Shown here: positions 1 to 64,000 of the stretch, piece after piece
How the letters are laid out: every line of letters begins with the position of its first letter
Position numbering within the stretch: the first letter of the stretch is position 1
Assembly (NCBI RefSeq): GCF_024521635.1
Contig: NW_026250406.1
Coordinates: forward strand, 496,001 to 560,000
Length of the DNA stretch: 64,000 bases
Origin: Tricharina praecox
Lineage: Eukaryota
Reading direction: 5' to 3'
Made by a program: the position numbers and the translations under genes
The notes under the pieces: generated by a model
Seen by the model: the letters and a program-made list of their open reading frames with translations, nothing else
The model's database searches: none
What the model was told of the DNA's origin: nothing

Positions 1-198
1 AGAGGTGAGAGATCCTATGCGCGGGGCCTCCGAAACCGAGCTTCCGAGCCACAAGTCTCAGTCAGGATTGCTACAGTACTACACCGAGCCAGCAAATGCA
101 CACCGCCTATAACCTAATGAAGACAATTGCGAATAAGATGAAACAACAAACTCTCCGTACATACACGATACATCACTCGGAGTTTGGTGCGAGGTTAC

Positions 199-397
199 TG
201 TCAAGAAAAGTGGTTTTTTTGAAGTAGTGTACTTACAGTCTGTCAGGCACAGCAGCAATATAGGCATGTGTAGAGGGAGGCGGGTGTGCCCCGAATAGAG
301 ACTGCTCGCCGCCTCCCGTAAGAACGGATAACGGAAGTATTACGACAGAGAGTGATCTCGCATGACGCGGTATACGGAAGTTTGTGATTTTATGACA
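199..397. mobile_element. Solo LTR, family 1 (copy 1)
   Basis: Begins TGTCAAGAAAAGTGG and ends ATGACA (TGTCA/TGACA inverted termini). Perfect 5-bp TSD GTTAC at 194-198 and 398-402. Homologous to 23260-23451 and 27462-27688. Confidence 0.9.
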
Positions 398-484
398 GTT
401 ACGATTCGGATGTGCTGGGGATTCATTCAAGATTCAGACCATTACGCCTGGTTATCGTCTGATTCGTCTGGTGCTATGGCACCC

Positions 485-770
485 TATGGAAACGACAAAG
501 GACACAAGGTCCATATGGACTCTAGCAGGAGGCCTATGATGCCGAATGCGCAGCTATCGACTGAGCACTGGAAGCTGCCGGTAATAGGCGTCACACCCCC
601 AGTAGAGTCATCATCTAAGGGGACGAGCAAGCGGCTGTTAAGAGGATGACACACGATGTCCTTGGCCCCGGCCAGAAATACGCCATCCAGGCACGGAAAC
701 ACATTGCCACCCTCCGCCGAAGAGAGCCCAAGATTACCATTGAGGTTAGATGGTGTTCTGCACATAAACT
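485..770 (+). mobile_element. Degenerate RNase H domain of a fungal non-LTR (LINE/Tad1-like) retrotransposon
   Basis: Broken frames read GHKVHM / QEAYDAECAAID*ALEAA / RVII*GDEQAAVKRMTHDVLGPGQKYAIQARKHIATLRRREPKITIEVRWCSAH. This matches RNase HI motifs (E..AI, D..AA, RW..AH) of fungal LINE pol. Contains in-frame stops and a frameshift. Confidence 0.75.
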
Positions 771-1135
771 TATACAGGCGTCGTTGGGAAGGAGAAGGCA
801 GACGAATGGGCGGCACCACCACCACCCCGCCAACTTGGGGACTGATATAAAAGAACAAACGCAGAACTCAAGGAATTATTTTCAAGAAACGCCGACTTCG
901 GGCCCCGCAAATGAAGATTATCACTAAGCCTTCCTTCACATCCCCATTTTACCTTTCTTGATGGTATGGCGCTTGCCATTGCCTCCGCGACGTTTCCTCA
1001 TTCCGCTGCTTATATAGAACCCAATGTGTTAGATGTATGTCCCTCGTCGTGTTCGGTGGTAGTCGGTGACCTGCCTAGTAATCTTCCTGGTGAACTGACG
1101 GCCGGAAAGGGATTCCCACCCAGCGCAGGATCTAC

Positions 1136-1290
1136 TGGAGTTTCCTCAGTCTCCTCAATCTCCCCAGTCTCTTCGGTCTCTTCAGTCTCTTCAGTCTCTC
1201 TAGTCTCTCTAGTCTCTCTAGTCTCTCTAGCCTGTCTAGCCTCTCTGGCCTCTCTAGCCTCTTTGGCCTCTCTAGCCTCTCCAGTCTCCG
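1136..1290. repeat. 9-bp tandem repeat (AGTCTCTCT / AGCCTCTCT variants)
   Basis: Visible 9-bp period; reads as EAR/ETR/ETE repeats on the minus strand, directly 3' of the zinc-finger pseudogene. Confidence 0.85.
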
Positions 1291-1339
1291 CGGCTCCCTT
1301 GCACTTGGCGTTCCCCTCCCTCTAGACAACGACGTTGTC

Positions 1340-2017
1340 CGGAGGGATCACGTTTCCTTTCTCAAAGGAAACCAGGAGCTCGTAGCTCCGAGGGTCTCAA
1401 AATACCCTCGTGGATTTAGAGATACGTGCAAACCTGCTGGTATGGCTTCGTATCCCCCTTCCCCCTGCATGCCCGCCGCAGTTGAAAATTCCCAGACAAA
1501 CTGGGCAGATCCACTGCGGCACCGCAAGCACCTGATTGTTGGTTAGCTACATAAGCCGCGGCAGAGATACTAAGTGGCAACTTACGTCCTCGAACGGGTC
1601 GAAACCGCAACCCCGCCAGAGATTTCTGGAACACTGGTAGGCCTTGGCACACCGAGTGCACTTGGCCACCCTCCACGTATCGTGCAAAACATTGCACGCG
1701 TGGCAATTGAGGATCTCAGTTTCTTCTCGAGTGCCAGGTCCCCGTCGGTGTTCTCCTAGAATCTAGTCAGTAAACAGTACAAGAAGATGCGGGCGACACA
1801 CATCATACCTCGTCCTCTGCGAGGGACCAGCCCAGGGTCCAACCTCGAGCTGCTCTTGGCAAACAATTGCCAGAGTCTTGCTTGCCAAGTGCTTCAAGCC
1901 CTGTGAAGGGCGAGCGGGCGAAATCCGTGAGGATTCGCAGGATTCTGGATTTGGTTCCCTTGCAGAATGAGGTTGTGGCAGACTCTTCTGGTTCGGGTAT
2001 CCTTCTTGAAAGTGCAT
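1340..2017 (-). pseudogene. Decayed, spliced fragment with a zf-4CXXC_R1-like zinc finger, resembling the C-terminal region of fungal JmjC-domain proteins
   Basis: Pieces in order: SKTLAIVCQEQLEVGPW; intron 1808-~1756 (GTATGA..CTGAC..TAG); NCHACNVLHDTWRVAKCTRCAKAYQCSRNLWRGCGFDPFED; intron 1585-1532 (GTAAGT..CTAAC..CAG); VLAVPQWICPVCLGIFNCG; ACRGKGDTKPY; DPRSYELLVSF. Frameshifts and stops are needed to join them. Family assignment is from remembered motifs. Confidence 0.65.
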
Positions 2018-2589
2018 GGCCGAGTGAGGTTGATGGCGACGACGGGTTCGTTGAAGGTGGACACCTACCGAGGGGTTTGTCGGGCGTTGATATTGATGTT
2101 AATGTTGATGTCTGTGTTGAGGAGAGAGAGAGGGGAGAGAGTGGAGAGGGGAGAAAGAGGAGCCTTTTGTAAGAAAGCGGGGGCTACTTGGTGCGGCTTA
2201 GTGCGGCCGGTGCTGAGCCCCTATCCCTGCACCCCCTCATTCCCGCACACGCCAGAGAACCAGGCAACAGCACCCTAGGGTAAAAGGAATACGGCTCATT
2301 TGCTCTGTTAATTCAGGCTTCTGCTAGTAAATTTGCCTTTTTTCCTTTTTTTTATTATCATTCATTCATTGATTGCATGCGACTTATCTAGATCATGGCA
2401 ATATCATCTACCTGTGCGTCCCCCCGTTTCCACGCCACTGTCCAACCCAACTTTCATCAGACGGCCCGATGTGGCTTTCCCTGCCCTCCGCCCTGGCCTT
2501 TCCCGACAGTATGTGAACTCACCAAGCAGAGACAGAGCTAGGAAGGGGCAACAATCGTTCCCTCTCGCCACGTCCGTCTTCACCGTTCG

Positions 2590-2870
2590 CCCCGCACCCG
2601 CGCCCCCCCGTAATCGCTCCTCACACCCGCCCCCGCCCGCGCCTCCGCGCCTCCGCGCCTCCGCGCCCCCGCGCTCCTACGCCCCTACGCCCTCGAGTCT
2701 TCGCACCGCTACCGCGAGTCTCTGGTCCGCTATTCTACATCGCTTGGCTCCTCAGCTTCAGCGTCCTCCTCCTCCTCCTCGGCCTCGGCACCCTCCTCCT
2801 CCTCGGCCTCGGCACCCTCCTCCTCCTCCTCCTCGAGTCGCCTCAGTTCCGCTCTCTCTTCCCGCTCCCT
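2590..2870. repeat. Low-complexity C-rich tract with a 24-bp repeat (CCTCCTCCTCCTCGGCCTCGGCAC)
   Basis: Directly visible; accounts for the Pro-rich and Glu-rich ORFs in the track. Confidence 0.7.
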
Positions 2871-3109
2871 GAGCCTCCCACTCGGATGCCTCGCTTGCTG
2901 CATTTTCCTCGTCGGCCTCTGGCATCTGTCTGCCCACATCAGTGGTGGAGAGGGACTTTAGGATGGCCTTGCTATATCGCTTGTCTACGAAGAGGTCCCG
3001 GATTTCAAAACGGTCTTTGCCCCTCCTTGTCTTGTCTGCTACCTACCTTCTGCCCAGAATGTCTTTAATCGCGTCGAGATCGTCATGACTGATGGAGGCA
3101 AAAGAGATA

Positions 3110-3197
3110 CTCTCTGTCAGGGAATTGAACCCTGGTCTCCCGCGGACTATCATGTGATGATGACAGGCGGAAATACTAACCACTATACTAACAGAGA
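3110..3197 (-). tRNA. tRNA-Asp(GTC) with 16-nt intron (3145-3160)
   Basis: Reverse complement: TCTCTGTTAGTATAGTGGTTAGTATTTCCGCCTGTCA[intron]CGCGGGAGACCAGGGTTCAATTCCCTGACAGAGAG. 72-nt mature cloverleaf with A and B boxes, intron after position 37, TTTT terminator. Confidence 0.97.
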
Positions 3198-3607
3198 CTT
3201 GTGTGTTAATTTTGCATGTTTAAGTTTTATAGCATATAAAAATCTCGACGCAGCGAACGTTGTCGGCGTGTTTGGTTTGCAGGTCATTTGTCGTTTCGTT
3301 GGTCGTGATGGCTAGGGCTCTCAAGAGTCGGCGGGTTATTACCGGCATGTATTCCAGAGTAGGTGCACCGTTCACTAAAACAAGCAACAGATTGAGCGTA
3401 AAACCTGACTCGTCAAGACGTTATTGCGCAGACGGTTACATAAAAGTGAGCATAATTGAAAGACTACCCACGGTTCGTGTGCATGCCAGGCTGCCGGCAA
3501 GCACCCCCGCCCAGCTACGGCTCGCTAGATATCCGCCTTCACACGAGTGCTAGTATCCATCGATTTCGACCGACTATGAAAAACAACCGAACATCCTCTT
3601 ATGTACC

Positions 3608-5450
3608 TCATGACCGAGGTGTGAAAACCATCTTCAATGGCTGCAACTGCATCGTGTAGTAATCCTTCTGGTTATTGCAGTAGTTGAGCGTGTCTTCGCC
3701 GTCTGCGAACGCCGTGTCGAAGTTCATTACCACTCGGCACAGGACCATCCTCATCTCCATCACGGCCATCGGTTTGCCAGCGCAGCCGTAGGGACCTATT
3801 ATCGTTAGGTGGAGGTGCCGGGAGGAGGGGAGGCATGTTACATACCAATCGAGAAGGGGATAAACGCCTTGGGATCCTTCACAAGCTCCGGCTGGTCGGT
3901 CCAGCGCTCGGGGATGAATTCTTCTGGGCGCTCGAAGTAACGCCCGTCTCTGTGGACGGCGTACGTGGGTACGCTGACGGTGACATCGCCGGGGATGTAG
4001 ACTCCGTTGATGGTCATTCCCGCCTTCGGTGTGGTGCGCGTAAGGCTTAGTGTCACCGGGGGTTGCAGCCGCAAGGTCTCGTTGATTACCGCGTCCACGT
4101 AGGGGATCTCCCCGGCGGCGGCTGTGGTGTACGCGCTGTCGCCTGCCGGGAATGCCTCCGAGAGGATGTGCTGCAGTTTGCGCTGGACGCGGGGGTTCGC
4201 GGCGAGGTAGTAGAAGAAGCCGGCGAGGGCCGAGGCGGTAGTATCGCTGCCGGCGATGATCATGAGACGGCCGTCGTCGTTGCGTCCCTCGTCGGCGAGC
4301 TTGCCGAGTCCGCATCGGTCGTCTTGGAGGAGGGTGGTGGCAATATCGGTCGATTTGGCGGAGGGGTTGAAGGTCTGTAATCCGCATTGCATCAGCAGCG
4401 CACAACAGGGAATCGGCACGGAGAGTGTCAAGACGCGCGTACCCGGATCTTCTCATCCACCTGTGTTCTGCACCATGCCTGGAAGTCTCTGAGCGTGGCT
4501 CCCGCACCAGGAATCTGCAACATCAACGTAATCAACCACGGCACCTGTCCGACCACGCCGAGAATGAACATGGCCGACATCAAGTTCTTCACGCTGTCGT
4601 GCATCTTCAGCGTGTCGATCATCCCGTAACTCTTCCCCAAGCCCACCCATCCCATAAAGTCCATGGCAAAGAATCTCGCCCAATCGGTGATATCGATCGC
4701 CTCCCCAGCATGCGTATGTAGTTGTTCCAAGAGTTTGTCGGTGAGTACCTTGCCCTTGGGCTCATACGACGAGAGCATGGTCCCGTTGAATGCGCGGTCC
4801 CAGGCGCGCCGCCGCATAGCGTGATGAGCTCGACTCCGACTCAGAAGGACCGAGCAGTGGTCTTCGCGTGCTTGGTGGCGGTAGAAAACAGCGCGAATGC
4901 ACGGCGAGGACGAGCTGTATATCGCGTGGGTTGCGCCGGGAGCGGCGATGGAGAGCTCACGAGGGCCTGTATATAGCGTGAGCCGTTAGATCCCCGAGCC
5001 TTGCGATCATCACCGGAGTCGATTCAACCTACCAATCCGTACGAAATCTCCGTACTTCTCGTGCAGCTGCTGCGTCTCCAAGTGGCCTTGACACTTCTTC
5101 CAGATGTTCATCAAGAAATAGAACTTGGTGGCTCTCGCCGCAACGGGTCCCTTGAACCCCCGCAACCTGTGGAAGAACAGCCTGTAGATGAGGATACTCG
5201 CTGCGAGCGCAGTATTGAACCCTGCCGCGGCCACGCCGGATTTCTGTAGTCCATCGAGTAGTGAACTGGTGGGTAGGTAGAAGAGGTAAGTCAAGCCGGC
5301 GAAGACGGTGGCGTAGAGGCCGAAGAGTTCCAGGAGGACAAAGTCGGGTTCCAGATGGAGAGTCGAGAAGTGGTAGGCGGCGCCAAGAACGCCGGAGACG
5401 CCAAAGATGTGCACGGGGGCCGCATTCGCGAGCGTTGAAAGTGTAGACAT
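3608..5450 (-). CDS. Cytochrome P450 monooxygenase, 4 exons (5450-5033, 4966-4443, 4374-3846, 3795-3608), ~552 aa
   Basis: N-terminal hydrophobic segments, KYGDFVRIGPREL, I-helix AGSDTT, ETLR, PERW, heme motif FSIGPYGCAG. Three canonical GT-AG introns give an open 1659-nt frame. Confidence 0.95.
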
Positions 5451-5904
5451 CGTTGCAGCGGTCGATAATGGGAGCTCGAGATAACGTCGGCGAGTCACCT
5501 CGTTCTTATACCGCGACAACAAGTACGCTCAATGCCCTATCGCAACGTGCTGCGCTTGGCTCCGGATCCTGTGGTATGCATACCACCTTCCCTTTCCCTT
5601 TCCTGTCCGTAGATCATACCGGATCTCTCCGAGGGAAAAATGATCGATACGTTTGAGAGCTATAGCCTACCGGATGCGGACAAGTACAAAATCGTCTCCA
5701 CTTTGACGACCAGTGCTCCGCCGGCACGCGTGTACATAGAGTAGATCGATAAACCAGCCCGATATCCTGTAACCCACCTATAGCGTAGTTTCATGCTAAA
5801 AGCTAAGAACTGCCGACGAAAGGCCCATGCAATGTACGATGCCATAGCTATATATGCCCATTGAGAATTCTAGATCCATCTTGAGCAAGGTTCGATCCCG
5901 GCGT

Positions 5905-5995
5905 TTATCGAGTAGTAGGAGTAGTAATCATAGTAGTAGTAGCAGTAGCGGTAGTAGTAATAGCCGTAGTAGTACTGGGTAGATATGTAGTAGCG
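5905..5995. repeat. Degenerate (AGT)n microsatellite
   Basis: Runs of agtagtagt visible. Confidence 0.7.
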
Positions 5996-6229
5996 CATGT
6001 TGAGCTTGCTACGTCAGCTGCTACTTGTCTCAGAGTCGAATAGCATGGGCCAGGGATGAAATATGCGTATCATACATACATTGCGGGGCCGGGACATACT
6101 ATAGCTAGTGAATACATAGGAGGAGATGGTCGGTGATCAATGGTGATGCATCTGGTAGAGCAGAGCAGAGCAATGGAGCAGCCCCGGAATCGCTCTCTCT
6201 TCCGTCCACCGGTCCGGAGACGATTGACA

Positions 6230-6508
6230 TCCGTTCTTGAAGCTCTGTTGCACGACGTTTTCCAGGTGTGGCTGGCGAAGAACGCGGAAGTACGTATGTG
6301 AGTATGTGCAGATGTGCGGATGTGCGGGTGTGCTAATGTGCACTGCGGAAGTGCGGAAGGGACTGATCCGAATAGGGAAGCGTCGGTCAACACCACGAAT
6401 TGGGCACTGCGGAGTGTCGCCATAGTCTAGTACATAAGTCGGGACTCGGGCGCTGCAGCAAACGAGATGTGCACAGCATAGAGTAGTAAAGAGAAGGGTA
6501 GGGTTCAT
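6230..6508 (-). pseudogene. Possible 5' fragment of a secreted Vps62-like gene
   Basis: Signal-peptide-like MNPTLLFTTLCCAHLVCC, then VPTYVLDY and later HICTYSHTYFR..QPHLENVV. This resembles the Vps62-family start (P.YVLDYAP.VHL.S...YFPSD...HL.N). The rest of the domain is not found. Confidence 0.35.
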
Positions 6509-9500
6509 CGTATCTAGCAGTATGCATAGGTTGGGGTGAAACGCAATAATGTTCGGCTATTTTTCGTCAACACTAAGCGGGGAAGAAATAGGCAGCAACA
6601 AAGAACGGAAGAGATGAACTCAATGGAACACGCTACAGCGAAATAAGTCAATTAAGTGCTTACTGCTATATCAGAGACAACAAAATCGAGGAATGCGCGC
6701 AAGATCCAGGTCACAGTCGATCACTCAGTCGAAATGGTGACGGCGGGTAATATTTCGCGGATACTGTCTCAAAGTGGAGCTAAATGGCGGTCAACTAGGG
6801 AAGACGGTGCCTGTAGTAGCATTGAAAAAGTGCTGTCGCCACCATTGAAGGTTACTCTCCGAGCCTCCACCCCGACGCATTATAACTCCTACCACGATCT
6901 TGCCAATGCATGGCCAAGTGCTGTTGGCGACCAGGTTCATTTTGCTTACCCGCTGGTCTCGCAGAAGTAATCCACAATGCCAGGCAGCCAGGGTCTCGAC
7001 CTTATCCGACCTCCGCGGCCTTCTTGCAAACTGCAGACTGCAGTAACTTCACATTTTCGCACGTGAAGGTTTTTCACGGCCCTCTGCCTGACTGCCATCC
7101 ATTCTCGGAAGAAACTTCGACAATACTGCTCTAATTTAATGATTTTCTCTCGTCTCGTGTATACTGGCACGCGTGCAGTGTGATGAGCTACTTATGTTAT
7201 GACTCCCGAGTAGCGCCAATACTTCGCTCGAGCTGCACTCTAGCAGCAACATCAGATCTTCCGGCCATCTCCCGTCTACCGTAGCCTACCCCTTTCCTCC
7301 GTCTCCCGCTGTGGATGGTGAGGCGCTGGTTCGCGGGCGGGCGACTTCAATAGCTAGTATGGTGTACTAACGGCGCAGCTGCGCTCTTTTGTCCGACTCC
7401 ACTATGTATCCACCGCTCGTTCGCTCTCCGCTCGCTCTCGGTCTTCGTCGTCGCTGAGTTGCCTGGGATGGTGGCTGAAGATAACTACTTAGCGCAAGGC
7501 GCATATGCATGCCCGGGGAGTCGGGGACTTGATTTTGCGCTGCGCGTAGGCTTACCTTGTATTAGACGACGACGGCTAACTGCCTACAGGCTACCATACA
7601 GCCAGGCAATCACATATGCTTTGTGCTGGCACGGGGGGCCGAGGTGCGTTTCTTGCGAGGATGCCTGGAGGTGCCTGGCGAATCATGGAGAGATGCTTGC
7701 ACCGCTTTGGCAGGCAGCCGGAGATTTTAACCGGTTGTGCATATATGGCGCTAGTTTGTCGCTAGACTTCTTTCGCGAGCCGTTACACACGAGCATGGCT
7801 GCCTATTTTTTTTTGGTCACAGTAATGCATTTACTTTCCGGTTGCGATCTCATTTGCACCATTCGGATCCTTTATTCCCACCCACCAGGTTTCCTCCACT
7901 GTCGCTGTCTCCGGTATGGGAAACATAAGGCATCCCATCCAGCTTGTTGGAACGTGCCAATCACCTCTAAGCTCCAGGGGGGTGAATCAGACATCCAGGC
8001 AGCAATCCAAATTCTAGTTGGGCCTAGAAGTGTCGGGCCTCCTATGTATGAGGATAAACTTTCCTCAGATCTAGATAAGTAATCTGCATAGCTATTTAGG
8101 TGGTGGAATTAGCTGTTGCCTGATGGGTGCCTACCGCCACGTAGTAAATATGATATGAATAGCGTCCCTTCAACTATCGGGAGAGCCGAACTGTTGCCTT
8201 GAAGAGAATCATTCGCTGTGCCGGAATAGAAAGCAAATTTGTACTCGAACATGTCCTTCAACTTCTTTGCGCCATTAATTCTGTCTCGTCTCAGGTATTC
8301 CTGGTTCTACATGACTGCCTAGACGCCCTACCCACGGAGTCAAACGCCAGATTTCTTCTCTGTCAGGCACGGTGATGCTAATGCGACATCGCAAATGACT
8401 CAATACGCACTTCGAAAAGTTGCAATGTACTATCCTTCTCTGCGATGCCTTTGTAGCGACTCGCTCCCCTGAGTTTCTTCCCTTCGGACCTTCCTTCTGA
8501 GAATCCGACGTCTGTGCTTCCGAGTAAGCCGCGTTGAGTCGGACCGCACCGCCCGCCTGTAAGAGCTCTTATGTCTAGATCTCGAAGTCCGGTTTTGCAG
8601 ACAGCTCCTCATCCCCATTAACAAATCATAAGATCGAAGGAAAGCACGAATTGCATCGTCTTGCATGCAGAAAGCCAGACTAAGCTGACGGTTACGATAT
8701 GTAGATACATATGAGGACTCCGCGGTGCCAAGTAAAGAGGAAACGAACAGGAAACGAACAAGAAACACACGACGATTTTCTGTTTAATCATCATTGCATT
8801 CGACCTTAGTAGAGCATGACAGATTACGTGTCGTATTCCGCCCGGCTGTCTCGGACCGCTGGCCGGTCGCGAGCTCGATACCGGTTCCCTATTGATTTCC
8901 GCCCAGCCCTCCCCGCTCAATCCTCCCCGCACCACCCTCCAGGCGCAACCCTCCTCCGGCGCGACCACCGTAGAACCCTCTCCACTGAACCCGACAGATA
9001 GAAAGAAAGACAGAAAGACAGACAGCAATGCAGAAGGAAAGAGAGAATGAGAGAATGAAGGTACTAGGTAGTCCAGTTCTCGCCCGGTCCAACCTCCTGT
9101 GAGTTCCACTAAGAAGTCCAGTTTTTTATCCCTGCCGCCCGTGTTTTCCTCCGCCCGCGGTCCTCGTTCGTCTGAATCCTCTTTCTCGCCCTCACACGAC
9201 GAGTGATACTGTGCGTTACCGCAGCAACGGCGATAAAACAGCGAGTGAATTTCTGTGACTCGCTCGACCGGTTGGTATGTAAATGACGAGGGGGAGAAAG
9301 ACATGCGATCCAATCCAATACAGTCCGAACACGAAGATCGGTCGGATAGGTACAACACCGTTATGAGTCGACTCCAGAGTTTCCTCGTTCCGTCCCTCCC
9401 CCGTACCTGCGCATCTCGTGGGATCTGATCGCTGACAGCTGTGGGAGCCCGCTCCGGCTCCGCCCCAATACATGCATGTGTGTAGGTGTAGGAGGCCAAA

Positions 9501-10844
9501 TGGAGTCGGGGACTGGGGGTGAAGGGGAAGGGGCAGCGAAAGAACGACCTGTCACCTGTCAACCAAGCCGACTGCTGGCAGTACATCACAAACGCCCACT
9601 CGTGTTACTCCATATAGTTTAGTGTGCATAACTGTCCGATAGGAACCGTGGGGCTGAATCCTGTTCTCTCCACCTCGCACAATTCCATCGTGTGTATCAG
9701 CACGGGGCGCACGACGCAGGGGTAATGGCATCTACCGCTGTGTATGGAACTTACCGTGCGTTACGTGGGCAGCCCTATCAACAGTGACGGAGTTTGCTTT
9801 TTTGGTGGAAGTGTGGGGGAATTTGGTCTGAGCCGTCGTAGGAGATTCCGTGATACGACCTACGGGATGGCTCCCTTCTCGACTCTCGAGGTGGATCGAA
9901 CTCGAGGGGCGAGACGGAACGAGGTGGAGGTGCGAGGGGTGTGCGTGCACAGTGCGCGTTCTGCCTTGCGGCGACCTAGATTATGGCCAATGGGTGAGCA
10001 ACAACCTGTGAAGCCTGTGGTTTGTGGTGGCTGTAAGACTCGATAACGTATCGGTTGATGTGATGGACGGTGATTCACACTTCTGCTTGGGTTTACTTCT
10101 GAAGACACCGAATCGCAAACGAAGGTTGAGCATGAGAGAACGTGGGTGGGGGGGTGGAGTGATCAAGCCGAGCTTCGTTGGTAGGACAAAATGCTCAGCC
10201 GCCCACCTGGTCTCGTCCGGAATCCGAGCCCTGTGACCACATCCCTAGGCTTCCATCGTCCGGTCGCGTATCATCGATAAAGCTTTGGCGGTATATCCTG
10301 CTGGTGGTGACGTATCTCCATAGTTTCCATTTTACTTTCGCTTGCTCACCTTACGGCTTTCTAGAAAGTATCCCATCTATGCTTACACCGATTGCCTGTA
10401 TGTACTCTACATCTTAGCTGTGAAGAATAATATGGGTCACTGCGGAGAGTCGAGACATCACTCTTGCATAGGCACAGTTGCATACGGTTGTGGTACAACC
10501 ACCTCGCTTGTCCCAGTCCTTCATTGGTTCAGCGAGTACGAATCACCAGCTCGTGTGGTGACGAGCAATGTGCTGCGCCCCGAGGAACGGTCCTCTCGCT
10601 GAAGTTTTATCGCGATGAAGTTTATAATATAAAGCCGATGATTCCACTCCGACAAGATGCATCGTTGCGGCATCCACCGACGTCCTACATTCGTTACCGA
10701 AAGTTCCAAGTTCAACGTTCAAACCAACTCTGATCTACATACCATATCGATCGCGGGATCATGACTGCAGGCGAAGCACGTGTTGGTCATACCGTCATAG
10801 CTTGCGCTTTCTCCTATTCGGATCGTACTCACAGGCAGCCTTAG

Positions 10845-11215
10845 ACATTAGCCCTCGACCGCACGCACCGGTTCTTCGTCAGCCACGTCCTCCCGATCGG
10901 CCTGGGCATAGTCGGCTGTGCGTTCGGCATCGTGGCCGTCAAGCTCGCGTACAAATCCCTCGAGGAGAGCCGCCTCGCTAGTTCGTGGGCTCGCTACACC
11001 TACGACTTAGCGATAATCGAAGCAAGAATGTCCCTGATGTCGCTATGCGCACAGACGCCGGTAAGCCCCTCCCCCGCGCGCTTATTCGTGACCGAGCTGA
11101 CTAGAGCAAACAGGAAGTGGACAACGTCACCTGCGCCGAAGTCAGGACGTGGGAGTACCTTCTATCCGCCCTGAAGGTACTGCGGCCGCAGGGAGGTCCC
11201 CCCGTCGGGAGGTAG
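10845..11215 (+). pseudogene. Small spliced ORF or relic with one hydrophobic segment, unknown function
   Basis: HVLPIGLGIVGCAFGIVAVKLAYK...CAQTP, intron 11061-11113 (GTAAGC..CTGAC..CAG), then EVDNVTCAEVRTWEYLLSALKVLRPQGGPPVGR*. Start codon unclear. Confidence 0.3.
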
Positions 11216-11705
11216 CTCCTAGCGATCCGACGCGGTTGAAAGTTTAAACTGCTGTGGACGGATACGGCCATGTCGATGGCGGGTGATGGCGGTTGAGGTT
11301 GAGTTTGCGAGCTGGTTGCGAGCTGGCTGGGGGCATTGGGAGGGCAGGAATACGGGGGGTATTGGAGCTGCAGCACGTTTTGGTAACTTGGAGATGGATC
11401 ATGGGAGCGAGGGACTGGTCTCTTGCTTTTGTTTGGGAGACGCTGCTGAGATGACTACTGAGCCAGTGCGCGGGAGGATAACCCTGGTTAATAGGAGTAT
11501 GGAGCTGCATACAATGTAGGTAAACTAAAAAATCTGCATGCCTATTTTATACCTTCTTGTCGCACGCGTTGGTGCCTTAAGGTATGAGCGCGACAGTTCG
11601 CAGGAGCTCAACAGTCGGGAGTCGCATGTAAATGGCGACTAATTGAAACTAATTACGAATGGATGTATGATATTTGCCATTGAGCTTGGTCACCAATCAC
11701 GTGAG

Positions 11706-11790
11706 TCTCTGTTAGTATAGTGGTTAGTATTTCCGCCTGTCATTCCATGATAGTTCGCGGGAGACCAGGGTTCAATTCCCTGACAGAGAG
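11706..11790 (+). tRNA. tRNA-Asp(GTC) with 13-nt intron (11743-11755)
   Basis: Exons identical to the 3110-3197 copy; followed by a TTCTTTTT Pol III terminator. Confidence 0.97.
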
Positions 11791-12879
11791 TTCTTTTTGT
11801 CCTCACCCCATCGAATGGTGGGGGAAATGAAGGACGTTTGTCTACTTTTCCTGCAGGCTGGCGTGGTGAAGGATCGGTCTTGAGTTGTGCCAATTGCCAA
11901 AGCAATTGTGTGGCGGAGCAACGGTGGCGTTAAGGTTAGGGTTGAACACGTGAGGACCATCAGCTGCACGTGCCCTTGATCCAGAGTATATACCGGTCGT
12001 GATTGTAGAGCCGAGTTTGCGGGGCGAGCGGTCTCACAAATCACTGGGGATTTTTATTGTCCGCAACTTTGCAGTCCATGGATTATCCTATTACTATTGT
12101 ATGACTTTTAGCATTCCGGAACGCACGCGAGTACCAGTAGAGTGGACTACTTGACAACGGGAGTGACACTCTACTATTTACTCTATTTTTTGCTTGAAGA
12201 TCGGGCAGAGATCGCGGCGCGATGGATGGACCGTGACATCATGCATCATACACTAACTTCACACTGGTTCTTTGTGGCCATGTAAGCGAGAAAAAATGGG
12301 ATCTTTAACTTCAGCGGGATTAAGCTTTGCAATCTATCTATATTTCCACAGGACTCGGTACCAACTGCCTCCGAAGACGTCCATACAGAGTCACCCAAGG
12401 CCATCACTACAAAGTACAGTAGTTGAAAGGGAGTACCAAGCTCACCTGGGACGGCACGATTATGCTTTTAATGTACTCGAGAATGTTAAGGCTACTAGCA
12501 CTCGACCGAATAAGTTGCACTGTTTAGAATTGACACTGAAATTATGAACCATGTATTTCGAAGAGTAACATTACAACCAACTAGAAACGCAAAATCCACC
12601 AAACGTCCGACTGCACTGTTAAGAAGTAAATGACTAAGAAACAGGTTTGAATTGAATAACTTGTTGAACTGCAAATTTATTTGCAGACCCACCCCCGGCC
12701 TCCCTCTATCCACCTGCTCGTGGGTCCTCCGAACGCATTATGCATGCAAATCGATACCAAAGACAGTCGCAGACTCACAGTTCATCTGCTTCTGGTTGAT
12801 AGTATCATAGTCGAGATACATTCCCTTCTGTGCGTTCCAGAGGTACCTGTTGATCAGGATTTGACGCTTCCGTGCGGAT

Positions 12880-13700
12880 GAGATGCGGCTGGTATTGACG
12901 AGGAGTCGCACCGTCTCGGACCAGCCAAGGCGGCTCGATCAACGTCTCAACCAACCGCATCCCGTTCCTCTGCAGCCCGAAGGCCTAGCATTCTGTGCGG
13001 CTGTGCACGGCCGCACAGTACATGAGAAGCAGCCTTGCTGCTTTCCCAATTCCTGTGGAGCTCCACACGTGCGGCCGTGCACAGCTGCCCGCATAGGAGA
13101 GCGAGGCAGCATCTGCTGCATTCGCAAATGGGTGAGGAGGGGGAGGGAGATACACTCCGGGCGGCCGTGCATGGCCGCAGAGGAAGGCAGCAATTGCTAC
13201 ATTTCCTAGAAGAGTAGGAGGAAAGTACACTAGTACTAGTTACCTTGCCCAGCGTTACTCTTCGGAGGCGGCGCCTGTTCAGGCCATTGGCCAAACCGCT
13301 TCTCGATCTCCGGTCCACGCGGCGTTCCAGTAACGCGGACGCCCCACAGCATACGACAGGCCTTCTTGATCTCTGGATCCTTGACATCGGCATGGTGAGT
13401 GAGAATATGCCTCTGCAAAGTCGTATGCTTGGTGTAGGACAATCCGCTTCTGGAACTGCCGGGGACCGGGCAGCGGTTTGCAACCATGACTTCCTCCTCC
13501 TCCTGGTTGTCTTCTTGAATTCTGCTACCAGCCACTTCGTTGGCTTCTTCGCCGCGCGCTGTGGAGTGTGGTTGGTCTTGACGAGGAATCGAACGGTCTC
13601 GAACCAGCCGAGGTCGCTCGTTCAACGTCTCAACCAACCACACCCCGTTCCGTGTTCTGTACCGGCTCCCGCGAGGGAAATACCGGTAGTTGCCGAGCAC
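12880..13700 (-). pseudogene. Decayed region with ankyrin-like repeats and a degenerate C2H2-like finger
   Basis: AAMHGRPECISL, AAVHGR, AAVHSRTEC, LGWSETVRLLV and LGWFETVRFLV lie in shifting frames. CPVPGSSRSGLSYTKHTTLQRHILTHH at ~13389-13472. An ~85-bp direct repeat occurs at 12882-12968 and 13566-13650. Confidence 0.35.
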
Positions 13701-13867
13701 CCGAAGGTGCTCGCAAGGTGGAAGGGGACCGGGGTCAATGTCCGCTGCCAGGTGAAGACAGCGCGGAGCCGAGCACCCAAAGGTGCCGGGCTTTGTGAAG
13801 CCAGTCCGCTTCCTGTACCGGCTCCCGCGAGGGAAATACCGGTAGTCGCCGAGTATTTGAAGGTGCT
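13657..13867. repeat. ~55-bp direct repeat pair (13657-13711, 13813-13867)
   Basis: CTGTACCGGCTCCCGCGAGGGAAATACCGGTAGT occurs twice. Confidence 0.85.
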
Positions 13868-14615
13868 GGGGAGGAGGCTCGCCGAACCTAAGAGAACTTA
13901 GCGTTTGCCATCATACGAAGGCCGTTTAACTGAAGATTGGCAACTTCCGCCGGTTGATCGTTCTCCATGGCGTTGAAGAGCGATGTGGAAGCCTCGCGGT
14001 GTCACGCAAATAATAGAGAGGGCTTACCAGTGACCCATCCGGCCATCATTATCGTCTTGATATCCTCCTTAATCACACATTGTTCCCCGAAAGTTGGCCT
14101 TGACCTCAACCTGGGACAGGATGTTAGGAGCTGGCTGGATGGATGGATCGGAAGGGGACTTGCCTCGTCGTCAGAATGAGCGGCTGGAGAGACAGGAGCT
14201 GAAGCCGGTGCAGCCTTGCGGGCTGACCTGCAGGGGCGAAAATGTGCGTCGGCCGGCCCTCCCAGTTCGTTCGATCAGACCGGCTGGTGACAGCAATCGC
14301 TTGTATCAAACCTCATTGTCAGCACCGTATACGAAAAGTGAGTCGTAGAGGGGGAATTTCCAGCGCTGAGTGGGGTATTTATCCATACCTAGTCACCGTC
14401 TAACCAAAGGTTTCTGTAGAAAGGCATGGTGGTTGTGAGTCACTCACAGCCGCCACTCTTACTCACTGTAAGTGAGAGAAATGACGATGCTACAAGAGCA
14501 TGTTAAAAGATTGGATTTGGGTGGAGGGGAGAAGGAAGGGAGAGGGAATTTGTTGGAGGATGGGAGAGAGAGGGAAAGGGAGGAATTTGAAGGAAGAAAG
14601 GCGAAGGTTCGCGCC

Positions 14616-14741
14616 AAGAAGGTTGAGCTGGTGGCCCCACTAACTAGACCGACCGTCAAACGACGCGATTGCTTTCCGAAGAAGCTTGAGCTGGTGGCCC
14701 CACCAACTGGACCGACCGTAAAACGACGCGGTTGCTTTCCC
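14616..14741. repeat. 63-bp tandem duplication
   Basis: AAGAAG(G/C)TTGAGCTGGTGGCCCCAC...GCTTTCC starts at 14616 and 14679. Confidence 0.85.
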
Positions 14742-17594
14742 AAGACGGTTTGCTAGAAAACACGATACTACCAACCATCTAGATGGTGGGCTGGCTGATA
14801 TTCTAATCTGTAAAAACTCAGCTTGCAAGGGGAATAAAGGGAGCAGGAGAAGAATCAAACATAAGTGCTTTGTGCAAAGGGCCTAGCACTCAAGAATATT
14901 CGCCGCTTTTGACGTGACGGAAACCTTCGAGTGGTAAAGATTATGTTGTCTCTCACTCGAAATTGAAAGATAATTTCTCGCATCCAGATCAACTCTGCAA
15001 GCACATCCGAAACACGGCGCGAAATTGATTGTCCCCGCCTCCCAAAACCACCCTGTCACCAGTCACACCAACACCACCATTACAACATAAAATCGCACGC
15101 CAACCCAAAAGATGCCGCCCATCTTCACCTCTTCAAACAAGACTTATTTCCCCTGTCAGGTTCTTACCTCAAGGGTCCATGGACACATCCGCACTGCGAT
15201 AGTGTTGCCCTGGATCTTTGTAGGTCCCGACCCGAGTCCGCCTCAACCTCCGCCTCCACCTCCGCCTTCACCTCCACCTCCACCTCCACCTCCGCCGGCT
15301 CCGATGCCGGCTCCGATGCCGGACTTCGAGTTCCCGAAGTTTATCCGTCCTCCCTAGTAGAATCGCAAGGCCATCCACGAGCTTCATGAATATCCGACGA
15401 CCATCGAAGACTCCAAGACCAAGAAGATGAGCTCTTAGGTGAGCTCGAAGAAAACCGACGTGAAAGGAGAGAGTGGAGGACAACTTGGCTCGCATTCTAC
15501 AGTTTCCGGATAGGTAGTCAAGAATCTGGTTGGTTCATGTTGCCTTGTACTGACTGACGTGGCAGGTGGAGCGGCTGGAATCATCAGAATCTTCTTCGTC
15601 TACTTTGTAGGTTTTTTTTCTCCTTCAAGAATATTTCAAGCCTATGGCAGTCTGCTCGCTTCTCATATTCTATGCTCTGTATCAATTATTCTTTCGGACT
15701 CTTCATTTTAGGCCACAGAGCTGTTAATGGAAACTATGCAGTTTCCCCCTTTCTGGTAGATTCGTTCGAAGTCTCTTACCTTCAGGTACCTACATAAACA
15801 TCGAGACTCTCCACCGGCACCGCAGCAATGAGGCAATGTCAATGACTCCTATACGATTCTTCCGTCGCGTAAAGAACCGGTTCATATCGGCTGCTTCCTG
15901 ACTCTTCCCCGCGTAGTAGGAGTGGGCTACACAGTCACCGGATCTCAGCACCCTCGTCCTTGCTTGCCGTGCTCATTGAGCAGCTGTTTCTCACGCAGTG
16001 GGCAACTCACACATGTTCGCCTTGAAGGTTCAAGTGAATTTCACGTCCATACGTATCGCTGATACCCGGAATCATTCCCTGCTAACTTTCGTTTTCAGGA
16101 GCGCAAAGATCTCGGTGCCTAGGACGGCACCCATAGCACATTCACTATCTATGACTCGTACCAAAACTAATACTCGTTCGATCGTCTACCCCTCGCGGAT
16201 CTGAAGTCATCTGTTTTTGTACGGAGCTTCCTCATCCAGCTCTCTATCGGATGATTGAGTTTTTGGGTGCGAACGGAGAGGCATCTGTATCGCGGCGACT
16301 GCTGTCGATTAAAATCCGCTGTATTGGAGGCGCCACTACCGGGATAACCGCTCCCTTTTCTGCAAACTTCGATGGTGGACAACTTGACCGATTACCGCAT
16401 GTGGAGGAGAGAGCGCCCTGCTCCAGTGCAGTGGCAGTCATACTTGATACAGGGTCTGATAATCGGCTGTTCAGCCAGATTAGAGACGGCTCACGACTAC
16501 CTCGAGACCTAGGTACGGATGCCATAGGTGACTCGTGAGAGGCCGGTCATGCTAGGTATAGACGATGGATACGTCGAGTAATGTCGTGCTGGATGCCCAC
16601 GAGAAGATATGCTTCAAGATGCCATTTAGAAGTCAGTGTGCGGTGATCATATGTCCACTCTTCGCGGTGGTACGGACGGTTGAGATTTGAGACATTTGGA
16701 TAAAGTGGATGGATTGAGAGGCAGAAAATGGAAGAGCCGGGCTAATGGGTTTGCTCTCGCAGCATAATCTGTTGCCTTTACCTTATCAACGGCTGACAAC
16801 TGCTCAGGCAACAATATCCAACACGGGAGCTCCCTAGACACCACGGTCCACATGGAATCGCAGCATCGCATGTCTCGAATCACTAGTGCAAATCAATCAC
16901 GAAACGCTATGTAACAGGAGGTAAGCAACCCTCCTACTTAATCGCCTGTTTTCCACATTCCTCATCCTAATCGGCCAAAACGATGTGTTGACGCAAACCA
17001 GCTAACGGCCAGTAGGAAGACAAATTCCGTGTTGCAGAGACTATTTTCTGCACGATTAAGGCGATCGATCATCGCGGCATGAGGAGCCATAACCGTTCGA
17101 CAAGTAACATGAGGCTGGGAGTTGCAGCTGCTTGGGGCGTCCTCCGCTGATATGAGCGTCGAATTGCCGATTTACGTATTGCTACGTCATCCGGAATGAA
17201 AGAGATATTGGGTAGGCCGGTGGTCTGTTTCGGAATTCTGAGCTCGAAGTGAAGTGATGGGGAGAACTGGAGGGACGAATGTTGGTATGATCGACTTTCC
17301 GAGATTGTGCGGGCGGTGGAACTGATGGTGATACTAGACGTACGAAACCGCCACTTTCGCGAGGGCTCTTTGCCAATGACTCTCCAGGCCTGACGAGAAA
17401 GGAAGCGGACAAAGATGAGAGAGAGGAGAGAGAGGAGATGGGGATTGGCCATCTATTCTATAGATGATTATCAAGAAAGAAGAAGAAGGAAAAAACTCCG
17501 CCATGCTCGCCAACGTTGAATCACACCAAAGTTGATGACCACTGCTAACCACATTCGGTTTCTCCCGCCGACAGGAATCATCCTTCACTTGCTC

Positions 17595-17740
17595 CTCACC
17601 ACCGACAGCTCGTCCTCTTCACCCAAAGCTCGTCGTCTTCACCGATAGCTCGTCGTCTCCACCGACAGCTCGTCGTCTTCACTCGACCGAAAGCTCGTCG
17701 TTTTCACTCCACCGAAAGTTTCTCTTCTCCACCGAAAATT
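17595..17740. repeat. ~21-bp minisatellite (CACCGACAGCTCGTCGTCTT)
   Basis: About five recognisable copies plus decayed ones. Confidence 0.8.
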
Positions 17741-18520
17741 TCACCATCGCTCCGCCATACCACGACCGTCACTGCTCCTCAATAAAAAGATTCTGAATCT
17801 GCGAATAGCGAGCTACAAGAGGTTCATCGATGGCTTACCAGTCGGCTTGGTTTTGGGTTCTTATGGATGATTTGAGGTATGACAGGGCTCTGACTCTCAG
17901 GATAGTATCAGGTATCTAATCGCGAATAACAGTCTTCAGGTCGTTTCAGATACTCGAAGTTCTTATCGCCTCCCTCCTCCACGAAGCCTACGAAGACACG
18001 AACGTACATATTCTGGCAGGGTCTGCGCATTAAGCGGAGTTTATTCACCTTGATGTGCGGAAGTAAGGTACGAGCTATCTCGACTACAATCTTCACAGAC
18101 GTCTAAATCCACACAACCTCCAGGAAGCGTCCGAGTCCCGACGCGGCAACGAACCTTGCTGGAACGGACGCAAGCTTCGGACCGGCCATGAGTGGGTGGA
18201 TCAAATCCTGTTATAATTGTGCTCATCCTGATACGTGCAGTGAGATTGCGGGATCTCTTGAGGGCCGCGAGCTTGCGAAACCCGAGCGTGGATTCGGGTT
18301 GCCGTTATCACTGAGAAGAGGACCGGGATGCCTGTTTATCCGTTGAGAGTTCAACGGGCGAATCCATCATTACGTGATCAAGGACACGGCTTACTCATTC
18401 TCGGCAACTACTCGGAGCCCAAGGCCGTATTAGCCGAGCCGAGAACATGACGGCATCTTGTTCCTATTTCCCTTCCTGCTCCCTCTCCCCACTGACACGC
18501 TCACCATTGACAGAACCACG

Positions 18521-19444
18521 ATGCTCCGTCCACTCCCCCGCCTTCTCCGGCCGCGCCTTCTCGCCCCCCTCCGCACGTATGCCTCCAAATCCAAACCCTC
18601 ATCTCCGGCGGGCGCTCCGGACAACAACCCCGCAAGCTTCGCCACCGAGAAGTATCCACCAAACACCAACGCCTACCGCGAATCCCAACTGAAGAAACCT
18701 CTTAACCCGGGACTTTCTCCATCCACGCCCGCATCCTCCTCCGTAGGCGTACACAATGCGCCTCCCGAGCTCATCAGCTCAGCAGCTACACATCCCGGAC
18801 TCGGCGGCTCCTTCGGCGACACCGAGCAAGAGCTCGACGTCGGCGAGATCCTCTCAGGTCAATTCCGCGTCGAGCCGCTCCGACGCGTCGGCGAGGACCT
18901 GAAGACTATGCGTGCGCGCCTCCTCTACCAGTCGCGCAAGCGCGGGATTCTCGAGACGGACCTTCTGCTGAGCACATTTGCGCATGAGAATCTTGAAAAG
19001 ATGGACAGGGAGATGTTGGATCAGTATGATCGCTTCTTGGACGAGAATGATTGGGATATATACTATTGGACTACTCAGCAGGCCCCACCCACGAGTGTGG
19101 AGTATGCGGAAGGCGGAAGCTCGCCCCCGGGAGGCGGCGCGGATACGGGTATGACGGGCGCAGGACCACAGGATGCGAAGCCTACTGTTGCAGAAGAGAG
19201 GAGTGGGGAGGCGGGCGCGAAGGAGCAGAAGAAGGAAGGCGGTGTTACAGAGTTTGGCGGGCAGGCGCCGGGTGAGTGGGCCCAAACGATTGGGAGGAAT
19301 AGGGAGCCGTACAGGCCGCCGCCGAGGCGATGGAGAGATAGTGAGATCCTGAAGATGATTAAGAATCATGTGGAGGTCCGGAAGAGCAGGGATGCGACGA
19401 AGGAGGACATTGGCGGACTGGGGCGGATGCCAGACTTCAAATAA
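18521..19444 (+). CDS. SDH5: Succinate dehydrogenase assembly factor 2 (flavinylation factor), mitochondrial, intronless, 307 aa
   Basis: Arg/Leu-rich presequence [22 protein letters not shown] and the signature [24 protein letters not shown]...[15 protein letters not shown]. Confidence 0.95.
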
Positions 19445-20592
19445 ACGTGGTATCTGGCTGTAAAACACTGTACATTAGGAAATGAACGAGCGCGAAGTTT
19501 TTTATGTCCCCAAACACGTATTTGAGAAGTCTCAGTATTCGCCGTCCAAAAGAAAGCTGCCTCCGCCATACCAAAGACACAAACTCTAGCGAGGGACATG
19601 GAAAGTTCTTTACGCGATGGTGGGCGTCACCCCATGCAAGGATGCTACTTAAGCATGGGTTCTCGAAGCGAGTCTATTTCGTCGGTTCGGCGGGCGGTAA
19701 GCTAGGGATTTCGCGTGATCCCGGCCGGATCAGCGTCAATGCGGCAGGAAGAACCTAGGCTCAGTAGAAGCAGCCTCCCCCTGCTTTGGTGGATCTCCAT
19801 CATCATGGACTGTTAAGCTCTTTGCTGGGAATCTACATACCAGCTCTTTTTTGGTAGCGTCTTTTAACTCCTGAGGGAGAAAGGCATGTGTTCGCAGGTT
19901 CGATTTGGCAGGAAGTGCGGGTGCAGGTGTGTCGATTCGGGGTAATACCTAGCATATAGTTTAGGAACAGGAAGAGATTTCAAATTATTTATTTACTCCT
20001 CGGTGATTGCTGACCCAGATATTTGGGTGGAAATAGGTACCGACGTTTCTAATGTAGACTATGAAGTGCTGTCACCTTTGCAACATGTTACAGCACTCTC
20101 CAACGGCTGTAAGCAGACTTTACTTTACTGTCAGACGCACCCGGACGATCGATCGCTGTTGGTTCAGCTGCCCTTTTGGTCGCACCGTGTGATCGCCTGT
20201 GGTCACTGGTGCAATGGGCAAAATTTGGTTCGAGAAAACATGTGCATCACTGCTGTCCTGAGTCGCTTGCTACTTTAGAAACATGTAGATAGCTCTCACT
20301 TGGGCTCCCTGTTCCCGAGAATAAACGCACACCAATATACGTACTCCAAAGGCTACATAGGTATCGTATCCCGAGAACGGTCACATTGGAAAGGATGAAG
20401 AATCAAAATGGAGAAGTTATCATTCTATTCAACCTCGGAGTGTCAAAGCCGGTGTGCACGCCGCCAGAAGAAAACAACAGGCACCCCCAAGCCAGCGAAA
20501 GAACAGAACGAAAGAAAAGTATCCAAAGCACCAGATGAACTTGCAGATGAACTTAAAAAGCTCATGATCCAGGAAGTTCCATCTTTCGACAC

Positions 20593-21454
20593 CTACAACT
20601 CACCGAAGAGGTCTGGATGATTGAGGTAGCCGTTCCAGGCAGCCCAGGCCAGCGTTGTGATGGTTCCAACCGATCCGAAGATGGTGACGATGACCAACGT
20701 GAGGATCGTCGTGGCGATATTGATCCACGAGATCTTCAAGTTGGCTGCGCTGCGATTTGGGATTGGCATGCTCAACTCCTGCTGGAGACCGCCTCCGTCA
20801 CCGAGGAAATTGCGGTTGTATGGTAGTTGGTCAGGACGAACGTTCGAGACGAACTGGCCATCGACGTTACCTAGGTGGGTTGGTCAGTTGAAGTCTTCAA
20901 CCATCGGGGGAAGTGGGGTTATGTACCAGTGTCATATTCAAACGCGTACAAGAGGCCCTGAGGGCACAGCTTGACAGCGCAACCGAGATACCTTGAGCCC
21001 CTCCAGACGACAAGAGTGAAATGACCGATCTTCCTCTAAATAAGTTATTCAGTAAGCATAAAGACGAAGGGGAAAATGGTAGGTAAAGCAGGGAGGGAAG
21101 GGGACTAACATTCCAATGACCGGTGGCAAAGTTGTAGTGTTTCCTCGCGGCGTATATCGAGTTGATGGCCGCGGTAACGTTGTCGTAGCCGATCGAAACG
21201 CTCGCGCTGTGCGCAGCTTTCTCGTAGCCAGTAGGGACCACCATGTCTGGGCATTCCCTAGCAAGCTCATCAGCTTTTGCTGCCAGCTGATCGTTCCACT
21301 CGAGGGCACCAGCGCCATGAATCTCGCGGTACTTGTTATGCGCAGAGACGCACTCGTTGCGAAAATCGTTGGTTGAGTTTCTGGCTCCAGCAATACCCAG
21401 CAAGGCCAGGGCAGCCAAGATGTAAAATAGGACGAACTTCTGGTGGATGTTCAT
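20593..21454 (-). CDS. CAP/SCP (PR-1/Pry-like) secreted protein with C-terminal hydrophobic helix; exons 21454-21110, 21035-20927, 20870-20593; ~243 aa
   Basis: Signal peptide, AHNKYREIHGAGALEW, GHFTLVVWRGSRYLGCA, GNVDGQFVSNV. Two GT-AG introns keep the frame open. A further 3' exon is possible (GTGAGT just before the stop). Confidence 0.88.
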
Positions 21455-22444
21455 TGTGTCGTCGGTGCGGGAAGGTTGTGTAAGGAACAATGAGTGATGG
21501 GCGGGATATGGAGGATGTGGTGAAGGACGATGCGGAAGAGACGGGGAAGGGGGTGGAGGGGGTGAGGAAGGAGGTGAAGTAAGTGAGGAAGGTAGAGGTT
21601 TTGCGTGTGTTCACAGTTGCTCAACGTAAGCGTCGGGACCTAGTTATGAGAGTAAGGGCTACTTTTACTTCAGCCAGGTACCCTAATCAGATAGAAAAGC
21701 CGGCAGCAAGAAGATAATTCAAAAGCTCGGCATCCCGTTTTTCCCAGTGGCCACTAATAGCATCGGTGACCAGCCACTGAGCACCAAAACCTACACACTT
21801 ACCTACTTTGAAACGCATATTGAACTCCCTCTGACAAGCGGAGCACAACGGCTGGCTTATTCTTGACTCGAGATTGCTATTGCTTGTTGCGTCTCTGTAC
21901 TTCCGCCACAGAGATGATGGCAACTTACCAGCATTGCCACGAGCCCCAGATGAGCCGGAGGACCCACTCAAGAACTGGTCCTCCCAGCTACTGTTTGTCT
22001 GGTGATTTTGTTTGTTGTTTAATCAGTAATTACATACCGTCTATCGAGATCATGGCAATATCACCCCGTTCCTGTTTATCTCGTGAGGGATTGTTGGTAG
22101 CGAAAACGCAAACACCAGGAGTGATTTTGGGTGAACGGCTGTGTGCACAAGGGGTCTGTACCACGGGAGAGTCGCGCCTAGAGTAGTACTTATCCTGCCA
22201 GGTGGTATAGAGTATTCTACCAAAGGAGATTGCGTATAATCCCCGGGCGAGATCGTAAAGCGCAGCGTGAGGCATTGGCGGAGGCCGTGATTTTCAGAGT
22301 TTCTCCGGACTCCAAAATTTGACCGTACCTTCTGCGCTGTGCGAGTTTAATAGATGGCATTGGCGGGAAGTTACTGCTAAGGTGATTGACGTGCGGAGAG
22401 GGAGAGAATATGAATTTAATCGGCTACAGGGTGAACGTGCCGGT

Positions 22445-22620
22445 AATCGAACAGAATCTGTCGCTTGTTGAGCACCGAACAACTATCTGTGATCGTGTGA
22501 TAGCCTCTCGCATGTAGAGAACCGAACGGCTATCTATGATCGTACAATTACTTCTCGGATGTTGATAACCGAACGAATATCCGTAATCGTACGATTAATT
22601 CATCGAACTTTGGATCGAAA
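22445..22620. repeat. 47-bp degenerate tandem repeat (ACCGAAC..TATC....ATCGT)
   Basis: Cores at 22474, 22521 and 22568; the intervening sequences are also similar to each other. Confidence 0.7.
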
Positions 22621-23259
22621 GTTGAATTGAGACGTACTCTCAGTAAACGAATCGAAGAACAAGCTGATAAATATATATGCAGGAAATCGAAGACGATGAC
22701 GACGGTATTACTGGAACCAAAAGGGAATTTCATGAACATTACCTACTCAGTGATCGAGCTCTTCAAATGGGATACATGCTCAGGCTCGCGATTGTTTCTG
22801 CTCTCTGAGGCAGGCTACAAAAGGGAACCTCAGTAGTATCCCTCCGTCCCAGGATGGTACGTGTTTTATTCTACGATCTCGTCCGGGAAAGAACAGAGGG
22901 TTGTGAAGTGAAATACATAGGTAGAAAATTTCGCAGTGAATACAGCATCTCCGGCCTCCGCCGCCTAAACAGACGGATCAACAGTAACAAAGCCTAGTTT
23001 TAACCTCCCCCGGATCTCCCAGCTCACCACCCCCAACCTTCCGATGGAGACATTCCATCACCTGCGCCTAGCATTCCATAGTTCCCCGGCGAGTCGAGCA
23101 TACGAGTATGGGCACTGCAGATGCACTTGTTGGCCGCCGTATGCGAGCTCGCGTCCTTTCATAGGTCTGAAATGTGAATGAAACCCTGATGACAGGTATT
23201 CAAGATGAACTTTTCCTCGGCCCCGCGTTCCCCGTAGAGAAAGACGAACTGGCCCATCC

Positions 23260-23451
23260 TGTCATAATATCACGAACTTCCGTGTGCCGCGTCATGCGAG
23301 ATCACTCTCTATGTCGAGAGACTTCCGTTATCCGTCCTCACGGGAAGTGGCGAGCGGACTCTATCCGAGGAACCCTCGCCTACCTCTATATATGCATTTA
23401 TTCCGGCTACGATACACTGTACACTACCTCAGAATGCCACTTTTCTTGACA
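23260..23451. mobile_element. Solo LTR, family 1 (copy 2, inverted relative to copy 1)
   Basis: TGTCAT...CTTTTCTTGACA with perfect TSD CATCC at 23255-23259 and 23452-23456. Confidence 0.9.
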
Positions 23452-24979
23452 CATCCCGTACCCGTACCTTCCGAGTGACAACGTATGCATCCACCTCACC
23501 TCCCCGCCAAGCAACAAATTCCATGGGCAGAAGCGATGAAGTAAATGAAGCGTAGACGCAGGGGATCTAGCTCCTAGGGGATGGATGGTTCTAGGCCGGG
23601 TATACCAGAACTTTCGAGAATACGGTGACTGGATAGGTACCGCTCAGCAGTCGGGGTAAGGGCTCAGTCACGCAGCATAAACCGCTGTACTTTCTTTCGA
23701 AGAGCAACATTCCAACCAACTAGATATACTTACGCAGAATCTACCAAACTAACTACACTATTGAGAAACAACTAACGAAGGAACCGGTTTGAATTGGATA
23801 ACTGGATAAATTGCAAAAACTATTAGCAGGTTCAGCAGCTTAACTGTCGACAACCCAACTCTCCCCCCTCCCCCCTCCGCCCTCCCCCGCCTGAATAAGA
23901 TCAGAAACAGTAAATCTCTAATAGAAATAAACAGAAGCCACCCCGAAACCAAGGAACAAGCAGCACGCAAGGTATTGTCATCTGTTCGTCTTTTCCCTCG
24001 CGCTCTCTTCTTTTCCCCTCCCTTTTCTCGTCGAGGCTAGAGTCATTGAAAAAGAAACATGTTACCGCTTTCCATAGCTCATCGCTCTGAAGCCTCAGCA
24101 GGCTTTCGATTTGCATTGCGCACCCAATTCGCATTTTTTGCACCACTGATGGTGCGCCCGCAATAGTCCAGTGGTTTGGTCGGCTTTTTGATACTCCGCA
24201 TCCTCTCGAGCGAGCTCCGAATAAGATATTCCGAATGTGACCGTCTCCATCAGTTCGCCAAGGGTCCAGGTGCGATTGAGCATCAAAGCAACTCGCAGAT
24301 GACCGCGAGTTGCATTGAGGCTTCTGTATTCGCCAGGACAGATGAAGGAGTCCATCGCCATATTAATTGCAGGGCAGGCCAAATATATGGCTGCGGTGCG
24401 GACGAGCGAGAGAAAGCGACGAATAAGGGGAATTGAGTCTTTGTAAATTCCCCAGGTAAGAGGTGACCAGATCACAAACTAAGTGTACATCTACTGTTAG
24501 CCAGTGAAACTTGAGTTTGGGTGGGGAAGCGGGTGCATACTTGAAGTGAATGGTGCCTCCGACCAAACCAACTCCACTGTTTTCAGTGAGACCTCCATTC
24601 GAGCCGCGAGGTAATTTGGTCAATGGCCAAGAAACCGAACCGCATCGTTCTGCTTCGCGGTCTGTAGCGGAAGTCAGTATCTAGCTCTCGGGCAGGCAGA
24701 GATAAAAAAAGATGGGAAGGAAAGATATCTAACTTACATGACGTATCCGAATAGTTCAGAGGGAAGATGAGGAAGGATAGGATGGAGAGAAGGGAGAGCA
24801 GGGAGAGGAAGGTCCACTGCATTCAATCATACGGGGTTGTTCGTCACTATTGCTCGAAGCCGAATGTTGAACGCAGAAAAGAACCGATTCACCGCATGCG
24901 GGCGTAGAGAGTAAGCTGAGTAATAGGAATATCGCACGGTGGCGTGATGTGGATGATGATGTTGTTGAGGGGAAGGAAA

Positions 24980-25087
24980 GGAAGGAGATGAAGGAGATGA
25001 AGGAGATGAAGGAGATGAAGGAGATGAAGGAGATGAAGGAGATGAAGGAGATGAAGGAGATGAAGGAGATGAAGGAGATGAAGGAGA
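24980..25087. repeat. Perfect (GAAGGAGAT)n 9-bp microsatellite, about 11-12 copies
   Basis: Directly visible; the paralogous site at ~29250-29308 has a shorter, imperfect GAAGGAGAG tract. Confidence 0.95.
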
Positions 25088-26769
25088 GGAGCAAGTGGTC
25101 GTGTGTGGGTCTTGTGGGGTCGGCAAAAGTGTAGTCACATTCTAGGTCTGGGGCATCCCGTCGCTACCGGGGTTGCACACTGTTCACGTGCCGCCTGATT
25201 TGATCATACGGGTTATGAGAAGCTCGGTGGCTACGGCGGGCTTTACGACTTTGGATGCATCGGCATGCTGGGACCTGATTCTATAGTTCTAGCATATTAC
25301 TATGCACGAATCGGAATTTGAAGCCCGGCTGCCTGCCGCCATATGACTACCCACCGATAAAATTAGGAGACGTAGCTTGTAAAAGGACCAGCAGTAGACA
25401 AAGGGTTTTTGTGTAATATAAATTACATGTTTTATTTTAAAGAACTTCTAAGTATAGAAAATATGATATAAAATTTTAAATACCACATCCCAAAATTTTC
25501 CACCGACTGCATGACCCATAGAACCAGAGCAAATCAGTACAGAAATGTCGGAGAACTATATCGCAGTAGCCCTCATCGAGTCTCGCCGTTATCCTCTGGA
25601 ATGTCTCCCACTCCGTCAGTCGCAACCTCCCCATTGACACCCATCCAGGACATTTCAATCGGCGACTCCTGGCCGCCGCCATCGAAATCCGATTTCCGAG
25701 AATTAAAATTTCCATCATTACTGAAGGGAATGAAGCTTGGAATATATAGGTAGGAAAACCAAGGCGATCCGATTGGGTTCGCTTGGGACGCTTGGCTCGG
25801 TGTAGCGGCAAGACCGGCTTCGAGGGGGTCGGGTCCGCAGCCGGTTATAACTCTTCGTGGTCGATGACTTGACTTGGACGACGGAGGTCTTGGGACTGGG
25901 GGAACGTCTCCTTCTTCCAGTTCACGTACTTGTCCAGCAGGGCGAGCAAAAGCTAGTTCCTCCACGCTGCAAGCTCAAACATGTTGTAAGGAGTGTTCTG
26001 AGTTTATCCAGAGTGGCCGATAGGTGTCCTCTGTGTTGTTGGTTCGAGGCGCGCACCACAGTGTGGCATAGCGTTCATCGGGTCTCAACCCGGCGGCATT
26101 TAACTTCGGAGAACCGAAACGGCAGTCGTCTTCAGACGTCGCGCCGGTAACGACCACTTGCTGCCTATAAATACAGGCAGCAAACCTATACAGATTAGAA
26201 TTGAAAAACATCTTGCTGTCCGGAATATTGACCCACATTATTGAGACAATGGAAGGTTGTTTGAGTTCCACCCAGTCGGTGGTAGCGTGTCCCCGCAGGC
26301 AGTGTTTCTTCCGTCACTCAAGAGAGGCGGACTTGGCTGAAACGTGTCATTGAATTAGAATACGGGAAATAAAAGGACAGGAGAGTCAAGTGCGGTGAGT
26401 GCTTACATGAAAGTTGCGGATGACTCCCTGTTGGAAGTCATTTCTCCTTTGCGTTCTTGACCACCATGTGATGAAAAGAAAATGCCCCCGAGGGCTGAAA
26501 GCGGGTGATGATGTAGATTGTTGTTGTGGGAAGTAGATGGGAGGATGAGAAAAAGAAGAAAGATGAAAAGAAGATGAGTGGAAAGTAGAAGGAAGGGTGG
26601 CCATCTTATAGGTAGAGCGGCGGCGAAAAAATAGGGTTTCAGTCACGTGACAGCTCCCCCTCCAGCCCACCCCTCCCTCACTAGTCACTAACGCAACAAA
26701 CAATTGAAGAGCACGGGAATAGAATTTGTTGTTTGTTTCTTCAACATTACCGCCCAGCCTATCTAGACT

Positions 26770-27400
26770 ATGACGAAATCCGCCGTCCGGCTATCCTGTG
26801 ACCTCGGCGCGGTTGCAGAAGTTGTCGCGGCCGCCATTGATCCGGCATCCTACGACGAAGCTACAGGTGCCGTAGCAGAGCTTGAGGTCGCGCTTCAAGA
26901 AGATGTTGCGCAGGAGGCAGCTGATCGCTTTTTGTACTCTTACATTTCCGCCTTCTGCTCGGAGGTGATGCTGCCTTCGTAGTCGGTTACAACCGCGGTG
27001 GCCGTTTAGGCGTCAGGAACTTCAGCGTACAAGGGCTTCCAGGTGTCCTGGGGTCCGAGGACGTGCTCCATAACTTGCAAATTTATGTTGCCCGCAGACC
27101 TGGCCACGATTGAAGACAATATGAGGAGGCTACTAGGGACGATGGCCCTGGCTGCTGGCAAGAAGCGTATTGGATTGCATTGCAACTGAGGTTGCAGTGG
27201 GAGTTTGAAGAGTAGAATGAGATCCTTGGAGGTGAGAGACTTGGGGCATCTGGTGATGCTGAACTGGCACCAGAGATCTGGACGAGGAGAAAATGGGGAG
27301 ATATCATAATGGCAGCTTCTCCTCTTCGCAGACTCCACCATTACCAAACCAATTGCACTGTTAAGATCCAACTGGCGGAGGAACCGATGTAACTGGATAA
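26770..27400 (+). pseudogene. Possible decayed ORF of unknown family
   Basis: Protein-like frame MTKSAVRLSCDLGAVAEVVAAAIDPASYDEATGAVAELE... continues through several stops (…LPADLATIEDNMRRLLGTMALAAGKK…). Confidence 0.3.
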
Positions 27401-27461
27401 CTGGTTAAACGGCATAACTATTGGCAGGTTTAGCTGACCCATCGACCAAAACCCCCCCCTG

Positions 27462-27688
27462 TGTCAAGAAAAGTGGTATCGCGAGATAGTGTATTAAATA
27501 TCAGAAACGGTAGAAAGAAAGGTATATATACAGGAAGGCTCGGGGATGCCTCGGATAGAGGCCGCACGCCGCCGCTCGGCACCTCCGTGTGAGAACGGAT
27601 AACGGAAGTGTCTCGACATAGCGGGTGATCGTTCATGACCCGGCCCGCGGAAGTGACGCGGTACACGGAAGTTCGTGAGATTAGGACA
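27462..27688. mobile_element. Solo LTR, family 1 (copy 3)
   Basis: TGTCAAGAAAAGTGG...TAGGACA with perfect TSD CCCTG at 27457-27461 and 27689-27693. The paralogous site near 23890 is empty. Confidence 0.88.
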
Positions 27689-30600
27689 CCCTGAACAAAA
27701 TCAGAAACGAGTGACGAAATATGCGTCAACACAGCGGAGCGAACACGTATCGTAACAACCCAAAGGCATGACGAGTAAGATAGAGCGATATAGTTCAAGG
27801 ATGGAAGACATATGTCGGTAAATTGTATGCCTCTGAATCTTCTGTTTCTTCTATATAAACCACCTGTTGCCTGTGCTACTCCTCCTTTTTTCCGCTTCTT
27901 ATCCTTCTTCCCATCCCTCTTCTGCTTCGCTAACTTCTCATCCTTCTGCCCATCCTTCTTCGCATCTTTCATTCCATCCTTCTTTTGCTTCTTCACCTTC
28001 TCCTCCTTCTTCCTGCCCAACAACAGCGATAAATCTCCAACAGAAATAAACAGAAGCCACCAATGATGGTGGCCGGGTGTTCATTCCACTTGATATTGAA
28101 CCCATCGTTTCCTTTTTCTTCGTTCTCTTGGGCGGTCTGGATAGCCTTGAGACGTCCAAACTGTCGCATCTTCACAAAAGATCCAGCAGCGAGCCTGGTA
28201 GCGGACGAATGTCGTCCTCGGGGAGCCATTGTCCCCGCGAGGTAGATTGGCCAATGGCCAAGTAAGAGAGCCGCAATGTTGTGGGTGGTCGTGTTGTTCC
28301 CCTCATCGGTCAGCTCAACACGGTGCTTGGCGGCGACCTGCTGGACGTGATACTCCGAGACCATGGCTGTGTCTTCGTTGTCGCATCCAGTACTGTCGCC
28401 TTCCTCGCTTCGCTGCAACCGGCACCGTTGACGGTGCCCGGTGGACAACGGGGGAATTATCTCCCCCATGAACCCATTGATCGGCCCATTCTCCGGCGTC
28501 ACGATTAGTGACGGCCGACTGGGTAGTGGGTCCCGAAGGACCCATGTAACCCGAATCAAAGTCTGTAACGGAAGTCAGTGTCTAGCTCTCCAGTGGGCAG
28601 GGGGAAAAAGATGGGAAGGCACTTACTAGGGATGACGGCGAGCCGGCGACTACGCCAGTGAACGCCAAGTATACACAATATACAGTGCCAATCGCACTCA
28701 AAAACCAACCGGGGGACCCCATTGTGGTATTAACTAACTTATTTCAACACAAGCTAGTGTCCCTCGGGCATTGACAAGAGGTGCCCCATTTGAGTTATCT
28801 TCTCGCTCGTTAGCGCGAGGAATGTGGATGATGGAGGTGAGGGACAAACCTTGGTCTTCAAGTACTTGCTCACCTCCTTATTCGGGTTGACGAGGTCCAG
28901 CACGGCGTGGCAAAGTGGAAATGATCTATGCATCATTAGGAATGGTTCGTCAAAAGGAAGGAATCAAAGGGGAAGATGTAAAACTTACGTGGCATATGAA
29001 GAGGAAACGTTGGCGTAGGGTACAGAGAGAAAGGAGAGGGACAGGAAGGCAATGAGAGAATAGGAAGGATGTGAGAGGACGGGTGGAGCTGGAGAGGAAG
29101 AGAAAGGAAAAGAAGGTAGATGCAATGAAGATCATTGATTCTGAATCGATGATCTTCATCGCATGCCATGGGCTCAGAGAGTAAAGTGAGTGATAGGAAT
29201 TTCGCACCGAGGCGTGATGAAGAGGATGATGTTGTTGAGAGGAAACAGAGGAAAGAGAGAGAGGAGAGGAAGGAGAGGAAGGAGAGGGAGGAGAGGAAGG
29301 AGAGGAAGAAGTGGTTGCGGTGGGTTTGTGGGGTCGGCAGAAGTTCAGTGACATTGTAGGTCTGGGGCATGCAGTCGCTAGCGAGGTTGCACGAGGACCA
29401 CGTGAAGCTACGTTGGAGCACATGGGTTGCAACATGTAAGAAGCTCGGTAGCTACGGCGGGAGTTACCACTTCAGATGCATCGGTATCCTGTAACCTGAC
29501 CCGGCCAGCACATCGTTAGGTATACAGAGCACTATAAGCTTGTCTCGACGGCTCGATTTGAACGTCCTTCAGGCGGGCAAGTTGCACAAGGCGGTGCCTG
29601 TCGAGGGAGGATTATGAGGTTCGTGGAGAGTTCGCAAGGATTATTCGAGGCGCTCTGTGCTGAGGTGTCGGAACTATCGTAGGTAGTCCTGACTACGACG
29701 TGTTGCTCCAGCTCCGGCCCCTCACCCTAGGTGGTCGTGACACGGTGGTGCAGGCGTCTTCTACTGCGGACATGTAGACCTGCGAGCTCCGGCATTACTT
29801 GTGTTCGTTTCTGTCGTATCTCCTAGAAGGCACGTCTCCGGGGTATGACGGTCGGGGTGTACGGTATGGATGGTAAAGACATAAGAGGGTGACTCCTTAT
29901 TGCCGTATGACAGTCATTAAAGTACGCCGTACCTGCCGCCTGTGCCATCTTGTTGTACTACCACTTCAACCCACCGAAAAGCAGAGAGTTTAACCTACAT
30001 GCTCGAATGCACGAATACCGGCACCGGTGTTATGGATCTGCCAGTCTGTGCTCACATCCCCGGCTATCAACTTCGGTGTCAGGAAAAGCACACCCCTTCA
30101 GCTAGGATTGTTGCCGCGATCGAGATCGAAGAAACCCGTCATCTCGGGACAGAGTTTCCGGAGGATAAATATGCTTAATCGTGAGTGTATTTGTTAACCG
30201 ATTACTACCAGACTCCCGGATTCACCAAGATTTCTCTGGATACGGATTGTTATTCGGTCATATCCTATCCAGTTCGGTGCCCACTACCAACCGTAAAACC
30301 CCAACACTGCGTGTAGTGGAAAGACCGGAATTGAAGAACAGCGAGCTCAGGACATTACGTACTGCGAGTGATAGAGTTCAGCCGGGGGCATGATCTAAAG
30401 GTACACCGTCGTGCTGCATCACAAGCACTCGCTCGGCTTATTTTCCGGTACTTTTCCGGTGTTGAGATTTTCTAGATCGGTGGCATGCAATCAATGAATA
30501 AACAAAAATAAAATAGAAGCGTGGAAACTGAGTGTGCAGGTGCATGTTAGGATATTCGGAGGAGCGGATATTGCGAATCACAGCCTTTGACTGCTCGAGG

Positions 30601-31837
30601 TACAGGTAACTACCCCAACAGCAAGCTACCTCAACAGCAAGCTACCTACTGTAGTCTGCTGCTGCATGGTTCCATCACCCCCACTTTCCCACGAATCCCT
30701 CCACTCATAACCACAAGAATCATAACCACCTTCACCACTTCAGTCCTCGGCCGCATGCGTTTCCTCAAGTTCGATCGCCAGCACCGTGCATGCTATATTC
30801 GTCGGAGGGCTCTTCTACACGGGCGTCAAGCCAGTTTCGTCGATCCAGCTCCGCGGGGCCGCACGTCGTCGCTCATTTAGCGATGTCCTACTCGGGTATG
30901 GTCTACCAATCGTTTAGCTTCATCGGCTGAGACAGCTAGTTTTTAGCATACCTTCGTCACCTTTGCGCCGAATACCAGCGCGCATACTGCGGTCGCTGAA
31001 GAGTCTACCCAGCGACGTAAACCGAGGCCGCCCGCGCGCTTATTTGGTTGACTCCAAGGAACAGCAAGACAAGTAAGATCAGATTGACAGTTTCCTAAAG
31101 ATTTCTCGTGGACTCAGGAAGCTGATTCGGAGATCGACAACAGGCTGAAGGACGCGGCTACCGGCCAACAGATGAGAAAGAGAATCGCTGAGTAGACTTC
31201 TACATACTCCCCGGTAACTCGACTCGGCACATCCGGCCGCTTCCTCTGTCGTCCCGTTCCGCGCACCATAAGCATAATCTATGCCGCAACAAGCATGTGG
31301 TTTCGATTCGGCTTGATACGCGGATGCAACCACCGCCGCTAAGCCGTTAGCGCTACGCTGTTGGGGCAGGCCAAACGCGGATACAGCCGGCTGCATATGT
31401 ATGTAGGTGACTGGTGTGGGGGTCGGTCTCACTCATTGGGTACTTGCATGCTGATTGGTGCTCCACAGCGATCATGCACTCGTGGTTGGCATTTAGGATC
31501 CGGATATGCAGCCGCTTCCTGGGCATGGAGCCTTTCCCCCACCGGCAGTTTTTCATCCAGAATCTCCAGTTCAAGCACCGATTCGCATTCCGAAAATATC
31601 ATTGCGCCATAACTATTCCGGATACTTTATACCAACCTCCCGCGGGTGTGCATAACTTGTGCTGAGCGGTATATACCAGCGACCCCGCACAAAGTGGAAG
31701 CGGGGCTTTATACATAGTGCCGGGTGTCGCTGAAGGAAAGATCGAAGAAGGGCTCTTTATCTACGCGACAGTGGTTCTTACTTAATTCCTACAGTTCTAC
31801 GTGCCTCAACACTACTATAGTACATCAATCTCCAGCA

Positions 31838-33151
31838 ATGTCGTCCCCACCCCCCGCCTCAAGCGCCGCCGCCGTTCCCGCCCTACCCGTCGGAGCGAGC
31901 GCCGACCAGCCATCAATCGTACGTACCATCTATGTCGCCGCAGCTTCTCAGCGGAATTGAAGCTCACCAGTACACAGGAAGTCGACGACGACTATGACAC
32001 CACCTCTGACTATGGCTCCAGCCTGTAAGTATCACGTGCACCCCACTCGCGGCGATTCTCAGCTTGACCGACTACTGACGAGACAATGCCCATAGTCAGA
32101 GCAGCACCCAATCCCTCAGCACCACGATCCGCGACTACGTCTACGAGAATGGCCGGCGTTACCATCGTTACGCCGAGGGAAAATATATCTCGCCGAACGA
32201 TGAGATGGAACAGGACCGTCTAGATCTCGTCCACCACCTCTCCCTCCTTGTGTTAAACGGCAACCTCTACACCGCACCGATTCCGAAGGATCCGCACCAC
32301 ATCCTCGACTGTGGCACTGGCACGGGTATCTGGGCGCTCGATATGGCCGATACGTTCAAGAGCGCGCAGGTCGTCGGTGTAGATCTCAGTCCGATCCAGC
32401 CGGCGTGGGTCGTGCCGAACTGCAAATTCGAGGTGGACGACTTGAGTCTCGATTGGACTTATCCCAAGGTACCGTGTTGCATCGCTCCCGAATATGGATG
32501 ACATGCATCCATGTGCAGAACCTTGGCTGACATCGTGATTACTAGGATCACTTCGACTTCATCCACTCCCGCGACATCACCTACACGCTCAAGGACCTTC
32601 CGCACTACGTGCAGCAGATGTACGAGCACGTGAAGCCCGGGGGGTGGGTTGAGCTGGCGGAGGCGGAGATGGGCGGCCCGTGGTCGGACGACAACAGCGT
32701 TCCCGCGGACTGCGCGTTCGTCGAGTACATGGTGCACTTCACGCGTCTCGCGAGCGCCGCCGGGTTCGGTGAGACGAACGGTCACGCGCTGAAGAAACAG
32801 CTCGAAAAGGCTGGGTTCGTCGATGTTTACGTCGGCACGTATAAGCTGCCGTGGGGAACGTGGCCCAAGAAGAAGACGATTAAGGAGCAGGGCGCCATTG
32901 GGAAGATGATCCTCGAGAGCGGGTTTGAGGTGAGCTACCTCTGCATCACTGGTTTCTTCGAAGATACTGACTGGAAGTAGGCCTACGGAATGGCACTCTT
33001 CACAAGGGTGGGAGGGATGACTGGCGCGCAAGCGGCGGATATCATCACACGCGCAAAGAATGACGTCGCGAATCGGCAGATTCACTCATACACGTACAGG
33101 TGGCATGTTATTGGGCGAAAGCCGACGGCGGAGGAGTGTACCAAGGCTTAG
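31838..33151 (+). CDS. LaeA-like class I SAM-dependent methyltransferase; exons 31838-31918, 31978-32024, 32096-32468, 32546-32929, 32981-33151; 351 aa
   Basis: YENGRRYH...PNDEMEQDRLDL, ILDCGTGTGIWA, GVDLSPIQP, FEVDD, FDFIHSR, KPGGWVEL, C-terminal GRKP. Four canonical introns give a 1056-nt open frame. Confidence 0.95.
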
Positions 33152-35812
33152 GCGAGATGAGAAGTAGGGTTTGTCTTGTGAATCCTATGCTAGAATTTTT
33201 GCTATGCATTCTGATCGGTGGGGGATAAGTGGAGGCTGGGAGGCTGGGAGGCGGGGAGATAGCAGAGATTGGGAGGAGGGTCACTTATCGAATATGGCTA
33301 TCCATATTGGATACAGTGGCTGGACTAATTGTGATAATGTAATTGCTCGCATTGGTATCTTCGCACAGTGATTTCTGTTCATATTCTCCAGATCATCGAA
33401 GACGCACACCTGGGATATATACTGTTTGAGATCTAGAGTTTCTAAAGTAGAGGGAGCCGATACTTATCGTCAGACAGAACGCTTCTGCCGAAGAGCTAGA
33501 AGATCTGTTCCCGCAGCCCAGAGAAAGATAAATGCGTGTGATACATCATGTCACGGGTGTACCCGCTATATTGGAAAATCGAGGCTTCGAGCAATGTGGA
33601 GCAGTTTCCCATAGCTCCGCTGAGGGAGAGCTATCGTGGGATGCACAGACGTGTTAGGCTAGATGTCGGTGTTTTGCTTTTTTGTGTTGAGCATTCTTCG
33701 CCTGGTTTTTCTGGTCACAGCAGCCCATGTATCTCCGCTGCCGCCTGTTCCCCCATAACAACTTGACATCAGCCTCATCGACATGCTCTAGACAACTGGC
33801 TATCTCGCTGGTACAGTGTAGGTAGACCTCCATGTCATCCCTCCCCGATCCTGATCTTTCACCATCGAGTTTTCACACGTCATCGCTCGATGAGCGAGCA
33901 GCTTTGCATGCCTCGACGGCAGCGAGAAGCATCACTAACGACTCAAGGTGTGTCCTCCCCCTGTTCGTCTGTCTTCCTCCCCTTGTTCTGAGCCCACCAT
34001 CAATACCCTATCCCTCCTTCTCCCTTCTTCCTACTGTGGGACCCAGCGTAAACAACGCCTTGGCACGTCCGTTTCGACTTAGAGCTGCGAGCTTGAGTTG
34101 GACCGACTGTCAACAGCTTGTGAACAGACTGGGACCCGTCGCGACCTGCTCTGCTGGCAGGTATGACCGTGGGCAGAGAGATTCGTTTTGATTCGATTTG
34201 AGGGTGGCCATGGCAGATGCACGAGCGACGAAATTTCGCCGACCTGGCTACACCAGATTCGATCGGCAAAATTTTCGGAGAGCCCTTGTTTATAAAAGGC
34301 AGATCTCTCTCCTATGTCGGCCGGTTGTTTCTTTCCTCATCATCTTTCTCATCATCTTTCTCAACACTATTGTGATTGATTTCATTGATTTCATTTCTTT
34401 CCTACCTTTTCATCGTTGTTTGGTCTCGCCATTCAACTCACAAGCTTCTTGACGATCACCTGAAGAACTCAGGTGGCTCTTTTCTTCCATTTTCTTTTTC
34501 TCTCTTCTAAAACCCGCAGCAGAAAAGGAGGCCAAGATCACCTTACCTGCTGCGGGTTCTCTCGGTGCCCCTCTCACCGAAGTCGAGACAATCGATGCCA
34601 CCATCTCATCTCTTACTAAAGTTGCCTGATGATCCTCCCCGTCCACAGCCCTTCACTACCTTACCATCAATGCCCCTCTGTTCTCACCACAAATGACATG
34701 CCTCTTACCATTACCATCCTCTATATTTCTGTACATCCGATCCTGCACCATTCTACTACCCTCCCCTACAAATCTCTACAACTCTCTACAACTCCCACAC
34801 CCAATCCTGTACCGATCTACTACCCTTCTCTTCACCTCTCTCCCTTTTCTCTTTCCATCACGACCCCTCCATCCCCACGATTGCCCTTCTCTCGTACCGT
34901 CACCATCCTCCTGCTGACATCAATCTCTCCACTCCACCTCTCTACAACCGCCGCTCCCACAAAGTATGACCGCCACTATCATCCCCACCGTCTGCCTGCA
35001 CGCAGTCGTCCCGTCATCCTTCTCCCAGCGCCGCTCCAAATACATTTACTGCCCACTACAACGGAACATCGCTCGAGATCCATGGAGCCTACTCGCCCCA
35101 ATCGTCGCAAACTTGGCGGTCGAGGACAACGCTCGAAGTTCAACAATGCGGCGGCTCCTAGACCAGCCATCGTCAATTCAGCGGCCCCCGTCTAGGAGAT
35201 GGGGTGTGAGAAGAGCCACAATGGTGGCGAAGAAGCGAAGGAGATCGGCGAAGCGCAGGGGGAAGGGGTGGGAGAAGAGCCCCAATGGTGGCGAAGAAGA
35301 GAAGGAGGTGAAGCTGAGGAAGAAGATTCAAGAGGAGGACACAGAAGACGAGAAGACGAGATGTTGAGATGTTGAGATGTTGAGATGGTGATATGGTGAT
35401 ATGTGATAAGTTGAGATAATGAAATGTTGAGATGGTGGGCTGTTGGGATCATATCATTGTGGAGGAAATAAATGAATGGGAAGACGAGATAACAGAGATG
35501 ACAGGATGATGAATAGACGGATGAATGGAAGACAAACAGAGAGATGACGACGATGGAGGGGTGGTTCACTTATTGAATGTGGCTATGCATATTGTATTGA
35601 GTGGTTTGAAATAATTATGACAATGATTTGATTGCGCACATTAGATTCTCTACACAATCATTTCTGCTTATATTTTTCGAGCTCATCGGAGAAGTACAGT
35701 TTGAATTTCGACTACCTATTCCATATCTAGAGTTATCAGAAAGCCGACACATAGCTCGGGACCAAGAACCGCCCCACCGAAGAGCTAGAAGATCTTTTCT
35801 CGGCAGCGTATC

Positions 35813-36042
35813 TGTCAAATTTACTGAGCTAGTGGACCCGCTGGCGAGACTAGACAACAGAGAACATCTCCAGATACAGTTCGCATGACCGACACCAAAC
35901 AGCACCATGTTCTCCGCCGGATACCATTCGCACGACTCAGTCTTTCACTCCTTCGGAACAGTGCTCCTTTGAAACGTCACCATCGCCCTACAGCGGATAT
36001 GCGGAGAGATCCTTCATGTGCGCCTAAAGCCGCAATCGGACA
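35813..36042. mobile_element. Probable solo LTR inserted in block A
   Basis: TGTCAAA...CGGACA, 230 bp, absent from other block A copies. Flanks GTATC/GGACC look like a decayed TSD. Confidence 0.6.
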
Positions 36043-37349
36043 GGACCACATACATCTCGCAACCCAGAGAAAGATAGATACACGTGATACTTGATGATGC
36101 GGATGTACCTACTAAATACGAAAAATACAGTCTTCTAGCACTGTAAAGTACCTTGTTGAGCATCCTTCGGCCGTCGTTTCTGTTCCCAGCAGCGCCCACG
36201 TCTCTGCCGCCCCCCTCTTCCCCGATAGCAACTTGAGACTTGACATCAGCCTCGCCGACAATTTCCACACGGAATATACGACCGGTTATCGCATCAGCGC
36301 ATTGTACTCCCCCATGCCATCTGTCAGATAGAAAAAGATGTATTGGCAGATCGTTGTCTGGTTTTTACATTTTCGCCGGACCGGAGCTCCTCTATATACA
36401 GAATCTGGAGTCCTCCCATAGCATACAGACGACTGTGCGCGTTTATACATTCTCTGCCCGCATTGCTTCTGTCTGCCAGCATTGCTGCTGTCTACCAACA
36501 TTGCTGCGGTGTTCATCGGCCGCTTCCAGACGTTCAAACTCCAACACCATCCGTCCAGACTCGGCACGTTCCTGATCGTTCATCATCGAGTTCGCGCTTT
36601 GAAGATTAAAGCCGGAGGCTACATCACTGACATTTCGTCTTAACACGTGGAAGATGCATCGATGGTGGGACATACGAGTATCTTGATAGCTGTTGAAAGT
36701 GGTATCGATGTTGAAGTTGATAGGTGCACTGGAAGGTAGGAAGGAAGGTTACCGAGGTTCTGTTGGCAACGTAGGTGGAAGAATGTGTCGGAAATATTGC
36801 GATGTAAGATGGGATAATGTATTAAGAAAACGATGAGGCAAAACTAGATAGACAGCTGGCTTGGTGCGAGAACAGACAATACCGTCCATCAAAATGACGG
36901 ATAGCACGGAGTTAGTACTACTATCCCGACCCCCAGAAGGAGTAGATAAAGCTGAATTAGCCTCTTCCGATCCGCCGTGACTATGTAAAACACTGGTGGT
37001 GTGGTTCTCGGGCAGCATTCGCACGTCATCGCTCGATGGGCGACTGTTTGCGTGCTTCCGCGGCAGCGGCAAGCCGCTCTAACGACTCGACTGTAATTCA
37101 GTTGCAAGCACCGCTTGCGTTATTTCAACGACGTCACCCTCCCCCCTTTCTATATCCTCCTCCTTCTTCCTAACCAGCCATCAACATTCTCTCTCCCCTT
37201 CTTCCTTCCTCCTACCCCACCATCGACATCCTCTCTCTCTTTCTCTCTTCTTCCTACTCTACCATCACCGCCCCTCCATCCTCACGACAACTCTTTTATC
37301 TCTCACCATGAAATCCCTCATCTCTCTACAACCACCGCTCCCCGAAAGT

Positions 37350-37781
37350 ATGGCCGCCACAACCATCCCCACGAGTACACGGCCAGCCTGGCATTACACT
37401 CCAGCGTCGCTCCCAATACATTTCCTGCCCACTACAACGGTACGGCCCTCGAGGCCCCCAGAGCCTAGTCGCCCCTCGAGGGCGTTACCGACTAGCAGCC
37501 CCTTGACATCATGTCCGCCCTTCTCGCCCTACTCGCCGCCAATTTGGCGGTCGAGGATCGATGCCCTGTTGGATGACACAAACGTCGATCGCATTATCGA
37601 TTGCGTAGTCGGGGTGATGAGTACGCAGGAAGCGGTCACTGAACCCACCGCGGACGAGCAGGAGATCCAAGAGGCAGATCTTTCAGAATCCCTCCAGCTT
37701 GTGGAAGAGTTGGAAAACACTGGTCAAATGGCAGACCACCCGGATCATCAGGAAAACAATATTATCCGTTGGGGCGTGTAG
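37350..37781 (+). CDS. Hypothetical protein, open copy of the MAATIIPT family with acidic C-terminal domain (143 aa)
   Basis: ATG in AGTATGG context after a TATA-like/CT-rich leader. C-terminus IDALLDDTNVDRIIDCVVGVMSTQEAVTEPTADEQE has paralogs at ~41500 and ~57265 with mostly conservative substitutions. Confidence 0.4.
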   Translation: MAATTIPTSTRPAWHYTPASLPIHFLPTTTVRPSRPPEPSRPSRALPTSSPLTSCPPFSPYSPPIWRSRIDALLDDTNVDRIIDCVVGVMSTQEAVTEPTADEQEIQEADLSESLQLVEELENTGQMADHPDHQENNIIRWGV

Positions 37782-39019
37782 ACGGTCCTGACTCTGGTCA
37801 CGCTGGGAATACTAAGGCGCTATTGCACATTAAAAATGACTGTCATCTCCAGTATGAACGACAAATGCCCAGTCTATTTCGTATATGATTGGAAACACAG
37901 AAACCGTCTGCGTTACCTATTGTTGGAGTAGGTAGTCAATCATCCAGAAATTTCTACTGTGCACGGTGTTTACGAGTAGGCGATATATCCTGCGTATTTC
38001 AGAATATTTATTCTGTTCCTATTTGTACTATATACTCCTCATAGACTATCCACATGCATCATGATTTGGGCTAATAAACCCATCCTCTTCCTCCTCCCAA
38101 TCCCCGCTTTCCTCTCCCTCATCCATTTCCTCCCCTCCTCCTCCGCGCATCCCAGCGGGCACATGCTCCTCTTCTAGGCCTGCAAGGTACAAAGGAAGGA
38201 GAAGGTATCAACGAAAAGACACTCGGAGAGTAGCAGTATGTACGGAGCACGAGGTATGGAGGGAGATGGCGTTATCGAGGAAAACGGCGGTATCGAAGGA
38301 GGAGGCTGTCTGGAGGGAGGAGGCTGTCTAGAAGGAGGAGGCTGTATCGAAGGACGAGGCTGTGTTTATTGAGCAGACAATATCAGCGACAGTTCTGGCA
38401 ATACGAGTAGCAGTGGAGAACGAGGGCGAAATGCAGGTGGTGAACGAGGGCGAGGTGAAGGTCGTACCGGTCTCTTGGGGCGGCCGTCTCAATCGGCTGC
38501 GCTGCCAACAGTTTGGCAGTCCTTTGGGGAGCCGGTATGATCGAACCGTTGGTATAGGGAGTGCGGTGTGTGGATTTGTGGAGTAGCGAGTGTGGGGAGG
38601 ACTGATGTTGAAAGTTAGAGAAAGCAATCAAGGTTGCGCTGCCACTGGCATTATATATCATCATTTTCCTCAGAGGCGTGCGTGTGTGAGTATGAGGTCG
38701 GACTGATGGCTAGTGCTGTGGCAAGTGCTGTGGCGAGAGCTGATAAACCTAAAGAACCCCACACACTTCGCCACGCGTAGTCTCCGTCGTCTTCCAAGCT
38801 AATTCTAGAACCCATGGTGACGTCAGCATGGCGCGATCCAAAGCTTAACAGCCAACTATCATGTGTAGCAAGAACCATATTCGTCTATCACCTATCATGC
38901 CAAAGCAATGTCGCGGGCCGGTGTCCCCAACCAACTATGAACATATTGGAAGCGACGAGATGACGCCACAGCTGAGTTGACGGCGCTGACACCTTGACCG
39001 CACCGATGAGTCAAGGGAG

Positions 39020-40860
39020 TGGCCTAGTCAAGAGCGAGAGCGCGGAAGAGTTCAGGGAGCAAGACAAGGCTCCGGAAGAGCGACAGTACGGAAGAGACGG
39101 GAAAGCACGTCGTCGGCAGGGAAGAGTAGACGGCACAGAGGTGTTGACGGTACAGACGAGTTGACGCCACGGAAGAGTGACGGAACGAGCCAGTCAAGGG
39201 CAAGGATGGTGCAAGGGCACGTCAATGGTGGGGAGGGGTTGCGGGAGCAAAACAGTTGAGGGAGCACGTCACGCAAGAATGGAGGCAGCACGTCGAGGAC
39301 ATTTCCGAGTTGACGGAGCCGGCGAGTTGGCGGCACCTCCGAGTCGATAGGACGAAAGCCGCGGAAGAGCCCAGCGAGCAAGGCAAAGGAGCGGAAGATT
39401 GGGGGAACGGGCCAGTCAAGAGCACGGCTGGGGAAGAGTCGAGGGAACCGGTCAGTTAAGCGCGAGGTAGGGCGAGGCCGGCGGAGTGTCTAGGGACTTA
39501 GGGAGCACGGTAAGGCCGTACAAGAGTCAAGGGAATAGGGTTGTAAAGGGCGAGGTAGGGCGAGGCCGGCGAGGATAGGGAAGATTTTGTGGATCACCTA
39601 GTCAAGGGCGAGGCTTGGTAAGAGTTGGGGGAACTTTCCAAGGTTGCGGAAGAGCCCAATGAGCGCGGGAAAAGCTGGGGAATAGTTGCGGGAATGGCTA
39701 GTCAAGGGTGAGGTTGGGGAAGAGTTTAGGTAACGGTCATTCAAGGGCGAGTCTGGGGAAGAGTTGAGGCAACATAATAAGGTTACAGAAGAGCCCAGAC
39801 AGCCAGGGCGAGGCCGCGGAAAAGGTGTTCGAACAGCTAATCAAGGAGGGCGACAGGAAGAGAGAGCGAGGCAGGGGAAGAGTTGTGGGGACGGGCGTGT
39901 CAAGAGTGATGCAGGGCGAGGCCGGCGAAGAGACCAGGGAGCACGGCGAGGCCGCAGAAGAGTCGAGGGAACAGGCCGGTCACGGGCGAGGCCGGTGAAG
40001 AGGCCAGGCAGCACGTCGAGGGCGTGCAAGGATTATGAGCGCAAGGCGAGGCTGAGGAACAGTCAAGAGCGAGAGCGTGGAAGAATGGTGGGAATATTTC
40101 GAGGTCGCGGAACAGCCCAGGGAGTGAGGGCGAGGCTCGGGAAGAGTCGGGTGGCGGCAGAGTTGTGGGAACGGGCCACTTGAGCTACAGAGAGAAAGAA
40201 AATTCTTTTCTATATTATTGAAACACTGAAGCTCGCTATGGTGCTGCTTTACACACTTTTTTTACGATTTTTTCGTGGGCATTGTGTTCCGTTGGTTGAT
40301 AAGTAAATTTTTAGTTGGTGTTTTAGTGACGAGTCAATCTAATTGAGTGGTAGGTCACTTGATTTTAGTGATGAGTTTTAATGACAAGTCACCAGGTGTG
40401 CGTAAAGCGAGTCAGTAACTTTTATGACTCAATCGCAAGTTTCACTCATGTGGTCTGCGCTGTTGGCAACGCGGGACTGGAGAAAAATCGGCGGGGGCGA
40501 GGCAGGCGCGGGCGCGGAGGAGTCGAGGGAACGGGCCAGTCAAGAGCAAGGCGGGGTGAGGCCGGCGAAGAGCCCAGGGAGCATGGGGAGGGTGCGAAAG
40601 AGTCGAGGGAACGGGCCAGTGAAGGGCGATGCCGGGGAAGATTTGTGGGAATGGGCCAGTGAAGGGGAAGGCTGGGGTGGATTTGTGAGAGCAAGGCCAG
40701 GCTGGGGAAGAGCCGAGGGGACGGGCCGGCCGAGGGCGAGGCAGCGCAATGCTGGGGGAGAGTTGTTGGAAGGGGCGGGTCCAGGGCAATGCTGGGGAAG
40801 AGATGTGGCAACGGGCCAGTCAAGGGCGAGGCTGGGGGAAAGTTGTGGGAGCGGACGGGG
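39020..40860. repeat. Purine-rich complex minisatellite (core GGGAACGGGCCAGTCAAGGGCGAGGCTGGGGAAGAG), interrupted by a T-rich segment ~40190-40470
   Basis: Many degenerate copies of the core are visible on both sides of the interruption. Confidence 0.85.
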
Positions 40861-41397
40861 TGAAGATACTACCATTTTCCAGATAGGTCACATGCAAGCA
40901 ATGAATAACACAAAACTAACACTGATTTCTGGGTATGATGTTTCGCCCAGTAGCGTTCCAACGGACGTTAGAACACCCTACCACAGCTGACGTCGTTCCC
41001 AGGGAATACGCTGGCGTGGGTCCGTTCACATGCTTCCACCCCAGGTGACCGTTCCCAGAGAATACGGTGGCGTGGGTCAGTTCACACGCTTCCAATTCAC
41101 TCGACGTGCCGAACGTCGCAAGTTTAGAGAATTTCTTTTCCTATGATGGAGGCGGCTCGGACCACTAATCACCTATGGCGAGTTTCAACGATGGCTGGAC
41201 AGACCGATTGGGGCGAATTCTTAGGTACGCAATCTGAGCACTCCCACACGTTTACTTGGGAAAAACCGCTGATGTGAATGCAGTTTTTGTTTTTCTGTTT
41301 TTGTTTTTTCTGTGTGGTTCTGGGAGCGAAACACCAAACCCGCAGAACTGACGAGTTACCTCCGAATCAGCGAGCCATTAGTTCGCACGCAATACGG

Positions 41398-41740
41398 CGG
41401 TTCCTCGCCCTGCCTACCGCAAACTTGGCGGTCAAAGACGAGTGCCGCACCTAATGCGGCGGTTCCTGGCCCTGCTCGCTGCCAACTTGGCGGTTGAAGA
41501 TCGACGCGCTGTTGGATGACGAAAACATCAATCGCATTATCGAATGCGTAGTCAGCGTGATGGATACGTAGGAAGCGGTCACCGAACCCACCGCGGACGA
41601 GCAGGAGAATCAAGAGGAAGATCTTTCAGAGTTCCTCCGGCTTCTGGAAGAGTCAGAAAATGCCGATCCCACGCCAGACCACCCGGATGGAGACCACTTT
41701 TGGAGATCTGATGACTTGTTGCGACATGTTTCGTTCGAAG
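41398..41740 (+). pseudogene. Acidic-domain segment, near-identical to 57163-57505
   Basis: IDALLDDENINRIIECVVSVMDT*EAVTEPTADEQENQEEDLSEFLRLLEES; the same TAG stop is present in both copies. Confidence 0.65.
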
Positions 41741-42603
41741 AAGTTGGATGGTTTCTTTGGTACGCAGTCTGAGCACTCACTGAATCTTACTGGGGAATAA
41801 CAGCTGATGGAAACGCAGTTTTTGATTTTTTGATTTTGATTTTTTAATTTTGATTTTGTTTGTTTTTGATTTTCTGATTTTCTGATTTTGATTTTTCTGT
41901 TTGTTTCTGGGTGCTGAACACCACAACCAGCCATTGGCTAGCACGCAATGCGGTGGTTTCTCGCATTACCAGCCGACGATTTGGCGGTTAAGGACGAACG
42001 CCGCACCTAATGCGGTGGTTCCCGTCTAGCAGACGGGGTGCGAACAGAGCAAAGCGGTGGCGGAGAGGAGAAGAATCTGTTGCAAGATGAGGAGGAAGAG
42101 GAGGACACCTCCTCTTACGAAGATGTCTCCGCCGAGGAAGGCTCCATGGATTGATTTGGAGGATGAAGGCTCGGATGACGTAGGAGAGACGAGAAGACGA
42201 GAAGGAGGTGTACGACGAGGACGGGGAGGGGTGGAAGGGCGGCAGGATGGTCAGGATGAGGACGATGCATAGCAAAGATTGGGAGGAGAGTTACCTATTG
42301 AATGTGGCTGTGCATAGTGGATAGAGTGGTTTGACCTGATTATGATAATCATTTAATTCTCACATTTGTATCGCTGCACAATCATCTCTGTTCATAGTTT
42401 TCCATTTCATTCAAGACACACACCTGGGAATGTTGGATATCGACTACTAAAGATCTAGAGTTCCCAAAGAGCCAATACATAGCTCGAAAGCGAGAACGCC
42501 CCTGCCGAAGATCTAGAGTAGAGGATGTTTTTGTCCGATCATCACAGCATTTGACCTTATCAGATTATGGCTGGACACACGTCTGGTTCCATCGCACTGT
42601 CTC

Positions 42604-42776
42604 TGTCACGATGACGGAGTCTCGTAGACGGGAACGTAGTGGATGAAGAGAATGATAGAGTTCTAGCTAGCTACAGGAAACGACTATATACCGTAGCTAG
42701 CTACGCTGAGTAGCCATACCGAGTGATCTCTCATACTCCGCGGGAACCCACACCCTCTACAGGGGTTTGGATGACA
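42604..42776. mobile_element. Solo LTR, 173 bp
   Basis: TGTCACG...GATGACA with perfect TSD GTCTC at 42599-42603 and 42777-42781. Nested in a larger insertion (~42518-43048) that splits block A. Confidence 0.85.
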
Positions 42777-45700
42777 GTCTCCGACCGCTGATCTCGAGCT
42801 CGATGTGGGTGCATTTTAGGCTCCGCCCGGCCCATCCGCACATAGAAAGAGAGACAGAGAGAAAGATGAAAAAATAAGATAGTGAAGAAAAAAACCTACC
42901 GAAGCTTGACGCAGTGACGGGTGGGCAGCCGAACTCGAGTTGACTCGTCACTCGTTTGTCACTCATGCGTCCGTAGTCACCACGAATATCAGAGGCTCTG
43001 ACCTCTTCAGGCAACAGGCAACGAGAAGGCTGTCGAGGCGAGAACTTCATCTCTTCCCGGCAGCGGATAGGGTACATCTCACAGCCCAGAGAAAGATCGA
43101 TACAGGTGATAAATGTTGTCTTTGATGTAACTGCTAAATATGGAAATCGAGGGTTTGTGCACTGTAAGGTACTCTCTAAATAATTCTGCTGAGGTAGTGC
43201 TTCCGTGCGATACACAGAGTTACTGGCTAGATGTCGGTGTTTTTAGGTGGGACATCCTTCGGCCCGCTTTTCTGTTCACAGCAGCTCGCAGGTGTCCACT
43301 GCCGCCTGTTCTCCCTAGCAACTTGGGCTCAGCCTCGCCGACATGCTGTGGACGACTGGCTACCTTGCCGGTGCAGTGTAGGTTATCTCCCATGTCATCA
43401 TCCGTCCTCCCTCCTGGTTGTCACCATCGGGTTTTCACACGTCATCGCTCAATGAGTGAGTAGCATTGCATGCCTCGACGGCAGCGACAAGCATCACTGG
43501 GATTCCCCCTTCTCCTTACTGTGGGACCCAACGAAAACGACGCCTTGGCGAGGGGGGTTCAACCCGGATCTGCAGACCTGGGTGTGACGGACAGCTACAA
43601 TTTGTAAACGTGCTGGGACCCAGTGGGACCAGCCGCGATGGCCTCTGTTACTATGGGCGGACGACAGCCTCACCGACATGCTCTGGAAGACTAGCTATCT
43701 TGCCGACGCAGTGTAGGTGGGTAGTCTTCCATGCCATCCGTCCCCGCTGCTGGCCTTTCACCATCAGGTTTTCACGTCATCGCTCGATGCGCGAGTAACA
43801 TTGCGTGCCTCGACGGCAGTGACAAGCATCGCTAGTCTTCCCCCTTTTCGCATTGTGGGACTCAGCGAAAACGACACCTTGGCGAGGGGGGTTCAACCCG
43901 GACCCGCTGACCTGGGTGAGACGGACAACTAAACAGTTGCGATGGGTTCTGTTAATATGGGCGGAGGGTGTTGTTTTGATTCGATTTGAGAGCGGGCAGG
44001 ATCGATGCACGAGCGGCGAACTTTAGCCGACCTGGATGATATATTGTCGGCCGGTCTGTCTGTCTATTTCCTTATCCCCCCCACTGTCAATATCTTTCTC
44101 ATTATCGCTTTTCATCGTTTTCGTTTTTCGGTCTCGCTATGCAACTTGCAAGATTCTCGACGGACACCTGAACAACACAGGTGTACAGTTTTCTTCAATT
44201 GTCGTTCTTCTCTTTCCCTTTCTTCCTACCCTACTTTCAAATTCTCCTCCCTTCTCCCATCGTTTTGGTACCCAACTATCAGTCATCCTCCGATTACCTC
44301 CTACCGCTCCACACAACAAAAATTCTCGCCATCCACCACCCCTCAGCGCTAACGGCAACTCTCATGGCGATCATGTGATCTCTTTGCATCACCACCCTCC
44401 CCCGTCTCTACTGTCCTCTTTCCACACATCTCTGCATACCTCTGCTCCCAGAAAGTATGTCCGCCACAATCATCGCCGCCTGCACACCGGCCACTCTGTC
44501 CCCATCGCCACCCCCAAGTCGACTACGGCGTACTCCACGAGTCCGGCCCTCGAGGCCCTTACATCGGACATCGATCTCCACAGCGTATTGGCGCTTCTGG
44601 GCCTACTCCCCGCCGATTCGGAGGTTGAACATGAGGATCATGCGGTTTACAATGCGGCGGCTCCATCATGGTCTACAATTCACCGGTTTAGCGGTCCAAG
44701 ATCAAGCTCACACTGCCGGTAATGCGACGGCTCCAACGTGGTTTTATAACTCACTGTTTGGCGGTCGAAGATGAAGCCCAGACTGCCGGTAATGCGGCGT
44801 CTCTCGCCCAGGAACCGGATTAAACGAGAAGCAGAATGGGGGCGTTGAGGAGAAGAGTCGGTGGAGATATGAGGAGGAAGAGTAGGATTCATCCTCTTAC
44901 GAAGAAATCTGCGACGACCATTCGGAAAAACGAGCAGAGGAGTAGAAGAAAGGGGGAGGAGGGGAGGAAGGGAGGAGAAGAGGAGGGGAGGAGAAGAGGA
45001 GATGGTGCGATGGAGAGACGATGAGACGATAAGATGTTGAGATCATGAATCAAATAATGAATGGGAAGACGAGATGAAGAGATGATGAATGTTAAATAGA
45101 TAAATGAATGGGAAGACGAGGAAGGACATGAGGAAGATGTAGGGGAGGAAGGGGAGGAGGCGGGCTACCTGTTGAATTTGGCTATGTATATTGGATAGAG
45201 TAGCGTGACCTATTTATGATAATGATTAAATTGCTCCGATTGGTGTCTACGCACAGTCCTTCCTGCTCATAGTTTTCAAGTTTATTGAAGACGCACACCT
45301 TGGATTGTAAGGTACTCTCTCATAATGGCGCTAATGGAGGGCTTCCGTAAGATACACACAGTTACTGGCTAGATGTCGGTGTTTGTGGGTGGTGCATCTT
45401 TCCCCCGGCTTTTCTGTTCACAGCAGCTGGCAGATGTCCGCCGCCGCTTGTTCGGCCCCTACAGCTTGACCTCAGCCTCGCCGACATGCTTTACCTTGAG
45501 TGGACAACTGGCTATCGGTAGCCAGGCGTCGGTGCCATTTGGCCACCCCATCCGTGCACGATCTCAATGTTTCATCATCGAAGTTTCACACGTCATCGCT
45601 CGATGAGTGCGAAACATTGCATGTCTTCAAAACGGCAGCGACAGGCATGACTAGCGACGCAACCGTGATTTGGTTCCAAGCACCACGTGAATTGTTTCCA

Positions 45701-47449
45701 TTTCACACCAAATGACTCAGCCCCCACCCCGCCCGGCACCCTTTCTATATCTCCCCCCTCATTCTTCCACACCCTGCATCCGAGTCCTCTCTCTCCTTCT
45801 CACTTCTTCCTACTCTACCATCAACACCACTCCATCCACACGACAACCTCCTCATCTCTTATCATCACTACCCCTCCATCGTTACGACAACTCTTTTATC
45901 TCTCACCATGACCATCCTTTAGTTGTCAAAATCCTCCATCTCGCTACAACCACCGCTCCTAGAAAGTACGGCCACCACTATCATCCCCACCTACACACCG
46001 CCAGCCGGTCATTACCATTCCACACCCGCCCCCAAACCATTTCCTCCCCACTACAACAGCACGGCGCTCGAGGCCATCGCCAACTATGTGCCCTCGTCAT
46101 GTCGGCCCTCCTCGCCCTACTCGCCGCCATTTTGGCGATCTTAAACGGCACCCACTTCTAATGCGGCGGTTCCAGCCACTACTCCCCCGCCATTTTGGCG
46201 GTCGAAGCCGACGTCGGCACTTCGCAAAATGCGCTGGCAAGTGGAACCCCTGGGCGGTTCCTGGCCCTGCTCCCCACCAATTTGGCGGTCGAGGACAACA
46301 CCGTCCACACTTCGAAAATGAGCTGGCTAAGTTAAACGCCTGGCCGGCTTCTAGGCCCGCTCCCCACCAGTTTAGCGGTCGAGGAAAACGCCCGATGTTC
46401 GACAATGCGGCGGCTCCTGCAATGGTGGTGCTCGATGCTAGTTTGGCTGTCGAGAACGACGACTACACTGCCGAAAATGCGGCGGTCCCCCCCTAGGAGA
46501 TGGGGGGATACCAGAACCACTACGGTGGTGAAGAGGAGAAGGTGGTGAAGGATTTGATGGAAGGTGAGGAAGAAGCCTCCTCCATCGAACACGCCTCAGA
46601 GGAAGACTCCGAAAATATACTCGGAGGAGGAAGCCTCGGACGACGATGATAAGGAAGCCTCGGACGACGACGGGAAGACGAGAAGACGGGCAGACGAGAC
46701 GAAAAGATGAGCAGACCAGAAGACGAGCAGACGAGGGAGCGGTGGTGAGCAAGGGGAGGAAGGGCAGGAAGGGGAGCAGGATGGTGACGATGAGGAGGAG
46801 GGATAGCAAAGACTGAAGGAGAGTGAACTATTGAATGTGGCTATGCATGTTAGAGAGAGTGGTCTGACCTAATTATGATAATGATTTAATTGCTCACATT
46901 GTTTTCTCTGCACAATCATCTCTGTTCATATTTTTCGAGATTATCGGGGAAGTACAATTTAAATGTCGATGGTTCCGTGTCTAGAGTTTCCAGAAAGCCG
47001 ACACATAGCTCTTGAGCCAGAACGCCCCGGCCGAAGACCTCGAAGCTTTCGTCTCGGCAGCGGATTACATGCATCTCGCAGCCCAGAGATAGATGAATAC
47101 ACGTGATAAACGATGACCGGGATGTACCTGCTACATACAGAAACCGTGTCTTCGAGCACTACCCGGCAGTATCTCATACTTCCGCTGAGAGAGAGCTTCC
47201 ATAAAATACACAGAAATGCTGGCCAGATGACACCATTTTCGGTTGCAACATCCTTCGCGGCTTGCCCGGCTTTTTTGTTCGCAGCAGCCCAAATTCCCAC
47301 GGCTGCGAACGGAACCGGATACCCGGGTACTTAATCGGACGCTTTTCCTGGTTGTCTAAAGTGAGATCAGCGCCGTTGCCACAGCTGTAGCCTTAGTAGT
47401 ATTCGTCTTCTCAAAAGGTGTGGGAGGTATCGAAGGTGGGAGGTACGAC

Positions 47450-48420
47450 TACGAGTATCTTCATATCTATTGAAAACGGTCTCGATGTTAATATTGACAA
47501 GTGCACCGGAAGGAACGATTCAGCTGCCTACAGGAGTGGTGTCTGCAAGACTGCAACGTAGGTGGAAGTATGTGTTAGAAATATAGTGACGTAAGGTAAG
47601 ATAATGTATTCACACCACGCCGAGGTAATGGATAGAGAGTTAGCTTGGTGCGAAGAGAGGAAGACCCGTCTAGGAAAATGACGGACGGGATCGACTACTC
47701 TGATGCTGATCCCCTAGAAGTAGTGGACAAACCTGGCTGGTCTCGTCCGATCCGTCAGGAAAATGCAGAACACCGGTGCGGTGGTTCTAAGAGTGAGAGA
47801 TATCGATGTACTTCGCATGCAGCCTGTCTGGACTATGTCGAGCCGTCGCACTGTTTTCCTATCCACGCTGGCTGGCCGGACGTTGCGACCCCCCTACCGG
47901 CCAACAAGATGTGGCTCCGCTGCCTACCAAAAATAAAATAAAATAAAAATAAAAAATTACATAGCAAATCAGACCAGTATATGTTTCGCACCAGGAACAG
48001 ACAATCACATATCGTTGGCCCTCACCTCCCTGCAGAGGCCGCAGACACAGAGTCCTGCTGGAAACTTTTGTTCTTCTCGGAATGCTTCCCTCCCCTGCTC
48101 CTCCTTCTCCTCCTCCTCCACCTACAGGTCTGACGGAGCTGTCCTCGCTACGTCCGTCGTTCGTAGGAACGAGTCTAGGCTCGCATCGCTGTATCGCTGC
48201 ACCGCTCATCGGCGAACAGCTCCGCTGTGGACCATCTCTCCTGCCTTCTCTTTGTCTGATTCCCAGTCACCTTCACCCACACGGCTTTCCGCTGGCTTCT
48301 TCGCCGTTAGCATTGTTTTCACAAGTGCTCTCGTCATTGCTTCGTTGACCTGTTGCCGTACCAGCAGTGATCATTATCTTCGGTTCCTGACCTACTTCAG
48401 GTACGTAGCGCAGAGGGCGT
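47450..48420. repeat. Block D, ~950 bp, duplicated at ~53590-54520; partial copies at ~36672-37010 and ~56095-56245
   Basis: Shared TACGAGTATCTT, GACTATGTCGAGCCGTCGCACT, A-rich tract and an identical core CACCTACAGGTCTGACGGAGCTGTCCTCGCTACGTCCGTCGTTCGTAGGAACGAGTCTAGGCTCGCATCGCTG. Confidence 0.9.
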
Positions 48421-49813
48421 GACCCGGGGTGCTGTGGTTCTCGGGCAGCGCTTCACACGTCATCCATCGATGAGCGAGTAACATTGCCTGCCTCGACAGC
48501 AGCAACGAGCATCACCAAAGACTGAACGGCGACCAGATCCAAGCACCCCGTTGGTTCATTGATACAAAGTCTCCCCCCCCCCCCCCCGCCTTTTCTATAT
48601 ATACCTCCTCCTTCTTCTCCACCCACCACCATCTTCCTCTCTCTCCTCCCCTTTTCTTCCTTAACTACTATCAGCATCCTCTCCCTCCCTCCCACTCTTC
48701 GTACCCCACCATCATTCATACCATAACCTCCCACCTCTCAACCAGCGCTCCACCACCCGTCTATCCTCTCCACAACCCCCTCATCTCTTACCATCACTAT
48801 CCACCACCTCACTACAACCCCGATCCCGTCCCTCTCAACTACCCTGATTCTACATCTCTCTGTAACCCCCGCTCTCAGAAAGTATGGCCGCCACTATCAC
48901 TCCTACCCACACACAGCCTTCCGGTCATCCTTTTGCCAGCGCCACCTCCAAGACGACTACGCTCCATTCCAAAAGCACACACATCGAGGCCGTTCCGGCC
49001 CAGCTCCACCTGGTCATGTCCGCCCTCCCAGCGCTACTTGCCACCAACCTGGCTGTCGACTATCGATGGTTCGCATGTGATGCGGCGGTTTCTGGCCCTA
49101 CTCGGCGTCGATTTAACGGTTGAAGACGACACTCGCACCCAATGCTGCGCTTCCTCGGTCTCCTGAGCCGACTCGCCGCCGTTTCGACGGCCGAACATGA
49201 GCACCTGACCGTTTAAACTGCGGCTGCTCCTAGGCCCGCCCCCAACCAGTTTGGCGGTCGAGGAAAACGCCCGATATTCGACAATACGGCCATTGCCGCA
49301 CAGGAGGTGAGGGCATACCAGAACCACCAGGGTGGAGATGGAGCGGGAAAAATCTGGTGAAAGATGGGGAGGAAGAGTAGGATACATCCTCCTACGAAGA
49401 CGTGTCCGAGGACAGTTTGGAAAGACGGTTGGACGAGGAAGCCTCGGACAACGAGGACCAAGACGCGTCAGATGACGGCGGGAAGACGAAAAGAGAAGAC
49501 GAGACTGGATGTTTTTCGAAAGAGACTGAATTCGAAGGTTGAGGGTATGAGGCGGCAGCGATTCGAGAGGATGATGTATGAATGAATGTGAAGACGAGAT
49601 GATGGGATGTTGAGATGATCAATGATGAATAGATGAATGAATGGGAAGATGAGCAAGTAGATGAGGACGATGGAGGGGAGGAAGGGGAGCAGGATGGTGA
49701 GGAGGAGGAGGAAGAGGAGGAGGAGGAGGTTTACCTGTTGAATGTGGCTATGCATATTGGATAGAGTGGCTCGACCTATTTACGATAATGATTTGATTTT
49801 TCGCTCTGGTACC

Positions 49814-50039
49814 TGTAATTGTGATGCGTCCGCAATGTGGCTATGACGCTCGCAGCGATGCTGGCATTCCACAGCAATGCTGACAGAGAATTTATCAGCG
49901 CGCCGGCTCGTCATCGGTATGCTATCATGACCTTTGGGAGGGATTCGAGGTTCTGTAGATATACTGGAGGACTTCCGTTGCGCTGACATTGCGCAGTGAT
50001 TAAACATATTAAGCATTTGAGATTCTCTTCTAGTTGACA
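49814..50039. mobile_element. Probable solo LTR inserted in block A
   Basis: TGTAAT...TTGACA, 226 bp, flanked by GTACC/GTATC (one mismatch). Other copies read GGTATCT without interruption. Confidence 0.7.
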
Positions 50040-51869
50040 GTATCTCCGCACAGTCATTCCTATTCACAGTTCTCCAGTTCATTGAAGACACACACCTTGG
50101 ATATTAACTGTTCGAGATCTACAGTTCTCAGAGAGTCGATACACAGCTCGAGAGCCAAATCGCAGAATTCTCCCGTCGAAGAGCTGGAAGATAACTCCTC
50201 CTCACATCAGATCAAATACACGATACATCCTGCAGCTTAGAGAAAGATAAATAGAGGTGAAGAACGCTGTCTCGGATGTAGCTGCTCAAATAGGGAAACC
50301 GAGGCTTCGTGCACTGTAAGATACTCTCTCATAATTCCGATGAGAGAGACGTTTCGTGAGATACACAGAGCTGCTGGCTAGATATCGGTGTTTCTGGGTG
50401 GGACATCCTTCGTCTGGCTTTTGTATTCGCAACAGCCCTGGGGTCACTGCCGCCGCCTATTCCCCCTAGCCACTTCAGCTCAGCCTCGCCGACATGCTCT
50501 GGACGACTGGCTACCTTGCCGGTACAGTGTAGGTTATCTCCCAGGTCATCATCCGTCCTCCCTCCTGGTTTTCACCATCGGGTTTTCACACGTCATCGCC
50601 CGATGAGTGAGTGGCATTGCATGCCTCGACAGCAGCGACTCCAAGCATCACTAGGCTTCCCCCTTCTTCGTACTGCGGGACCCAGTGAAAACGACGCCTT
50701 GGCGAGGCCGTTTCAACCCGGAGCTGCAGACGTGGGTGAGACGGACAGCAAGGATTAGTAAACCTGCTGGGACCCGGTGGGACCAGCTGCGATGGGCTCT
50801 GTTAATCTAGGCAGAGGGTGTTGTTTTGATTCAACCTGAGAGCGGGCAGGATTGATGCAGGAGCGGCGAAATTTAGCCGACCTGGACTATATATTGTCGG
50901 CCGGTCTGTCTGTCCGTTTCCTGATCATCATCATCATCATAGACCTCATCTCCCTCACTGTCATTATCTTTCTCATTATCTCATTTCATCGATTTCGTTT
51001 TTCAGTCTCGCTAGGCAACTTGCAAGGTTCTCGAGGGACACCTGAATAACACAGGTGTCTGGTTTTCTTCTATTGTCGTGCTTCTCTATTCTAAAATACA
51101 ATCGGTCTATCGTTCCTCCCAACCTTGCCGAGAGGTAGGTTCACGTTCCGAATGCTTCAGTACCCACCCATCAATCATCTTACGATAACCTCCGTCGTCC
51201 TACCCTACTTTCAATTTCTCTTCTCCTCCTGCATCTTCCTACCGTACCTTTAACTTCTCCTCCCTTCCTACAAATATTTCGTACCCAACCATCGATCAAT
51301 CTACGATAACCTTCTACCACTTCGAACGAGACCACTCCTCTCCTCTTCACTCCACTCCACTCCACACAACAAAGATCCCTGGCATCACGCTAACCGAAAC
51401 TCTCATGAGGAATCCTTCTCTCTTCCTCCCTCACTACCCTTCACATCTCGACTACTTCTTTCCACACCTCCCTCTATACCCCTGGTCCCGGGAAGTATGG
51501 CCGCCACAATCATCCCCGCCTGCACCTCGATCATACTCTTCCCATCGCCATCCCCAAGACGACTACGCGGTACTCCACGACTCCGGCCCTCGACGCCGTT
51601 ACAGACATCCTTCTCTACGTCGTGTTGGCCCTCCTAGGCAGGCTCCCCACCAAGTTGGCGGTCGAACATGAGGATCGTGCTGTATACAATGCAGCGGCTC
51701 CTGGTTCTACAACCCCTTATTTTGGCGGTCGAAGATGAAGCTCACACTGCCGATAATGGGGCGGCTATAGTCCAGGAAATGAGCTGAACGAAGAACAAGG
51801 CTAGTGGGGAGGAGAGGAATCAGTTGAGATATGAGGAGGAAGAGGAGGAGAGGAGGAAAGAACAGAGGA

Positions 51870-51940
51870 ACAGAGGAGGAGAGGAGGAGAGGAGGAGAGG
51901 AGGAGAGGAGGAGAGGAGGAGAGGAGGAGAGGAGGAGAGG
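51870..51940. repeat. (GAGGAGGA)n 8-bp microsatellite followed by GATGAGAT-type repeats
   Basis: Directly visible. Confidence 0.9.
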
Positions 51941-54900
51941 GGATGTTGCGATGTTGAGATGATGAGATGGTGAGATGTTTAGATGATGAGATGTAGAGGT
52001 TTTAAGATGATGAGATGATGAGATGATGAGATGACGAGATGATGAATAGACGAATGAATGGATGACGAGCAGGATGATGATGACGATGGAGGGGAGGAGG
52101 AGGGTTACCTATCTATGATAATGATTAAATTGCTCAGATTGGTATCTACGCGGCACAGTCATTCCTATTCATGATTTTCCAGTTTATTGAAGACGCACAC
52201 CTTGGTGATCGACTATTCAGTGTTGTAGATGATCTGTAATTCCCAGGCAGTCGAAAAATACTTCTTGAGAGTCTGCGCGCCCGAGTTGAACAACTAGGTA
52301 GAAGATCTCTTCCCGGCAGCGGATGATTTGGTGTTTGTTCATTATTGATTGCATGCGACCTATCCTCTAGCTGCCATCGAGATGCCCCCTCTTGTTGCCA
52401 TGGAGATGCCCCTATCGCTGCTGTGGAGCAGTACTGGCTGCGCTGTGAATGTTCCCCTCCCTCTTGCTTCTAATCGTGCTAATTTCCATGCTTCTAGTCC
52501 TGCTGGAGCGACTCTACTCCCGCCGCAATCCGTACTCCCCCTCCCCCGCAACTACTACTGCCGCTAATAGCACCCCCGTCCTATAGCTCTCTTCGCCGCC
52601 ACTACTATTCCCACTCCAGCCACAATTGCTATTCCTCCTCCTGCCACCACTGCTGCTCTCGCTGATGCTTCTCTCCCACAGCTCTACCCTCCCCGCCGCA
52701 GCTCTGCCCTCGCCGCCACTGCTATTTTCCCTCCCGCCGCCACTGCTACCCTCAATGATAGCTTCTCTCTCATAGCGTTTCTCGGCGGAACTCTCCTCTC
52801 GGTGCAACTCTACTCTGGCTGCAAATCTACCCTCGCTGATAGCTTTTCTCTCATAGTTTTTCTAGCAGCAACTCTATTCTCCATTCCCCTCGGCGCAATA
52901 CATCCACTGGGCACAGGCTAGAAAGAATATTAAATAGTGAAGGAATTAGATAGAATACTAGATAAAAATTCAATGCGAGACACACTAGATTACTGCATAC
53001 AAACCGGCCCGTAGTGATGTAAAATCAGGATTCACCCCGGTACTACTATGAGAGTTGTGCAAAGACGCATTCATTTGAAAGCCAGCATTCATTTGAACAC
53101 CAGCATGCTGCCATAGCGGTCTAGAAAGTTTATGAGCTTTGTGTGAAGACGCATTCATTTGAATGCCAGCATACTGCCATAGCAAGACCCAAATCAAAGA
53201 ACAGGATGATTCACATCTATCGGTACCGACGTGGCAATGCGCATTACTTTTCTCAGTATAATCATTTTTTGGCCGTAAAGATTCCGCTGTTTTTAGATTG
53301 CCTCCAATAATTCTTCTGTCGTCTGGCTCTGGTACCGCCTCCATACCGATCAGCCCTGGTTGTTTACCACTGTATGCTATTCCATTCTCCTCCAGCCATA
53401 TATGACTGAAACCTCTGTCTAAACCCGGCTTCGTTGTGGAAAGTTGAAACACATCTCGAACCGTAGAGCCGTCGCTGGCACTGGTAGTTAGTGATTCATT
53501 TTCCACAACTGCGCGGGGAGTCTGACTTCCGGGCACTTTAGCGAATATTCGTCTCCTTAACACATGGGCGAGGCATCAATGGAGGGAGATACGAGTATCT
53601 TGACAGCTGTTGAAACTTGAAGGTGGTTTCGATGTTGAGGTTGATAGATAGACTGGAAGGATGGAAACGGGAGTGTTGTCTTCAGCGTGCCCTTCAAACA
53701 ACGATGAGGTCAGACATGGAGACTAGATACATATCTCGGTTAGTAACAAAAGAGAAAGCCACGTCCAGCAAAATGACAGACAGGGCAGGCTACTCGGAAG
53801 GAGGGGACAGAACTGGACTGCTCTAATCCGATCTGTCCGGACTATGTAGAGCACTGGTGCTGTGGTTCCAAGAGAGGTTGAGATCTTGGGAATATTTCGC
53901 ATGCGGCCTATCTCGACTATGTCGAGCCGTCGCACTCCTTTCCTGCCAGCTATGGCCGTTCGGAGGTTGTGACGCCCTCTGCCGGCCAGCACGATGTGGC
54001 GCCGCTGCCTTCCAAAAATAAATATACCAAAAATAAATAAAAAATAAAACATTACATAGGACATCGAACCAGTACTACATGTTCGCACTCAGATCCAATC
54101 ACCAAGTGTCGTCGCTCCTCACCTCCCTGCAGAGGCTGCAGACACAGAGTCCTGCTGGACACTTTGGTTCTACTCGGGATGCTTCCCTCCCCTACTCCTC
54201 CTCCTCCTCCTCCTCCTCCACCTACAGGTCTGACGGAGCTGTCCTCGCTACGTCCGTCGTTCGTAGGAACGAGTCTAGGCTCGCATCGCTGAATCGTTGC
54301 ACCGCTACATCGCTGCACCGCTAATCGGCGAACAGCTCCGCTGTGGACCATCTTTCCTGCCTTCTTTTTGTCTGCTTCCCAGCCTTCGTCCACACGGCTT
54401 TCTGCTGGCATCTCCGCTGTTGGCACTGTTTGCACAAGTGCTTTCGTGACTGCTTGGTTGGTTTGTTTCACCACCAGCAGTGATCATCAACTCCGGTTCT
54501 TGACCTGATTGAGGTACATAGCGCTGCCGGTGTGACACGTGGCGGTGCCGTTCGCAGGCAGCACTTCGCACGTCATCGTTCGATGGGCGAATGATTGCAT
54601 GCTTCGACGGCAGTGACAACACCACTAACGACTCAACGGCGACTCAGTACCATGCACGGCGTGGGTTAATTCAACGCAGTCGCTGCTCCCCCCCTTTCTA
54701 TATATCTTCCTCCTCCTTCTTCCTTCAGTACCAACCATCAACGTTCTCACTCTCCTTCTCCCTTCTTCCTACTCCACTATTAACCTCTTCTCCCACCCTC
54801 CTCCTTCTTCGTACTCAACCTTCAATCATCTTACGATAACCTCCTTCTTCCTACTACCCTACTTCCAACTTCTCTTCCCTTCGTCTCTCTTCTTCGTACC

Positions 54901-57162
54901 CCACTATCAATCATCTTGATAACCTCCTATCGCGCCATGCAACTGAAGATGCCAGCCATCCACCACCCCTCCATCCTCACCGCAACTCTCATGACAACCC
55001 CTTTGTCTCTTACTATCACCTTCTTCCACCTTTAAAACTCCGATTCTCCGCTTCTCTACAGACTTCCAGTACTATAGAGCATGGCTGTCAATATCATCCC
55101 CACCCGACCCTCATCACGGCACTCTAATCATCCTACTCGCAACACCGTCCCCAAGATGGCTACGCCCTGCTCCGCGAGGCCGGCCATGGAGGCCTCCACC
55201 GCTTATGTGCCCTCGCCATTTTGGCCCCCCTGGCCCTGCTCGCCGGCAATTTGGCGGTCAACGAAGACGCTCGTACCCAATGCGGCGGCTCCTGGCCCTG
55301 ACCCCCGGCAATTTGGCAGTCAAAGAAGACGAACGAAATCATGTCTTACGAAGACGACGGAGGATACTTCGAAACCAGCCGCAAAACCACATATTAGGAG
55401 GACGACGGAGGATATCTTGAAGCAACCTTCTATGAAGACGGCGCAGGATGCCTCCTCCGTCGAAGACGCATCCGAGGAAGACTCCGAGGATATACTCGGA
55501 GGAGGAAGTTTTGGGAAACGAAGATAAGGACGACTCGGACGACTACGGGAAAAGGAGCTTCAGACTTCCGTCTGGAGTGGGTGGAGCTGGGAACTACTAA
55601 GGGTGGTAACCAAGGCAACAACGGAAAGAATATCCAGGGAATCCAAGTGCAAGCCGTCAACAACCAGCAGCAAGGACGAGAAGATGAATAATCAATGGGT
55701 GGAAGGACGAGATGACGAGATGATGGGATGATGAGATGATGAGATGATGAATGATGAATGAATTGGAAGAGGACATTATGACATGTTGCGATGATGAATG
55801 ATTAATGAATGGGAAGACGAGATGGGAGATGAGGGCGAGGAAGAGAAGAACGGAGAGGAGGCTGCTGAGGGTGCTGTTTTTTTCTTCTTTCAATTTTATT
55901 CCAGATAGGGTACTTTAACTGCATCCTGAATGACTTGGTATTCTTCCGAGCTCGTCGTGACGCAATATATCCCAGGCTCGTAGCCAGCCAGTGCTGTACA
56001 TATTCCACTTCAGCCCAAACGCACCCCACCTATTTGCCCCGTTCATCGGCGAGAAACTTCACTGTTGACATCCCTCCGTACTCCTCTTTGCCTGCTTCCG
56101 AAGTTCCCAACCGTCGCCCACATGGCTTTCTGCTGGCGTCTTCACCATGAGTAGTTTTCGATTAGGTGCTCTCGTAATCGCGTTGTTAGTCTGTTCAACC
56201 ACCAGCACTGATCAACATATCGCTTCTTGATCCACTTTTGGTACGTATTTGTAAGAGCGTACCCCGTCTTCGGTCGATACAAGCGGTCAGCGAGCCTTTC
56301 TGGCGCTTTGGGTGGGCGCGGATCGGGTGTCTTTTTGGGGCACCGCTTAGTGTCGTATCCGGGATTTTGAATCCCGCATAATGACCGTTGATGCGCCTCT
56401 GTCTATTGCTCGTCGCTCATCCACCTCTTGAGAAGCACCAGTGAGCCCGGAAGATGTACGCCACGCTGGCGTCCATATCCGCCATCTTGCCAGAGCAGTT
56501 CTACTCCATCGCCGTCAGGAGTTTCCGCCGCGAGTTTGTTGCACTCGTCTAGTATTTCATTTCTCAGTGTGGTTCTCGGGCAGCACTTTATACGTCATCG
56601 CTTGATCAGCGAGTCACGTTGCATCCCTCAACGGCAGCGACAAGCCGCACAAACACTCAACGGTGATTTAGCCCTAAGCACCGCGTCGGTTATTTCGACG
56701 AAGTTTCTTCCTCCCCCCTTTCTTTCCTCCTACTTCTTCCGTACTCACCATCATCTTCCTCTCTCTTCTTCCCCCTTCTTCCTACTCTACCACTAACTTC
56801 CTCTCTTTCCTCGTCCCTTCTCCCTACTTTACCATCAACTTCCTCTCTCTCCTTCTCCCTTCTTCTTACTTTACCATCAACACCCCTCCATCCACACGAC
56901 AACTCTTTCATTTCTCACCACCACCCTCCTCTAAGTGTCAAGATCCTGCATCTCTTTACAACCCCCGCTCCCCCTGGCCATGTTGACCCTCCTCGACTTA
57001 TTCGCCGCCAATTTGGCGGCCGAGGCTGCCGGCCATAGCGACGACTGTCTTGAGCACGCACTGAATTTTACTTGTGAACAACAGCTGATCTAAATGCAGA
57101 TTTTTTCTTTGCGTTTCTATGAGTGGAACACCACAGCGAGCCATTGCTTCGCACGCAGTGCG

Positions 57163-57505
57163 GCGGTTCCTCGCCCTGCCCACCGCAAACTTGGCAGTCG
57201 AAGACGAGCGCCACACCCAATGCGGCGGTTCCTGGCCCTGCTCGCCGCCAACTTGGCGGTTGAAGATCGACGCGCTGTTGGATGACGAAAACATCAATCG
57301 CATTATCGAATGCGTAGTCAGCGTGATGGATACGTAGGAAGCGGTCACCGAACCCACCGCGGACGAGCAGGAGAATCAAGAGGAAGATCTTTCAGAGTTC
57401 CTGCGGCTTCTGGAAGAGTCAGAAAATGCCGATCCCACGCTAGACCACCCGGATGGACACCACTTTTGAAGATCTGATGACTTGTTGCGACATGTTTCGT
57501 TTGAA
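57163..57505 (+). pseudogene. Acidic-domain segment, near-identical to 41398-41740
   Basis: About 12 differences over ~340 bp by hand count; shared premature TAG. Confidence 0.65.
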
Positions 57506-59293
57506 GAATTTGGTACGCTGTCTGAGCACTCACTGAATCTTTTTGTGAACAACAGCTGATCGAAATGCAGATTTTTCTGTTTCTTTCTACCGTCGAAATA
57601 TCACCGCCGATTTTGAGATTTTTTTTTGGTACGCAATCTGAGCACTCACTGAATTTTACTGGGGAACAACCGCTGATGTAAATGCAGTTTTTGTTTTTGT
57701 TTTTGTTTTTGTTTTTTTGGTTGTTTCTGCGAGCTGAACACCATAGCGGAAGCCTCCTTCGAAGCACACTCGATCCGCTTCAACGTGTCAATGAACCTTC
57801 TCAATGCGCAAATGAGAAGACGAGAAGGTGAGAAGATGAGAAGACGAGAAGGAAGGTGAAGACGATGGTGAGGAGGAAGGGGAGCAGGATGGTGGGGATG
57901 AGGACGGTGAGGAGGCTGCTGAGGGTGCTGTTTTTTTTTATTTCAATTTTATCGCAGAAACTGCATCCTCAATGAATTTGTGTTCTTCCGAGCTCGTCGC
58001 GACCCAACAGATAGGAGGCTTGTAGCCGACCAGTGTTTTACATATTGCAGTGCAGCCCCGACTCTCCCGATCCATGGTCAGGACTACATTACAGACATCT
58101 AGTTCGTTCGGGGGTGACTGCTGGGCGGCCATGTCCACCGGTTTGCTCGACCGTCAGATGGGACGGGTTGCAGTCGACTGCAAAGAAGGGTAGAATATAG
58201 TACATCTGAAATGAAATCATACGGCGACATTTGTATGCATGCAAGAGGGAGAGCTCCTCTACGTCGTGTGCATAGTTTTAGCGGTAACAACTAAGTACTT
58301 ATCTAGGTATTCGAAGTATTCTCGGACAGCAGTCGACTACAATCCGCCCCCGTCCAGCAAAATGTCTGACTAGACGCGCTATTTTTATCGCTTCCTCCAA
58401 AACGGACGGGACTGGGGCCAAAATACATCACTCCGAAGTCCACTCCCCTACCGCGCCTAAATCCACATCCGGGGGGAAACTCTCAGCGGATATCTCCGAG
58501 AGCACAGCTAGGAATGTACCAGCGATCGAGACATGCGACAGGCACTCGGTAATCGTCTCACATGTGGCGACCGGGCCGACGGAAACTTCTCCAAGCATCC
58601 TGGTCGTAGTCCCCCAGCCCCGGTGAAGTTGAGTATGAACGGTAGGAAGCCCCCTGTCTCCATTGCCTCGATTGGCCTCGGCTGGTGAGCCCCAAATGAA
58701 AGCTTGTTGCGATTAAGATTGTTTCTCTTCCGCAGCGATCCGCAGGTACAAGAATGTCCTTGACTGGACCACGATCCCGCGATTACTTGCATTTCCATGT
58801 AAAAGAGTGATAAGGAGGGAAGATGTAGAAAAACTGCTGTTTCACATCTGGCATGTTACCGGGCGCTGCTTATAATACCCCTGTATCCTTTGGGAATGAG
58901 AACAGCGAGGAAGATGGCGGGCTTCCTATTTCTGTGGCCGGAAGTCATTAAGCTACTCTTTGTACCTGCATTCTATGTATGTACTCAAATATCGGAAAAA
59001 CTCTATGGGTCAATCCAATCTTTTTACTGGGCGCGCAGGGCGGCAACACCCGAATTGACCGAATACTGCCAGGTTCATGGTACATCACACCATGTGCATC
59101 TCATCTTACCTCAGCACTGCCCTCCGGCAGACGACGCCATCCCCGATCGAGCGCAACTCTACGCTGCGCCTGCCCAACCCCACCACCACGCAAATCAACG
59201 GCCATCCGCGAACTGCAGGGTTCGGGATTCCATAAATACTATTAGTACCTGTCTTCCGCGCGCGATCTACATTCTTCTCTATCAACATCATAT

Positions 59294-60231
59294 ATGAGGA
59301 CTTCGACATTATTTCTTCTCGGGGCCACCGCTGCCGCAGCATTTGAGCTCCCGGCCTCGCTTGATGCCATCTACAACACCCTCAACAGCACCGATGCAAA
59401 TTGCAAGAAATATATCGACAGCAACCACAAGCTCTACGACGGCCACGATAACCAAGGCTGGGGGTTTTGTCGGGATCTGCCCGGCGCCGTGTACGTGCGC
59501 GGACCGGAGGGGAAGCTAGGGGATATGGATGTCGACTGTACGCACTTCCAGCGAAGCCGGAGGGAGAGGGGAAGGGAGAGGGAACTCACGCTGACTGAGC
59601 TCTAACTAGGCGACGGCGCGGCGAACTGCGATGTGGCGAGCAACGACTACCAGGGCGGCACGGCGTTCGATGAGACGCTGGTGGAGGACGACTACGGCAT
59701 TAAGTCGCTCAATGCGACGGTGCACCCGTTCGTCGTGCTGGGGACCTGCGATGTCAGCTTGACGGATGTTATCAAGCCGCTGTCGCTTGTTGCGGTGGTC
59801 TGCGACGGTGCGCTGCACTATGCTGTGTTCGGAGATACGAATGGATGCGATGATGATAACTTCACCGGCGAGGCGTCGCTGGCTCTCGCGAGATTGTGCT
59901 TTCCGGACGACGGCATGAGCGGGATGAATGGTCATGAAGAACACGACGTGTTATGTGAGAATCTTGTGCCCCCGATTACCGTAAACCCACGCTGACCCGA
60001 GTAGATCTTGCATTCACCTCGGACGATGCGGTCCTGGGCCCAGATGACGCGGCGTGGAATGCGACAGATCCGACGGTGTTTGAGGAGAGCCTGAAGGCGA
60101 AGGGTGATCAACTTTTGGAAAGCTTCGTGAAGAAGGCGGCAGAGGCGAGGGCGAATGGCAGGGCTGCGGCTAGGTGGGCTATGGGGGGGATTTCGATGGC
60201 AGTTTTGTTGGCTGCAGATGGCTGGCTGTGA
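59294..60231 (+). CDS. Fungal chitosanase, glycoside hydrolase family 75; exons 59294-59537, 59610-59954, 60005-60231; 271 aa
   Basis: Signal peptide, DMDVDCDG, DYQGGTAF, LNATVHPFVVLG, PLSLVAVVC, YAVFGDTNG, GEASLALARLCF, NGHEEHDVLYLAF. Two canonical introns give an 816-nt open frame. Confidence 0.93.
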
Positions 60232-63200
60232 GAGGGCCAACAGGTGAAGTGGGCCTATCGGCGACTCTTTCGTTCGTCGATCAGGAGCGCACTGGCTACC
60301 AAGCCCCTGGTGATATACCGCTATTTAGACTTAATTTAGTGCGGAATTTAATCTTCGAAGTATAGCTTTCCACGAGCTTTCCACACGCTTTCGTTCCCAA
60401 GGCTTATCAATAGCGAGTGACGGAAATAACCTGTACCTTCATAGTACCGCTTAAATAGTTTCCCGATCCGGAAGTCACGTCCGATGACTCATGGATCATC
60501 ACGTCGCTCCTCGCGGCCGTGGTCAAAAATCACCCGAAAGCAATCTCCCTCATCGCACGATCACTGGAAGCGGTCGTTGACAGACGGCACACCCCGGGCA
60601 GATTCACCGTCTAATAGGTATGCTGCACCTTCCAAATGAATGAATTTTCAATATAGTTGGGAAGTCTATCGAAAGGAGGAGGAAGAGGCAGTCTTGGTAG
60701 AAATGTACCGGATTCTGATTTCTTCCTTCGATAACATATCAGCAGGATTTATTACGAGTTTGAACTCCGGGTTTTGTAGGTCGCATGGCGAGGCCGAGGC
60801 GGCGTCAACAATGTCTCGCATCCTGTTAACTTTCGACGAGCTCATTGAATGGCATTTGATCGTTCACGTGAAGTGACAACAAGGAAGTACAAATCGGTCA
60901 TAAGTATCTTCACTGATTCCGGACATCTTGGGTTCGCTGAGAAGGCTTCCTGAAACGTTACGCGCTCCGTTCCACTCCCTTTATGTGGCTACTAGTCGTT
61001 CGATTTATTCACTCTCCATCGATGGCTCTTGATAGAAGTGCTGTCAACTAGGCTTCCGGCCTCCACTGTCCTTTGCTCCTCGTCTTTGCACAAGCCTCTT
61101 TGCGCTTGTTACTACCTCTTCTCTCCAGTTCATACTGTGAACCCAATCCCAGTCATTCCCCTCACCACATCATTCTCCCGCCGGCGCTGGAACTCTAATG
61201 GTGTGCTCATCTCGAGTGGGACTCGTCACTAGACCTCCTTTCAGTCCTACTAGCCCGTTTCCCAGCATTCCACCAAGCTCTCTCGCCACCGCCACCCAGG
61301 ATCCGCGAGCGTACTAACCCAAGGTACCGGCGGGACCTCGGGATCCTTCAATACCGCAATACGACCATAGCACCTTGGCTCTCCTCGAAGTAGGTACAGT
61401 CCCAGCTCTACTTAACGGTGGCCGAGCGTTTGGTACCAGTAAAGCGCCTCTTCTCGATCCCAGGATGAACATTCGAAGTCACTTGCTCGCGGCTCGAATG
61501 CGCCGTCAAATTTCAGCCTCTGCTTTCCCCTGAGACCGGAACAGTGGCATGGGTGGTAATCGACCAAAACCTGTGGTGCGACCAGGTGGACGATCAACTC
61601 CAACCTCCGGGCACAATCGGCGGTGGGTCAGGGGTGAGCGGTGATCGGGTTCATTGGTGCTTCAGTGGGAGCTGGATATCGACATAGTAACAGCGGGAGG
61701 GCGGGTGGAGACTCAGGAGTGGTGGCTTCTGCGGCGAGGACTTGACTCTGGAGAGTGGCATTCCGTTTGTAGATTGTATGCTTCCTGCTGTAAGGCCCGT
61801 TCGTTGTATCTATGTAGGTATGCAATTCTGGTTCCACCCATGATTCGCTAATGACCCTCCTTCTACGAATAAATAGGTGAAATTGAAGTCCAGCTACCTA
61901 GTCGAGACCGACGAAAGAAGTCGCTGCTGCTCGTCACTAGAGGGGTAAAGAGAAGCAATACTTCGTCAGTTACGGCCAGAAATACCATCTGGGACTCAGA
62001 GCCAAAGCAAGTAATTACCTCCAGAACCTCCCCATTACCGTACCTCGGTCGGCATTCGAGCTCTCCGGTGACCACGGTTGGTAGTTCGTCAATGGGCATA
62101 CTTGCCGCATCCTCATGGCGTCGAGGGGAATAAGAGACGGCTGGACGACCTTGAATTTGGCATTCTGGCAACGTAGACGTCGGCGTCGCGAAGTAAGGAT
62201 CGGTGCTGGAAATTGAGGCACATAGGGGAAGAGGAACTGATGACCGCAGAAGAGACGTAAGTAAATGTAAGAGCTGGTGTGGGTTTTTGTGGAGACCGAT
62301 TGGTTCCAAGATGCACCGTGTTGTACCGGGGAGACATGGCCCGGTGGTCAATCTTCCGCGGCGGTAGGAAGTATCAGAGCAGAGGAATGAATAGCGGAGG
62401 TGAAGGAAGCACGTGATAGCTGCGTTGTTGAGGTGCTAGCGCTTGTGGATGACGTATTGCATGGTATAGGGAGGGCCCGCAGGGGGGCTGTTTGTGTTTT
62501 TTCTATTGATTGGGCATGACGGTGACGCATCTGGTTCTTCCCATCAAATCAATCCATCCCATCCACTTTCACTCCACCCCACTCACTTCCACTCCACCTC
62601 ACCTACTCCCCCCACTCGCTCCCCATCCTCACCCCTAAATCTCCAAACACAACAACTACGATCACTATCAATTCAGCCCTCCGCGGTATCAACTTTGCAA
62701 TCAACAATCCACTAGGATCGAAGCTCCCATCCGACGACCCGAAACAAAGCTCACATTTTCTCATCTCCGCATCTCCTCATCTCCTTATGTCTTCATCTTC
62801 TCACTCCTTTCCCTCTCCGACGTGGATTCGCCTGAAGCCCGCGACCGCTTCATTCACCGCCTCAGTGACAGTCACTCGCAGCTGGCCCTCCTATTTAAAT
62901 CCCGGTCATAATTGTCCTCATCCCTTTCCTTTCCTTTCACATCCCCGATTTTGCCCTTGCAACTTGCCGTTACGGCACATCAGCCCACTGCGGTTGCCAT
63001 CGTTCCCCAACCCTGTGGTCTGGGAAGGTGTCAACGGATACGGTATGTGCACTGATCTCTATCACTACTCAGGATCATCATCACACACAGTAGCTACTTT
63101 AGCCCGCGGCAAGAATATCACAGCGGACTCACCGCTGCGGCTGGGGAGAAGAGATGGAGGACAGCGAGCCTCACCCGGCTGCGTCTGGCAACATCTGGAG

Positions 63201-63632
63201 CGACTCCAACATGGATAACGATGCGACGGAGAGCGACGAGGAGCACCCCGTGTGCATCCGAGCCCTAAGGGCCTAATTCCCTCCAAAGGATAAAAACCGT
63301 TGCGGCTAATCAGCACTGCTCCGCCAGCCACTGGTCCAGCCAGCAGCACATGAATAACGCGACTTCACACGAAGGGCTGTGAGATCGTGGAGTAATGCGT
63401 CGTCCCCACTATCCCCCTCCAGTCGACGGGCGTCGTTCTCCGCTCGGGCACCAGGGGGAGGAGGTGAATGCGGTTAGCAACCAAAGTTGGGGGCGCAAAC
63501 TGTAGTGGTAGTAGAGAAAAGAGCCGAGGCTAGGATCGGTGTAGACACGCATCACGTTTCCGGTGTAGATGCACCGGGTCGTGGTCGGGGGAGGGGGGGG
63601 GGGGGTTGAGACAAGAGAGATCGGGAGGAGAG

Positions 63633-64000
63633 TCACCTATTGAATGTGGCTATGCGTATTGGATGGATTAGCTCGACCTATTTATGATAATGGTTCAATT
63701 TCTCGCATTCGTATCTCTGCACAGTGATTCCTGTTCATAATCTTCCAGCTCATTAAAGCCACACCTTGGATATCGGCTGTGGTAGATCTAGACTTCTCAG
63801 AAAGCCGACCCATAGCTCAAGAGCCACAACGCCCCCGCCAAAGAGATAGAGGATTTCTTCTCGGGAGCGTATCACATAAATCTCGCAGCCCACAGAAAAA
63901 TAAATACTCGTGATAAATGATGCCTCAGATGTACTCGCTAAATTGGGAAATCGAGTCTTCGAAGTTCGAGCAATATGAAGTACTTTCCCAAGACTCTGCT
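63633..64000 (-). pseudogene. Further block A copy, running off the window end
   Basis: Minus frame SKTRFPNLASTSEASFITSIYFSVGCEIYVIRSREEILYLFGGGVVALELWVGFLRSLDLPQPISKV, then a frameshift to FNELEDYEQE. Confidence 0.6.

Follow-up and report, generated by a model that had tools for sequence, protein, structure and literature searches.

Macrosatellites such as human D4Z4 are complex tandem repeats with kilobase units. Helitron-type arrays combine a uniform orientation, a hairpin near the unit edge and a host-gene fragment carried in the repeat, and at the wtf loci of fission yeast, the Spok loci of Podospora and the het loci the defining feature is conserved protein-coding genes whose exon structure or domains can be recognised. 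An array found at 33.2-58.1 kb of a 64,000-nt stretch of Tricharina praecox contig NW_026250406.1 (the whole stretch analysed, hereafter the window) resembles the macrosatellites in having kilobase units lined up head-to-tail at a single euchromatic locus that ordinary genes flank, in its internal modularity and embedded short repeats, and in apparent variation via unequal exchange. It differs from them in that its units are old with little homogenisation between them (65-85% identity, K2P about 0.3), and in a unit length that runs from 1.7 to 3.8 kb with no intact conserved ORF. A set of papers on Tricharina praecox and its genome, judged by titles and abstract openings, does not concern the locus. 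The array is probably a diverged macrosatellite, a complex tandem repeat specific to its lineage and now drifting neutrally, with no working two-gene cassette.

The array is a tandem repeat in the sense of at least three kilobase units, head-to-tail and in a single orientation. It comprises eight same-orientation units and one remnant (Mx), with unit lengths of 1.7-3.8 kb, and every self-match of at least 100 nt within the array lies on the plus diagonal. The head-to-tail order rests on self-blastn together with nhmmer, run with three units as queries. Both methods show that the same-orientation array of about 25 kb described in an initial annotation of this DNA is real, and both recover the tenth block A that it had reported near the end of the window (63618-63995). 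The features are as follows.

33238..35550, plus strand: unit U1, a-type, with block A, block C at 33859-33936 and a CT-rich leader
34021-34500, plus strand: extra segment of about 300 nt in U1
34951-34976, plus strand: ATG motif of U1, whose GA-rich tail contains (GAGATGTT)n
35551..38000, plus strand: unit U2, b-type, with block A, block D at 36472-37008 and block C at 37020
37335, plus strand: ATG motif of U2, a unit that also has 42-nt CT-rich repeats
37347-37778, plus strand: ORF of U2 that holds the sole uninterrupted copy of the acidic module
38001..41190, no strand: insert without relation to the unit, holding a G-rich minisatellite of about 40 nt at about 39.0-40.9 kb
41191..42275, plus strand: remnant Mx, with an acidic module carrying an in-frame TAG, hairpin-motif repeats and a tail
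41191-42151, plus strand: public gene model P0028, inside Mx
42276..45149, plus strand: unit U3, a-type, with block A broken by a 555-nt insert
43436 and 43771, plus strand: two copies of block C in U3, then extra segment and leader
44442, plus strand: ATG motif of U3, followed by 70-nt repeats and the tail
45150..46808, plus strand: short unit U4, with block A, block C at 45587, leader, 90-nt repeats and tail
45953-45978, plus strand: ATG-motif site of U4, where ACG replaces ATG
46809..49715, plus strand: unit U5, b-type, with block A, block D at 47226-48430, block C at 48454 and leader
48869, plus strand: ATG motif of U5, whose tail terminates in (GAG)n
49716..52103, plus strand: unit U6, a-type, nearest to U3 (68-84% identity), with block A broken by an inverted copy of 36368-36506
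50587, plus strand: block C of U6, with extra segment, ATG motif at 51482 and period-8 microsatellites
52104..55869, plus strand: unit U7, b-type, with block A truncated and a unique stretch at 52.3-53.3 kb
53311-54528, plus strand: block D of U7, with block C at 54567, leader, a weak ATG motif near 55078 and tail
55870..58058, plus strand: unit U8, with a partial block D, block C at 56574-56651, 42-nt leader repeats, an acidic module whose in-frame TAG is identical to that of Mx, and tail
63618..63995, plus strand: further block A, past a GH75 chitosanase gene and towards the window end

The modules occur in subsets of the units, as the initial annotation had also described. With nhmmer, block D is found in U2, U5 and U7 and partially in U8, the acidic module in U2, Mx and U8 only (three of nine units), and the segment of about 300 nt in U1, U3 (where it is duplicated) and U6. 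A higher-order pattern results, in which a-type (U1, U3, U6) and b-type (U2, U5, U7) units tend to alternate; with the local amplification in one orientation, as earlier proposed, this pattern fits tandem duplication and unequal exchange. The 5' core of block A has seven copies (five within three mismatches of a 32-mer), block C has eight within three mismatches plus a ninth, weaker one at 56574-56651, and the ATG motif has six within three mismatches; shuffles expect none of any of these. Block C and the start motif are confined to the array and to the plus strand. Across the remaining 39 kb of the window, nhmmer finds only one copy of any part of the unit, the block A at 63.6 kb, whose divergence from the array copies equals theirs from one another.

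Pairwise identity between units is 65-85%, and for the block A core it is 68-82%, with a mean K2P of 0.30 and a star-like pattern. Homogenisation is confined to local tracts, where identity reaches 92-100%. The sub-blocks differ in identity (92% across 456 nt between Mx and U8, 84% between U3 and U6, about 70-80% for the remainder) and therefore in age. Among the younger unit pairs, conservation of the block A core does not exceed that of its surroundings (74% vs 84% in U3/U6).

Coding constraint is lacking in the array copies. No codon-structured substitution shows in the 4131 mismatches in 252 gap-free segments (chi2 440, 504 df, p 0.98), which is one part of a refuting result that the initial annotation had named, the other being a lack of transcription; six segments have a chi2 above 6, with about 12 expected by chance. 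Because the window holds no suitable coding paralogue pair to act as a natural positive control, power was simulated instead: a third-position share of only 42% is detected 96% of the time, for a signal that would be diluted if the coding part of the unit were small. Just 72 of 412 indels are divisible by three, and the periods found inside the supposed ORF and the tail (8, 40, 62 and 70 nt) include no multiple of three. In U2, U3 and U5 the leader/M ORFs (230-232 aa; M being the plus-strand gene of the initial annotation, A its minus-strand gene in block A) use three different frames relative to homologous DNA, and the A2 and A5 ORFs likewise read the same block A DNA in different frames, so that neither proposed gene stays open in one frame.

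Codon usage gives a similar picture. None of the 87 array ORFs of at least 90 aa is host-like (score above 0.1; mean -0.06), by a measure trained on a small set of about 1580 codons that in leave-one-out control places nine of nine Pfam-supported ORFs best in frame and eight of nine above 0.05. Whole M ORFs score 0.04, 0.05, 0.00 and -0.12, and the proposed gene A scores negative. The longest array ORF, at 232 aa, is equalled in 67-74 of 100 local dinucleotide-preserving shuffles. ORFs of at least 90 aa are in slight excess (87 vs 70-76 shuffled, sd about 6, matched in 1-2 of 100 dinucleotide shuffles); mononucleotide local shuffles overstate this excess (87 vs 58-62), and the dinucleotide-preserving version was used. 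Pfam finds no family in the array, in a search that covered 137 ORFs of at least 80 aa across 32.4-64 kb and 150 of the 190 array ORFs of 50-79 aa. The M2 ORF matches itself only in a word-based protein search, and in an exhaustive one it matches two proteins only, both via the acidic module. The A5 ORF, the block A ORF searched, is without relatives among 5.8 billion proteins. The minus-strand gene A and the conserved M protein of the initial annotation are both unsupported, and the body of M is a 62/70/90-nt minisatellite. The annotation's description of the units as mostly pseudogenised is supported in that the copies are decaying. There is almost no sign of two genes per unit.

The acidic module is the only piece of the unit that looks gene-derived. 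Its 60-74 aa, present in three units, match the final 60 aa of P0027 at 57-59% identity, P0027 being a hypothetical protein that Tricharina praecox encodes on another contig, and its codon-usage score of 0.18 is the exception to the non-host-like usage of the array. Mismatches between the array copies are spread evenly over the codon positions (12/13/15). P0001, P0027 and P0028 have no Pfam family at E up to 1; P0027 belongs to no family in the Atlas, where its model has a pLDDT of 0.43, and the module itself has no usable match there. The array resembles tandemly arrayed pseudogenes, products of unequal crossing-over, in its single orientation, in having one gene-derived module and in a disabling mutation common to copies (the TAG of Mx and U8). 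It differs from them in that just some 200 nt of each 2-3 kb unit, in three of nine units, show any coding ancestry, and the remainder has no parent gene to cover it.

For a diverged macrosatellite, we infer a history in which a 2-3 kb segment was amplified head-to-tail through repeated tandem duplication and unequal exchange, partly in two-unit blocks. Later duplications of sub-blocks would have produced U3/U6, part of U5/U7, and Mx/U8. The copies would then have drifted neutrally, acquiring indels, inserts and an inverted patch, as internal minisatellites (42, 62-90 and 40 nt) and period-8 microsatellites expanded; present function would be lacking. Most open frames would arise from the strand-asymmetric CT-rich and GA-rich composition. 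The acidic piece would stem from the C-terminal part of a protein-coding exon related to the hypothetical protein elsewhere in the genome, and would have gone on being copied after it gained a stop codon.

Several observations count against this reading. Besides the ORF excess, the ATG motif with good start context is retained in six units and ATG-initiated frames of 105-148 aa persist in four; the U2 acidic module is still open with host-like codons; a public plus-strand gene model lies in Mx; U5 and U7 share an 84-nt tract of 100% identity; and the hairpin described below is strand-specific. The identical tract and the hairpin could be marks of constrained elements. The other observations, and the kinship of the acidic module with P0027, fit a reading in which M alone is a current or recent lineage-specific plus-strand gene family, encoding a disordered protein rich in Pro, Ser and Thr whose C-terminus is acidic. 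Of its copies, that in U2 (ORF 37347-37778, open over 144 aa) would be alive and the others pseudogenes, and block A would be a downstream or 3' region instead of a second gene. The hairpin, which folds on the plus strand only, also counts for this reading, which is fairly unlikely. The module related to P0027 is present in only three of nine units and its substitutions are not codon-structured; the part between the ATG and the module is the 62/70/90-nt minisatellite, in frames that differ between units; the codon scores of whole M ORFs are low; and the public model has to splice around a stop codon. The array mainly stands as a warning that strand-asymmetric CT-rich and GA-rich DNA of fungi can show long ORFs and ATG motifs in one repeat unit after another without coding constraint, and that automatic annotation can put spliced gene models on such repeats, P0028 being an example.

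An origin of the units as relics of a non-autonomous mobile element, multiplied by tandem insertion or replication with a captured gene fragment (for example a Helitron-like rolling-circle element, or one targeting its own tail), is unlikely. Like Helitron-type arrays, this one has a uniform orientation, a hairpin near the unit edge and an exon-like fragment whose source gene lies on another contig; the simple-repeat tail and the star-like divergence of the block A cores would also suit such an origin. Against it, the Pfam search of the 137 longer and 150 of the 190 shorter ORFs finds no remnant of a transposase, RT, integrase or Rep/helicase, and no TIR, LTR, TSD or other inverted or direct repeat was found bounding a unit (decay could erase short ones), both as the initial annotation had noted. 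There is no conserved 5' TC or 3' CTRR terminus; a Helitron-type end after the hairpin, looked for by eye in the alignment, is not conserved, and the 21-bp hairpin is rich in AT and contains G-T pairs. Between tail and block A there is no break in conservation that would define the end of an element, and there are no dispersed copies in the rest of the window save the block A at 63.6 kb. Among metagenome contigs, a 20-nt block A pattern hits three loci, all of them chance matches because only the 20-22 nt seed matches.

An imperfect hairpin of about 21 bp lies at the 5' edge of block A.

49720..49780, plus strand: example of the hairpin, stable only as plus-strand RNA
near 33270, 35555, 42280, 45154, 46813 and 63622, plus strand: further copies

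Its pairing is kept in all seven aligned copies (88% of cells paired vs 26-46% with slid partners), and it folds at -10 to -22.5 kcal/mol on the plus strand vs -2.7 to -4.8 on the minus strand, which is compatible with plus-strand transcription through block A. Each unit might be read as a plus-strand non-coding transcription unit in which block C serves as promoter box, the start region is CT-rich and a conserved terminal hairpin would yield a small RNA or act in 3' end formation, in line with the array-restricted, plus-only block C and start motif. This is quite unlikely. Covariation is no better than in shuffles (one compensatory pair; 401-477 of 500 shuffles equally high), and only four of seven copies have a fold more stable than most shuffles give (z at or below -2.0, with 0-5 of 200 shuffles folding as well). 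Rfam finds two tRNAs in the window, both outside the array, and no family within it; one arm of a second motif (GCCAAnTTGGCGG) varies without compensation; and in the younger pairs, such as U3/U6, conservation of the block A core does not stand out from that around it. A related and improbable idea is that a Pezizomycete maintains the units in tandem as plus-strand non-coding or micro-ORF transcription units, each combining a palindromic promoter box and a start region rich in CT with a conserved, strand-specific hairpin of 21 bp that would give rise to small RNAs; the array would then be a fungal small-RNA or silencing-related cluster.

The head-to-head coding pair of the initial annotation (A on minus, M on plus, sharing a promoter in a meiotic-driver or het-like conflict locus) is highly improbable: the array is multicopy, lineage-restricted and fast-decaying like wtf, Spok and het loci, and block C does lie between the two proposed starts, but those loci have conserved coding genes and here A and M lack a conserved frame, host-like codon usage, Pfam domains and codon-structured substitution (an absence that already weakens the model), the indels are mostly not multiples of three, A5 has no relatives, and the block A hairpin forms only on the strand opposite to proposed gene A. 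The analogy finds no sequence, domain or structural support, and nothing was found in favour of a candidate driver or incompatibility locus.

Decay by RIP or methylation was considered and rejected, as no CpG/TpA signature separates the array from its flanks; RIP-like bias and CpG depletion are absent, G+C resembles that of the flanks, and substitutions between copies comprise 1994 transitions and 1902 transversions. The locus shows clearly that a kilobase tandem repeat of a Pezizomycete can be old and yet unhomogenised, and it may be useful for studies of tandem-repeat turnover and of repeat-induced methylation in this class. Where the initial annotation spoke of interspersed solo LTRs, the repeated element seen at 41235, 41770, 57051, 57522 and 57639 is only about 66-120 nt long.

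The window consists of unremarkable chromosomal DNA of a fungus, and the array occupies the 25-kb interval between a methyltransferase gene and a GH75 chitosanase gene, whose exon shows 70-75% identity to Pezizomycete proteins, with Orbiliomycete proteins next closest. The initial annotation had described a series of same-orientation units, and self-comparison bears this out, giving eight units, a remnant (Mx) and a solo block A.

Features of the window (flanking genes by Pfam match, array elements by self-comparison)
3.6-5.5 kb, minus strand: P450
18.4-19.4 kb, plus strand: Sdh5
20.9-21.6 kb, minus strand: CAP-domain ORF
32.08-32.98 kb, plus strand: methyltransferase
33238-35550, plus strand: U1
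35551-38000, plus strand: U2
41191-42275, plus strand: Mx remnant
42276-45149, plus strand: U3
45150-46808, plus strand: U4
46809-49715, plus strand: U5
49716-52103, plus strand: U6
52104-55869, plus strand: U7
55870-58058, plus strand: U8
59.2-60.2 kb, plus strand: GH75 chitosanase
63618-63995, plus strand: solo block A, beyond the chitosanase gene

Every array match of at least 100 nt is co-linear and in one orientation; the inverted matches are only low-complexity CT/GA self-matches and one 160-nt patch in U6. Block C (8 matches), the ATG motif (6) and the GCCAAnTTGGCGG motif (14) occur on the plus strand only, against approximately zero matches in shuffles. A profile search with three of the units as queries confirms the earlier claim that some modules are restricted to subsets: block D is carried by U2, U5, U7 and in part U8, the acidic module by U2, Mx and U8, and an extra segment of ~300 nt by U1, U3 and U6. 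Between U2 and Mx lies a 3.2-kb insert (38001-41190) unrelated to the units. It contains a G-rich minisatellite (39000-40900, at least 17 recognisable copies) whose period of ~40 nt is not divisible by three and whose ORFs have no Pfam match. Mx and U8 contain five copies of another element (41235-41300, 41770-41835, 57051-57116, 57522-57587 and 57639-57704), each followed by (TTTTTG)n or (TTTTGA)n; its length, about 66-120 nt, is too small for the solo LTRs proposed initially.

Block A cores share 68-82% identity in a star-like pattern (mean K2P 0.30), some sub-blocks are younger (84% over 593 nt between U3 and U6, which align along the entire unit, and 92% between Mx and U8), and a-type units (U1, U3, U6) tend to alternate with b-type units (U2, U5, U7). 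This combination is consistent with an ancient burst of tandem duplications, which would have proceeded partly as two-unit blocks, followed by more recent duplications or conversions of local extent and a long period of neutral decay. Neither a RIP-like signature nor one of CpG decay was found in the array. A tract of 84 nt, 100% identical between U5 (48108-48191) and its U7 counterpart within a D block of otherwise 45-89% identity, is most simply a conversion tract, and could be a constrained element.

Each unit had been read from sequence as a head-to-head pair of genes, A on the minus strand and M on the plus strand, but several independent tests say that nearly the whole array is non-coding. 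The 4131 mismatches between copies, counted over 252 aligned segments without gaps, lack three-base periodicity (chi2 440, 504 df, p 0.98), and six segments have a chi2 above 6, against the roughly 12 that chance would give. The window has no natural coding paralogue pair as positive control, and simulation stands in: when the segment sizes are kept, 96% of runs detect a third-position share of 42%, a signal that would be diluted if the coding part were a small fraction of the unit. Only 72 of 412 indels between copies are multiples of three. The three longest ORFs (230-232 aa; U2, U3, U5), extending over the CT-rich leader and into the start of M, read homologous DNA in three different frames, and the minus-strand block A ORFs of U2 and U5 also differ in frame. 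The M body is a tandem repeat whose period differs between units (62, 70 or 90 nt), and the tail is made of period-8 microsatellites.

A codon-usage model trained on nine Pfam-supported ORFs ranked the true frame first in 9/9 leave-one-out trials (score >0.05 in 8/9); with this small training set, 0 of 87 array ORFs of at least 90 aa score above 0.1 (mean -0.06). That number of ORFs is a modest excess over the 70-76 of local dinucleotide-preserving shuffles (sd about 6; 1-2 of 100 reach 87), compared with 88 versus 57-59 in the genic left flank, and the longest array ORF is equalled in 67-74 of 100 shuffles. No Pfam family falls within the array in a search of 137 ORFs of at least 80 aa (32.4-64 kb) and 150 of the 190 array ORFs of 50-79 aa, the single sub-threshold match reaching 17.6 bits (cut-off 34.1). 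A search of 5.8 billion proteins returned no relative for the block A ORF of U5, and a metagenome scan with the block A pattern gave chance matches only. Absent periodicity, indel lengths, shifting frames, codon usage and the lack of Pfam families thus speak against a two-gene cassette per unit, and the suggested analogy to genetic-conflict loci is not supported. The array is best read as a lineage-specific, decaying complex tandem repeat with one pseudo-exon.

That pseudo-exon is the acidic module, which was probably derived from a coding exon. Its codon usage is host-like, at 0.18 per codon, which sets it apart from the rest of M, but its substitutions within the array are spread 12/13/15 over the three codon positions. 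Searched exhaustively with HMMER, the M ORF of U2 matched, besides itself, two hypothetical proteins of Tricharina praecox. P0027 (345 aa, on another contig, no Pfam family, poor Atlas model with pLDDT 0.43) resembles the array only in its last 60 residues, which are 57-59% identical to the acidic modules of U2, Mx and U8. P0028 (166 aa) is a spliced public model on Mx, with three exons matching the window at 100% within 41191-42151 (plus strand) and apparently five exons by tblastn pieces. These exact matches place the window in T. praecox or an almost identical strain, hence in a Pezizomycete ascomycete rather than a mushroom-forming basidiomycete. Since the Mx and U8 modules (92% identical) have the same in-frame TAG, the module was duplicated after being disabled; P0028 avoids this TAG in Mx by an intron, and is therefore apparently an artefact of annotating a pseudogene.

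All 7 aligned copies have an imperfect hairpin of 21 pairs at the 5' edge of block A, with 88% of cells paired versus 26-46% with slid partners. The hairpin is rich in G-U pairs and therefore folds only as plus-strand RNA (predicted -10 to -22.5 kcal/mol, z <= -2.0 in 4/7 copies; minus strand -2.7 to -4.8 kcal/mol, z >0). Selective constraint on the hairpin and palindrome elements is not demonstrated, because the seven hairpin copies show no covariation beyond shuffles, one arm of the short GCCAAnTTGGCGG palindrome varies without compensation, and the block A core of the younger pair U3/U6, at 74%, does not exceed the adjacent sequence (84%) in conservation. Rfam has no match within the array.

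Elsewhere in the window, paralogous stretches at 24600-25300 and 28200-29500 (76-82% identity) sit in a minus-strand run of ORFs at 23.9-29.5 kb without Pfam match. Two tRNA genes ~8.5 kb apart in opposite orientation, 3110-3197 (minus; tRNA-Asp by ARAGORN) and 11706-11790 (plus; no ARAGORN call), are 92% identical over 105 nt. A ~200-nt repeat in three copies of 69-78% identity, one of them inverted (199-398, 23259-23453 and 27460-27654), is unrelated to the array and could represent either a MITE or a solo LTR.
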